Source: Mantamonas sphyraenae STR306
Taxonomy: Eukaryota > Protista > CRuMs
Assembly (NCBI GenBank): GCA_026936335.1
Contig: JAPMXV010000069.1
Span: forward strand, 186,001-250,000
DNA length: 64,000 bases
Direction: 5' to 3'
Part shown: positions 1-64,000 of the stretch, in pieces
Position numbering within the stretch: position 1 is the stretch's first letter
How the letters are laid out: each line of letters starts with the position of its first letter
Notes under the pieces: generated by a model
The model's database searches: none
What the model saw: only the letters and a program-made list of their open reading frames with translations
Told to the model about the DNA's origin: nothing
Translations under genes and position numbers: made by a program

Positions 1-7
1 GGCAGAG

Positions 8-1870
8 ATGGAAATGATGTACGAGGAGCGGCTGCAGGAACAAATGATCGCGGCGGACACGCGGCTGGACACCAAAATGTCGCTGTTTGCAGATCAACAG
101 CAGGCGGCAGCAACGTCGGAGGATCCGTACCTGCGTACGGCACACAACAACCTGAAGAAGCAGTATCAACTGGCGCAGGAGCGTGTGTACGCGCTGGAGA
201 AGCGAAACGAAACGCTGAGCGAAGAGCTGCAGGCGCGTGTGAATCTGGTGGCGCAGCAGGCGGCAGATTTGGCCAAGGAGAAAACGCGGTCGGCGAATGT
301 TGGAGCACAGTTGAAGCAGATGCGCGGGGCACTGGAGTCGATGACGGATCTGGAGACAAACCTGCGGCGGTCGCTGGAGAACGAGGCGAGGGTGAAACTG
401 AACCAGCAACGGAACGAGATTGCAGCGAATGCGCGGGAACAGGTGGCGGCGGTGGAGCACAAGTTGCGTGAGGAGAGGAAGAAGAACGCACAGCTGGAGG
501 AGACGTGCAAGAAGCTGCAGGCGCGTGTGACAAAGCTTGTGCAGTGGCAGCAGCACACACAGGAGCAAATCAGGACGATGCAGGAAAAGAACGGAAACCG
601 CAGCAAGACGGGCAAGAAGAAGAAGAAGGAAGACACAACGACATTCTTGCACGCACAGCCCAACGTGGCGTACGCGGACACGAGCCACAAGATCGAAATG
701 GGCAAGGAGAGCAAGGCAGGCGAGCTGCAGGACTTTCTGGATTCGCACGGATCGCCAAAGTTCAAGAAGTACCAGGCGCTGGCAGTGGATGCAAAGCGCA
801 ACAGCCAGGGCGGAGGGCAAAAGACCGTGAGCACGCTGTGGTCGGGAATGGTGGCGCCGTCGCCGTCGGGCAAGGGCTTTTCGGTGAGCTTTACGGACGT
901 GGAGAAGCTGGAAAAGGCGAGTGTGGAACCGAAGCGGATGACACGCGCTCGTGCACGTGCACTGAACATGAGCGGAAGCAAGGGCAGCAACAGCGCAGCT
1001 GGAAGAGACAAGGCCACAGCTGTATTTGGAGAGGAGGATGGAGGCAACGTGCGTGAAGAAAGGCAGAAGAAGGAGAACGAGCAGGGCGGGGAGCCGATGG
1101 AGGAATTCGACTCGTTGCAGGTGCACAAGGTGGACGTGGTGCGACGTGCAAAGCGAGCCGGAGTGCGTCCGCCGCGCAGCACACGCAAGCGCAGCAAGGA
1201 TGACGTGGAGGAAGTGGAGCGTGTGGAGATGGATGTGCGTGACGAGATCAAGCGCAGGCGTCTGGGGATGCAGGCACGACAGGCAGACCCAGTGATGGTG
1301 GTGGAAGAGGAAGAGGCGGGGTCCACGTCGTCCAAGGCGGCAAAGGGCAAGAAGGAGAGCAAGAAGGAGAGCAAGAGCAAGGCCAAGGGCAAGGGCATGT
1401 CGCTGGCACAGAGGTTGCTGCGGTCCGGAAAGAAGAAGAGCAAGAAGGAGGATGCGTACGCGTTTGACGAAGATGACGAGGAGGAGGAAGAAGAAGTGGA
1501 TGAGGAGGAGGAGAGGGTGGTGGAAGAAGAGGTGGTGGTGAACACGCGAGCAGCAGGTGGTAGCTCGGCGATGATGAGCGAGCTGGGAGCGGCGCTTCAA
1601 CGTCGCAAGGAGAAGCAGAACAAGGAGATGGAAGTAGAAGAGGCAGCAGAGGTGGTGGAGAAGAAGGTGGAAAAGAAGGTGGAAAAGAAGGTGGAGAAGA
1701 AGGAGGAGAAGAAGGAGGAGAAGAAGAAGAAGCGAAGGAAGCTGTTTGGAAGGAGCAAGAAGGTGGTGGTGGATGACGCAGACGAAGGAGAGGATGGAGA
1801 GGAGCGTGGAGAGAGTGTGGAGGCGAGTGCGTTGCCCATTGCACAGCGTCTCCGAGCTGGATTGGTGTGA
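8..1870 (+). CDS. Coiled-coil protein with K/E-rich disordered C-terminus, function unknown; probably 5'-truncated by the window
   Basis: 620-aa ORF open from the window edge, with G-ending codon bias like the other + strand genes. Heptad-like N-terminal ~190 aa and a short helix (MMSELGAALQRRK) near the C-terminus. Confidence 0.75.
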   Translation: MEMMYEERLQEQMIAADTRLDTKMSLFADQQQAAATSEDPYLRTAHNNLKKQYQLAQERVYALEKRNETLSEELQARVNLVAQQAADLAKEKTRSANVGAQLKQMRGALESMTDLETNLRRSLENEARVKLNQQRNEIAANAREQVAAVEHKLREERKKNAQLEETCKKLQARVTKLVQWQQHTQEQIRTMQEKNGNRSKTGKKKKKEDTTTFLHAQPNVAYADTSHKIEMGKESKAGELQDFLDSHGSPKFKKYQALAVDAKRNSQGGGQKTVSTLWSGMVAPSPSGKGFSVSFTDVEKLEKASVEPKRMTRARARALNMSGSKGSNSAAGRDKATAVFGEEDGGNVREERQKKENEQGGEPMEEFDSLQVHKVDVVRRAKRAGVRPPRSTRKRSKDDVEEVERVEMDVRDEIKRRRLGMQARQADPVMVVEEEEAGSTSSKAAKGKKESKKESKSKAKGKGMSLAQRLLRSGKKKSKKEDAYAFDEDDEEEEEEVDEEEERVVEEEVVVNTRAAGGSSAMMSELGAALQRRKEKQNKEMEVEEAAEVVEKKVEKKVEKKVEKKEEKKEEKKKKRRKLFGRSKKVVVDDADEGEDGEERGESVEASALPIAQRLRAGLV

Positions 1871-1904
1871 GAAGGGAGCAATGGATGCTTTCGTTTGGTT
1901 CACT

Positions 1905-4900
1905 TCACACGCGTGCGGGTTCGTCATCCACGATGTGCTGTCCACTGCCGACGCCCTGGGCTTGTGCGTCGTCGTCGACATCGGCTTCGGGTTGTGCGTC
2001 GACCTCGTCGAGCTGCATAAAGGCTCCAGTGACCTGACGGGAGCGGCGGATGGCGGAGAACCAGCCGTCGTTGCGGAGGCGGCGGATGCCGATGGTGAGG
2101 GCGTAGAGGAGGATGGCAAAGGCACCTGGGATACTGACGGCAAGGGCAATGATCATGTCGTTGTCGAGTGCCGGGGTGGACGGGGGCGCCTTGTTGCCCG
2201 AGTCATCGCCCGAATTGCTTCCTCCTCCGTCGTCGTTGTCGCCTGGACTGGCGACGAGCCACCAAATGGTGTACCGAGCTTCATAGATATCCGACACGTA
2301 GCCGTGGACGCCAACGATGTAGTCGCCGTTGCTGACCTGGCCGAGCTTGAGCGTGTGGGTGCGTCCGGAAACGCAGATGCCCGGCAGATCGCAGGAGATC
2401 TCAGCCCAGGTGTGCTGCTGGATGGTGGGCACCAGCTGCTTGCGTACGTAAATGTCTGGGTCGCCCGTGTGTGCGGTAAGGAGGATGTTTACGTCGCCGG
2501 TGAGGTTTGCGTCGACGTGGAAGCGATGATAGGTCCACTGGCCGCAGCGGACAGTGCCGGTGTAGTGTTGGGAGGGTTCCATGGGGACGATTTCACGGGA
2601 GCAGTCGAAACCAGTCCAGCCGTATGAGCACTGGCAGACGCCTTGGTCAGTGCACTGGCCGTGAGAGGAGCAGTTGTACGCACAGGCGGTGGGGCCAGCA
2701 GCCTCTGCAGACACGCGTCCAGAGACGGCCATGGCAAAGCGCTGCGGACCCTGGGCGACGTTTGTGCCCTGCACGATGATTGTGTAGAGGCCCGGGGCCG
2801 GGGTTGGGACGACGATGCGTTCGACGTTGTTTGCATCGTCTGCGGTGGCCTGGGGGCAGGCGAGGTTCTCTGCGTTGCGTTCCCTATGGTTGCCGACGTA
2901 GACCGAGCCATCGGGTCCCTGGAGGTGGAGGTCGAGGTTGTTGACGAGGGTCCATGCAGAGCCCAGCTGGGCCGGGGGATCGTACCAAGTCAGGGTGACG
3001 GTGAGGGGAAAGTCATCGGAGGAGGCGTTGGTGGGTTGCGGATGCACTCGGATGTATGTGCGATGGACGTCGTTGGATTGGAGGCCATTCTGGTCGTGGG
3101 TGTCGTAGACAAGGACGCGCAGGCCCCGGTCCCAGGTGGAGCCGTTGAGAGGCAAGACGCGATCGAGCTGGATGCGTCCGAAGCCCTGCTCAAAGGACGG
3201 GGCGGCAGATTCGCGCGGAGGAGCAATGGTGCCTCCGGCCATGGTTTGAGCGCTGGAGATGGCGAGCGCCTTGAGGAGGACACCCGAGATGTCACGTGGG
3301 GTGGGCGGCTGTGTGTGGTAGCCCATGCGAAAGTACTGCCGGATGAGCGCGAGGGATCCTGCGGCAATGGGGCTGGCCATAGAGGTGCCGGAGATGGTGA
3401 GCGGGTCCTCGGAGCAGCTGGGGCTGGTGACGCTGCCGTCTGCTCGGACGCTTGCGACGCGGTATCCCGGGGCAACAAGGTCGGGCTTGATGCGCGAGTC
3501 TGCAGTGGGTCCACGGGAAGAGAAGGAGGCGAGGTTGTCGGTGAAGTGGAGTTGGGCCACAGAGTCTGCAGACGGGGTCAGGGTGGGGCCGAGGGAGACG
3601 TACGCGTCGGGGAGGGCCTTGAGGGCATTGCCGTCGGCCAGACTAATCATGCAGCTGGGGATGGTGAGCGAGGGTGCAGAGCCACCCATGGCAAAGACGG
3701 GCGAGTTTTCGTTGTTGACAATGACGACTGCGCGTGCACCTGCATCCTGTGCGTGTTTGATCTTGTCGACAAAGAAGCAGGTGCCTCGATCGATGAGGGC
3801 CACCTTGCCCGTGAGGGAAGCTGCGGGAAGGGGCGAACAGGCGTCGGGTGGGACGGTGGTGGCCAGGGATGCGTTGAGGACGAGTTTGTCGTTGACGCCG
3901 GTGGGCTGTTCTGTGAAATCACTCATAAAGGCGAGAGGGGACGGGTGGGACGAGGGGACGTCGACACGCACAACGCGGTAGCCAAGGCTCTGGAGAGCGT
4001 TGTAGGAGGCGCCGACGGCAATGCAGTTCTTTGCGGTGGCGGGTGAGGAGACGGAAAAGTATCCGCGAGAGCCGGTGTTGCCCGCGGCGACGAGGACGGC
4101 GTAGTCTGGGTACGCGTGTGTAAACTCGTCGATATCCTGTGCGGTGGAGGTGTAACTGTTGAGGTTGGAACCCCAGGAGTTTGTGTCGATGCGTGCGCCG
4201 GCGTTGCGGTGGTCGGGAAACAGTTGTGTGTTGAGGTCGGAGGGCACAGAGAGACCCGAGGTGCACCGATCTGTACAAATGTCGGTAAATGCGACACGAG
4301 CCTTGGGTGCCATGCCATTGTACTCTGCGGCGGAGGCAGAGGCAGAGAGGGCGTCGGCTGCAATGGAGCCGACGACGTGTGTGCCATGCCCAGCGGCATA
4401 GTCGCCACCATCGGCGTATCGAGTGCGATACATGACAAGTTTTCGATGGTTCTGGTTGACAGTGTTGACCGGCACGGCAACGGCCGGGTCTGAGAAGTAG
4501 CAGGAATCGTAGTCGACGCCCGTGTCGGAGCAGCCGACGACCTCGCCTTGGCCCTGGATGCCGGCGTCCCAGAAAGGGGATGCGTCCTGTCGGTTGCTTT
4601 GGGTGACCCAATGGGCCCACTTGTTGTGGAGGGACATACGGAGGCGTGGCTGGGCGACGAGGACGTCGGGGTGGGCTGCGATGTGATGGAGAGCAGTCTG
4701 GAGGGCACTGTGGTCATGTGTGGGTTGTTGGATGGTGAGGACGAGCTTGCGGCTGCCCGGAACGATGTGTGCGCTGACAGGAGCCGGAAGGAGGGCGGTC
4801 ATGCGGTGCACCAGGGCGTCGGCGAGGCCGGAGGGCACGCGATGGGCGACGGGATGGATGAGAAGGTGGAGATGGTTGGGATAGTCATGGATGTGGTGTG

Positions 4901-5417
4901 CGTGGTCGGACTGTGTGGTATGGTGGAGGTCGAGGAGGATTGGGTCGAGTTTGGCCGAAAGCGGAAGCGGCTGGGAGCCAATGAGACGCGGATGGGTGAG
5001 GAGGTCGCGGAGAGGACCGCGTGATGGGTCGAGACGAAGCGAGTGGGCAAAGCGAAGGACACCGGGAGAGAGCCATGGGATGTGATGGCCGTTTCGGAGG
5101 CGGAGGGCGGTGCGAATTGTGTGCTGGAGCGTTTCGGGGATGGGCAGTTTGAAGTGGAGGAGACGCGGGTGTGTGTGACGAACGCTGGAGTGGTTGGCCC
5201 AGACATGTGGCGAGAGGGAGTCGAGAGGATGATTGGATGGGTTGTGTAGAGGATGTGCGTGGGAGAGGGCGAGGGTGGCGGAGGTCAAGTGGGCCACACC
5301 CGGAGCGTAGCGTCCAGGGGAGGATTGTGGTGTATACATGCACACGATGAGTGTAGGAAAGAGGAGGAGGAGGAGGAGGAGGAGGAGGAGGGTGGGGTTC
5401 GAGGAAGGATGGGTCAT
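1905..5417 (-). CDS. Type I membrane subtilisin-family (S8, KP-43/TagC-like) serine protease with PA, beta-sandwich, EGF and PPC-like domains
   Basis: Catalytic motifs SDTGVD, GHGTHVVGS, AAGNTG and SGTSMASP. PA domain (GKVALIDRGTCFFVDK), EGF (CSSHGQC...CQCSYGWTGFDC) and a C-terminal TM. Start set at ATG 5417 ahead of a poly-Leu signal peptide; the longer ORF start overlaps ELP2. Confidence 0.92.
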   Translation of the reverse strand: MTHPSSNPTLLLLLLLLLLFPTLIVCMYTPQSSPGRYAPGVAHLTSATLALSHAHPLHNPSNHPLDSLSPHVWANHSSVRHTHPRLLHFKLPIPETLQHTIRTALRLRNGHHIPWLSPGVLRFAHSLRLDPSRGPLRDLLTHPRLIGSQPLPLSAKLDPILLDLHHTTQSDHAHHIHDYPNHLHLLIHPVAHRVPSGLADALVHRMTALLPAPVSAHIVPGSRKLVLTIQQPTHDHSALQTALHHIAAHPDVLVAQPRLRMSLHNKWAHWVTQSNRQDASPFWDAGIQGQGEVVGCSDTGVDYDSCYFSDPAVAVPVNTVNQNHRKLVMYRTRYADGGDYAAGHGTHVVGSIAADALSASASAAEYNGMAPKARVAFTDICTDRCTSGLSVPSDLNTQLFPDHRNAGARIDTNSWGSNLNSYTSTAQDIDEFTHAYPDYAVLVAAGNTGSRGYFSVSSPATAKNCIAVGASYNALQSLGYRVVRVDVPSSHPSPLAFMSDFTEQPTGVNDKLVLNASLATTVPPDACSPLPAASLTGKVALIDRGTCFFVDKIKHAQDAGARAVVIVNNENSPVFAMGGSAPSLTIPSCMISLADGNALKALPDAYVSLGPTLTPSADSVAQLHFTDNLASFSSRGPTADSRIKPDLVAPGYRVASVRADGSVTSPSCSEDPLTISGTSMASPIAAGSLALIRQYFRMGYHTQPPTPRDISGVLLKALAISSAQTMAGGTIAPPRESAAPSFEQGFGRIQLDRVLPLNGSTWDRGLRVLVYDTHDQNGLQSNDVHRTYIRVHPQPTNASSDDFPLTVTLTWYDPPAQLGSAWTLVNNLDLHLQGPDGSVYVGNHRERNAENLACPQATADDANNVERIVVPTPAPGLYTIIVQGTNVAQGPQRFAMAVSGRVSAEAAGPTACAYNCSSHGQCTDQGVCQCSYGWTGFDCSREIVPMEPSQHYTGTVRCGQWTYHRFHVDANLTGDVNILLTAHTGDPDIYVRKQLVPTIQQHTWAEISCDLPGICVSGRTHTLKLGQVSNGDYIVGVHGYVSDIYEARYTIWWLVASPGDNDDGGGSNSGDDSGNKAPPSTPALDNDMIIALAVSIPGAFAILLYALTIGIRRLRNDGWFSAIRRSRQVTGAFMQLDEVDAQPEADVDDDAQAQGVGSGQHIVDDEPARV

Positions 5418-5469
5418 GGTTTTGGAGGATGGGGTTGGCTGGGATTGGGCGTGGTGGGGTTCGGGGGTT

Positions 5470-8411
5470 TCATTCTTCGTTGAGGGGAGTGGGGAGGGAG
5501 AGAGCATGGAGGCGGACAGTGTGGTCGTCCGAGACAGAGACAAGGTCCCATGAGGATTGTTGGGTGGGTGTGGCTGGCCCGCGCCACTTGAGACGGTTGA
5601 CACGTGCGGCGTGTGCGTCGAGGCCAGTGAGGGAGGCGATGGTGTGCCATGTGCATGTGTCGAGAAGGGTCTTTTTCGCAGCGGTGGCCGGGCCCGATGT
5701 GAGGGAGGAGGCGGCTGTGTTTCGTGCAAAGCGGCCCCTCTTCTTCTTGCCCTTCTTGCTTGCAGTGGTGGTGGAGGAGGGTTGGGATTCGGATGGGGTG
5801 GAAGTGGAAGGTTCTGTGGTTGTGGTGGTGGTGGTGGTGGTGGTGGTGGTGGTCGGTTGCAGGTTGCTGGAGAGAATGTGAATGTCGCCGTTGTCAAGGC
5901 CGACGGCAACGACGTAGTGGTTGTTGGAAGGGGAGAGGCCGGGCGCAAAGGCTACGGCAGTGACTGCGTCGGAAAAGAGGGGCATGGAGCAGAGCTTGTC
6001 ATATGGGGAGGAGGAGGTGCTGGTGGTGGAGGAGGAAGAGGAGGAGGAGGACGTGGAGGAGTCACCGTGCCAGATGTGGACGGATTGGTCGCGGGAGCAG
6101 GTGGCAAAGAATGCATCGTCGTGAGCCCATGAACAGCCCCAAGCAATGCGTTCGTGGGCGACAATGCGCGCAGCTTCGGTGTAGAGGGCGGCGTCAGCAT
6201 CCCAGCGCCAGAGGAGGGCGAGACGGTCACGTGTGACCGCAAGGATGTGTGTGTCGTCGTGGCTGAATTCGATCTGGACAATGGTCATGCGCTTGGCCTG
6301 CAGGGCTTGGAGCTGCTTCCAGTTCTGCGTGGACCAGAGGCGGACGACGGCCTCACTGGCTTCGCGTGTGCGACAGCCGGTGGCCACAAAGCGACCGGCG
6401 TGGTCAGCAGCGAGGCAAAAGATCTCGTGGCCGTGGCCATAGAGCTTGTTGGACTCGGCCCACAGGCTGTGCTGCAGCAGGTACTCTTCCTGGGGAGGGG
6501 CGGTGACGGCGGTTGCGCCGAGGGCATCGTTGTGGCTGAGGTATGCGTGAGGTCCATAGCCTCCGGTGCCTTCATCGCCTTCGTCCATGCCCTCCTCGTC
6601 GTCGGGCATGGCGTCGCCTGCGAGGTCGAGCTCAGTCTGCGCCTGGGACGGGGCATCCTTTTGCTTCTCGGCCGACGAGGGGTCGGTGTCAAAGATGGGC
6701 TTGTTGGAGAGACCGAGGGTGGGCACATTGGCAGCGGCGGGACGAGCGGCGCGTGCGTCGTCGTCCTCATCAAAGAGCGAGTCTTGGCCCGTGATGGCGA
6801 CGAGAGAGTCGACAAAGACGGACGGGGCGTCAAAGACACGCAACACCTTTTCCTCGCCGCCCGAGAGCATGCGGTGGGGCTTGGTGGAACAGAACTGGGC
6901 ACACACCATGTCGTAGCCGTGCATTTGTGGCCGTGCGATCTCGTGCCAGGTGTGGGAGGCAGCATACGGGGCCCAGATGCGCGTGGTCTGGTCCTTGCTG
7001 GTGGACATGAGGTAGGACTGGGTGGGATCCCAATCGACGTCGCGGACGGCGTCAAAGTGGCCTGAGGGCGTGAGCTGGGCGGTCCAGCGGCCTGTGTCGT
7101 CGCCGTCGCGATCGGAGGCCCACATGTGCAGGGCGCCCTGGTAGCCATGGGCGAGGATGTGCGTGCCGTTGGGACCGTAAAGGCCGCCAAAGAAGCCCAG
7201 GGTGTTGCCTCCGAGCTCACCCACGCGTGTGTAGTTGATCCAAACGCCGTCTGCGTCGTCATCGGGCTGCCAGAGCATCATGGTGCGGTCCATGGAGGCG
7301 GTGAGGAGTTTGAGGGGTTGTGCGCCGCCTTGGATGCGCGGGTGCCAGCGTGCAGAGTAGACCCAATCCTCGTGGCCTGTGAGGCGTGCTTCGAGGAGGA
7401 GGGCAAGTTGGGTGTCGTCGTCCAGGTGGAGGAGAAAGGTCTTTTGGGAGATGCGAGAGGCGGAGGTGGTGCCAGCGTCTGCGGCTGCCGGTGCTGCTGT
7501 GGTGTTGCCTGTGGCCACAGACAGGCGATGGGTGTCTGTGGAGAAGCGCCACAGGCGGACGGAGTTGTCCTGGGCAGCACTGGCGAGGAGGAGGTCGCCC
7601 GAGTCGGTGGTGCAGAAGGAAAGGTCACGGATCCAGTCCTGGTGGCCGGTGAGCTTGAGGAGGGGATCAAAGGCGTCGGCTTGGGCGGGACACAGCCACA
7701 GGTGAATGCGTGTGTCGACGGAACCGAGGGCAAGGACAATGTGGCCTCCGGGCAGCTCGGCCAGCGCGGCGGCTTCGCACATGCGAGGGGCAAACCGCTC
7801 CTGCTGGAGCATGTGCCATGAACCCGGGAGCGGGCCCGAGTCACGGCGCCACACAGAAATGGAAAAGTCGCCAGAGCAGGCGGCGAGCCAGGTGGTGCCG
7901 TTTGAGTCGACGAGGGTGGCGAGAGCGGTGATGGAGTCTGTGTGAACGGCCAGGGAGGCCGTGGAGGCATAGAGATGGGAGGAGGAAGGGGAATCGTTGG
8001 AGGAGGCGGAGGAGGCGGAGGAGGACGACGATTCCGTGCTTTCGGTGGACTGCCAAATGAGAATGGAGCCGTCCGAGGCGCCCGAAGCAAATTCGACTTC
8101 GGGGGCCGACCAGCGTGTGTCGTGGTCGACAGTTGCATTTTGGATCCAGGAGACGGTGTTGACGCGTGCAGTGTGGCCCTTGAGGATGTCGTTGATGGAG
8201 GAGGTCTGGGGAGGGGAGGAGGTGTGGTGTGAGAAGGGTGGATTTCGAGGGAAAGTGGACACGGGGGGGGGGGCGGACGTACGGTGGGGTCATAGATGGC
8301 CACATTGTGATGGCAGCCAAATGCGACAGTGTTTATGTTTGTCGCCCAGTCGGCAGCCTTTGGGACGCGGTTGCAACCAGCGGCGGTGAAGAGAGGGTTG
8401 AGGGAGGTCAT
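5470..8411 (-). CDS. ELP2: Elongator complex protein 2 (WD40); intron 8206-8282
   Basis: Motifs GCNR, GHQDWIRDL, GHEDWVYS, WHEIARPQMHGYD, EEKVLRVFDAP, LGLSNK, LWAESNKLYGHG. A 77-bp GTACGT...CAG intron joins YDPT to TSSINDILKGH in frame. Confidence 0.95.
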
Positions 8412-8515
8412 GCGGTTCGGTGTTGGGGAAGCCGGGGCGTGAGTGTGTGTGTGACTGTATTGTTTTGGGATGAAGGAGGTGAGAGGATGAGAGGATGAGA
8501 TTGCACATGCCATGA

Positions 8516-9979
8516 TCACCTTCCGCCTCGGCGGCGGTTGGGCTCGGGAAAGGAGAGCGGGAGGACGAGACGTGCGCGACACTGGCGCTCGCCATCCTTG
8601 CGCTTGACAGAGTAGCGGCAGCCGAGCTCGTTGAAATACACACGCGCCTGGTCGTCGCCGAGCTGAAAGTCGCGTACGAGGGCGCTGGGGTCAAAGTCAA
8701 AGGCCTTGAGGTGGAGAGAAAGAACAAAGGCGTGGAGGATGAGTTTGCCCTTGAGACGCTTGTCGCGGTGGAGGCGGTTGCCCGAACGGGAGCAAAAGCG
8801 TGCGAGAAGGTGGCCAGCGACGGTGTTGTCGCAGCCGAGGGTCTCGAGGAGCTCCTGTCGGCGATTGAGGACAGAGTCGCGTGCGTGATGGAGGCGGTAG
8901 AGAAGGGCGAGGTAGAGGAGACGACGGGCAAACTCTTTGCCACGGCGCTCATCAGTCATGTTGGCCATGCGAGGCAGCTGATCGAGGACAAACTGTGGAT
9001 AGGCGTCGGTGGAGATGTCTGGGTAGGGTTGTCCTTCGTCGTCAAAGAGATCGAGGATCTCCTGGATGTCGAGGGCGGCGCGCTCGTCCTCAGACATGAT
9101 GCCATCGATGGGATAGGCGTCGATAGGATCTGTGGCATCCTTGTTGTAGGGTGGAAGGAGGCGCTGGTTGATCTGTGTGGAGAGAACCTCTTGGCTGGCG
9201 GGTTCCTGGGTGGCTTTGACGGCGAGGGCCTGGGATACAGCCATGCGGCCGCCCATGTTGTCCTTGTTGACGCTGTTTGTGATCTGAGAGGCGACGGCCT
9301 GCTTGGACTTCTTGCCGCCAAAGGAGGAGATGAGGAGGCGTTGGACGTCGCGTGCACTCATGTCCTTGAGGGCGGCATCCTCGACGTCTGTGTCGAGACC
9401 CTTGACGCTGCCCTTCATCTTGTAGATGTGCTCGACGGGCACGAGTTCGAGGGACTTGCTGGCACGATCAAACACGCCGACCAGGTAGGTGTGCATGTTT
9501 TTCTGGGCGGCATGCGTGCCAAAGTTGCTGCCCTGGAAGAGCATGCGCTCGGTTTCGAGGTGGACGCGGCGCTGCTTCTGCTTCTTTGCGTTGGCCGAGT
9601 CCTTGCGGAAGCAGCGGGCAGATTCAAAGAGGGAGTCGGGCAGGTCGTCTGGATGGGAGTCCGTCGAAGACGAGCGTGGGCGTTTGGAACGCCTGGGCTG
9701 GCCCTTTGGGAAGTATGCTGTGGAGGAAGGAAGGGGGAGAAGGGGGGGGAAGGGGGGGAGGGAGGGGGGAGAGGAGGGTTGGTATGGAGGAAAGGGCGAT
9801 GGGGTGGGCAGAGGAGGCTTACCAAGGACGGGACGGCCTTTCTGATTGGCAGTTTCGGGGACACATTTGATGCGCAGGGAGATGGAAGAGGAGGAGGAAG
9901 AGGAGGAGGAGGAGGTGGTGGTGGTGGTGGTGGTGGTGGACTTGTTCTTTTTGCGCTTCTTGGTGGTGTCGGTGGCCAT
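8516..9979 (-). CDS. RPA49: RNA polymerase I subunit RPA49/PAF53-like; in-frame intron 9718-9822
   Basis: Motifs YLVGVFD, LISSFGGKKSK, LLPPYNKDATDPIDAYPIDGI, YFNELGC and ARLVLPL. The Pro-rich insert is a 105-bp GTAAGC...CAG intron. Confidence 0.85.
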   Translation of the reverse strand: MATDTTKKRKKNKSTTTTTTTTSSSSSSSSSSISLRIKCVPETANQKGRPVLGKPPLPTPSPFPPYQPSSPPSLPPFPPLLPLPSSTAYFPKGQPRRSKRPRSSSTDSHPDDLPDSLFESARCFRKDSANAKKQKQRRVHLETERMLFQGSNFGTHAAQKNMHTYLVGVFDRASKSLELVPVEHIYKMKGSVKGLDTDVEDAALKDMSARDVQRLLISSFGGKKSKQAVASQITNSVNKDNMGGRMAVSQALAVKATQEPASQEVLSTQINQRLLPPYNKDATDPIDAYPIDGIMSEDERAALDIQEILDLFDDEGQPYPDISTDAYPQFVLDQLPRMANMTDERRGKEFARRLLYLALLYRLHHARDSVLNRRQELLETLGCDNTVAGHLLARFCSRSGNRLHRDKRLKGKLILHAFVLSLHLKAFDFDPSALVRDFQLGDDQARVYFNELGCRYSVKRKDGERQCRARLVLPLSFPEPNRRRGGR

Positions 9980-10187
9980 GGCGGATTTTTGGGGGATGGT
10001 TGGGTGCAGGGGGGCGAGGGCGTGGGGATGGGAGAGGTTGGAGGGGGGTTGGGGGAGGCAGGAGAGGGGGAGGGGGGGACGGGAAGGGCGAGGGGGTTGA
10101 GGTGAGGTGGGATGGGATGGGATGAGGAGGCGTTGGATGGAAATCTGGGCGCAGACTCCTCCAAGGGAATTGCAAGAATTGCGTGCG

Positions 10188-11472
10188 ATGGGTGGGCGGA
10201 ATAGCAAGTTGCGGGACAAGCTAAAGGACAAAGAGGTGAACGAGCTGGTTTCGGAAAGCCACTGTGGGTTGTGTGGAGGGGAGAGAGGCAAGAATGTGCG
10301 GAGGGTTTCGGAAGAGTCTGACAACACAGGGCGGATGTGGGTGGGTGTGGGACCACACAGTCAATGCGGCAGAGGTGAAGGCGCTTTACGAGCACTTCAA
10401 GTCGATCTCGTCGTCAATCGACAACGACGGGGTTATCGACATGGAAGAGTTCCAGCAGGCGCTGGGGTTGTCGGACTCGGTGTTTGCCAAGCGCATCTTT
10501 GGCGTGTTTGACGAGAACTCGGACCACGAGATCAATTTTGACGAGTTTGTGGCGGGGATGAGTGTGCTGTGCAAGGGCACGACGGACGAGAAGATGAAAT
10601 GTGAGTTGGTTGGGGCGTTGCGGGGCGTGGAGAAGGCAGGTCCCTGGAAAGAACGGCTCGGCAGAAGCTCTGGTGGCGCGACGGTGCAAGAGGGTGCAGA
10701 GGAGATGTGGACGCGCAGTGCATGGCGTGTGGTTGCATGGAGAGAGTCTGAGAGGGAGGGTTGCAAAGGTGGAACGAGCATGGATGGGTTTGTCTTGTGT
10801 GTGGAGAGGAAGGGCGGGAAAGGGGCCGTTTTCGGCGCGTGGGCGCTAATGGGTGCAGGGTGTCGTGAGCGAGGAGAGGATGGGGAGGGCGTTGTGCATA
10901 GGATGTGGGCACAGGCGTGAGAGGGTGGGTGTGGTGTGTGTGCGGCAGTGGGCAGGCAGTGCGAAAGGCGGGGGGAGGGGTGCAAGAGCAGAGGCGGAGG
11001 GCAGGGATGAACAAAGGGGCAAAAAGGAAGCTTGCGCGGCCAGGGACTGACACGGAATCGGATCGGTGTGCACGACGGCGGGGCTGTGTGTTTGCTGGGC
11101 AACATAGTCTCGTTTGCAATTTATGATATTGACGGAGACGGACACATTGACAAGGACGAGCTGTTTGAAATGCTAAAGGCGTCGTTGAGCGAGAACTACC
11201 TGGTGGATCTGAGCGACCAGCACCTGCGCTCGCTGGTGGACGCGACATTCAGCGAGGCGGACGAGAACGACGACGGAAAGATCTCGTATGAGGAGTACAA
11301 AATCATGGTGGGGAACCACCCGTCGATCATCGACAACATCAGCATCAACCAGAGTGTGCTTGAGCTGCCGAACAACAGCAACAGTAGCAGTAGTAGTAGC
11401 AGCAGCAGCAGCAGCGGGGGTTCGGGGAGGAAGCGATTTGGGAGTGTGGGGGGAAAGGGGAAAAGGAGGTGA
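10188..11472 (+). CDS. Calcineurin B-like (CBL-type) EF-hand Ca2+ sensor, N-myristoylation signal; introns 10264-10360 and 10601-11107
   Basis: Spliced product MGGRNSK...[37 protein letters not shown]...KFSFAIYDIDGDGHI with four EF-hands. Both GT-AG introns restore the frame. Confidence 0.88.
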
Positions 11473-11519
11473 AGGTGAAAGCCTCATGTTCATGGATTGC
11501 ATTGCATTGCCGCCGCCGC

Positions 11520-13724
11520 TCAGTACTCGTCGTCGTCGTGGGGCTCCAGAATGAGACGCTTCTTGCCATGGTAGTTCTTCTCGACGGGCAGGGGCTCGTG
11601 CAGCTTGGCCTTTTGCACCTCGAGAAACTGGAGGGCCATGGCCTTTTCGGTCGCAGTCATCTTTGTGTCGTCGCGCCTGCGCTGCTTCTCGGCGTCGGCC
11701 ATTTGGTTCTCGAGCTCGTTCTTGAAGCGGCGGGTCTGCGCCTTGCGCTGCTGGGCCTTGCGCTTCTCTTGCTCCTCAAACTCGATGCGCTCGTTCTCCC
11801 ACTCCTGGACCTGGCGCTCCCACTCGCGCTTCTCTTGCTCCTCACGGCGCTTCTTCTCCTCAAGCTGTGCGGCGAGGACGGCTTTGGTGCGCTCGTTCTC
11901 CTCCTTGATGCGGCGGCGTCGCTCCAGCTGGACCTGGCGCTGCTGCTCGTCGTAGGCGGCCTGTTCGCGAGCGGCACGCTCCTCGTCCTCACGCTCCTTC
12001 TCCTCCATGGTCTTGCCAACCTTCATCTCGTAGTGGCGCATGCGCTTCTTCTGATTCTCGAGGCGCTGGTCGAGAGCAGCCTGGCGAGCGGCCTCCTGGG
12101 CCTCGATGAGGCGGTCGTACTCTTCCTGTGCGCGCCTGTCCTCCTCCTGGATCTGTTTCATCTCTTCCTTCTTGATTTCCCGCTGGCGCTCGTTCTCCTC
12201 CATGACTTTGCGGAAGTGCTCCTTCTGGGCCATCTTGTTCTCCAGACGTTGACGTTCCTCCTCCTCCAGCTCGCGCTGGATCTCGGCCAGCACCTTTTCC
12301 TCCTCTTCCAGGCGCTTGCGGCGCTTCTCTTCCTCCAGCTGGCGGGACAGCATCAATTGCCGCTCGCGCTCCTCTTTGATCTGGTGGTCACGTTCCAAGC
12401 GGGCCTGTTCCTTGGCCGCCTCTTCTGCTTGGTACGCGAGGAGCTGTTCCTGTTCCATCTTGGCGTACATCTGGAGTAGGGATTGGTTAGGGATTGGTGT
12501 GGGATTGGTGTGGGATTGGAGTTGGGGGTGGTTAGTGTGGGTGGTAAAAACAAAAAGGAATTGTGTTGATCGGGGCACAGGTTGGGCAGGTTGAGACTCA
12601 GAAAAGAACTGTCTAATGGTATTGATGCTTGTTTCACTGAGCTGACCGCGAACGGGGCTCTCGAAAGTAGCTGGTTCAATATCTTTCATCATAGTCAACG
12701 GCACACGCAGGGAATTGTGGCAGGGAAAGGCATACAGAGGCATGCAAAGGCGAGATGAAGGCGGATGGGAGGGTGGGAGCATGAGAGCATGAGAGCATGG
12801 GAGCATACCTCTTCTTCCTCCTTGCGCTGCTTGCGGATGCGTTCCTGCTCCTGGCGCTGCTGGTCGAGGATGTCGCGAAGACGCTGCTTTTCGCGCTCGC
12901 GCACCTGGATCTCACGCTGCTCGCGTGCGAGCTGGGCCTGGAGAGCGGCTTCCTCGAGCTTGCTCCACTCATCCTCATCTTCATCTTCGCCGAGCGTAAG
13001 GACGGCGTCGATGGAGCGGGTGGAGCGGGCGGTGCTCTGCTGGGAATCGTCGCCGCTCACTTGCGACCGGGCCGACTTTCGATCGCTTTGGCTGACGTCG
13101 GAGCGCTCGGAGCGTGTGGAGCGTGCCGACTGGCGGCCAGTGCTGCGAGCAGAGGATGCACCTGCGTCGCGTGCAGAGTCCTGCTGTGTGTCGGGGTGGG
13201 GGAAAGGACCGGGAGGTAGGGGACGGGGCGGTGTGAGGGGTGGGGGCACATCTTGCGGATGTCGCGCAACGGTCGGAAAACGCGGAGGCGGGGCAGCGCG
13301 GCAGGGCGCAGGAGGGAGGGGCAGGGGAGGCAGATGCAGGGACATTGGGCTAGTGGATGGCAGTGGAGGTGCAGGGGCGTGCGGAAACAGGGGTGGGTGT
13401 CCGCGAGTAGGCGTGCAGGAGAGGCTGCGCGGAAAGGGGCAAGAGGGGTGATTCGGCCCGTTGGAAAAAGACGGGTACCTTTTGACTGCGAGACGAGGAG
13501 ACGGAGGAGCTTCCGCGCTGGCGGCGGATGGCCTTTGTGATGTTGTTGAGGTGGGCATTCTGCACAGAGCCTTTGGCCATAGCCTGGTCGAGTTCGCCGC
13601 TGGCAAACATGACCTCGTCGCCCTCGAGGCCGGTGCCCGTGCCCTTGATGAGCTTGTCGTTGATGCGGTTGAGAAGGTTGTTCTTCAAGCGCAGTTTGCG
13701 CTGTTCCGGCAGTGTGGGTGCCAT
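11520..13724 (-). CDS. E/R/K/Q-rich coiled-coil protein (trichoplein/CFAP45-like composition); introns ~13181-13478 and 12471-12808
   Basis: Three segments (MAPTLPEQRK...RSQK / DSARD...EEEE / MYAKMEQE...DDEY) are joined by phase-0 GTACCC...CAG and GTATGC...CAG introns. The family call rests on composition only. Confidence 0.7.
12590..12699 (-). ncRNA. Intronic box C/D snoRNA, predicted LSU rRNA 2'-O-methylation guide
   Basis: Box C ATGATGA (12686-12692), box D CTGA (12598-12601) and terminal stem GTTGAC/GTCTCAAC. A 12-nt element is complementary to conserved LSU AGUAGCUGGUUC. It is an AT-richer island on the sense strand of the host intron. Confidence 0.85.
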
Positions 13725-13898
13725 GCGGTGAGAATTGGGATTGGGTGCAGGGTTTTGTTTGGGGGAAGGAGGGTGGGGCGAGTGAAATGGTTCATTCGGA
13801 CAGAGGTTGGATGATGAAAGGGGAGGGGCGTGTGGGGCGGGAAGGGAATGTGGGAAGAGCTGGGTAGGGGAGTGCGCGCTGGGTGGGGCAACAGTGAC

Positions 13899-15608
13899 AT
13901 GGACGACATTGTGAAGCTGAACATCGGCGGGCGGCGGTTCACGACGACAAAGGGTACGCTGGTGCGGGGAGAGGAGGATGGGAACTTCTTTGTGGGACTG
14001 GTGGAGGGATTGGTGCCGTCTGTGAAGTTGGAGGACGGGGTGGAGGGTGACGGGAGTGGGGAATTCTTTGTGGATCGGGACCCGGAGTACTTTGGGGTCA
14101 TTCTCCACTACCTGCGCACAGGGAACCTGACGGTGCCGGAGGATATGGACGTGCATGCGTTGGTGGAGGAGGCAGACTTTTACGGGGTGGGGCGGCTGCA
14201 GGAGGAGCTGAACAAGTCGTTGTACGAAGAGGCGTGCAGCGGGGACTACCTGGGCAGCCTGGACGGGACAGTGGGGGAAGAGGTGAAGCACGTGGCGTAC
14301 GACGGCCAGTATGTGGCCGTGTGCACAGGCAGCGGCAGGCTGGTGTGCTACACCCAGACGCGCGTTGGGTGGAAAAAGATGTTTGAAGCCGGTGGGGTTG
14401 CAGAGAACGAGGAGGTGGTGGTGGCGGTGGACGAAGACGATGTGGTGGAGGTGGAGGTGGAGGGAGGCGCTGTGGATTTGGCACAGTGCGACGGACTGTG
14501 CATCAGCAGCCCTGCGCTGGACTACCTGGACGACGGGTTGGCGGAGGAGGGAGGGGAAGACGACGCAGAGAACGCCGTGTTTGAGATGAATGTGGCACGT
14601 GCACTGAAACGGAAAAAGGTGTATCTGGCGGCACGGGTGGGGCCAGAGATCCACATCTGGGAGTGCTTGGGAGGGGAGAAGCTCGGGGTGGTTGCGCTGG
14701 AAAGCGCAGAGGACATGGACTTGATGTTTACGTGGGTGCTGAAGGGCACAGACGTGCTGGTGACGGTGGGCTCGTCGGGCAACGTGGCAGTGGTGTTTTT
14801 CACGGGCGATCAGGAGGCGCTGCGACACCGGCAGATTGCGAGCGGGACACGGATCACGGCGACGGCGGCGTCGATGCAAGGGGAGCTGTTTTATGCAACG
14901 TGCGAGGGGAAGATCATGCGTATTATGCCGTGGAGCAACAACTCGCTGGGTCTGGTGTACGACACGAGCCAGGACGACGAGCTGGGCGAGGTGGGGGAGG
15001 AGATCACAAGCCTGGCGGTGCGCACAGGAGACTATGCGTACACGACGTACCACCGAAGCAAAACAGTGGTTGCGTACGGGACACGTCGTGGCGTAGTACG
15101 GGTGTTGGGGCCAATTGCAAACGAGCAGCGGAACTACGACTTTTACTGCTTGCACACGCTGCGTGCACACCGGGACGCAGTGGGCTCCATTCACTTTCGA
15201 TCGGGCCGCATGATTGTACGCAGCGAAAGCGGACGGGTGCGTGTGTACCAAGTGCCGAAGGTGGCGTTGAATCTGCGGAAGCAGCGTGTTCGCACGGAAG
15301 TGACGTATGCGCTCGACGGGAGCGAGGTGGCATTGGGGCCAGTGTACGGCGTGCGTCATGCAATGAGTGTGGAGCATGGGTTGTTTCTGGTGTTGGATGG
15401 CCCACGATGTGTGGTGTACGACGCCGAGAGTGGGGAGCGGCTGCGCGTGCTGCTTGCGGTGGACGGCAGCCGTGTGCTGGATGCCATGGTGTCGCAGCCG
15501 TTGCCTGGAGTGGAGAGCTTTCTCGTGACGGTGCATGGGAGCGGCAGCGTGCAGGTGTGGGATGTGGAGCGGGTGATGGGTGGAGAAGGTGAGGGTGAGG
15601 GGAGGTGA
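13899..15608 (+). CDS. T1-type BTB/POZ + WD40-like propeller protein (KCTD3/SHKBP1-like)
   Basis: N-terminal IVKLNIGGRRFTTTKGTL...FFVDRDPEYFGVILHYLRTG...EEADFYG, followed by beta-rich repeats ending GSVQVWD. Confidence 0.85.
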   Translation: MDDIVKLNIGGRRFTTTKGTLVRGEEDGNFFVGLVEGLVPSVKLEDGVEGDGSGEFFVDRDPEYFGVILHYLRTGNLTVPEDMDVHALVEEADFYGVGRLQEELNKSLYEEACSGDYLGSLDGTVGEEVKHVAYDGQYVAVCTGSGRLVCYTQTRVGWKKMFEAGGVAENEEVVVAVDEDDVVEVEVEGGAVDLAQCDGLCISSPALDYLDDGLAEEGGEDDAENAVFEMNVARALKRKKVYLAARVGPEIHIWECLGGEKLGVVALESAEDMDLMFTWVLKGTDVLVTVGSSGNVAVVFFTGDQEALRHRQIASGTRITATAASMQGELFYATCEGKIMRIMPWSNNSLGLVYDTSQDDELGEVGEEITSLAVRTGDYAYTTYHRSKTVVAYGTRRGVVRVLGPIANEQRNYDFYCLHTLRAHRDAVGSIHFRSGRMIVRSESGRVRVYQVPKVALNLRKQRVRTEVTYALDGSEVALGPVYGVRHAMSVEHGLFLVLDGPRCVVYDAESGERLRVLLAVDGSRVLDAMVSQPLPGVESFLVTVHGSGSVQVWDVERVMGGEGEGEGR

Positions 15609-15652
15609 GTGATGATGCGATTGTTGGGAACGGACTGTCCGCGCGAGGGGAT

Positions 15653-16223
15653 TTATGATGATGTTGTGGAGGTGGTGCTGGCTGTGCTGGCTGTGTTGGA
15701 TGTGCTGGCTGTGATGAGATGTTCTTCTTTGTCGAATACAGAGCCTGTGTGGCGGAGTTGGATGAGGTCGTTGAGGACAGCCTCGACTTTGGCAAACTGC
15801 TTCTTGTCCTTGTCCTTGGCCATCATGTTGACGAGAAGCATGGTGTCTGTGGGCACAATGTCACCTTGGTAGGTGTGACCCTTGATGTCCATGAGGACGG
15901 CGGAGGAGGAGGAGGAGGAGGACGGGAGGACCTTGAGGCGGCCGACCTCGCCTGTGTCGCCGCGCAGGTCGATGGCGTGCTTTGTGTCGGTTTGGATAAT
16001 AAAGTGGCGCAGACTGACGTTTGTGGGGATGCGCAGAGGCAGGCGCGTGGCCGGGGCTGAGGCCTTGGCGCGTTTGGCGGCGGGTTTCTTTGTGGACGTG
16101 GAAGCAGCCGCCTTTTCAGAAGGAGCGGAGGAGTGGTCGCTGGCGACGCTGGAGTTGTCATCGGCGTCTTGCGAGTCGTCGTCGTCGTCGTCTTCGTCAC
16201 GGTGCTTGCGTTTGCTGGGGCAT
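15653..16223 (-). CDS. BIN4: BIN4/MIDGET-like topoisomerase VI accessory subunit (5' end uncertain)
   Basis: Manual translation upstream of the 79-aa ORF gives LPLRIP...AIDLRGDTGEVGRL...LMDIKGHTYQGDIVP...AKVEAVLNDLIQL. This matches the plant BIN4 C-terminal domain as recalled (IDLSGDMGAVGR...LDLKG.IY...AKIEAIMNDFIQL). The ATG at 16223 is out of frame by 1 nt. Confidence 0.8.
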
Positions 16224-16262
16224 GGGGGGAAATGGGTTGGGGGGACCGGGGGGGGGAGGCAG

Positions 16263-16397
16263 GCCGACCGTAGACAGGCCAGCTATGACACTCTCATCAT
16301 GCACAGTGGCATGTGTCAGAGAGCATTGTGTGACTGTTCAGGGAGTCTTCCTCGGTGGACAACTATGTTCACCGAGCTGTTCTCCGAGCGGGTCGGC
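16263..16397. other. Candidate structured RNA element with a kink-turn
   Basis: Closing stem GCCGACC/GGTCGGC and an 11-bp hairpin at 16351-16376. Minus-strand K-turn at 16291-16323 (CTGA...ATGATGA with both flanking stems). Confidence 0.5.
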
Positions 16398-16409
16398 AAC
16401 TGAATTGTC

Positions 16410-16763
16410 ATGAGCACGGAGAGCAAGGCGTTTGCACCGGTGGCAGGGAATGTGATCTACGTGGTGAATCTGAGCATCGACGAGGACACGGTGGAGGCGT
16501 TTCTGGGGTGGCTGAAGCCACACGTGGGTGAGATGTTGGAACTGCCAGGGTTTGTGGCGGCGCAGGTGTGCAAGCGAGAGGATTTGGTGGAGGCAGAGGG
16601 TAATGGACGCGTGGGCTACACGTGCATGTATGTGTTGGAGGACAGGGCGGCCATGCAAGCATACTTTGACGAGCACGCGGCGACGATGCGTGGGGACGGG
16701 GTCAAGCGTTTTGCGGGCAAGTTTGAGGCTGTGCGGAGCGTGCTGGACGTGGGAGAGGAGTGA
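16410..16763 (+). CDS. DUF4286-family small protein (dimeric alpha/beta barrel-like)
   Basis: 117-aa intronless ORF with the pattern VIYVVNL..FLGWL..HV.EML.LPGF..YTCMY..YFDEHA..MR...KRF.GKF..R.VL. Confidence 0.75.
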   Translation: MSTESKAFAPVAGNVIYVVNLSIDEDTVEAFLGWLKPHVGEMLELPGFVAAQVCKREDLVEAEGNGRVGYTCMYVLEDRAAMQAYFDEHAATMRGDGVKRFAGKFEAVRSVLDVGEE

Positions 16764-16835
16764 GGAAGAGGGGGAAGGAGAATGGAGTGTGTACGCGAAA
16801 AATGGAACCCATCATGAGTTTACTGTGGCTATCAA

Positions 16836-19005
16836 TCACAACGTGAGCGAGGAGGCAAGGAGGACGAGTGCAACCAGGGCAGCCACAGAGACGGAGAGGT
16901 GGGAGGAGGCACTCTCGAGCGCAAAGGTGTAGACGTCGGACTTGGAGGCGCCACGCATGGAGCTGCTGACGGCGACGCCAACCTTGACGTCCTTGTCTTT
17001 CTGGCCGGAATAGGCCGGGGTTGTGCAGGTGATGCTGTTGCCGTCGGAGGCTGCAGACACGCTGCTGCAGGCCTGGCCGTTCAGGTGGACGGCAGTCATG
17101 GAGGCAAGGTGGGTGCCCTTGACGGTGATCTTTGTGCCGCCTGTGATGGAGCCCTTGGACGGGGAGATCTCGGAGATGGTGGGCCAGGTGGAGGTGTCCT
17201 TGGCACGCTGTGCGGTGCAGACCTCGGTAGCAGCCGGGCAGGTGAGGGTGCCGACAAAGCCAACCACAGAGGTGTCGCCTGCAGCGGTGCACTCGAACCA
17301 GGAGTTGCCTGCGCGGAGGTGGAGGTGGACGACGTTAGGGTCGGTGGCGTCTGCGACACAGGCGGTCTGGAAGCAGGTGCCGGATGCAGTGCTGGGCACG
17401 GTGTACTCTGAGGTGATGAGCTTGCTCTCAAAGCAGCGGGAGGCGTTGTTGTAGTTTTCGCCGCGGGCATCCTGGAACTGGGACGGGTTTGCGGGGGCAA
17501 CCAGGCAATTGCCGTTGCTGAACGGCTGTGCAAAGGCGCAAAAGTCGGCGAGGGCATTTGTGCCGCCGACGGTGGGGCGGTTGGCGTAGTACTGGTACCA
17601 GGGGTCGGTGCAGATGGCGTCGGTGTCGGAAGTGCCGCAGGTGTACTGCTGAACGGGGCAGTAGCCCTTGAAGGTGCGATCCTGAGTGCAGGTGCTGGGC
17701 CAGGAGGTTTGGGGCAGGGTGGCGGGTGCGGAGCACTGGGTGTAGCCGTAGCCGGTCCATGCGTCGCAGCGGCCGGTGGCAAAGGCGCAGCCCTTGCGGT
17801 AGCCCCAGGTGAGGGTCTCTGCCTTGAAGGAGGCGGAGCGCTTGTACCAGCCGCTGTCCTCGAGGGCAGCAAAGGTGAGGCCGGTGATGACGGGAGGCAG
17901 GGTGCCGGTGGCGCCGGTCATGAGGGCGTTGTTGAAGAGACGGGTCTCCCAGTGGGAGCCAGCGGTGCCTGAGGAGCCGCCGTTCTCGATCTCGGGGCCA
18001 AGGAGAGTGGGGCAATTGAAGTGATCGCGAGCCCAGGCGACGCTCTGGGGACCATCGAGGTAGGAGATGGTGTGCGTCATGGAACCCTGGGTGTAGTTGT
18101 GCTCCTTGATGGGCTGGGTGATGTTCCACTCGGAGAAGCGGTCCTTGCTGAAGCCGAGGACGTGGATGATCTCGTGGAGAGCCACCTTGTTGGCGCGGTC
18201 GAGAGCGACGCCCGTGGCGGCGGGATCGACGGCGCCGGGGCCAAAGTTGAGCTGGCCAGCGATGGCACGGCCGTTCTGGTCCTTCTGGCACATGGAGGCG
18301 TAGGCAATGGTGTTGCCGAGGTGGGAGGTGGGATGTGCGGAAATGAGCAGGACGAGGTCGGTGTTGGGAGAGCCGCCCTGACTGGCGAGGTAGTTTCCTG
18401 GGACGGCGACACCGCCCTGGGAGCCACAGCGCGTGTTGTTGGTCAGATTGAGGGCTCCCTGGACGGGAGCGACCTCGAGCCAGGCACGAAGCCAGCCAAC
18501 GGCGACGTTGACGGTGTCGACAATGGCAGTGCGCTTGGCGGCGGTGAGAACGTCTTTGGCGGCGCAGGTGGCAGTGGTCTCTTGGTTCTGTGCGTTGAGG
18601 ATCTTGACAGAGTCACCGGTGGCGTAGCAGGTCCACTGAGGATCGTTGTCGAGGGTGGAGAAGTCGACGTGGACGCGGATGGGCGAGGTTTGCGATGAAG
18701 CGAGCAGGCGGCGGGAGGGGGCGGGAGAGTTCCCGGACGGGAGCGCGTAGTTTTGGGGCACGGTGGTCACGCCGTGGTGGGTGGCCTGGTGTGCTTCGTT
18801 GTCATGCAAGCAGTGGTGTGCAGACACCTGGGAGGAGGCCAGGAGGAGGAGCAGGGTGGCCAGGATGGGGAGCAGGGTGGAATCTGGGAAGGGGGAAGGT
18901 GGGTGGGGGGGGATTAGGGATTGGGATTGGGATTAGGGAAAGGGGAGAGGGGGGGGGGGGGAGGAAGGAGGGGGGGGGGGGGGAGGAAGGAGGGGTCGTA
19001 CTCAT
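16836..19005 (-). CDS. Leishmanolysin/GP63-family (M8) zinc metalloprotease with C-terminal IPT/TIG domain and GPI-like tail; intron 18884-19001
   Basis: HEIIHVLGF, EIENGGSSGTAGSHWE, LMT Met-turn and LEDSGWY. IPT motif ISPSKGSITGGTKITVKG. A 4-nt first exon ATGA plus a GTACGA...CAG intron gives the signal peptide MNSTLLPILATLLLLLASS. Confidence 0.92.
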
Positions 19006-19051
19006 TGTGGGTTGTGGGTTGAAGAATTCCAGAGCGGTTTTGTTGGATGTG

Positions 19052-20782
19052 TCATCGGAGGATGTCGTCTCGGTTTACGAAAAGCCAGTCGTTGTTGGGA
19101 GGGAAACTGGGGGTGTTGGCGGAGGAGGAGGAGGAGGAGGAGGATGACGACGATGACGACGATGACGAGGAGGTGGTGGTGGGGTGAGCGGTGCGCTTGC
19201 GTCGCTTGGGTTTGCGGTGGGAGGTGGTGGAGGAGGGTCTGTGCAGGACGGCTTCGGCCTCGATGACGTGCATGGCAAGCATCTGTGTTTGGCGCTTGAG
19301 TTGTTTGTAGTCGGGTGTGCGGCGGATGGAGGTGCGGTAGACAGAACGGGCCTTGGGGTAGTATCGGGTGGGGACGGCGTGGGCAAAGACGGCCAGCATG
19401 GAGTGTTCGGAGGAACCGAGGAGGGCAGTGCCTGCAAGGATGCGCTTGAGCTCGAGGGTGGTCATTGGGGAGCGGAAAAACGCGTGGAGTTCGGCGATGC
19501 GTTCGCGGATGGGGGAGCGACGGACCTCAAAGGTGGAACGTTTGGTGGAGTTGCGTAGGCGCTGCTGCACCTGGGCCGGGGTGGCGTGTGCAAAGTAGTC
19601 GCGTGTGACAAGGAACCAGTCTGCGCCGTATGCATACATGGCCTGGAGGAGGAGGTCGTCGTGGACAAAGGTCATGTGGAGATCGGCCGGGCCGGTGCCG
19701 AGGCGGACACGAAAGGCAGGCGGGAGATGGTCACGGAGGGCATGGATGCTTGTGTCGAGGTACTGTGGCGCAGGGTCGCCAGAGGCCCGGACGCGTGCAC
19801 AGACGTGGTCGTTGGAGGCGTAGAGGGGCGGCATGAGGGGGAGGAGCGGGATGTCAAAGACGGAGCGGGGCGCAAAGGGCCGCGGGAGGAGCTCGTTGTA
19901 TGTAAAGGCACCCAGGTCGAGGCCAGCGAGATAGGGCATGGCGGAAAGGTTGCGGAGGAGCTGCTGGAGGAGAGCGAGATGGTGGGGACGAGCATAGGCG
20001 GCGGCCATGAGGGAGGCCTGGACAAGGAGGGCAGCATAGGCTTTGATCTGGCGACGGACGAGGGCGTACTGAGTGGGAGACATGGAGACGTAGGGCATGA
20101 CGCCACGGAGTTCTGTGGGCTGTGGAAGCTGGCCGAGGGCGTCGTGTTCGGCTTGATCAAGGCGAGTGCGACCGGGTGCGTCGCGGCGGGCGTCCTCCTT
20201 GTCATAGTCTGCCAGGAAGTTGTAGTCTGTGTCTGCGTCAAGGTCCTGGAGCCAGTCGTCGACGTTGGGGGAGGGCTGGTGGAGGGTGCGTCGGAAGAGA
20301 GAGTAGTCGTCGGTGGTGGGGTTGACGTCTGGGTGCGACGGGTGCGACGGGTGCGACAAATGGGATAGCCTCTCGTCGTCAAAGGGGATGAGATGGGCAG
20401 CGAGGTCGTCGACGTCGTCGAGGAGCGGGTGTTGGGAGCGCGTGCGTCGGGCAATGTCGGCAACGGCGGCGGCGGCGGCGGAGGAGGAAGCCCTGGAGGC
20501 AGGGGTGTGGGTGAGGCGGTAGGAGGAGGCAGAGGAGGCGGAGGAAGCGGCGGAGTCGGAGTCGGAGTCGGAGTCGGATCGAGGCGAGAGCTGGACTTGT
20601 TCGGCGGTGGGGATGGATGGGGCAGGGGCAGCAGGAGTGGCCAGGGCGTTGACGAGCGTGAGGTGGAGGGACGGGGACGGGCTGCGGGAGCGAGAGGGAG
20701 AAGGAGGGGGGGATGTGGACAGGAGGTATCTGGAGAGGGTGGAGAGGAGGGTGGAGGGAGGCGGTGGCGGTGAGGAGGACAT
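19052..20782 (-). CDS. GON4L/DUO3-like transcriptional regulator (Myb/SANT-like)
   Basis: IARRTRSQHPL motif, plus DDLLLQAMYAYGADW...QVQQRLRN...SPIR resembling the GON4L/DUO3 conserved blocks. Start at MSSSPPPP; the upstream part of the ORF is the antisense shadow of IWR1. Confidence 0.65.
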   Translation of the reverse strand: MSSSPPPPPSTLLSTLSRYLLSTSPPPSPSRSRSPSPSLHLTLVNALATPAAPAPSIPTAEQVQLSPRSDSDSDSDSAASSASSASSYRLTHTPASRASSSAAAAAVADIARRTRSQHPLLDDVDDLAAHLIPFDDERLSHLSHPSHPSHPDVNPTTDDYSLFRRTLHQPSPNVDDWLQDLDADTDYNFLADYDKEDARRDAPGRTRLDQAEHDALGQLPQPTELRGVMPYVSMSPTQYALVRRQIKAYAALLVQASLMAAAYARPHHLALLQQLLRNLSAMPYLAGLDLGAFTYNELLPRPFAPRSVFDIPLLPLMPPLYASNDHVCARVRASGDPAPQYLDTSIHALRDHLPPAFRVRLGTGPADLHMTFVHDDLLLQAMYAYGADWFLVTRDYFAHATPAQVQQRLRNSTKRSTFEVRRSPIRERIAELHAFFRSPMTTLELKRILAGTALLGSSEHSMLAVFAHAVPTRYYPKARSVYRTSIRRTPDYKQLKRQTQMLAMHVIEAEAVLHRPSSTTSHRKPKRRKRTAHPTTTSSSSSSSSSSSSSSSSSANTPSFPPNNDWLFVNRDDILR

Positions 20783-20822
20783 GGTGGTGGGGGGGGTTTG
20801 GTGACGCTTGCGGGGCCAAGCC

Positions 20823-22076
20823 ATGTCGTCGTCGTCGTCGGAGTATGCACGCAGGATAGCGGCATTGAGCGCAGAGCTGGCAGAAGCAGGGGCGTCGGGG
20901 TCGTTTGTGGTGCGTGAGGAGGAGGAGACGGGAGAGTACGGGGCTCGGGCGGCGCGATGGTCGGCGGACGAGAGGCGGAGAGTGATCCATGTGAAGCGAA
21001 AGAGGGGTGAGGAGGCGGCAGAGGTGCTTGTGGTGGAAGAGGAGGAGGAGGAGGACGGGGCAGCGACAGGATGGGTGGAAGGGGTGGAGGAAGCACGGAA
21101 AAAGGCGCGGACGGAAGAGGCGGGGGCGTCGGGGGAAGGAAGAGGAGTGGGCGGTATGCGGCGTGTGCGGCGTGCAGTGTACAGGCGGGTGCGTGTGCAC
21201 GGGGCAGAGCGAAGGAGGAAGCGGGTGGAGAGGGATCGGGCGGAGGAAAGCAGCTCGCGAGCGCGTGCCGAGCGGCGGGAACGAATCGAGGCTGCGCGAA
21301 AGGCTCGGGAGGAGAAGGAGGTGAAGGAGATGTCGGCAAAGATGCAAGAGCTGGACTTGATGCGAGAGCACATGCAGATGGTAAAGGCGTACATCGTGGA
21401 GCGTGGGGAGGGCGGGGTGTTGAGCAAGGAGGAGGAGGAGTTGGCGCGAGTGCAGGACGCAGAGGAGGTGATGGCGTATGCACACGGGTTGACGGACGAG
21501 CAGGGGAGTGGCGGGTGGGTGGTGGATGTGTACGAGCTGGATGAAGAGGAGGACGGGGCTGGGATGTACGAGGGGGCCAAGTATGTGCGGATGGAAGAGA
21601 TGATGGGCATGCTGGTGCAGGGAGAGTACGATTGGGACGAGGAGGATCCGTATCTGAAGGAGGAGGGATTTGGCGAGGACGACGAGGGACACGTGGGCAA
21701 TGAGTATCCAGACGCAGACGAGCTGGGGTATGCGGAAGAGGTTGCGGAGCGGCGAGCGCTGCGGAGCCAGTTGAGAAGGATGCGATTGGAAAAGAGGAGG
21801 GAGGGGGGGATTTGGGGGGAGGAGGAGGAGGATGGAGAGGACGGGGAGGACGGGGAGGACGGGGATTGGGGAGGTGGAAACGCAGGGTGGCGGGATGGGG
21901 ATGACTATGGGCCGGAGGATGACGAGTTGGAGGATTTGGACGATGAAGAGGTGGGAGAGGTGGAAGAAGATGCATTGAGGGATGGGTGGGCGGCGTTGGA
22001 TGCGTTGGAGGTGGAGGAGGAGGAGGAGGGGGAGGGGACGGGGAGTGGTGAAGGGGGAAGGGAGCTTCAAGGCTGA
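20823..22076 (+). CDS. IWR1: Iwr1/SLC7A6OS/RDM4-like RNA polymerase II nuclear import factor
   Basis: IHVKRKRGEEAAEVLVVE, WVVDVY and NEYPD motifs with an acidic tail. Confidence 0.75.
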   Translation: MSSSSSEYARRIAALSAELAEAGASGSFVVREEEETGEYGARAARWSADERRRVIHVKRKRGEEAAEVLVVEEEEEEDGAATGWVEGVEEARKKARTEEAGASGEGRGVGGMRRVRRAVYRRVRVHGAERRRKRVERDRAEESSSRARAERRERIEAARKAREEKEVKEMSAKMQELDLMREHMQMVKAYIVERGEGGVLSKEEEELARVQDAEEVMAYAHGLTDEQGSGGWVVDVYELDEEEDGAGMYEGAKYVRMEEMMGMLVQGEYDWDEEDPYLKEEGFGEDDEGHVGNEYPDADELGYAEEVAERRALRSQLRRMRLEKRREGGIWGEEEEDGEDGEDGEDGDWGGGNAGWRDGDDYGPEDDELEDLDDEEVGEVEEDALRDGWAALDALEVEEEEEGEGTGSGEGGRELQG

Positions 22077-22983
22077 GATTGAACCTCCCACCATCGCACA
22101 CCGTCGTCACAGTCGAGAGGCAGGCCGTGTGTGCGTTCGGCCCAGTCTTGTAGGAGGCGGCAGCCGTGGGCGAGGGCGTCAGAGAGGAGGTCGCGGCCGG
22201 ACCAGTCGGGCGGGTAGCGAGGCATGAGATTGGGGTTGTGGTTCTTGACGGCAACGGTGTCACGGAGCCAGAAACGGTCGCGGCGCGGGTAGACATGGGT
22301 GAGGTAGTCGTCGGAGTACCAGTTCTTGAAGGCAGAAGGGAAAAGGTCGCCAAAGATGTCGATGTGGGTGCGGTGGACAAGGGTCTGGGTCATGGTGCGT
22401 CCGTTGACGTTGTCGCCCGGTGCAGCGATGCCAAAGTTGGGCAGGAACGGATTGGAGGCGAGGGCGTGGGTGAGGGCAGCTTCCCAGCCCGGGGTCAGGA
22501 GCTCGACGTCGTCGTTGAGCTGGTACAGGTAGTCGCAGGCGTCGTCGTAGGCCATGCGGGCGAGGCGAGACCACACACGTACCGGGTTGCCGCGGGTGTC
22601 GGACCAAGAAGCCCAGCGGAGAGCGGAGCCGGCTTGTGCAGCGGCGTGCTCGACGGCTGTGTGGGTTTCAGGGTTTTGGTACACGGCGTCGTCCGAGTCA
22701 AAGCCGATGTAGGTCGTGTAGGACCATGGGGATGGGGATGGTTGGGTGCGGTCACGTGTGCGGTTCAAGGAGGGGAGGAGGATGGTGGTGACGGGTTGTT
22801 CTGTGGGGCCGCTTGGGAGGCGATGGGAGGATCGGACTGGGACGAGTAGGCAGATGTGGGTAGGAGAGGGGGAGGGTTGGGAGGGGTGGGGGTGGGGGTG
22901 GGTTGGGGATAGGAGACGGGGCACAGGAGGAGGAGGAGGAGGAGGAGGAGGAGGTTGGGGAGTTGGGCGAGGCGGGGGTGCAT
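22067..22983 (-). CDS. Putative type II membrane GT-A fold glycosyltransferase; frame break near 22870-22920
   Basis: ICLLVP, YIGFDSDD, YLYQLNDD, VHRTHIDIFG and FKNWYSDD motifs. The poly-Leu anchor from ATG 22983 is in a different frame from the catalytic part. Confidence 0.7.
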
Positions 22984-23138
22984 TTGGTTGGGGGGATGGG
23001 GGGGTTGGGGGGATGGGGGGTTTGGGGGGGCTAAGGTGTTTGAATGTAAAGGGGTGCAGAGTAGATTAGATTACATTGAAAAGGTTGTTGGCATGTCTGG
23101 AAATCTCCGAACGGATCCACGGGCTGGTCAGTCCAGTG

Positions 23139-24845
23139 TCACACCACGGAGAGGCCGGGGCTGACAGCAAGAGCGAGGAAGCAGGCGTTGCAGCAGGCGA
23201 TGAGAAAGAGGAGGTAGTGGCGTTGAAAGTGACGCTTGGAGACGAGATCGCACTGGTCGCGGAGGGAGAGGGTGTCCTGCTCGCTGTGCTCCAGGTATTC
23301 ACTCCACATGCGCAAGGGAGAGTCGAGAGGCAGCTTGCCCCAACGCTGGGTATAGGCGTTGACGAGTCGCTCGACGTGGTCGACGTTGCGTCGAGAGAGG
23401 ACGAGGACAAGCTGATTGGCAGCCAGTTTGAAGATGAGGAGCACGCCAAAAAGGGAGACGGCAGACCAAAGGGCGTTGGGGTCGCCAAAGAACTGGCAGG
23501 CAATGATGCAGGGATCTCCCAGGGCAAAGTCGAGGAGGAGAAACAAGGGGATGGCGAGGGCGCTGAGGTGTTCGCTGAGCATGTCCTGAGAAGCAAAAAG
23601 CCAATACTTGCGCACACGTAGGACACGGCGGTAGACACGATACTCCTCTTGCTGCTGCTCAGTGGGTAGCTGGGCGGCAATGCGAGCGTGCTCGTCGCCG
23701 ACGATGGCAAACTTGACGCGGTCGTAGATGGCTTCGAGGATGCCGACGTCGCGCAGGACGAGACGTGCGAGCAGAAGGATGGCCATGAGGGCGGTGAAGA
23801 CGGAATAGCCGTCCGAGTTGAGAAAGAGGGCGTCGGCGACGAGATCGTCGGCGGCAGAAAAGACAACGAGAAAGGTGATGCCGCGCCACGTGTCGGCGGC
23901 AAAGTTGAGAAACTTGAAGATGAGGACGGTGAGGACGGTCATGATGACGAGGTAGGCGGCAAAGATGCCGACGTTGGCCATGCCTGCGGGCAAGGAACGC
24001 TGGACAAAGGTGACCACACGGACGACGATTTGGACGCCCATGAGGAGGTGGATGAAAAAATTAAAGTATCCACGGGAGTTGCGGGGCAGGGGCCGACGGG
24101 CACTCTGCTCGTAGACGACAACGAGACAGGCGAGGACGGTGACGACCACGGAAAGGACGGCCGCCACTTGGCTGGAGACGATTTGCAGGCCGTTGCCGAC
24201 GCCCTGGATGAGAAAGTTGATGGTGGTGGTGATTATGGTCACGGGCGCAGAGATGCTGTTTGCAGGAATGGCGAGGTTGGGCGGACGGGGAGGAAAGAGC
24301 TCGGAACGAGCGGCAGCATCTGGGTTCGCAGGGTGCACCTCGACGCGCGCAAACTTTTGGTCGGTCGTGACGGTCTGGGGCGGCGTGGCGACGGCGTAGC
24401 GTGGTGCAGAGCGCCAGCGCAGAGGGATGTTTGCGCGGAGGCGATAGACGAGCTCGTAGAGAGCCGGGCCGACGAGCTGAAGGCTGAGCATTCGCGACGG
24501 CACTGCGCCAACAAGGACCGGGCCCACCGGCTCGAATGTTTGTCGTCCACTGGCGCTAGTGACTGTGGGCATGATGCCAAGAGCGATGGTGGACATGGCG
24601 TAGGCCATGTTGGCGACCTGGGTGGCGAGGTAGATGAGCGCGGTGTCGCGGAGCGTGAACAGCCCTGTGGGCGCGTAGTAGGTGTGGCACAGGGCAATGA
24701 CAAAGACCACCTCTCCGATGTGCATGCCCATGCGGTCGGTGAATGTGACAAACTTGAAGTAGAGAATAATGAGGGTGCAAAAGGCGAGGACGAGTGCAAA
24801 GAAGGCCGCGTGGCGCTTCCGGTGTGGAGTCCAGTCTGGGGACAT
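23139..24845 (-). CDS. Multi-pass membrane protein, unknown family
   Basis: ~570-aa ORF from MSPDWTPH with roughly 10 or more hydrophobic segments and minus-strand codon bias. No motif recognised. Confidence 0.7.
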   Translation of the reverse strand: MSPDWTPHRKRHAAFFALVLAFCTLIILYFKFVTFTDRMGMHIGEVVFVIALCHTYYAPTGLFTLRDTALIYLATQVANMAYAMSTIALGIMPTVTSASGRQTFEPVGPVLVGAVPSRMLSLQLVGPALYELVYRLRANIPLRWRSAPRYAVATPPQTVTTDQKFARVEVHPANPDAAARSELFPPRPPNLAIPANSISAPVTIITTTINFLIQGVGNGLQIVSSQVAAVLSVVVTVLACLVVVYEQSARRPLPRNSRGYFNFFIHLLMGVQIVVRVVTFVQRSLPAGMANVGIFAAYLVIMTVLTVLIFKFLNFAADTWRGITFLVVFSAADDLVADALFLNSDGYSVFTALMAILLLARLVLRDVGILEAIYDRVKFAIVGDEHARIAAQLPTEQQQEEYRVYRRVLRVRKYWLFASQDMLSEHLSALAIPLFLLLDFALGDPCIIACQFFGDPNALWSAVSLFGVLLIFKLAANQLVLVLSRRNVDHVERLVNAYTQRWGKLPLDSPLRMWSEYLEHSEQDTLSLRDQCDLVSKRHFQRHYLLFLIACCNACFLALAVSPGLSVV

Positions 24846-24971
24846 GTTGGTGCTGGACCAACGGGTGTGGTGGGAGGTTGGTTGGGTTGGGATGGGGAGG
24901 GAGGGCGAGGGGAACGGAGGAACAGGGGGAAGCGCTGGCGGGGCCATTTCTTTCCTCATTTTTGGGCATCC

Positions 24972-27852
24972 ATGCGTCCTCGCCCATCCGTGACAATGTT
25001 GTCTCGGCAGACAACAGCTGCTATCCACCGCAAGGCACCCTCGTATATGCGGGCAGGCCTGACGGCAGACCTGATGCTGCATCAGTACTTTTACGGCGTG
25101 GGACTTTCCATCCACAGGCACCGTTGCGCATGGCTGGCTCTGCCGTTCATTGTAGCGATGTTTTTCTCGATTTTTCCCGGTACGTGGCGTGTGTCCATCA
25201 CGCTGACGTCTCTGTCTCCGGACCAGCAAAGCCCGTCGGTGGTTCTGGGCACGCGGTTTGGATACGAAAACTTTCTTTCTGCGTTGATTGTTGCCGACAC
25301 TCCCCAGGCGTCGGTTGATGCATTTGCACCGGCCCTCGCGGTCGTCAACACAACCATGTACAAAACGACGGGTTTGGACGTGAGGGGAGCGATGACCACG
25401 TATGCACGGGAGTGCACACCTGCGGTGCCGTCGGCCGATCGCGTGGTCTCGACGCACACCGCTGGAAACGGCCCGTGCCTGGTTGTCTCGCCGGTGGAAA
25501 GCGTGTCCACGGCGCTCCCGCAGCCTGGTCCAGAGGCGTTTGTGCAGTCGACATCCGCTGGAATCCGATCTGTGCGTGGCTTTTGGTATCTGGGCACTGT
25601 AAGGGCTATTTTTTGGGCAAGGTTCCGCTGGGAGTGTTGGAGAGTTGCTCGCGAGAGTTGCTCACACAGGCACCCTCACCACGCAGAGTATCGGTGCCGG
25701 GCCGGAACAGTACGACATTAGCAAGTTCTACTTGTTGATGCAGTCGTCCAACGAGCTGCTGGCGTCAGCGGCTCTGCCGAGTGGCATGCGCGTTTTCTCC
25801 CTTGCTTCACACGTGACCACCCCCGGCGTGGACCTGTCGAGTCTGTGGCTGTTGACTACGCTTCTGGTGGTATTGGTGATTGGGACGTCGTGCTCGGTGC
25901 ACAGCAAGGCAGTGGTGGGCGTGGTGGCGGTGATCAACGTGTGGCTGAGTGTGTACATGTGTATGGGCATTGCCACACTGCTTGGACTGGACCTGGACCT
26001 GATGGGCCTGATTGCCATCCTATACGTGGTGAGCATTGGGTTGGACGACTGCGTGCTGATCATGACGGCGGCACGGAGGACGGATCCGACGCACTCGCCG
26101 TCGCGGCGGCTTGCCACGGCGCTGGGAGAGTCGGCCACGTCGATTTTCATGACGACACTCACCGACGTGGCTGTGTTTACGCCGGGCATGTTTAGCACGT
26201 CGCCGACGCTGTCGCAATTCTGTGCGTTCATCTCGTGCATTCTGATTGTGGACTTTTTGCTGCAGATGACCTTTTTCGTGGCGGCGCTGGCCATCGATCT
26301 GGAGAGGGAGAAAGCACGGAGGCCAGAGTGTCTGGTGTGCATCAAGCTGCCGGCCAAAGAGAAAGAGGCGAGCCCGGTGTCGCAGCGGGGTGCGTCGACT
26401 GCAGGATTGGTGGAGGTCGAGTCGACGGCGATGGACACGAGCGCCACGGACGAGGCAGCAAACACGACACGATCTGCACACACTGAAGAGAAGGAGAAGC
26501 AAAAGATGATGTCTGTGGCGGGGCATTCGCTGCGGCAGGTGGCGTTGCCTGCAGACGAGTACGACTCGACGGTGCTGTCGATGTCGGATCGGCTGAGCAT
26601 CGCGTGGGGCCGCTTTGTGGTGACACGCGCAGGCCAAGTGGTGTGTTTGGTGGTGATGTTGGGACTGTTGGGGACGTCTGTGTACGGTGCGATGCTGGAT
26701 CTGGATGCGACGGGTCGGTTCGGCGCGAGCGTGCCGGGACGGGACGCGCACCGAGCCATCCAAACGTCGTACCAGCACTTTCCCAAGGGCCAGCCACAGG
26801 AGGTGTCGTTTCTGATTGACGGAGCCAAGGTGCGGGTGTGGGAGGCAGGGGCGCAGGCGCGCATTTTGGAGGCGTGTGCGCTGATGGAGACGTTGCCGAC
26901 GAGCGTGCGTGTGCCACAGGTGCCCGTACGCTGCTGGATGCGAGACATGCTGGTTTGGCACGCGGTGAACGGATCCAACATGTCGCTGGCCGGAGAGAAG
27001 GAGTTTGCGTTGGCGGCGCGTGCGTTTATGGCCTCGTCGCCGTTGGCGGCTCAGGCACGGCGAGACGTGTTGTTTTCGCCGGCTGGAGATCGCATTGACA
27101 CGTCGCGTCTGTGGATGCTGTACCAGTACACGCCAGATGTGGCGGTGGCCAAGCAGCAGCTGGCGACAGTGCAGAAGCACATGGCAAGTGTGCTGGATGC
27201 TGTGGTGGAGGGCCCTGCGTGCTTGGGGCTGGGTGACGTCGTGATGGTGCCGCTGCTGGTGGAGCAGATGTTTGTGCAGGTGTTGATCTCGGTGACGCTG
27301 GTGGGAGCGATCTGCGCCGTGCTTCTGATCAACCCGCTGACGTCTGTGATTGTGCTTGTGTCGATGTTTGTGAGCTGCACGGCGTCGGTGGCGTTGATCA
27401 AGTTTGCAGGCCTGGGGGTGACGTACTTTGTGTTTTTGATGACGTTTGTGACGCTGTCGTCGGGCGTGGATTTCGCGGCGCACATGGTGCTGCACTTTAA
27501 CACGGCGCGCGGATCGATCGACAGGCGCATCCAGCGCATGTTTGCGTCGATGGGCAGCAGTGTGATTGGCGGATACTTGACGTCGTCGTCGGCGGCGACG
27601 GCGTTGCTGTTTACAGACGGCGGCAGCTTTACGTTTTACTTTTCGTTTCAGGCGTGTATGATGATCTCGCTGATGTTTTCCTGGTTTGCGGTGCCGTTGA
27701 TGCTGCAGTGGTTCAAGCCGCCCGTGGCGTTGCGGTCGTACGAACAAGAGCAGCGGTTGAACGCGAGGATTGCCGAGTTGGACCAGCTGGAGGCGAGGTG
27801 GAGGTATCGGAAGAGCATGAAAAAGAGTGGGTCTGAGGTTGTGGAGGCGTAG
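24972..27852 (+). CDS. Patched/NPC1-like sterol-sensing-domain (RND) membrane protein, copy 1; intron 25599-25686
   Basis: SSD motifs SIGLDD, LGESATSIFMTTLTD, QFCAF and LQMTFF; second half GVDFAAH. A phase-0 GTAAG...CAG intron joins YLGT to SIGAG. Confidence 0.88.
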
Positions 27853-27944
27853 AGGGAGAGTAAGAGGAATGTAGGTGAGCATTGTGTGCCTCACTCACTG
27901 ACTTTCGCTAGCGGGGCCATATCTTTTCTCATTTTTGGGCATCC

Positions 27945-30825
27945 ATGCGCCCTCGCCCATCCGTGACAATGTTGTCTCGGCAGACAACAGCTGCTATCCA
28001 CCGCAAGGCACCCTCGTATATGCGGGCAGGCCTGACGGCAGACCTGATGCTGCATCAGTACTTTTACGGTGTTGGACTTTCCATCCACAGGCACCGTTGC
28101 GCGTGGCTAGCTCTGCCGTTCATTGTGGCGATGTTTTTCTCGGTTTTCCCTGGTACGTGGCGTGTGTCCATCGCGCTGACGTCTCTGTCTCCGAACCAGC
28201 AGAGCCCGTACGTGGTTCTGGGCACGCGGTTTGGATACGAAAACTTTCTTTCTGCGTTGATTGTTGCCGACACTCCCCAGGCGTCGGTTGATGCATTTGC
28301 ACCGGCCCTCGCGGTCGTCAACACAACCATGTACAAAACGACGGGTTTGGACGTGAGGGGAGCGATGACCACGTATGCACGGGAGTGCACACCTGCGGTG
28401 CCGTCGGCCGATCGCGTGGTCTCGACGCACACCGCTGGAAACGGCCCGTGCCTGGTTGTCTCGCCGGTGGAAAGCGTGTCCACGGCGCTCCCGCAGCCTG
28501 GTCCAGAGGCGTTTGTGCAGTCGACATCCGCTGGAATCCGATCTGTGCGTGGCTTTTGGTATCTGGGCACTGTAAGGGCTATTTTTTGGGCAAGGTTCCG
28601 CTGGGAGTGTTGGAGAGTTGCTCGCGAGAGTTGCTCACACAGGCACCCTCACCACGCAGAGTATCGGTGCCGGGCCGGAAAAGTACAACATCAACAAGTT
28701 CTACTTGTTGATGCAGTCGTCCAACGAGCTGCTGGCGTCAGCGGCTCTGCCGAGTGGCATGCGCGTTTTCTCCCTTCCTTCACACGTGACCACACCCAGC
28801 GTGGACTTGGTTCCTCTGTGGCTGTTGACTACGCTTCTGGTGGTATTGGTGATTGGGACGTCGTGCTCGGTGCACAGCAAGGCAGTGGTGGGCGTGGTGG
28901 CGGTGATCAACGTGTGGCTGAGTGTGTACATGTGTATGGGCATTGCCACACTGCTTGGACTGGACCTGGACCTGATGGGCCTGATTGCCATCCTATACGT
29001 GGTGAGCATTGGGTTGGACGACTGCGTGCTGATCATGACGGCGGCACGGAGGACGGATCCGTCGCACTCGCCGTCGCGGCGGCTTGCCACGGCGCTGGGA
29101 GAGTCGGCCACGTCGATTTTCATGACGACACTCACCGACGTGGCTGTGTTTACGCCGGGCATGTTTAGCACGTCGCCGACACTGTCGCAATTCTGTGCGT
29201 TCATCTCGTGCATTCTGATTGTGGACTTTTTGCTGCAGATGACCTTTTTCGTGGCGGCGCTGGCCATCGATCTGGAGAGGGAGAAAGCACGGAGGCCAGA
29301 GTGTCTGGTGTGCATCAAGCTGCCGGCCAAAGAGAAAGAGGCGAGCCCGGTGTCGCAGCGGGGTGCGTCGACTGCAGGATTGGTGGAGGTCGAGTCGACG
29401 GCGATGGACACGAGCGCCACGGACGAGGCAGCAAACACGACACGATCTGCACACACTGAAGAGAAGGAGAAGCAAAAGATGATGTCTGTGGCGGGGCATT
29501 CGCTGCGGCAGGTGGCGTTGCCTGCAGACGAGTACGACTCGACGGTGCTGTCGATGTCGGATCGGCTGAGCATCGCGTGGGGCCGCTTTGTGGTGACACG
29601 CGCAGGCCAAGTGGTGTGTTTGGTGGTGATGTTGGGACTGTTGGGGACGTCTGTGTACGGTGCGATGCTGGGTCTGGATGCGACGGGTCTGTACGGGGCG
29701 AGCGTACCGGGACGGGACGCGCACCGAGCCATCCAAACGTCGTACCAGCACTTTCCCAAGGGCCAGCCACAGGAAGTGTCGTTTTTGATTGACGGAGCCA
29801 AGGTGCGGGTGTGGGAGGCAGGGGCGCAGGCGCGCATTTTGGAGGCGTGTGCGCTGATGGAGACGTTGCCGACGAGCGTGCGTGTGCCACAGGTGCCCGT
29901 ACGCTGCTGGATGCGAGACATGCTGGCTTGGCACGCGGTGAACGGATCCAACATGTCGCTGGCCGGAGAGAAGGAGTTTGCGTTGGCGGCGCGTGCGTTT
30001 ATGGCCTCGTCGCCGTTGGCGGCTCAGGCACGGCGAGACGTGTTGTTTTCGCCGGCTGGAGATCGCATTGACACGTCGCGTCTGTGGATGCTGTACCAGT
30101 ACACGCCAGATGTGGCGGTGGCCAAGCAGCAGCTGGCGACAGTGCAGAAGCACATGGCAAGTGTGCTGGATGCTGTGGTGGAGGGCCCTGCGTGCTTGGG
30201 GCTGGGTGACGTCGTGATGGTGCCGCTGCTGGTGGAGCAGATGTTTGTGCAGGTGTTGATCTCGGTGACGCTGGTGGGAGCGATCTGCGCCGTGCTTCTG
30301 ATCAACCCGCTGACGTCTGTGATTGTGCTTGTGTCGATGTTTGTGAGCTGCACGGCGTCGGTGGCGTTGATCAAGTTTGCAGGCCTGGGGGTGACGTACT
30401 TTGTGTTTTTGATGACGTTTGTGACGCTGTCGTCGGGCGTGGATTTCGCGGCGCACATGGTGCTGCACTTTAACACGGCGCGCGGATCGATCGACAGGCG
30501 CATCCAGCGCATGTTTGCGTCGATGGGCAGCAGTGTGATTGGCGGATACTTGACGTCGTCGTCGGCGGCGACGGCGTTGCTGTTTACAGACGGCGGCAGC
30601 TTTACGTTTTACTTTTCGTTTCAGGCGTGTATGATGATCTCGCTGATGTTTTCCTGGTTTGCGGTGCCGTTGATGCTGCAGTGGTTCAAGCCGCCCGTGG
30701 CGTTGCGGTCGTACGAACAAGAGCAGCGGTTGAACGCGAGGATTGCCGAGTTGGACCAGCTGGAGGCGAGGTGGAGGTATCGGAAGAGCATGAAAAAGAG
30801 TGGGTCTGAGGTTGTGGAGGCGTAG
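27945..30825 (+). CDS. Patched/NPC1-like protein, copy 2; intron 28572-28659
   Basis: Same motifs and intron as copy 1. Confidence 0.88.
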
Positions 30826-30917
30826 AGGGAGAGTAAGAGGAATGTAGGTGAGCATTGTGTGCCTCACTCACTGACTTTCGCTAGCGGGGCCATATCTTTT
30901 CTCATTTTTGGGCATCC

Positions 30918-33816
30918 ATGCGTCCTCGCCCATCCGTGACAATGTTGTCTCGGCAGACAACAGCTGCTATCCACCGCAAGGCACCCTCGTATATGCGGGC
31001 AGGCCTGACGGCAGACCTGATGCTGCATCAGTACTTTTACGGTGTTGGACTTTCCATCCACAGGCACCGTTGCGCGTGGCTAGCTCTGCCGTTCATTGTG
31101 GCGATGTTTTTCTCGGTTTTCCCTGGTACGTGGCGTGTGTCCATCGCGCTGACGTCTCTGTCTCCGAACCAGCAGAGCCCGTACGTGGTTCTGGGCACGC
31201 GGTTTGGATACGAAAACTTTCTTTCTGCGTTGATTGTTGCCGACACTCCCCAGGCGTCGGTTGATGCATTTGCACCGGCCCTCGCGGTCGTCAACACAAC
31301 CATGTACAAAACGACGGGTTTGGACGTGAGGGGAGCGATGACCACGTATGCACGGGAGTGCACACCTGCGGTGCCGTCGGCCGATCGTGTGGTCTCGACG
31401 CACACCGCTGGAAACGGCCCGTGCCTGGTTGTCTCGCCGGTGGAAAGCGTGTCCACGGCGCTCCCGCAGCCTGGTCCAGAGGCGTTTGTGCAGTCGACAT
31501 CCGCTGGAATCCGATCTGTGCGTGGCTTTTGGTATCTGGGCACTGTAAGTTGCGGGGGTTTTCGGGGGGCTCTTAATGGGCAAGGTTCCGCTGGGAGTGT
31601 TGGAGAGTTGCTCGCGAGAGTTGCTCACACAGGCACCCTCACCACGCAGAGTATCGGTGCCGGGCCGGAAAAGTACAACATCAACAAGTTCTACTTGTTG
31701 ATGCAGTCGTCCAACGAGCTGCTGGCGTCAGCGGCTCTGCCGAGTGGCATGCGCGTTTTCTCCCTTCCTTCACACGTGACCACACCCAGCGTGGACTTGG
31801 TTCCTCTGTGGCTGTTGACTACGCTTCTGGTGGTATTGGTGATTGGGACGTCGTGCTCGGTGCACAGCAAGGCAGTGGTGGGCGTGGTGGCGGTGATCAA
31901 CGTGTGGCTGAGTGTGTACATGTGTATGGGCATTGCCACACTGCTTGGACTGGACCTGGACCTGATGGGCCTGATTGCCATCCTATACGTGGTGAGCATT
32001 GGGTTGGACGACTGCGTGCTGATCATGACGGCGGCACGGAGGACGGATCCGACGCACTCGCCGTCGCGGCGGCTTGCCACGGCGCTGGGAGAGTCGGCCA
32101 CGTCGATTTTCATGACGACACTCACCGACGTGGCTGTGTTTACGCCGGGCATGTTTAGCACGTCGCCGACACTGTCGCAATTCTGTGCGTTCATCTCGTG
32201 CATTCTGATTGTGGACTTTTTGCTGCAGATGACCTTTTTCGTGGCGGCGCTGGCCATCGATCTGGAGAGGGAGAAAGCACGGAGGCCAGAGTGTCTGGTG
32301 TGCATCAAGCTGCCGGCCAAAGAGGAAGGGGCGAGCCCGGTGTCGCAGCGGGGTGCGTCGACTGCAGGATTGGTGGAGGTCGAGTCGACGGCGATGGACA
32401 CGAGCGCCACGGACGAGGCAGCAAACACGACACGATCTGCACACACTGAAGAGAAGGAGAAGCAAAAGATGATGTCTGTGGCGGGGCATTCGCTGCGGCA
32501 GGTGGCGTTGCCTGCAGACGAGTACGACTCGACGGTGCTGTCGATGTCGGATCGGCTGAGCATCGCGTGGGGCCGCTTTGTGGTGACACGCGCAGGCCAA
32601 GTGGTGTGTTTGGTGGTGATGTTGGGACTGTTGGGGACGTCTGTGTACGGTGCGATGCTGGATCTGGATGCGACGGGTCGGTTCGGCGCGAGCGTGCCGG
32701 GACGGGACGCGCACCGAGCCATCCAAACGTCGTACCAGCACTTTCCCAAGGGCCAGCCACAGGAGGTGTCGTTTCTGATTGACGGAGCCAAGGTGCGGGT
32801 GTGGGAGGCAGGGGCGCAGGCGCGCATTTTGGAGGCGTGTGCGCTGATGGAGACGTTGCCGACGAGCGTGCGTGTGCCACAGGTGCCTGTACGCTGCTGG
32901 ATGCGAGACATGCTGGTTTGGCACGCGGTGAACGGATCCAACATGTCGCTGGCCGGAGAGAAGGAGTTTGCGTTGGCGGCGCGTGCGTTTATGGCCTCGT
33001 CGCCGTTGGCGGCTCAGGCACGGCGAGACGTGTTGTTTTTCGCCGGCTGGAGATCGCATTGACACGTCGCGTCTGTGGATGCTGTACCAGTACACGCCAG
33101 ATGTGGCGGTGGCCAAGCAGCAGCTGGCGACAGTGCAGAAGCACATGGCAAGTGTGCTGGATGCTGTGGTGGAGGGCCCTGCGTGCTTGGGGCTGGGTGA
33201 CGTCGTGATGGTGCCGCTGCTGGTGGAGCAGATGTTTGTGCAGGTGTTGATCTCGGTGACGCTGGTGGGAGCGATCTGCGCCGTGCTTCTGATCAACCCG
33301 CTGACGTCTGTGATTGTGCTTGTGTCGATGTTTGTGAGCTGCACGGCGTCGGTGGCGTTGATCAAGTTTGCAGGCCTGGGGGTGACGTACTTTGTGTTTT
33401 TGATGACGTTTGTGACGCTGTCGTCGGGCGTGGATTTCGCGGCGCACATGGTGCTGCACTTTAACACGGCGCGCGGATCGATCGACAGGCGCATCCAGCG
33501 CATGTTTGCGTCGATGGGCAGCAGTGTGATTGGCGGATACTTGACGTCGTCGTCGGCGGCGACGGCGTTGCTGTTTACAGACGGCGGCAGCTTTACGTTT
33601 TACTTTTCGTTTCAGGCGTGTATGATGATCTCGCTGATGTTTTCCTGGTTTGCGGTGCCGTTGATGCTGCAGTGGTTCAAGCCGCCCGTGGCGTTGCGGT
33701 CGTACGAACAAGAGCAGCGGTTGAACGCGAGGATTGCCGAGTTGGACCAGCTGGAGGCGAGGTGGAGGTATCGGAAGAGCATGAAAAAGAGTGGGTCTGA
33801 GGTTGTGGAGGCGTAG
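30918..33816 (+). pseudogene. Patched/NPC1-like copy 3; intron 31545-31649; +1 frameshift at 33036-33040 (pseudogene or assembly error)
   Basis: T5 here versus T4 in copies 1 and 2 splits the ORF. Otherwise intact. Confidence 0.6.
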
Positions 33817-33912
33817 AGGGAGAGCAAGAGGAATGTAGGTGAGCATTGTGTACCATATGGAAATCTCTGCCCTGCGCAGGTGGGGCCAACTCGGTGGGGG
33901 ACTGTGTGTGGG

Positions 33913-35286
33913 ATGTCGATTCAGAGGAAGGAACCCGAGGCGTCGACACCGCTGCTGGTGCAAGGAGAGGCTGGCGGGGAGAGGCATCCGCGGATCAACG
34001 TGGTTCAGATCTGCGTCGGGTTTGTGGCGACGATTCTGGCAGCCGGTGTGGTGTCCACGTTTATGCCGCTGCAGCCGTTGCTGATTTCCGTAGGCGTGTT
34101 TGGGGACGAGTGCACGTTGGGGCCGACGACAGGGTGCAGCGCCCAGTACGACGCATTGAGCCTACTCTACACGGTAACTTCGGGCGCATCTGTGGGCGGG
34201 GGCATCGTTGCAGGACTGATTTTCGATAGGACGGGGCCTCGTGGGGCGGCCATCATTGGGGCGCTTGGTTGCGTCGTGGGGCTGCTGGGCATCGGGGTTG
34301 CGTCTGCGTTTCCCGCTCTCAACTCGCTCTTGTTTGTGTTTTTCCCGCTGACAGACCTGTGTGGCTACCTAAACTCGTTTGCGCTATCGGGGTTTGTGTA
34401 CGCGAAGCCGGCCCACATGTCGTTGATCATCGGCCTGTCTGCAGCGAGCTATCAGGCGAGCGGGTTGCTGTCCCTGGTGATGGTGGGCCTCTCGCGGTGG
34501 ATGTCTGTTCCGTGGACGTTTGCGGTGTTTGCAGCGGCTGCTCTGGTGTCTGCGCTGGTGTCGCTGTGGGCGTTCCCTTCGCAGAAGCACTACTTTGCCA
34601 TGGCGAGCGAGGTCCTCGGGGTGCCGATGGGCAAGGAGTCGCGCACGCTGTGGCGACGCGTCGTGGACATGCTTGGGGTGATGGGAAACAACCCCGTGGA
34701 AAACGGGGCGTATGTGGGCAACCTGGTGGCGACGTACACCTACATGAATCTCTTTCCTGCGCTGGCTCTGCACATGTGGACAGAGATGTTTGCGAAAACC
34801 GAGGCATTCTGGCTGGCGGACATCTGGGGCCTGTTGAACGGGTTTGGGGGCATGGTGCTGTCGCCGTGCATGGGCCACGTGGTGGATCATGTGGGGATCG
34901 TGCGTGGCGAGGTCGGGGTGGGGCTGCTGCTGAGCGGGTGGCTGGCTGTGCTGTGGTGGCCACACACGGGGTTACAAATTGCAAGCATGTGCTTGGGTGT
35001 GGCGTATTTGTCGGCGTGGAGCATCTTTTTGCAGCGGTGGACCGTGGCGACGATGCCCGCTGACTTGATCGGGACAACGTACGGGGTGCTGATGTCGCTG
35101 TGCGGCGTGCTGCAGCTGGGCTTGAACGCTGCCACCGAAGCACTGGTGCCTGCGTCTGGGTTGAGCCAGTTTCTGGTGCCTCTCGGGGTGTGGGGCGCCG
35201 TGGATGCAGTGAGCACGGCCGTGTTTGTTGCCGTGTTGATTGCGCGCGGGGTTCCCGAGTTTGGGGACCAGCAGGGAGGAAAGTGA
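33913..35286 (+). CDS. MFS transporter (SLC43/LAT3/FMP42-like)
   Basis: About 12 TM segments and motif A GLIFDRTGPR. N-terminal EASTPLL dileucine-type sorting signal. Confidence 0.82.
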   Translation: MSIQRKEPEASTPLLVQGEAGGERHPRINVVQICVGFVATILAAGVVSTFMPLQPLLISVGVFGDECTLGPTTGCSAQYDALSLLYTVTSGASVGGGIVAGLIFDRTGPRGAAIIGALGCVVGLLGIGVASAFPALNSLLFVFFPLTDLCGYLNSFALSGFVYAKPAHMSLIIGLSAASYQASGLLSLVMVGLSRWMSVPWTFAVFAAAALVSALVSLWAFPSQKHYFAMASEVLGVPMGKESRTLWRRVVDMLGVMGNNPVENGAYVGNLVATYTYMNLFPALALHMWTEMFAKTEAFWLADIWGLLNGFGGMVLSPCMGHVVDHVGIVRGEVGVGLLLSGWLAVLWWPHTGLQIASMCLGVAYLSAWSIFLQRWTVATMPADLIGTTYGVLMSLCGVLQLGLNAATEALVPASGLSQFLVPLGVWGAVDAVSTAVFVAVLIARGVPEFGDQQGGK

Positions 35287-35330
35287 AACGAGGTGTGGGT
35301 GGTTGTGTGTTGTTGTTCATTGCTCATTGC

Positions 35331-36929
35331 TCATTGCTCAGAGTCCTGCGCGACGCGCTGTTTCTTGTCGGTGTGGTCGTCGGCGTCGTCGTCGTCGTCC
35401 TCGTCGCCATCATTGTCGTCTGCGTCGTCGCTGGACTTGCGCTTGAGGCCTGTGGCGCGTGCCTTTGGGCCCCAGTTCTTTTCCGGATTGGGAAAGTAGC
35501 GCGGCACAGAGGTTTGGTTGAGGCCCTGGACGAGGTCGAAGCTGACGGCGCGGGTCTGTTCTTTGGCGAGGATGCGCCTGCTGGGGCTTGTGTCGCTGAC
35601 CTTTGCACTGACGGGGTTGTCCTTGACAAACTCGCGGAAAATGTCGTAGATGGCGTCGATGGGAGCGTCTGTCTTGAGGCTGTTGGGTTTGCAGTGGGCG
35701 CGTGAGACCCGGTAGCCCAGGTTTGCAATGGCGCTGTCAAAGGTGTGGAGGGGAGGCGTGGTGCAGTGGAGGGTGTTGCACAGGGAGGGCAGGTGATAAA
35801 ACAGGGGCATGTCGGGCAGCTCCTCCAGGGCGGCGGTGAGGAAGCCGCGGATGCGCTTGGAGGTGGCGAGTGGGGCCTGCCAGGCGTCGTTGTCGTCGAG
35901 GTTGGCCAGCATGGCGCGGACAAAGGACTGGTCGTGAATGGGGTCTGTCCACAGAGGGCCTCCCTTTTTCAGGGGGCCGTCGCATTCGGGGCAGCGGTGC
36001 GGGACGGAGCCGGTGGTCGGGGCGCGGTGCACGGAGGAGCCATTGGGCTTCTGCACAGTGAGGCCGAGGGGCTCTGTGTAAAAGGCCGGGCAGTTTTGGC
36101 ACTGGAAGTAGTGGGAGAGCTGGGACGGGAGCTTCTTGACGCGTGCGCCGCCGTCGCGGACGCGGACAAATACGCGAAAGTAAAAGTCGATGGAGAGGGA
36201 GAGGAGGGGCTCGATGGCTCGCTTCTGGACGGCGGCACGGGAGGCAATGGAGGAGAGCATGACACGGAGGGCGGCCTCGTGGCAGTAGGGGGTCTTGAGC
36301 ACGATGCTGCCGTAGTTTGCATAGCTGACCTCGGGGTGGTTGCCGCAGAGGACGCCAGCGTCGGTGCAGGTGATGCACAACAGGCCGCCGTTGGCGACAC
36401 TCTGGACGGCAGCGTCGAGGAACGGGGCCACGGTGCCGTAAGGGTCGAGGTCGATGACCTGGAACTGGTCGAGCTTGGCACGGTGGGCAAGCATGGCCAT
36501 GTTTGCGTCGTCGCAGTTGGGCCGGATGCGCTCGGGGTCCAGGTCGTTGGCCAGGACGTTTTGGCGGATCTGATCGACGGCGGCCGTGTCGATGTCGTTC
36601 ACCACAATGGATTCGACGTCTGGGATCTCCTTGGCATAGCGGATGGACCGGAGGCCCGTGGCGGCCAGCGCCTCGAGGATGGTGAGCGGTGGGATGGGTT
36701 TGGAGGAGGAGGAGGAGGAGGAGGAGGAGGAGGGGGTTGGGTTGCGGCGCAGAGAGTCGAATGTGCGGATGGCCAGGATGGAGGTGTCGCGGTTAAAGAC
36801 TTGGACCGGGTTGTAAAAGACGGTGTTGTTGGGGTTGGGGATGGAGGCCAGGCCTTCGGTGATGGGGCTAGAGGTGGTGGACATTTTGGAGAGAGTGTGT
36901 TGGGTGTGGCGCAAAGGCCGGGTGAACAT
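35331..36929 (-). CDS. TRM1: tRNA (guanine26-N2)-dimethyltransferase; alternative starts at 36929 and 36884
   Basis: VFYNPVQVFNRD, ILEALAATGLRSIRY, IDLDPYG, two CxxC motifs, LKTDAP and PNPEKNWGPK. Confidence 0.96.
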   Translation of the reverse strand: MFTRPLRHTQHTLSKMSTTSSPITEGLASIPNPNNTVFYNPVQVFNRDTSILAIRTFDSLRRNPTPSSSSSSSSSSKPIPPLTILEALAATGLRSIRYAKEIPDVESIVVNDIDTAAVDQIRQNVLANDLDPERIRPNCDDANMAMLAHRAKLDQFQVIDLDPYGTVAPFLDAAVQSVANGGLLCITCTDAGVLCGNHPEVSYANYGSIVLKTPYCHEAALRVMLSSIASRAAVQKRAIEPLLSLSIDFYFRVFVRVRDGGARVKKLPSQLSHYFQCQNCPAFYTEPLGLTVQKPNGSSVHRAPTTGSVPHRCPECDGPLKKGGPLWTDPIHDQSFVRAMLANLDDNDAWQAPLATSKRIRGFLTAALEELPDMPLFYHLPSLCNTLHCTTPPLHTFDSAIANLGYRVSRAHCKPNSLKTDAPIDAIYDIFREFVKDNPVSAKVSDTSPSRRILAKEQTRAVSFDLVQGLNQTSVPRYFPNPEKNWGPKARATGLKRKSSDDADDNDGDEDDDDDADDHTDKKQRVAQDSEQ

Positions 36930-36970
36930 TGGGGTGGGGGAGGGCGGGCGGCGGCAGGGGGGCCAACACG

Positions 36971-38260
36971 ATGAGCAGCAGCAGCAGCAGCAGCAGCGGC
37001 GGAGTCTCGACACTGGAACACGTGCTGTCGGTGTCGGCGGAGGTGGACGGAGACATGGTGGAGGACGTGGTGCGGGAAATGGCCAGCATGTGCCAGGACG
37101 TGGAGGACATGGAGGCGAGGGCAGAAGCGGCGGCGACAGGTTTGGTGAAAACGGGGCTGCGGCACTTGGGTCGTGTTTTGACGCGTATCCAGGTGACGAT
37201 GGGCATGGGCATGGTTCTGGGCAACGAGGAGATGATGATGGGCGAGGCGATGGGGGCATGCTACGTGGAGGCGTACCAGGTGGTGAAAACAGCCCACGAG
37301 GCGCTGAGGCAGCGGGAGGGCCACGACGTGCTGATGGAGAGCCTGGTGGCGCTGGACGAGCTGCGTGCGTCGCTGGACGAAATCCTGAACGGAGTGCCCG
37401 GAAAGGGTCCGGAAATCGACGTGCTGCGTCTGACAGACCTGTTGGAGGAGATGCGGGCAGTGACGGCAGAGGCACACTCGTGCAAAACGGAGACGGTGAG
37501 CACGAAAGAACGGGAGTTTGCGGCGGCCGAGGCGGAGAGGAAGCGCTGCGAGGACAAGGTGGCGTCGCTGGAGGGCCAAATCGCACAGACGAGGGCACAC
37601 AAACGAAACATGGAGCAAAAGGCAGCCGAGATGGAGGAAAAGATACAGCGGGACTATCCGGAGGAGGAGGGGGAGGATTCGGACGACGAGTTTGCGGATA
37701 TGTTTGCGGACATGAAGCAGGCGGACGTGGACGCACGGCAGAGCTTTGTGGACGAGGTGGAAAAGGCAGAGGAGAGTCTGGACAGGATGGTGCCGGAGCT
37801 GGCAGAAGCCAAGGATGCGGCGGAGGAGGCGGAGTTGGTGGCGAGTGCGAAAAAGGCCGAGTTTGACCAGGCAAAGGCGTGTGCAGAGATGCTGGACCTG
37901 CGCTCAGCGACTCTGACCAACGATTTTGCGGCGGGGACGATTGGGGTGTTGCAGGCGCTGCAGGACGAGGCGTTGAACTTTGCGGGGAGGATGGACGAGA
38001 TTGCGCAGCAGTTTGAGGACCAGGACGCGGCGCGCAAGGCGATCGAGAAGGAGCTGGAGGCGTTGGGGGAATGTGTCAAGGAGGCCAAGGAGGAGATGGA
38101 GGCACAGGGCAAGGAATTGGAAAAGGGCCAGGCCAAGGCAAGGAAGAAGATGATGAAGAGCGTGCAGTTGCTGATGAACAAGGTGAAGGATCACGGGGAG
38201 CGGATGGGCAAGATGGAGATTGTTGTGTCTGGGGCTGGAATCGAGGCGAGGCTGGCGTAA
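36971..38260 (+). CDS. Coiled-coil protein, unknown function
   Basis: ~430-aa ORF with + strand codon bias and an E/A/K-rich helical pattern. GGGGCCAAC lies just upstream. Confidence 0.7.
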   Translation: MSSSSSSSSGGVSTLEHVLSVSAEVDGDMVEDVVREMASMCQDVEDMEARAEAAATGLVKTGLRHLGRVLTRIQVTMGMGMVLGNEEMMMGEAMGACYVEAYQVVKTAHEALRQREGHDVLMESLVALDELRASLDEILNGVPGKGPEIDVLRLTDLLEEMRAVTAEAHSCKTETVSTKEREFAAAEAERKRCEDKVASLEGQIAQTRAHKRNMEQKAAEMEEKIQRDYPEEEGEDSDDEFADMFADMKQADVDARQSFVDEVEKAEESLDRMVPELAEAKDAAEEAELVASAKKAEFDQAKACAEMLDLRSATLTNDFAAGTIGVLQALQDEALNFAGRMDEIAQQFEDQDAARKAIEKELEALGECVKEAKEEMEAQGKELEKGQAKARKKMMKSVQLLMNKVKDHGERMGKMEIVVSGAGIEARLA

Positions 38261-38323
38261 AGGGGGGGGGGAAGGGGAAGGGGAAGGGGAGAATGAAGGG
38301 CGCGTGTGGGGCCAACCTCGTCT

Positions 38324-38803
38324 ATGTCGAAGCGCGCGTCTCGGGCGGCAAAGGAACGGGTGACGTTGGGCCAGCCTGCGGCGGAGGAGGAGCTGGAGGC
38401 GCTGCTGGAGGCGCTGCGGGAGGGGGAGGAGATGTGGAGCGAGGAAGAGGTGCAAAAGGGCGGGGGCAAGTCGCTGGCAGACTCGCTGGCTGAGCTGCGG
38501 GCAGAAAACAGGAGCTTGACGGTGACGGTGAGGGACACGCAGCGTGTGTTGTTTTCGGTGGCGTTTGTGGCGCTGGTGGCGGCGTTTGCGGTGCAGGGGA
38601 TTGCGTTTGAAGCGCTTGTGGAGCGTGTGGGGGTGCAGGTGTTGCTGGTGTGTGATGTGGTGCTCGGGCTGTTGGCGGCATTTGTGGTAAAGGCAGGGCA
38701 CGGGGTGGTGAGGGCGTGGGTGGGCGTGGGTGGGATGGTGGCGGTGTATGGGGTGGTGGGTGCGGTGGTTGGAGGGGTGGTGATGGTGAGAGGGGGGGGG
38801 TGA
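38324..38803 (+). CDS. Small membrane protein (~3 TM), unknown
   Basis: 159-aa ORF with an acidic N-terminal half and a hydrophobic C-terminal half. GGGGCCAAC lies upstream. Confidence 0.6.
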   Translation: MSKRASRAAKERVTLGQPAAEEELEALLEALREGEEMWSEEEVQKGGGKSLADSLAELRAENRSLTVTVRDTQRVLFSVAFVALVAAFAVQGIAFEALVERVGVQVLLVCDVVLGLLAAFVVKAGHGVVRAWVGVGGMVAVYGVVGAVVGGVVMVRGGG

Positions 38804-39000
38804 TCAGGCACAGCACACTCCCGTTTCTCCATCGGATCGTCCAGCTTGAGTGTCACCCTGGCACACAGCCTCCTCACAACGGTGATGTCTCCCTCCGCGC
38901 CGCATCGACCGTGCGAGAGACTGGTTGGAATGGAAAACAGCGTCATGCATTGTACAACCCTATAACCCCCAAACCTCCACCTCCACCTCCAATCTTCCCA

Positions 39001-42000
39001 TCACCTCCTCCTTCCTCCCTTTTCTGGTCGCTTGCCGCCGCCAACCACGCGCTTTCCCTTTCCGGCCGTTCGAGACCTGCGATCGTCTGTCCTGCTGCTG
39101 CTGCTACTGCTGCTGCTGCTACTGCTGGACTGTGCTCGTCCTCGCACCCCGTCCACGCGCCTGGCGCTTTCTCTCATCCGGGACTCGTCACGGACCAACG
39201 TCATCGCCTCTTGCAAGAGCTGCCATGCACTTCCGACGTGACACAGGCACACGTGCCTTCCCATTTCTGCGGACACGTTGTTCAAGGCCTCGTCCCACTC
39301 TCCTGTCACAGGCCACACACTGCCGAGCTGGCACTCGAGGATGCGCATCAACGGCGTGTCACGTGGCATCGGCGAACCGCAGAGTCGATATTCGACGCGT
39401 TTCAGTCCGTCGACGACCATCCCTGTCATGCCGTGCACGTTCCCTCCCACAGCCCGCTTCAACGCCATTGCTGCGCCTTCGGTCCAACAATCGGCTCTGG
39501 CCTTTGACCCGTAGGCAAGGCCCCACTGCAGGGATGCGTTCTCTGGGGTGCTTGTGGCCAGACGGCCCAAGGTGGCGACGTCGAACCAAGGCCCATCCTT
39601 GACCGCCCACACTTGCACTTGTCCTTCTTCCGTGTGACGCACCGCGGGCACGGGCAGGCCGGACAGCTGCATGACAAAGTCCAGCAGTTCGCACTGTGCG
39701 TCCACGTCCATTTCCTCGTGCAGGTCGCTGTGGTGCTCGAAACCCTCGGCCATGGCTTTGGCCTCGCACACGCGGAACAGATCCACAACGTGCCGCATAC
39801 GCATTGCATGTCCGTCCTCCGATCTTGGTCGCAGCCTGTCCATGTGAAACTCGCTCGCACCACACGATTCCCTTCCAAACAGGTCCTCGAACGTGCTGGC
39901 AATCTCACGGTCTCCCGACACTCCTCCCAGCCGAACCACTTGCAAGGCCAGGCGAAACAGTCCGCTGCACACTCGCTCGGCGTCACGCCCGTTCATCCAT
40001 GCGAGCTCAGAGTCCACCACTGCCTCGGGCAGTGGTTCTTGCGCCACGCTTGTTGCTTTGATGCGTCCGTGTGCTCCCTTGGCCTGCAACTCGTCCAACG
40101 GGTCAAAGTTGTCCGACCATTCCTCTCCCTGGAACGGAAACGAAACCAGCGATCCAGACGTTTTGTCCAGCAACTCCAGGCGCACCACACGACCCATATC
40201 CAGACCCAGTGTGTCTCGCAGCTTGCTGTTCAGTCCTTCGACGTCCAACTCCACCTGGTCGCAGCCACATTGCATTCCCACTCCGGCGTACGAGAGCAGC
40301 GTCTGTGCGTCCAGATCCCACACGGCAAAGTCGCTGCTGCTCATGTGCTGCACGTGCTTCGTACACACGTCCTCCTGGCTCACCACGCCGCTTTCCAACA
40401 AACTGTCCACCACTTGGTTCGTCTTGACGATGGCTGTGTTGATCATCGCCAAAAAGGCGGTTCCTTCCAGCCGGTCGATCAGCATGGTTTGCAGCGGGCT
40501 GTCCATGTCCAGATCGACAGGCATCTGGTAGGTGGTGCAGTCCGCTTGATGCTGCCCAACCACCATCTTGAAGGCGTAAAAGCGCGTCGCATCCTCCTCA
40601 AGCAGTTCGCTGTCCTGCTCACCAACGGTGGAGTACGCTGCTTTGAAATCCAGCCACGCGTCCTCGAGATCCTCGTTACTTTGCAGAAAGACCCGCACGG
40701 TGAAATCCACGTCACCGCGACGCAATGGGGTCTCTTGCATGCGCTTGTGCACTGCATTCACCCACACCATCAGGTCGCGCACGAGCCCGGCATGCTGCAA
40801 CCCGTGCAACGTGGTGTCGTTCACCAAGGCAGACACCAGCGGAAAGCCTGCGTGCTGCTCGGGCCGGTGGTGCAACAGGTCAATCATTGCGTTCTGCGAC
40901 AGCGTGGGTTTGAATCGCCAGAGACGAGCGAGCAGCCGCTGGTCCGGATTGAGGTCGTCGTCCCTGCCCATTTCTGCCACGGCGTTCATCATGCGTTGAC
41001 TCTGTTCATGCTGCTGCGTCAGTCGCTGTTTGACCTGGTGTGCCACGTCACCCATGCGTGCGAGCAGGTGTCGTGAAGATCGCACAGCCGCAGCCTCCCA
41101 ATTCTCCCTTGCCTGTCTCGACTCGAGGGTGGCGGGCGCCTCGCGCATCTCGGGAACCAACTCTCGATCCAACCACGTATGCAGCGCAGTGCAGACTGTG
41201 CTCACATCCAGATCACTTTGCGAGCACATCACTTGCAAGTTTTCTTGCACTTGCTCCCAGGCATAGAGGCCCACCTTGGCCCGTGAAGACGGAGCCACAG
41301 GCTGGACAAACACACGGGCGTTGTCAGGCATCAGTTTGCACTCGGAGGCCAACAGCAGCGCCATGTGCACCAACAAGCGGATGGCCCGCAATTCCAGTGG
41401 ACGCATGGCTCGCTCCGTGGCTGCTGGTGGCTCGTGTACTGAAAAGTGGCTGAGGGTGCGATGAATCAGACCGGGAAAGGGATCGTGGACCACCTCCTCG
41501 TCGCGGCTCAGTGGTGCGTGCACACCGTTTCCGCCATCGATCCGTTGGTTTCCAGGGTACATTTGGTTGTACGCTGGACCACCCAGGCGCAGGTCATCGC
41601 GCACCTCGGCGTGATCACTGTCTGCGCACCAAGGACACAGGTTTCCCAGATGTTGCCCATTTCCCGCATGGTGGGGTGCACCAGCCACGTTGTTGCCACA
41701 GTTGCCCACGACGTACATGTAACCGCAGCGAGTGTGACGGTAGCGACTGACAGTGCCGCCCATTCCGGGTTGCCGCTTCTGCTCCAGCCATTCGTTTCGA
41801 AACACCATGGACAACTCGCCGGGCATGAACCACGCCGAAACCGCCTCTGGATTCTTCATCATGGTCCACAACACCCGAAGGCCTTGCACGTTCCTGTGTG
41901 CGGCCATCACGGTGGCGAAATGAGCCACGAGCGCTTGGGCCTCGATCTCTGCATCTGCGCCGCCATCTCGAATCCTCAGAGGCGAATCGTCCGTCTCAAA

Positions 42001-45000
42001 GTCTTGCAGGACCACTGCATGAACGAGGTTTGTGGCACTTGTCGCTTCTCCCAGTTCTCGCTCCAGTTGGCTGCGTACCCGCGGCAACAGCGTTGCCCTG
42101 GACTCGTCCAAAGGACCGGCGCTTCGAGGGAGGGTGAGAAAGGAGACGACCGACGCAAGCTTGACGGCCAGGGTTGCGTCTGTTTCCTCGGGAAACCAGG
42201 CCATATCGTGGTCGTCGTCAGCGTGCGTCATCGCAGCCTGCTCGAGGAGCTGAATGCACGCGCCAAATCCCTCTGCGTCGGCCATGGCGTTGACCTCGAG
42301 GCGGGCGTCGGTTGTGGATATGGGCCACACCAACGTTTCGGTCCATGGGAGACGCACGCCCATGTGCTGTGCAGAGCGCACCCATTCGCGCAAGGCATGC
42401 ACGCCCATGTTGCGATGTCGTTTGAGGTTCTTGAGGAGCAGGAGCGCCGCGCACCAGTCCATGGTGCTGCGCATCGCCTCTTCGTCGTCACTGGTCAGCA
42501 CAAACACGTTTGCCAGGTCGTGCAGCGGCATGTCGGCAAAGGATTCGGAGGTGCTGAGCTCGTAGATCTGAGCCCGAGCGCAGGCCACATCCGAAGCCAT
42601 GAACAGCAGGTTTTCGGGCTCAAGAGAGCCCGTGTCGCGCAGATCTTGCATGACCTCTGCCAAAATGGAGCAGGGATGGGATTCGTGTGCTTCGTGCGTG
42701 TCCTCGTCGTCGGACGAGAGGGGCTCGTCGCCGTCCAGCAAGGGTACGTCGACGACCTCCACCTCGTCAGAAGAGTCTTCTTGGGTGTCTTGGGTTTCCC
42801 CAGCGTGTTGCAGGGCGTCCACTTCGTGGATGTCAACCAGGAGGACGACAAGATCGGCGAGCTGGTGGGGCTGCAGGCGGCGAAGCTCGGCTTCAAGCAC
42901 GGCATCGCCGTCCTCAAATTCGTTCACGGTCTCCTGCACAAACGCATACATGTGATTCAGAGTCCTGCGATAGGCCACGATGCGTCCGAGCTGTTCCGCA
43001 CGTTTGCTCAGCATGGCCAAGTTGACAAACTGGCTGCAGGCGAGCTCAAGCTCCGGTGTGTCCTCCTTCCATGCCCACTTGAGGTGGCCAATCACCTCGA
43101 GGCGAAAGGCCATGGATGCACTTGCGTGGTCTTGTCCGAGGAGCTCGTGCAGGCGCTCGACGAGCTCAAACTCGGGCTGGCCAACCTGGAAGGGATCGCC
43201 GTCTGCGTACCGGTGGACGTACTGAAGGAGCTCATCCAATACCCGGGTCCTTGTGTGTGCATCCACGATTCCGAGGACGTGCACAATCACGTCACTGCAA
43301 ACCCAGAGCGGAAGAACGACGTGGAAGCGCGCGCATCTCTGGTGGCCGACGACATTGTCGCAGATTTCCAGGCACGTGCGCATGTCACCCATCCACTTGC
43401 TCTCTTGGGTGGTGCCTTGGGCAAGCAGCATGCCCATTTGGATGCACAATTGCAGCGAAAACACGTCCACGTCCTCTTTGGCCGCCTGACACAGTGACTC
43501 CATGACGCGTGGGTTTTCTGCGATGGGCGATCCAATCAAGAGGTCCAACAGGGCATCGACGGTTTTTTCGTTGCTCCACAGCAAGTCCAACATGCCGAGG
43601 ACATGAGTCGAAGCGTGGCTGTGATTCCAGAGCGCCAGCATGAGCTCCATGCATGCTTCCAGCACGTGTGTGCCCGTGTAGAGACCGGTGTCATCGGAAC
43701 GCAACCTTTCTTCGCGCTCGTGTGCATGCAGGGCCATGCAATCGCTCCAAAACACGTCTGGGGCGGCGGAGTCGCACTCGGTCCAGGCGTTGAGGTGGTC
43801 CTCGACCTTCAGAACGAGGGTGGACACGGCCTGTCCACCGGCCAGGGCGGGCTGCTTGTGTGTGTGGCATGCCCTCCACAGTGGCATGGAGTGCAAGTGT
43901 TTCAAAAGAGGCAGCACGGCCACAGGCTCGTACTTGGCGTGTCCATCGCGCATCATGCGCTGCAGTTCCTGTGCACAGCTGCTGTGCACAAACTGACGGA
44001 CGGCAGCCTGTCCGCCCACGACGACCTGTTCCAGCCATCCGTTGTGTTCCATGCAAACAAACATTGTGTGCAGGGCCTCCTCCACACGTTCGTCCACATA
44101 GTCCTGCAGGGCCTGCTGTATGGAGCGGGCAGAGACAAGGCGGGCGCGCGAGCACAACACGTGGTTCAACCAACCGGTGCGTGCCTGGCTATGCATGTGC
44201 GCACGCACAATGTCCTCGGCCCAGGAGAGCAGATGCGGGTTGCGCAGCTCGTCGAGGAGCATGCGCGTGCGCGCGGCGATGGAGGGATCCTCGCTGGTGC
44301 GCCGGTATGCGACGGCGGTGAGCGCTCGCGGCACACAGCGTCGCATGGCACCCAGGAACGCATGGGCGTCACCGAGAAACTCGACCTCGGTTTGCGACAC
44401 GGCGGCTGCAAGTTGTGCAAAGGGAGCGTCCTGAACTTCAAACAAGCGGTCGACTGTGACCGCATACCAGCGGGACACGTCGTCGACACACCAGCGCAGG
44501 TTGGAATGAGAGACGCCGTGTCGGCCAAAGTGGTCCTCCCAATCCAGCTGGATGACCATGCACACGTGCTTGCTCTGCGCTGCCTCGGCAGCCAGACTCA
44601 TTCGCCACGCGACTTCGAACCGAGCAAGCTCCGCCAGTTCGGCGTTGAGGCTGTCCACCAAGTGGACGGCGATGAGCATGTGGTTGCACTCGTCTTGGGC
44701 GAAAAAGTCATCGACGCGGGTGCGCAGGTCGCGGCGAGACTCAAACTCGGAGAGGAGCAACACTTGCGTGGGGTAGGCGGGTCCCAGGGTCTGCTGGACA
44801 CGCTCGTCAAACGCATGTGTGACGTCGTCAAAGGTCATGGCCAGGCTGAGCGGGTGCTGGCTGACGATCTCGTCAAACAAGCCGAGGAGGCCGTGGTGGC
44901 AACTCTGGGCGTTGTACAGTTCTCGCATCTCCTCGATTTCCTCCGCGGTTGCCTGGCTGTGTGTGTTGGATGTGATTGCGCGCAGGACGGAATCTTGTGT

Positions 45001-48000
45001 GCAGGTGAGCAGCAGACGACGCTTCATCTCGGTCAGCTGCAGCTCTGTGGGTTGCTGCCGCCAGTGCTCGAGGCTCATCACGTTGTACACGATGGCCTGC
45101 ACGTAGGAACTCCCAGACCACCCAAGGACGGCGTCGCTAGCATCCCAGTCCCTGCCCATGTTGCGACCGGTGGCCACGGACTGGAGGGTGGTGTTGCCCG
45201 GGCGGTGTGTTTTGGACGTCGCTTGGGCGTTGAACACACGCTGGAGCCACGCGCGCAGGGTTTGTTCGTTCTCGCGCATGGCTTTGTCCAGCATGTCTGT
45301 GTAGCGCAGCTGTTGTTTCTCAAACCGGTTGAGGAGCGGAGCTTGTTGGTGCCGTACGTCCTCCCTGTCCATGAGCATCAAGATGCGTGTGTCGTCGTGG
45401 ACGGGCACGTTGCTGTTGGATAGCTTGCCCATGGCGACGCGACACATGTTGCGCTGCTTGATGCGATGGTAGCTCTGGTTGAGGAGATCGTAGAGGGAGC
45501 CGAGGATCTCGTCCGCGTGTCGGATGACAATGGTGCTTCCCTGTTCCACAGCATGGATGATGTCACTGAGCAATTGGTAGTGCTGCCCGGGGCCACGGTC
45601 GCGGCGAAAGAGCGAGCCCCAGACGACGAGGTCGGGGTTGAGCGTTTCGAGCAAACTGAGACCGACGTCACCTTCGGAAATGACCATCATGTGCCTGGGC
45701 ATGCTTTTGTCGTTGAGATTGCTGTGGATCAGCTCCATGGTGTTTGTTTTGACCATTGGCCGGTCAAAGTTGCAGGAGCGCCAAAAGTCGCTGAGAAATC
45801 CGCTGTGCGGGCTTCCACCCAGGTTGCGTGCCACGGCCATGCTCACGACTTGTTCTTTTGTTTTGTGGCTGTCCTGCGTCCAGTCGTGTGCTGCAATATA
45901 CTTGACCATGGCGTAAAAGTCTCGCATGCCGTGAAAGTTTGCGACGCGCTCGTCCACGTGGCCGTGCTGGTCGCGCACGAGCTGGGCGCGGTCGACAAAC
46001 GTATGGCAGAGCTCTCGAAGTACGCTTTCGTGTTCAAGGGTGACGCGGTGATGGTCGTCGGCGCCGATGGCCTGCGAGGGGCCGGGGGTGTTTTCAAAGA
46101 TGACGATGGCGGTGTTGAGGAGGTCGTCCACGGTTGGGTCCGGGCGTGAGACGTGGATGCCCCTGTTCATCTTGCTCATGTCGAGGGACCAGTTGCTGAG
46201 GCCGACAAAAGCGACTTGAAGTTCGCCTTCGGGGGGCTCCAGGAGCGGGTGCAACACCTTGAGCGGGTTGCCTGGGGCGACTTCGGCGAGGCCGATCTCG
46301 TCGATCATCACGCAGGGCAGAATGTTCCTCTCGTCGCGCATGAGCGACTGCTCTTCATCCTTGGTGTCCCTGTGTTTGAGGCGCTTGAGGGCGTCGTGAA
46401 AGACGTCTTGGATGCCGTCCGAGGTGGAGGACTCTGAACCCTGGTAGGGAACCATGACGATGCTGTCCATGGAGGCGAGAAACGAGTGGGTACTGCCGTG
46501 CTGAGCCATGGAGGACATGTTGTCGTTGACAAGGCGCAGGGCAAGGGTTTTGCTGGTGCCGGGCTTGCCAACGAGAAAGAGCGGGATGCGGTTTTGCATG
46601 CAGACGACCATGACAAACACGTTTTCTTTCAACGCCTGGTTGAGCGCAGTGCCACGAGGTAGGGTTTGGGGAGCGAGGCAGGAGGCGTAAAAGTCGAGCT
46701 CTTTGTGCAGGAACTGAAGCAGTGTGTCAGGGTGGCGTGATTGCAGATGGGCCCACAGGGCCAGCAGTTGACTTCTGAGATCGTCTCGAGGGAGGCGGAA
46801 GTAGTAACAGACTGCCATGGCGAGGATGCGTGCTCTGAGTTGCTTGTCGCTCTCGGAGGAATAGGTGAGTGTTGTTGGATGGCCAGGGAGTGTGAAGCTG
46901 TGGAGAAACCAGCGGTAGAGGCCGACAAAGCGATTGATGTCACGGAGAGAGACGCTGCTGTGGGAAAAGTTGTCGCGAGAAAAGCGGTGTGCGGCCATGA
47001 GCTGGGCAGCCATCGTGTGTCGCTCACGATCGTGCTGGCATGGACAGTGGATGATCATGGAGTAGATGTACTTTTCCGTGTCTGGCTCTGTCAAGGAGCC
47101 AAAGTTCCAGGCGTAGGCCAAGAGGCTCTCGGGGAGTGGTTCGACGCGGTAGTCGAGGCGGAGGGCATCTTGCTGGTCGTCGCGGAGTTGCATGAGGCCC
47201 GCGGTGAGCATTTGCTGTTCCGGGTCGCAGATGCGATACGGGTTGCTTGCGGCCATGGGGATGACGTTTTCGTGCATGGATCGCCCGTGGACTTGGCGGT
47301 TGACAATGATGTCTGCCATGAGGCCACAGGCTGTGCTGGTGTTGAGCTCGTCGAAAAAGGCCCAGACGGTGGCACCGGTGTTGGTGGCCAGGGCCTCGCA
47401 TTGGAGGACAAAGTCGTGCACATGGGAAGGTTCTGTGCCTGCATGCACATTGAGGGTGCGAAATTCAATGCGATGTCGGGGTTGGTCATGTTGGGCGTCG
47501 TCGTCCTGCTCGTCCTCGTCAAGGCCTGGTGTGAATCGAGCCTGGCGCATCATTGCGGCGCGGTGGATGAGAGAGGTTTTGCCGACGCCTGTTTCGCCGA
47601 TGAGGACGATGGGAACGCCTGCGTCGAGGCGCTGTAGGAGGAGGGCCATTTTCAGACAGTTGTCTGCGGTGAGGGCGTAGGTGGCGCCGTTGCGGGAACG
47701 GTGGACGGCTTCGTAGAGGTTGTCGCGAGGTTGCTCATCGGGATGGACGCCAAAGAGATCGAAAAGGCGGTCCCAGAGGGTGCGCTCGTCGAGTTGTTGA
47801 AAGTCGGGCAAGATCTGGCGGGAGTCGTTGGCTCGTTGTTGCGTTTGCATGACAGCGCGGAGGCGAGTGACCCTGGTATCGTTTGGGTTGCGATACATGA
47901 TCTCTGGGGTGGTGTGGTCCATGTGAAAGAGGAGTTGAGTGTGGTCGCGTTCGCCGTCCCATGCCATGACCTGGCGTTGGATTTGTTGGACGTAGGCGTG

Positions 48001-51000
48001 GTCGGCATGGATGGGGCCGACGTTTTGGGTTTGCTCGACGATGATGAGGTCGTTGCCGCAGAACTCTTGGGCACAGTCGATGAGAATCTCGGCAAAAGCT
48101 TGCCGTGGGTTTTCGCGCACGTTCATGTGGCGAACAGAGGCTGGGTGGACAAAGCTGTTGAGGCAGAGGTGGCGCATCTGCTGGCTCAGGATGCTTACAA
48201 AGATGTGGAGCTGGCGGAAGGAGCGTGGCTGGTCGTTGAAAAAGTGGGTGAGGAGGAGCGCCTGCTTGGCTTGGTCGTCCCAGCCGTTGTCCGGGGTCCA
48301 CAGGGTGGGGTCCACATCGAGGTGAGGCTCGTCAAACTGGGGCACGATGTCGTCGAGGAGCATGGAGTGTGTGGTGAGGTGAAGCATCATGCAGAGGCGT
48401 TGGAGGTCTGGAATCTGGTCAAAGTCGACGTGTTGGACAATGGCGTCGGGATGCTGGGGGATGTCGATGCGGTGGGAGGGAAGGTTGCGAAGGAGGGGCA
48501 GAGCTTGCTTGAGATGCTCGGCGGGGGTGTTTGCGATCTCGAAAAAGATGCGTGCAAAGGGGAGTGCACGCACGTGGCCGCACTCGTCGCTGATGCTGTG
48601 GCAGAGGGCCATGCGGAAGCAAAACTGGTCGACAATGTAGGGGGGATCGCAGGAGTCGACATGAACGACGAGGGTGCTTTCGTCGTCGGGGATGAGAGAT
48701 TGGCAGGTGTGAAAGAGGGAGCGATGAGAGACCGGGCCTGAGAAATGGACGCGCTGGAAGGAGCCTGGGATGTTTTGTCGAATGAAAGTGGTCTTTCCGA
48801 CGCCTGAAACGTTGCTTGTGACGACGGTGGCGTGTGCGTCGTCGGGGAGAACATGGGAGGCGACCTGTTGGGCAATGTCGATGTGGACGGTGGGGTGGCG
48901 CTTGACGTCGGTGGCCTTGGTGACGCTCTCGAAAAGGGGCATGCCTTGGGCGAGAGAGGTGCACCAGATGAAGCCGAGACGGACGTGTTGATTGGGAGTG
49001 TGCATGACGAGGTCCATGAGGGTGTTGACGAGGTCTGTGGAGAGGGCCTCGAGGTGGCAGAGGCAGTGGAGGTGGTCGTCGGAGCTCTGGAGGGCATGCC
49101 GGACAAAGTTGACGACTGTTTCGCGCTGGCGGTCGCTGTCGGTGCAGACGAGGAGGTGCCTGGGACGCGGGGCATGTCCGGCGGCGCGGAACATGGTGAG
49201 GGCGGACGGGAGGACGAGGGTTTCGGATGGGACGACAAAGGCCTTTGGGCGTCCCGGGTGGACAAGAAATTCGTTTTTGTGAGGGTGGAGAGGGAGGGTG
49301 TCTGCGGGGAGGTCGCGCAGGAGAAGCATAAAGGCGGCGTGGAGAGAGCGGAGCTGGGCGTCGGGGGTGTCGGCGTGGGAGTCGTAGAGGTCGTAGAGGT
49401 GGCGGAGGGCAACGGCGGGGGATAGCTGGAGGGCATTTGCGTTGATCAAGGCGAGCATGTCGCGGAGGTGGAGAGGATCGAGAGAGGCGTGGGTGAGGGC
49501 GGCACAGGTTTGGAGGAGGGTGCGTGCGGGAAAGAGGTTGAGCTCGTTGAGGCGGTGATCTGTGCGGCAGCGGCGGAGGGTGGTGCGAAGGTGGTTGTCC
49601 TTTGCGTTGAGGTCGTCCTGGAGGTGGGTGAGAGACGGAGAGGGATCGACGTGCCAGTTTGGCTTGAGAAAGTCAGCATGGCCGAGGTTGCATAGGCTGT
49701 GGAGGGTGTCCTGGACGTCTACGAGTTGGTCGACGAGGTGGATGAAGGCTTGGAGGGAGAGGACTTCGTCGTGGGTGAGGGCGAGGGCGTTTTCGAGATC
49801 CTGGGGTTGGTCGGCGTCGGTGGTGGAGGGGGCGGGTTGTGCGATGGCGTCGTGCTGGTTGTTGGTGAGGAGGAGAGCGTACTGCCTGAGGTCGATGAGG
49901 TCCTGAAGCGGGTGCGGGGTGTCGTCGAGGTGGACAGAGATGTGGACGTCGTCAAAGTTGCCGTGGATGTGGACGTTGCCGTGATCGGCGATGTCCATCA
50001 TGCGCTGGCGCTTGACCTCTGATCCATCAACCATGTTGAGGTACATGGCCTTGAGGGCGTGGACGCAATCTGTGCACTCGCGCAGAGCGAGCTGGATCTT
50101 GGCGGAGCCGTTGTCGATGATGACATCGAGGAGGGAAGGCAGGCCGGCGTGGACAAAGTGGTCGCAATCGCGAAAGGAGCGGGGCAGGACGGTGAGGACG
50201 TGTCGGAAGGAGCGCAGAATGACCTGGAGGGCAGTGAGGGTGTTTGTGTTGAGGACGTTGGAGGCCTGGTCCTCCATGGAGCGGACCATGTGGCGGAGGT
50301 CCTCGTCGAGGGTGTCATGGACAAACTGCAAGGTTTCAGCAGACTGGCCAAGCTGGACGACGAGGTTCCAGTGCTGTTGGGTGAGGTCGCGGAGGAGGGG
50401 TGCTTGGGCAAAGTTGTCGCAGAGGCGCTGCAGGTCGGCGTGGTCGGATTGGACGGAAAGGTTGTTGAGGGTGTCGAGGAGGAGGGTTGCGGTGTCGTAG
50501 ACGTCGCCGCGTGGAGGGACGGCAAAGACGCCGTCGGCACGCCAGAGGATGGTGAGGCTTTGAAGCCGTTGCTTGGAGCGATCGAGGGAGGAGAGGGTTT
50601 GGATGAGGGGCAAGTGCGTGTTGTGGAGAGTGTCGACAAGGGGCTCTTCGATGCAGAGGGTGGCTAGGTGTGCACTGGAGTGAGGCGGGGTGTCGGAGGG
50701 AGGAAGGGTCCACTCTGTGTAGGATTCTGGGTCAAGTTGGGGCGGCGGGGCGTCCTGGTCGGCCTGGTCGGTTTGGTCGGCCTGGCGAGAGGCGAGGTAG
50801 CGTTGGATTGCGGGACCAATGTCATCGGTAGGCAACTGGCAGCCTTGCCAGAGCTGGAGCTCGAGGTAGGCGTTGATGGTGCAGCCAGGTGTGCCGTAGG
50901 CAAGCATGCGGGCGGTGACGTGGGCGAGGGCAGGCTGGACGACGAGAAGGGCGACGTGGCGGAGGGAGGTGGTGGAGGGGCCATTTTGGGGGTCGGTCGG

Positions 51001-53355
51001 GACGTGGGCGGCTGCGTAGAGGCGCATGACGTTGACGAGGGGCGGAAAGGTGCGCCAGGGGAGGATGTTGAGGGTGTAGGAGGCGAGCGTGTCCTTGGCG
51101 ACGTCGTTGCCCATGGATTGGATGGTGTGAAGGGTGTGGGTGTCCCAGGCGGCGAGGGAGTCTTTGAGGTCGGAGAGGCGGGCTTGGAGAGGCGGGCAGA
51201 CAACCTGAGCGTCGTGTGAGAGAAAGTGGAGGAGGGAGGTGTAGTCGTTGAGTTGGGTGTTGACATGGGTGGCGTGTTGGAGGATGGTGGCGAGGACGGT
51301 GGGTGTTTGGGAGGAGAAGGGAGGTGGGGAGTAGCGGGGGGATTGGGGAGGGGAGGAGGAGGGGGAGGAGTACGGGGAGGAGGCCGGGGAGGAGGCCGGG
51401 GAGGAGGCCGGGGAGGAGGCCGGGGAGGAGGCCGGGGAGGAGGCCGGGGAGGAGGTGTCGATGCCTGCGAGGCGGGTGATGCGTGTGTGCAGTTGGAGGA
51501 GGTGTTGCATGTTGGCGTCGAGCTCTGTGGCGAGAGCGTGGGTGCAGGTGCGTTGGTCGATGTCCTTGGCAAGGGAGTCGAGGTCGTCAAGGAGTTGGGT
51601 GAGGACGGAGGAGGTGGAGAGGGCAGCGGCAGGGAGGATGGAGTCGAGAAAGTCGAGGAGTTTGGAAAAGTGGAGGGCGCGGCGCCATGGGGCGTCGTGG
51701 CATGCGTCGAGGTCCATGCCGTGGTCGAGAATGTGGGCCATGACGTCAAATTCGTGGGGAGGTAGGGATTGGCGGCCTTGTGCACATGCACGGGCCATGC
51801 CGAGGCGGGTGGGGAGGTCAAAGCGGACTTGATGGGCGAGGCGTTGGCAAAGGACGTCGAGGAAGATGGGGAGGGTGACGGATTCTTGCTCCGAGAGGAT
51901 GAGCTGGGAGAGGGCGGCGAGGTCGCGGACGGAGATGTCCATGAGGAGCTTGCGTGCGTGGTCTTGGAGGATGTCGTTGGCAAAGTGAAGCATGTTGTAG
52001 GTGGTGAGGGTGCGGGTCAGAGAGTGGAGGTCGCGGATGGATTCTTGGGGGCCAGTGGATGGGGGTTGGTAGAGGCGCGCGCGGAGCATGTCGAGCCAGG
52101 CAGCCTGGAGTGGGTCTGAATCGCGGACACGGGCAAGAATGGCGTCGTCAAAGGCGATTTGGGGGAAGAACGGGTGCCATGTGTGTTGGAGGACTTTTTG
52201 CAGGGTGTGTTCGTCGGGAGGGCAGGCGTGAACGAGGTCAAGGAGGGCTTTGATCTCGTCGTGGGAGTCGATGCGAGAGAGGTGGCGGTGATCTGTGAGG
52301 ACAGAGAAGCACAGCTGGGAACAGATGTGTTTTCTGAGGTTGTTGTCGCTCGTGGAAGTGAAGGGGAGCCACTGCGACGGGGAGGTGAGGTGGGAGGTCA
52401 AGGCGGAGCGGAGGTCGCGCAAGGGCATGGAGGCAACGACGGGTTCAAAGCCTTGGAGGGCGACAAAGAGAGTGTCGTCGTCGCGAGAGTCCCACTTGAG
52501 GTGGCAGACGACAAGCTGGGTCTGGCCGGGCGAAGAGAAGGAGCCGAGGCATTTTGTCAGGAGTTGGCTGTGGGAATCTTGTGTCCATGAGCTCGTGTCA
52601 AAGCCAGCAGTTTTGAGGGCAATGAGGTCGTCGATGACGTTTGGGAGGGGGCCGACGCGGACGGCGTCGAGAAATTCGTCGGGGCTGCTGGAGGCGACCG
52701 GGAGGCAACGCAGCCATTGGGTGTTGGCAGCATACTTGACGGTGGTGTAGAGAATGTGGGCGCACTGGAGGACGGCCTCCTTGATGTGCTCGGGGAGGTC
52801 GAGGAGAGGGAGGCGTGCGAGATGGGTGCAGCAATGGACAAAGGTTGGTTGGAGGTCGTTGAGCTCGCCGTGGATGCACGCCATGCGTAGGATGAGGTAG
52901 GCGAGGATGGTTGGTTTGGGTTGTGGGTGGTGGGAGGGGTCCATCGGGACGTCGTCGAGGAGGTTGAGGGCTTTGGGGAGGTTCTTGTTGTCGGAGCGGA
53001 TGTGTGTGCACCAGGCATCGATGGCGTCCCATGCGTGGACGGCGGTGATTGCGTCGAGTGTGTAGAGTAGGAGGTAGGATCGCATGAACATGGAGGCGTG
53101 CATCTTGGCGGGGAGGCCTTTGGTGAGGCGGGTGAAGGATGCGGGGAGGTCAAGGAGGGTCGAGAGGATGTTTTGGGAGACGTTGTAGGTGAGGTGTGGG
53201 ATCGTGGTGATGGTGGTCACTTGGATGAGTTTGGTGGCGGTGAGGGTGCCGTTGGCGAGCGTGACGGTGATGGTGGCATAGAGGTTGCGATGGGAGAGGG
53301 ATGTCGGGAAAGGCGCGGCCCAGTGGCGTTTGGTGATGTGGATCGCCGGGTCGGA

Positions 53356-53388
<33 letters not shown>

Positions 53389-53640
53389 GGAGGAGGGGGA
53401 GGAGGGGGAGAAGGTACGGTGACGGTTTTGGATTTCGCAAAGGAGGGTGAGGAGGGGTTGGGACGGGAAATGGAGGCCGTCCTAGAGGGTGGGTGGGGTG
53501 GGGTGGGGGGGGGGGGGGGTGTTAGGGGGAGGATAAGGGGGGGAGAGGGGGGAGGAATAAGGGGGAGAGGGGGAAGGGGGAAGGGGGGGGAGGGGTGCGT
53601 ACCAGGGGGGGGTGTCGTGCGCGAGCTCGGTCGTGGACAT
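39001..53640 (-). CDS. RNF213/mysterin-like giant dynein-type AAA+ ATPase with RZ-like finger; probable intron 53482-53602, first exon uncertain
   Basis: Open frame 39001-53481. Motifs SGVGKT, VPIVLIGETGVGKT, FFDELNT, IPLFLVGKPGTSKT, IDEIGLAE, LKVLHPLLE, VGLSNWSLDMSKMNRG, LYDLLNQ and LLNRFEKQ. RZ-like YVVGNCG...CPWC...GG at ~41560-41750. Confidence 0.9.
51378..51455 (-). repeat. 12-bp coding minisatellite encoding (SSPA)n
   Basis: About six tandem GGAGGCCGGGGA units on the + strand. Confidence 0.9.
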
Positions 53641-53728
53641 GTTTTTTGGTGGACAGGGTGGCGCGTGGGTTGTGGTTGCCGGGACATTAGCGGGGCATTA
53701 TTAGTACAATATTGCACGGTTCATTTGG

Positions 53729-55787
53729 TCACGGGTTGGGAACAATGCTGATCTTGGACTTGACGCAGCTGACGGCGGGAAACCACGCGTCGTCGTCGAT
53801 GTTGTCGATGGTCAGAACGGGCTGCTTGTTTCGGAAGTACATCAACGTGTGGTTCTCGGCGTCCAGAGTGACCGTGATCGTGTCGCCTTGGTTGAAACGC
53901 GTGTAGTGGCTCGTGGCAGAGCCGTGTCGAAAGGTTCGCGCACCTTTGGCGTGCGTAAACCAGCTGTAGGAACCCTGGACCCCGCCTGTGGTGATAATTT
54001 GTGTTGTGTGTCAGTGTGCGTGCATGGGATGGGGTGGGGGGGGGGGCGATGACGTACCGACGCATGTGTTGGCGAGGTCACAGGAGGCGGTGCAGACGCC
54101 AATCAAGATGCTGGTGTTGACACGATCGATGCGCACGCTCCAGCTCTGCCCAGATCGCAGAGCGTCTTTGCCAATCCAAGTCGTCCATGCATGCTTGGAT
54201 TCCAGACTGCTCTCTGTAAACGTGCCCTTGCTGCAGTCAACCCGATCCCAATCCAGCGTCGGCATGTCGGCCTGGACCTTTCTCTCGACGCTGTGAATCA
54301 AATGCTCCCCCTGAATACGACGGCACATGTCCTCGAGTCCGCTCAACAGCACGGTCTTGTCCACGTGGCGCGTGTCCCACTTGCCATCGACTTTCATCCC
54401 GTACAGCCGTGTCGTGCTCAGCAGGCCAAAGCGCACACAGCCATACACACGCCTCTCCCACCCCTCCTCCTCCCCTGCCCCGTCGTGCTCCTTCACATAC
54501 GCCTCCACCACCTCCAGCACCTTGTCCTCGTGCGCCACGTTCAGGTCGTCCTCGCTCAGGATCTGCTCCACCACCCACACAGGCAGGGCAGACATTCCCA
54601 CCTCACGTGCGTCCATCAAATCGTCCAGTTTGCCTGCCACCCTGCCACACAGCCTCTCCACAACGTCTCCCTCCGCGCCTGTCGCCAGCGCCGCCTTGAG
54701 GAGCCCCATCTCCTCCTCGTGTTCCATCGCGTCAGCCAGCCCCTTCAAGTACACATACTCTTGCCACTCCACCATCTCGTCCACATCCACACTCTCCAGA
54801 TAGGCGCCCACGACGCGCGCTAGCTTCTCTGTCTCCATCGTGGCACCGTGCATCCGGATCGCTTCCTCCACCATCGCTGCAAACTCCCTCCCTCGCATGA
54901 AGCCAAAGTCCACTTTGTCCACTCCCGTGCACACTGCCTCGGCCACCGCATTCCATTCCTTTGCCACGCGAACCACCGCGGCGTGGTACACGTTGGAGTG
55001 CACCACGTCGGCCGACCCTTCTTGCCCCACCGCCTGTCCGCCACGGCACATCCGGACCAGTGTCCCTGCGTCGTGCGCCTCTCGTACCCAGCCCATCACA
55101 TGCTCCGTCAACATCGGCATCAACCAAAACTGAGCCACCGCCAGCAAGCCGTAGCACAGCTCAACATCGGCCACTGGAAGCGCACGCCCGTAGCACCATT
55201 CTACGGCCACTTCCATCGCACGCAGCACACCCACACTCTGCGTCCCACGCGCAACCACAACGCGCGGGAGCCCTGTCGAGTTTCCCCCCTGATCTGCGAG
55301 AATGCGAAAATCGCCCGGGTGTTCGTTCACCCCCATCAGGTACCGCCACCACCCACTGTGCAAGCACAGGAGTGCGGTGTGTGCACGGAGCACAACGTCT
55401 CCGTTTCCGTACGCGCTGCCTTCTGAAAATCGTGTCAGCGGGGCAGAACTTTCGCCAACATGTAGATTTGAGCAATTTTTCGCTCGCTTCCCACTCACCC
55501 GCCCCGTCGAGGCCCTCGAGCACAATCTCGACATCGACACACAGTCCAGTCTGGTACAAATCCGACCACAGCGATGTCACGGCCGGTCGTGCCTGTGGCT
55601 GTGCCTTTTCTTGCAAAGGCGAAAGGGGTCCGTACGCATCCGTCCTGCTCGTCGTGCTGACGTGCAAGTAGTGGTCGGGTGCTTCCGGTGACAAAAAATA
55701 TCCATGGTTGACACCAACGCCACTCTTTCCACTGCTGCTGCTGCTGTGGAAGCCAAAGGTCTTGTTGTTGGCTCGGGCGTCGGCCAT
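53729..55787 (-). CDS. BTB-BACK-SPRY protein (putative Cullin3 adaptor); introns 55423-55498 and 53986-54057
   Basis: BTB (DVEIVL..LRAHTALL) and BACK (ILSEDDLNVAHEDKVLE..CVRFGLL). The SPRY domain is completed by the last exon (FNQGDTITVTLD..WFPAVS). Both phase-1 GT-AG introns restore the frame. Confidence 0.85.
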
Positions 55788-57420
55788 GTTCGTGTCGGGT
55801 TGGGCGCGGCGCCGCGAGGCTTCTCGATCGCAGAGAAGGTGGGCTCGTACCGCTTGCAGGCGCCAGCCCGATCGAATCTCACTTGACCGTCGTCCTCTGC
55901 GTGACTACTTGTACATGTTGAATCGCACTGCTTGCATCTTGTCAGTCGTGTGTGGCTTGGCGAGCGGGTTTTGGAGCTGCGCGCGCCGATCACGCTACGC
56001 TACACCCGGCTGAATGCCCACAGTTGCACGGCACAGAGAGCAGCGGGAGTGCTGATTTGACAATGACTTGACAGTCGTATGGAGGTCTATGGTGAGCGTG
56101 GGGTCATCGAGCATGTTGCGTTGCAAAACACCGTCCGGTGAGGGCACAGATCGCAAGGTCGCGTGTTTACTGGTGTCGCAAGGTTCCAGGTGACGATCGT
56201 GGAAGTTGATGCCCGTGTTGCAAGTGGTGTGGTCAAACGAGTGTCAAACTGCGCAAGCATGGCGATCCTCCAGAGTGGACGCCGTTTTGCACTGCAAGCT
56301 CGCACAGGCAGAATCAACAGCCACGACACCACTTTCCAGCATCATCAGTTCCCTTTTTCTCTTCTGAGTCGGAAATTGGTGCTCATAAGGCGCATTGCCA
56401 ACGTTCAGGAGGGGATTTACGCACAAGATGCGAACGCTGGAACTTGTGAGATGCGCAAAAGCCAGGAGGTTGGATGAAGCCAGTGTGTGTATGTGATGAT
56501 GGAGGGGGTGGGAACGGTGTTCATTCAAGATGTGGTGCAACATTGATGGAAAACCGGCCACGGAAGCTGGCCGTCCACTTCCCACACAACCCGCTGTCCA
56601 ATCCGACACCCATTCGCAGCCATCCACTCTCCAGGCAGCTCCGTCTCCGCCGTGCGCAGAATGGGAAGCACCAGTTGGTTGACAGATCCTCCTCCCACAG
56701 CAGGTTCAGCAGCACATCCGCCCTTTTCAAACTCACTCCCGCCGAGAGGTCCATCAGACTCGCATGCGGCCTTCCCACCTCCTCCGTCAGCGCATCAGCC
56801 CACTGCACCAGCCCATGGTGCCCCACCCCCCCCCCCCTCCTCAATCTGAAGACCTTTGTTCAGCCCTTGCACCTGCCCTCCGCTCACAAACCCGACCATC
56901 AGCTTGGCCAGCCGCACAGGGTTAGGGGAGGGGGGGAGGGGGGGAGGGGGGTCGCCAGCCACCCTGCCAGGAGGGAGTTGTGGTGTGGTGGCGGGCGAGT
57001 GTGGCGAAGAATGAAAGATCCGCCCGCTCTTGCTCGGGGACGGGGTCCATGTTCGCTTCCGTGACTCCATGGTCAAGGTTGAATCCGCACAGGCCAGCCA
57101 TGAGGTGCATTTGGTCAACATGAGTGTTCACGACGATTGCATGCGTCCTTCGATGTCCAGTCCTGCGCTGTGTTGGCTCGGCTTGTGTGCAACGGGTGGC
57201 CACGGTCATTGCTGGCGACATGGCCAGGAAGCACTGGGATCGATTGGCCAACATGGACACAGACAAGGTCAAGGAGTACGCTCTGGCACAAACGATGCAA
57301 GGTACAATCTGCACCTGGCTGGCGATCCCGATCTCCTCGACCAGGCGGACTCCACGGTACACAAGACAACTTGGAATCTGAGGAGTGGTTGAGGCTTCTG
57401 TACTGTACATTGGAGAGTGG

Positions 57421-60400
57421 CTAGAATGGAGTCAGCTCAATCTCGTTTGGAGGAGGAGTGGGGTGGGGCGTGGTGTGGAGGGCGCGGACGAGGTGGAGGA
57501 CGGCCGAGTCTGGATTCTGTGCGACGTGTGCCGTCCATTCAGCGAGGAGTTCTTCGTCGAGGAAGCGTCGTCCACGTCGGATGTCATGGGCGTGGGGCGC
57601 TTGGCGAGAGGCGCGGATGGCGTCGATGTCTGCGGTGATGTCGAGCATCTGCTTGTCGGAGAGGGCGTTGCGTGCGAGTTGCTCGAGTTTGCGGTGATGG
57701 TCGGGGTGGAGGAGGAGGGTTGCGTTGTGGATAAACTTTTGGCGGAGGCCGCGGTCATCGCCGATGGCAATCAAGGCCATGTCACGCTTGCTTTGGACGG
57801 CTTGCCAAAGGTCGAGGGCGATGTAGGCAAGGCAGGCGAGGAGGACGGTTGCAGCGACCATGAGGGTGATCCAGGTCCACGCCGGGCTGTCTTGGGTGCT
57901 GCGTGTGGCAAAGACCATGCCGGCAATGAGGAGGAGGAGGCTCTCGACAAGGAGGAGGCTCTCGAGGGTGTTTTGGGCAGATGTGCGGTACGGACGGTAG
58001 ACGGCCTGGACATAGGTGGCAGCCCCGAGTACGAGGATGGCCATGAGGCCCTGGAGGGCAGGGGTGGCAGTGGCAAAGAGCTTGAGGGCGACGACGGCGC
58101 CCTTGCGGAGGAGGACGACGGCCTCAAAGAAGTACAACGAGGTGGAGTACTTGTTGAAGAGGGTGGAGTACTTTTGAAGAAACTGGGGCTGGAGGCGGCG
58201 CTCTGGGTTTTGTGCCGAGAGCATGATGGCAAGCACGGTAGCGGGGATGCCGAGGACAAAGAGGACGAGAAAGAGGATGGCGGGGCCGAGGATGCGTTCG
58301 TGTGAGCCTCCAGGGACCCAGCAGGAGACGGAGGGTTCGACATCAAGGACAAAGTGGCCGGGTTGGAGCTCGGTGCAGTCAAAGGCCTCGAGGACGCGGG
58401 TGGAGAGGGGAATGTAGAGGAGGACGAGGGAAAAGAGCATCTCGTTGACCATGTGGCGGAGGGTGTCTTGGTCGACGATCTCGGACTCGGTGAAGAGGGT
58501 GGAGAGGCTGTGGCGCAGGTAGGAAAAGAGGAAGGATGTGCGCGGGAGGGACGGGTCCGGCGGGGCACAGAAGCGCGGGTGGGCGGCGTGGAAAGCGGCG
58601 CCGTGATGGAGGACCCAGGAGGCGCGGAGAAACTGGCCGAGGACACGGAGGAGGATGCCGAGGGCGAGGAGGAGGGGCAGGGTCATGGTGAGCCAGAAGC
58701 GTGTGTTGAAGGTCCACTGGTTGGCGAGGGAGCATTCTGGGGCGGCGGTTTCGAGATTGAAGTTGGCCAAGGAAAAGTAGTTGAGGAGAGACTGGACCTG
58801 AGGGGGCCAGTCGAGGCGGTAGTGGCCAAATGTGCTCATGACCTGGAGGTGTGTGAGGGCGATGGCGGTCATGCGGCCGGTGGACTTTGCGCCGGAGCGG
58901 ACTTGGCGCTTGACGAAAAAGAGGTAGAGGACAAAGAGGAGGATGAGGAGGGCGATGGTGGCGCCGGAACCGTCTTGGCATGGCTGGCAGGTGGGGCCGA
59001 GCTTGAAATAGCCCTGGTGGCAGAGGGCGCACATGGGGCCGTAGTAGCCCGGGGCGCAAGCGTTGGTGATGTTTGTGGAGCCTCCGAGGCAGGCGGAAGG
59101 GACGGGGCAGGGGAGAAAGCGGAGCTGGGGGCCTGTGCCCACAGCAAAGTAGCCGGGGCGGGCGATGGGAGGTGTGGTGCGACCGGGGCAGGTGGCTTGG
59201 GCGGGACAGGGGAGACAGGGGCGGCCTGGGAGGGCGTCTGGATGGTAGAAGCGAAAGAGACACTGGCAGTGGTCGAGGGTGGTGGCTGGCTGGAGGACAG
59301 GCTCTGTGTTGGCGGGACAGGAGAGGGGCTCTGCGAGGACGGTGAAGAAGAGTTGGGAGGGGTGAAACTGCTGTCCGTTGAGGCTGATTTCGACGAGGTG
59401 CTGGCCCAGTGGGAGGGAGGAGTTGACGGTGAGGCGGATGGAGGTGTTTGTGAGGGCGTCGGGGACGATGGGCGGGTTGTTTTGTCCGAGGCGGACGAGG
59501 ACGTGACCGGTGTCGAGAAAGTTTGCGCCGGTGAGGAGGAGCTGGACGGTGTCGTCGGGTGTTTTCCTGGGAGGAGTGAGGGAGGCGAGGGTGGGTGGAG
59601 GGTAGAGGGTGAGGGAGTGGCCCGAGTCGAGCCAGTCGATTCCGTTGAGGGCGACGAGGACGCGTGCCTGAACGGGGAGGGAGGTGGAGGCGTTGTAGGC
59701 GGGGGTGGTTGCGGAGAGGGTGGTTGGGGCGAGTGTGGCGGAGACGGAGGGAGAGGATTGGAGGCGGAGGCGTGGGAGCTCGGAGAGGGCGGTGACAAAG
59801 GAGCCGGTGAGGGTGATGCGGGTGGCGCCTGAAAAGGGCATGGCGGGGGGGTGGATGGAGGTAAAGGTGGGAGTCGGGTAGAGACGGAGGGAGACAGAGT
59901 CTGTGGACCAGGAGTGGCCGCTGTTTGTGGTGACAGAGACGGGGAGGTCGGCAAAGGCGGCGGGCGGGAGGTTGGGAAAGGCGTGGAGGAGGGAGGGGAG
60001 GTGGAGGACGAGGGGCGGGTTTGTGGCGTTGAGGATGACGGGTGGGTTTGTGTGGAGGCGTAGGCGTAGGGAGGCGTGTACGTGGGGAGGGTCGAGGAGG
60101 TTGGATCCGGCGATTGTGATGGGGGTGCCACCGGCGAGATGTGCGCTGGTGGGGGTGGTAGAGGTGAGAGAGGGGCTGAGGGCAAGGAGGGTGGGGGGAG
60201 TGGCGGTGGAGAATTCGAGGCCGTTGTTGAGGGAGACCTGGACGGCGGCGGTGGTGACGGGAAGGGCGGGAGAGGTGCAGTGGAGGGTGGTGGGGGTTGC
60301 AAAGGAGCAGGGTGCGTGGGCGCCGTTGAAGGAGGCAAGGAGGCCCGGCGTTTGAAGGAAGCCTGTGCCAAAGAGGGTGAGGGGCACGGGGAGGCCAGCG

Positions 60401-63400
60401 GGGATGCGGTCGAGGCTGAGGGCAGAGACGCGGACGGGGCTGTGGTAGAGGAAGGAGCCTGCGGGGAACCAGTCTAGGGCGTTGAGGGCGACCCAGAGGG
60501 ATGCGGTGTGGGGCGGTTGGATGGAGGAGGGCAAGGCGGGCGTGGATGGGAGGATGAGGTTGTCGGGGGGAAGGAGGGTGGCGTCGAGGATTTGGCTGTG
60601 CCATTGGGAGGAGTTGAGCTTGATCTTTGGGTTTGCGGCGGAGGCGAGGTTTGGGTAGGCGCCTGTGATGGTGAGTTGGGTGCCGCCTGCGTGGGAGCCT
60701 AGGGCAGGGGAGGAGTGGTTGAAGGTGGGTGTGGCGTAGACGCGGAGGGAGTGAGTGGTTGTGGTCCAGGATGCGGCGCGATTGATGGAGACTTGGATGG
60801 GGACGTCTGTGAAGGGGGTGTGTGGCGGGAGGGTTGCGGTGAGGTCGGGCACCGGGAGGACGAGGGATGCGGTGGCGTTGAGGAGGACGGGTGGGTTGTG
60901 TGTTGAAGCGGACGCGGAGGGAGTGGTGGACGTCGATTAGGTTGATGCCGGAGAGGGTGAGGGGCGTGCCTCCGGCGATGTGTGCGCTGGACGGGTTGAG
61001 GGCAAGGAGGAGCGGGCGGAGGGTTTGGATGGGAATGGGGGCGGAGAGCTGGGTGGAGCGCATCTGGCCGTTGAGGGCGAGAAGGACGTCGTGGGTGCCT
61101 GCGGGGAGGGCGGGGAGGATGCAGTGGATGGCAGAGGCGTTGAGAAAGGTGGCGGGTACGTCTGTGCTGCCAAAGCGGACGGTGAGGTGGGGGGTGTGGA
61201 GAAAGCCGTGGCCGAGAAGGGTGACCGGGAGCGGGAGGAGCTCGGGAAGGAGGGTGGGGTGGAGGGCGTGGAGGACGGGGAGGGGCGAGACATGGAGTGG
61301 GAGCGGGTGGGTAAAGGAGAGGCCGCCGTTTGTGGTGAGTTGGACCGAGGTGGCTGCGGCGGGTGTGGTGCAGCGGAGCTGGGTGGAGGAGAGGAATTGG
61401 GCCGGGAGGGTGAGGGCGTTGGCAAAGCGGCACTGTAGGTGTGGGCCGGTGTTGTTGAAGCCGGAGCCGGTGAGGGTGAGGAGGGTGTCTCCTGTGGAGG
61501 GGGACCAGGTGGGAGAGAGGGAGTCGAGGGAAAAGACGGAGAAGGGCAGGGGCGGGTGGGTGTAGTGCTGGCCGTCGAGGGCGAGAGAGAGGTAGGCTGT
61601 GCCGGTGGCGTTGATGGCGGGGAGGGAGGTGTGTATGGATGCGCCTGGGGGCTGCCAGGTGGCCGGGAGGGTGATTTGGAGGCCAGAGGGGGTGGTGAGG
61701 CGGACGCGGAGGTCTGGGCCGGTGTCGGGAAAGGAGGAGGAGGTGGCGGGGAGGAGGGTGAGGGTGGGGGTGGGGATGGCGATGGGGAGGGATTGGGGGG
61801 AGAGGGCGGAGAGGGGTTGCGGGGCGTAGTAGCGGAGGGTGAGGTTTGTGGGGAGGAAGTTGTAGGAGTTTGGGGCGAAGCGGAGGGTGGCGAGGGCGGG
61901 GGTGCCTTGGGGGAGGGGGGGGTTGAGAAGGAGAGGGGGTGGGGGAAGGGGGGGTTAGGGTGAGGGTGGTGGTGGTGGTGGTGGTGGTGATGGTGAGGGT
62001 GATGGGGTCGTAGGTGGAGGTGGGTGGGAGGCCGGAGGTGATGAGTGTGATGAGGGTGCCGCCGGTGTCGGGAGAGCTGGACGGGGAGATGGCGGTGAGG
62101 GAGGCGTTGTACGGGGTAAAGAGGGTGGCGGGGGAGGTGTGCCACTGCTGGCCGTCGAGGCTGATGGCGACGGGGAGGGGGGTCAGAGGGAGGTCGGGCG
62201 GGGTCATGCAGGTGATGTTGTGGGTGGAGAGGTGGAGGACGGTGGCGAGGAGGGAGCCGATGCGGCAGCGGGGTGTGGGGAAGGGTGGCGGGAGGTTTGT
62301 GGGGAGGTAGTGGGCTTGGAGGGTGACGGGTGTGCCGCCTTGGTAGGGGCCGGAGGTGAGGTTGAAGCGAGGGAGGAGGGTGGAAAAGAGGGTGAGGGTG
62401 GGCGGGGTGTAGGTGGGCTGGGCGAGGAGGGTGGGGATGGAGACGGAGACGTTGCCGAGGGCGTCGGGGATGGGGGGAGTGGAGCAGTTGAGTTGGGTGG
62501 AGGAGAGGGTGACGCAGGCGAGGGCCGGGTAGTGGCGTGCGTTTGCGTGGAAGACGGGGATGTGGGTGGCGTTGAAGTTTGCGCCGCGGATGTCGAGCCA
62601 GGTGCCGCCTGTGTTTGGGGCGAGGGGAGGGTAGAGGGAGTGGAGGTAGGGAAAGGTGGGGTTGCAGGTGGTCTGGCCGGGGAGGAGGTTGAGGGTGGGC
62701 TGGGGGCAGGAGAGGCAGGAGGTGGCGTTGGCGGTGGTGGAGTAGGTGTGGACGGGGCACGGGGGGCAGGCTTGGAGGGGAGGAGGCGGGCTCGGGGGTT
62801 GGTCAAGGGGCGGGGAGTACTGGCCCGGAGAGCAGGCGTCGTTGGGTTTTGTGCGGAGGAGGAGGGCGTCGTAGGAGCCAATGGAGGCTTGGGAGAAGAG
62901 GTTGCTGGTGTAGCCGACGGCATACGGGAGGAGGAGGGCGTCGAGGGCGACGGATTGGAGCTGGTCGTCGCCAGAGGTGCCAAACTGGTGGATGCGTAGG
63001 ACGGCGCCGGTGGCAAAGTCGAGCTTGAGGATGAGAAAGTCGTTGTTGCCAAGGGGTTGGGAGCCGAGGGAGCCGGCGGAGCTGCCGACGACGTAGAGGA
63101 CGGAGTCGTCGGGGGCGAGGGCGAGGTCGTGTGGTTCGTCGGTGCTTGTGGTGCCGAGCATGGTGGTCCAGAGGCGTGTGCGAGAGGTTGTGTTCCAGCG
63201 TGTGACGAGGATGTCTTTGGCGGCGGCAAAGGGCTGGGCGTCGACGGAGGAGGTGGAGGAGCCGCAGAGGACGAGGTCGCCGGTGAGGCGGGAAATGTCC
63301 ATGGCTTGGGAGGTGTCGACGGCGGAGCCACCCCACTGGGCGGCCCATATTTGTTGGCCGTTGGTGGTGTTGAAGGCGAGGAGGACGTAGTCGTCCTGGC

Positions 63401-64000
63401 CGAGGTGGGGGCCGTAGAGAGAGCCGGATGTGTGGGCAAAGAGGTAGGCGATGTGGGGGTCGGTGGGGTGGGGCTGGAGGGCAGAGGGGATGACGGAGAT
63501 GGACGGGGCGCCGACAAGGACGAGGTAGAGCTGGGAGGCGTTTGTGGGGTCGAGGGCGGCGATGAAGAGGCGGCGGTCGCCGGGGTTGGGGTAGCCGGGA
63601 AAGGCGCCGGTGGAGTCGCCGGCGACGAGGATGCGGGAGGCGTCCGAGGTGAAGGCGGCGGCGCGTGCAAAGTCGTTGCTGGAGGAGCCGATGCGCGCGG
63701 AGAAGGCGAGGGTGGAGTTTGGGTGGAAGGCGAGGATGAGGGCGTCGTTGTCTGTGGAGCCGCCGAGGGCGGTGTAGGAGGAGGTGGAGCCGGTGAAGTA
63801 GGCAGAGAGGAGGATGAGAGGGGGGGAGGAGAGGGGAGGAGGAGGGGGGAGAGAGGGAGAGGGAGGTGGGGATGGTGGAGGAGGAGGCGGTGCCGCCGAG
63901 TTGTTGGGTCCAGAGAGGGGCGCCGGTGGCGTTCCAGGCGATTAGGAAGAGGTCGTTGTTGCTGGAGCGGGTGAATGGGGGGAGGGAGGAGCGGGTGGTG
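57421..64000 (-). CDS. Giant surface protein: beta-propeller repeats, Cys-rich modules, many IPT/TIG domains, C-terminal multi-pass TM domain; 5' end outside window; frame breaks at ~60895, ~61900 and possibly ~63820
   Basis: Propeller repeats (YVVGSSAGSL..NDFLILK). Repeated IPT motifs (GGTxxTxxG, VSLNGQ), CPAQATCPG and CAPGYYGPMCALC. About 8 TM segments with YFFEAVVLLRK and YRPY. Confidence 0.8.

Follow-up and report, generated by a model that had tools for sequence, protein, structure and literature searches.

What keeps one strand of a nuclear chromosome G-rich over tens of kilobases, whichever strand is coding, and then turns it abruptly C-rich? This question was raised by a first-pass annotation of 64,000 bp from Mantamonas sphyraenae STR306, the whole stretch analysed here (the window; positions 186,001–250,000 of contig JAPMXV010000069.1, or C69, so that window position 1 is C69:186,001). 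The FALCON assembly of this diploid organism is 25.06 Mb in 78 contigs, with mostly single-exon genes (PMC10492846). The genome sequence comprises 25,061,354 bases in these 78 contigs, and C69 has telomere repeats (TTAGGG) at both ends. We read C69:1–260,000 base by base and covered the other contigs through match positions. Genes were called with a self-trained HMM in place of a curated annotation, and neutral-site skew is GC skew on the plus strand at four-fold degenerate sites. Our literature search found no paper on nuclear skew in Mantamonas, a broader search gave mostly mitochondrial papers, and the word ‘skew’ is absent from the Mantamonas genome paper (PMC10492846).

The base counts quoted by the first-pass annotation for individual lines were exact on recount (seven of seven), and the plus strand is G-rich over 1–38.8 kb irrespective of the coding strand, as it had claimed. 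Four-fold skew there is +0.675 in plus-strand genes (1,992 sites) and +0.723 in minus-strand genes (2,429 sites). Across C69, non-coding DNA has the same sign of skew as four-fold sites, and intron-containing gaps are G-rich in plus-strand genes and C-rich in minus-strand genes; the skew is thus present at four-fold, intron and intergenic sites and persists after splitting by gene strand. The skew of opposite-strand neighbouring genes is correlated along the 260 kb (r = 0.69) and skew measured on the coding strand averages −0.015, so the signal belongs to the chromosome strand. Genes are not co-oriented with one skew strand (21:19), and their strands are mixed along C69:1–260 kb (48 plus and 55 minus), which rejects polycistronic units of the kinetoplastid kind. 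Skew per 100 sites has a standard deviation of 0.47 over the 260 kb, compared with 0.10 (maximum, 0.12) in shuffles, an approximately 4.5-fold spread, and GC content on C69 increases with absolute skew. At silent positions, whether G or C is found is set almost fully by the chromosome strand and not by the gene.

In 1-kb windows, skew is positive over 1–38.8 kb, changes sign at about that point and again near 54.1 kb, and stands at +0.7 by 61–62 kb. The features of the window (window coordinates) are as follows.

1–38,808, plus strand: G-rich plateau with four-fold skew of +0.70 on either coding strand; it extends leftward past the window and fades to about 0 by C69:~150 kb.
38,799–38,813 (best estimate, 38,808), no strand: step 1, a sharp G-to-C change point in the gap between convergent genes (LR 113–173); candidate origin (or terminus).
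38,828–38,901, plus strand: 74-bp remnant of the BTB/BACK-SPRY family (80% identity), beginning 20 bp right of step 1.
39,001–53,220, minus strand: giant open reading frame (ORF) of 4,739 amino acids with AAA/dynein-like P-loop domains in its centre, called RNF213-like on resemblance only.
39,045–48,600, plus strand: linear four-fold ramp from −0.28 to +0.88 over about 9.6 kb, then plateau, inside the giant ORF; candidate fork-meeting zone.
53,340–53,620, plus strand: G-tracts (GGA runs, G-runs and one TTAGGG) directly left of step 2.
53,660–54,137, no strand: step 2, a two-stage G-to-C change (+0.9 to 0 to −0.5), with change points at about 53.7–53.8 kb and at 54,119.
53,744–55,540, minus strand: BTB/BACK gene with a 3′ exon that resembles SPRY; four-fold skew of −0.47 on the plus strand (54.1–55.4 kb).
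55,541–57,400, no strand: non-coding or decayed multi-copy fragments with skew of about 0 (55.5–57.3 kb); the G-rich plateau resumes at 56.9–57.4 kb.
57,401–64,000, plus strand: G-rich plateau of +0.89 over a minus-strand TIG-domain gene, ending at the C69:250,478 step.

The two abrupt flips that had been placed near 38.8 and 54.0–54.4 kb therefore map to 38,808 and, in two stages, to about 53.7–53.8 kb and 54,119. At step 1 the drop occurs within about 15 bp. Single Illumina unitigs from two runs cross it (37,009–39,085); they come from the same study as the assembly and are not fully independent, and they rule out a misassembly junction at 38.8 kb, as the annotation's reading of this jump needed. 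The largest step lies at about C69:250,475–250,478, which is 478 bp outside the right end of the window (window ~64.5 kb), and has a degenerate telomere-like G tract of about 280 bp just to its left. Along the contig, four-fold skew takes the following values (C69 coordinates).

7.5–14 kb: −0.73; 20.6–28.5 kb: −0.65.
100–117 and 132–150 kb: about 0; 186–224.8 kb: +0.70.
243–250 kb: +0.89; past 250.5 kb: −0.25.

The five strongest 600-bp steps on C69 (at 325, 7,350, 224,800, 239,825 and 250,475) all run from G to C, and four of the five are non-coding. Among steps larger than 0.7 on C69:1–260 kb, five of seven go down. One of the two that go up is the edge, at 14.1 kb, of a 99.6% identical inverted duplicate (C69:14.1–16.0 kb) and the other is the end of an island. 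The increments of skew are negatively skewed over the 260 kb (P = 0.007). The profile is thus partly one of one-sign jumps joined by ramps, with five jumps down against two up, one clean ramp, one island and long plateaus. Most gene junctions carry small positive steps (+0.31 at convergent and +0.19 at divergent junctions). The C69:1–260 kb stretch contains no tRNA gene, and hence none at its steps, and the internal C69 steps share no motif, end-element remnant or hairpin. The spacing of about 15 kb between origins that the first-pass annotation had proposed does not generalize, because strong steps cluster near the window and near the left end of C69; the spacing is local to the window cluster, and steps are weak over most of the contig.

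The steady climb after 38.8 kb is real: at 39–48.6 kb, inside the giant ORF, a ramp that rises linearly and then levels off fits better than one abrupt step, by 25 log-likelihood units. Gene conversion with a paralogue is rejected as its source, given that the only paralogue of the ORF in the genome has 38% amino acid identity. The second climb that had been described, from 54 to 64 kb, stands only at its high end (+0.89 from 57.4 kb), and four-fold sites show no ramp there. The 54–57-kb interval is instead a 3-kb C-rich to neutral island of multi-copy genes between plateaus of +0.9, and its BTB/BACK family is dispersed in the genome (at least 11 copies, 67–72% nucleotide identity). The 54-kb and 64.5-kb steps adjoin multi-copy genes and may therefore be partly the edges of rearrangements. 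Of the origin candidates, we trust the 54-kb step least, because the island is a patchwork of multi-copy pieces and step 1 has a fragment of the BTB/BACK family right beside it.

The composition of four-fold sites constrains the underlying mutations. Where skew is nil, the frequencies of G, C, A and T are about 0.36, 0.37, 0.14 and 0.13; on the G-rich strand they are 0.62–0.70, 0.09–0.13, 0.11–0.15 and 0.09. G thus takes the place of C, with T slightly depleted and A constant, and the purine share shifts from 0.19 to 0.77. Strand-symmetric transversions would tie an excess of G over C to an excess of T over A, but T minus A is −0.02 to −0.06 on the G-rich strand. At equilibrium and under weak selection, both of which we assume, this composition demands transversions that differ between the strands, mainly from C to G on the G-rich strand. 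Plain cytosine deamination of the bacterial or APOBEC type is rejected, with no T excess on the G-rich strand and no TpC preference in non-coding DNA, where T_ contexts shift least (the four-fold signal is mixed). C/G changes make up about 16% of neutral differences between duplicated segments and are not dominant, and a triplicated gene has five C-to-G and no G-to-C changes on the G-rich strand, which is too few to lean on. The genome encodes three Y-family polymerases, all ordinary. As a speculative chemistry, C could be inserted opposite template pyrimidines (Rev1-type dCMP at abasic sites, or unrepaired C:C or C:T mispairs), which would fit either assignment of the leading strand. Proteins follow the strand bias. 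From the C-rich to the G-rich strand, proline falls from 5.6 to 2.8% and histidine from 4.0 to 1.9%, and glutamate rises from 4.0 to 9.5% and valine from 6.1 to 9.8%.

Chromosome ends offer a second view of polarity. As short G-run words match local skew in about 80–100% of cases on C69, we used their strand as a genome-wide marker of skew (at least 198 markers after collapsing). The G-rich strand runs 5′ to 3′ towards the telomere-confirmed end for 25 of the 26 markers listed within 30 kb of such ends and for 32 of 36 within 50 kb (P = 2 × 10−6); beyond 50 kb, the listed markers divide evenly (24 of 47; 24:23). Internal switches from plus to minus markers occur in 19 of 62 contigs among the markers listed. 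The telomere-ward G skew is not monotonic up to the repeats. At the left end of C69, the one end at which the terminal sequence was read, the 140 bp adjoining the repeats have a plus-strand skew of +0.85, followed by −0.83, with the switch at C69:325. This switch lies in a terminal element of about 330 bp (at least 330 bp) that is found, among the matches listed (166 candidates), at no fewer than 40 ends, with 91–95% identity and in a fixed orientation. As the element is common to the ends, each of them would bear a step running in the same direction as the internal steps. This skew switch makes the element a candidate origin.

Taken together, the skew is probably a footprint of replication in one polarity or the other. 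We favour fixed origins at the G-to-C steps and at the chromosome ends, with a C-rich leading strand, and give this reading of the sequence a probability of roughly 0.5. Forks would start at fixed G-to-C sites (38.8 kb and about 54 kb in the window, and C69:250.5 kb and C69:7.35 kb), with step sizes corresponding to origin efficiencies of roughly 0.5–0.75, and additional forks would leave the conserved element about 140 bp from the telomere repeats at each end. The nascent leading strand would gain C as it does in yeasts, with roughly tenfold strength, and ramps would arise where forks meet at variable positions, often within long genes. The window would then be a cluster of strong origins from which leftward forks copy some 60–80 kb in one direction. 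In favour of fixed origins are the strand lock, the mostly downward steps and a linear ramp that runs cleanly through a unique ORF, as well as the placement of sharp events, which are mostly intergenic, and of diffuse ones, which fall within long genes. A toy model (ten point origins, 21 parameters) has an overall R2 of 0.67 and follows about 165–245 kb; it fits C69:58–72 kb poorly and serves as a sufficiency check only.

The geometry and polarity also resemble those at mapped yeast origins, an analogy that lends the fixed-origin interpretation some support. In Saccharomyces cerevisiae, Kluyveromyces lactis and Candida albicans, GC skew rises along inter-origin intervals and the leading strand is C-rich; the G-to-C step and rising ramp are seen there, as here, at third codon positions and between genes (PMC3459929). 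The amplitudes differ: S. cerevisiae has a jump of 9% in 10-kb windows that emerges only after averaging, whereas single raw jumps in Mantamonas are 64–109 points over 1-kb flanks, which is not strictly a like-for-like comparison. Against the likeness, C goes with A on the yeast leading strand and with T in Mantamonas, and the yeast origins are mapped whereas ours are candidate steps (PMC3459929). The element at the ends has a parallel in yeast core X, which adjoins telomeres at all ends and carries the ACS (PMC11042809): both are a few hundred base pairs long and shared by ends, although no sequence relation is expected and the origin role in Mantamonas is deduced from skew. Placed in a series with these cases, our steps are downward and their domains span 7–100 kb. 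The jumps of human N-domains are upward and at the megabase scale, with a far smaller amplitude. Those domains likewise combine sharp jumps with linear ramps that are read as gradients of fork polarity, to which skew is proportional (PMC3320577).

Several observations count against fixed origins at the G-to-C steps. A C-rich leading strand requires an origin at every chromosome end, since it is the G-rich strand that runs towards the telomere; without terminal origins, telomere polarity gives the opposite answer. With them, the reversal of the outer 140 bp is accounted for, and an inward fork born inside the telomere of about 190 bp cannot plausibly have copied that stretch. The terminal element is one homogenized sequence and so a single evolutionary sample, and its skew switch may reflect selection for another function. 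The steps have no common motif or hairpin, multi-copy families lie next to those at 54 and 64.5 kb, and to the right of 250.5 kb stands a subtelomeric LRR array in the orientation of a left end (shared by 11 of 11 left-end loci and opposite at 6 of 6 right-end loci). The full version of the proposal, in which a universal telomere-side element makes ends fire inward and a strong C/G transversion mutator lets fork direction set codon and amino acid usage, would combine all of these parts and is put forward tentatively.

The same strand lock could arise with the leading strand reversed: skew follows fork polarity, and a step produced by sharp initiation is the mirror image of one produced by sharp termination. 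If the leading strand were G-rich, in the bacterial and mammalian sense, initiation would be dispersed, forks would run outward, and the steps would be termini, barriers or relic ends (at C69:250.45 kb, for example, two chromosomes might once have fused end to end). The G would come from lesions in cytosines of the lagging-strand template while it is exposed. We regard this as possible, though on balance doubtful. It explains the telomere-ward G-rich strand (32 of 36 markers within 50 kb) with no need for terminal origins, and outward forks have likewise been read for the ends of Encephalitozoon cuniculi, where G enrichment from core to telomere extends over tens of kilobases at all ends, independently of gene content, as at the Mantamonas ends (PMC4704409). 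The E. cuniculi cores lack such domains, whereas Mantamonas has strong internal steps and a reversed final stretch of about 140 bp (PMC4704409). A relic end would also suit the 250,478 step, flanked by the telomere-like tract on its left and the left-end-oriented array on its right, but this junction lacks the conserved end element. The small up-steps at most intergenic gaps fit a G-rich leading strand or an effect of transcription, and on three other contigs (C34, C35 and C52) the markers switch strand across inverted tRNA pairs. On C69, however, two-way barriers sharp to about 15 bp would be needed at steps that have no tRNA or shared motif, initiation would have to be dense within a 14-kb gene, and the reversed terminal 140 bp would be left unexplained as a mutational record. 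For these reasons, fixed origins at the G-to-C steps remain the favoured reading.

A different possibility, which we consider unlikely, is that the steps in the window are neither origins nor termini but the borders of segments that have been moved or inverted and are still off local equilibrium, superimposed on replication skew at the scale of chromosome arms. The right side of all three steps is dispersed-family sequence, the inverted duplicate at C69:14.1–16.0 kb does yield a sharp step, and the 54–57-kb interval has the shape of an island. An insertion should nevertheless leave a box rather than a linear ramp of 9.6 kb in a gene without a close paralogue, and the nearest BACK copies, at 67–72% identity, are old enough for silent-site turnover. 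Moved segments should also give equal numbers of sharp up-steps and down-steps, which is not the ratio observed (five down and two up).

Causes outside replication are improbable. Recurrent breaks followed by resection, or break-induced replication, would expose the strand with its 3′ end facing the break or telomere, and this strand would lose C. The shared geometry of telomeres and internal steps, the peak in amplitude beside steps and the position of steps among fast-evolving multi-copy genes all suit such a process, and the 74% jump at C. albicans centromeres has been argued to be non-replicative (Marsolier-Kergoat, PMC3459929). However, plateaus of at least 40 kb at +0.7 would need exposure that is very long and nearly constant; neither TpC nor any other deaminase context is present, and the terminal 140-bp reversal is again unexplained. 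The C. albicans centromeres also have raised GC content (PMC2924309, PMC3459929), similar to the correlation between absolute skew and GC content on C69; their jump is upward, occurs once per chromosome and returns to normal within about 3 kb, whereas the Mantamonas steps are downward, several per contig, and bound domains of 10–100 kb. Centromeric skew of this type is therefore rejected. A transcription-coupled gradient from a C-rich 5′ to a G-rich 3′ end of genes, described in unicellular fungi (PMC3315797), is scarcely credible and is rejected as the main cause on C69: the giant ORF, taken alone, has this polarity and gene ends coincide with steps 1 and 2, but skew is independent of gene strand and does not flip with it, and the mean residual within genes is slight and runs the other way (+0.13 at starts and −0.26 at ends).

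What is new is the amplitude, which is as unusually large for a nuclear genome as the first-pass annotation had supposed: four-fold skew reaches ±0.9, near saturation, and raw steps are 64–109 points. In the nuclear genomes compared, replication skew is faint (9% in budding yeast) and origins are unreadable from sequence. If fixed origins combined with a mutator are the true explanation, the origin map of a deep-branching eukaryote would be readable straight from its sequence. The position and efficiency of origins and the zones in which forks meet become directly testable in a CRuMs lineage near the root of Amorphea, with a bearing on whether early eukaryotic origins were fixed. C/G transversions without an excess of T point to a replication-error or lesion-bypass pathway and not to textbook deamination. 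The resulting bias in protein composition depends on chromosomal position, in a taxon that is used for deep eukaryote phylogeny.

Beside the telomere repeats at the left end of C69, the contig that contains the window and has telomere repeats at both ends, lies an element of at least 330 bp (L009:187-520, in the left-end stretch), which is also present at 40 or more other ends. Its copies are 91–95% identical and fixed in orientation, and a G-to-C switch, read at the C69 left end, occurs inside the element approximately 140 bp from the repeats. This element is a candidate origin, promoter or telomere element.

In the dispersed BTB/BACK family, the copies close to left ends of other contigs (C73, C76 and C77) are all oriented alike; copies in right halves (C11, C69 and probably C75) have the opposite orientation. 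The copy at window:53744-55540 opposes the skew of its own arm.

Across the genome, many tRNA genes form inverted pairs, with 0.4–13 kb between partners, and a gene-bearing inverted repeat lies on C69:

C31, C32, C34 (two), C35, C42, C49, C52, C54, C60, C61, C62, C67, C70: inverted tRNA pairs
C69:14,085-22,551 (L010-L011): inverted repeat; its 1.9-kb arms, 99.6% identical, carry genes and flank a 4.6-kb spacer

Across the pairs on C34, C35 and C52, G-run markers (short words whose strand is a proxy for local skew) change from plus to minus; inverted tRNA pairs are candidate centromere-like or flip-flop islands. The 4.6-kb spacer has a skew near zero in a domain that otherwise stands at −0.7, which would fit a spacer that flips or contains a switch.

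Within the window, three further features were recorded:

window:16836-18827: leishmanolysin-family (Peptidase M8) gene, intact and encoding a TIG domain
window:24933-33854: tandem triplication of a Patched/sterol-sensing-domain gene (98–99% identical)
window:39001-53220: giant AAA ATPase in a single frame

Near the first are genes that we take, from Pfam match or recognition, to be ELP2-like, TRM1-like, RPA49-like and subtilase-like. In the triplicated gene, skew is near zero in 5′ non-coding parts, compared with +0.7 in coding parts. Amino-acid composition and codon choice shift together with skew along the ATPase, which has one distant paralogue (a 4,973-amino-acid frame on C45).

Over C69:1-260 kb there is a small second signal, the reverse of the fungal pattern: the coding strand has a slight excess of G where genes start (+0.13) and an excess of C over their final 150 bp and the 3′ flank (−0.26). 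TpA is strongly depleted across the whole window (observed/expected, 0.31), and CpG is not (0.96).

The largest skew step in C69:1-260 kb, at 250.5 kb, is preceded by one more feature:

C69:250,180-250,450 (L028:180-450), + strand: degenerate TTGGG/TTAGGG-like repeats, about 280 bp in all, reaching up to the step

A subtelomeric LRR-family array follows directly, in left-end orientation yet 70 kb from the right telomere. Tract and array together may possibly represent an old fusion or inversion junction.
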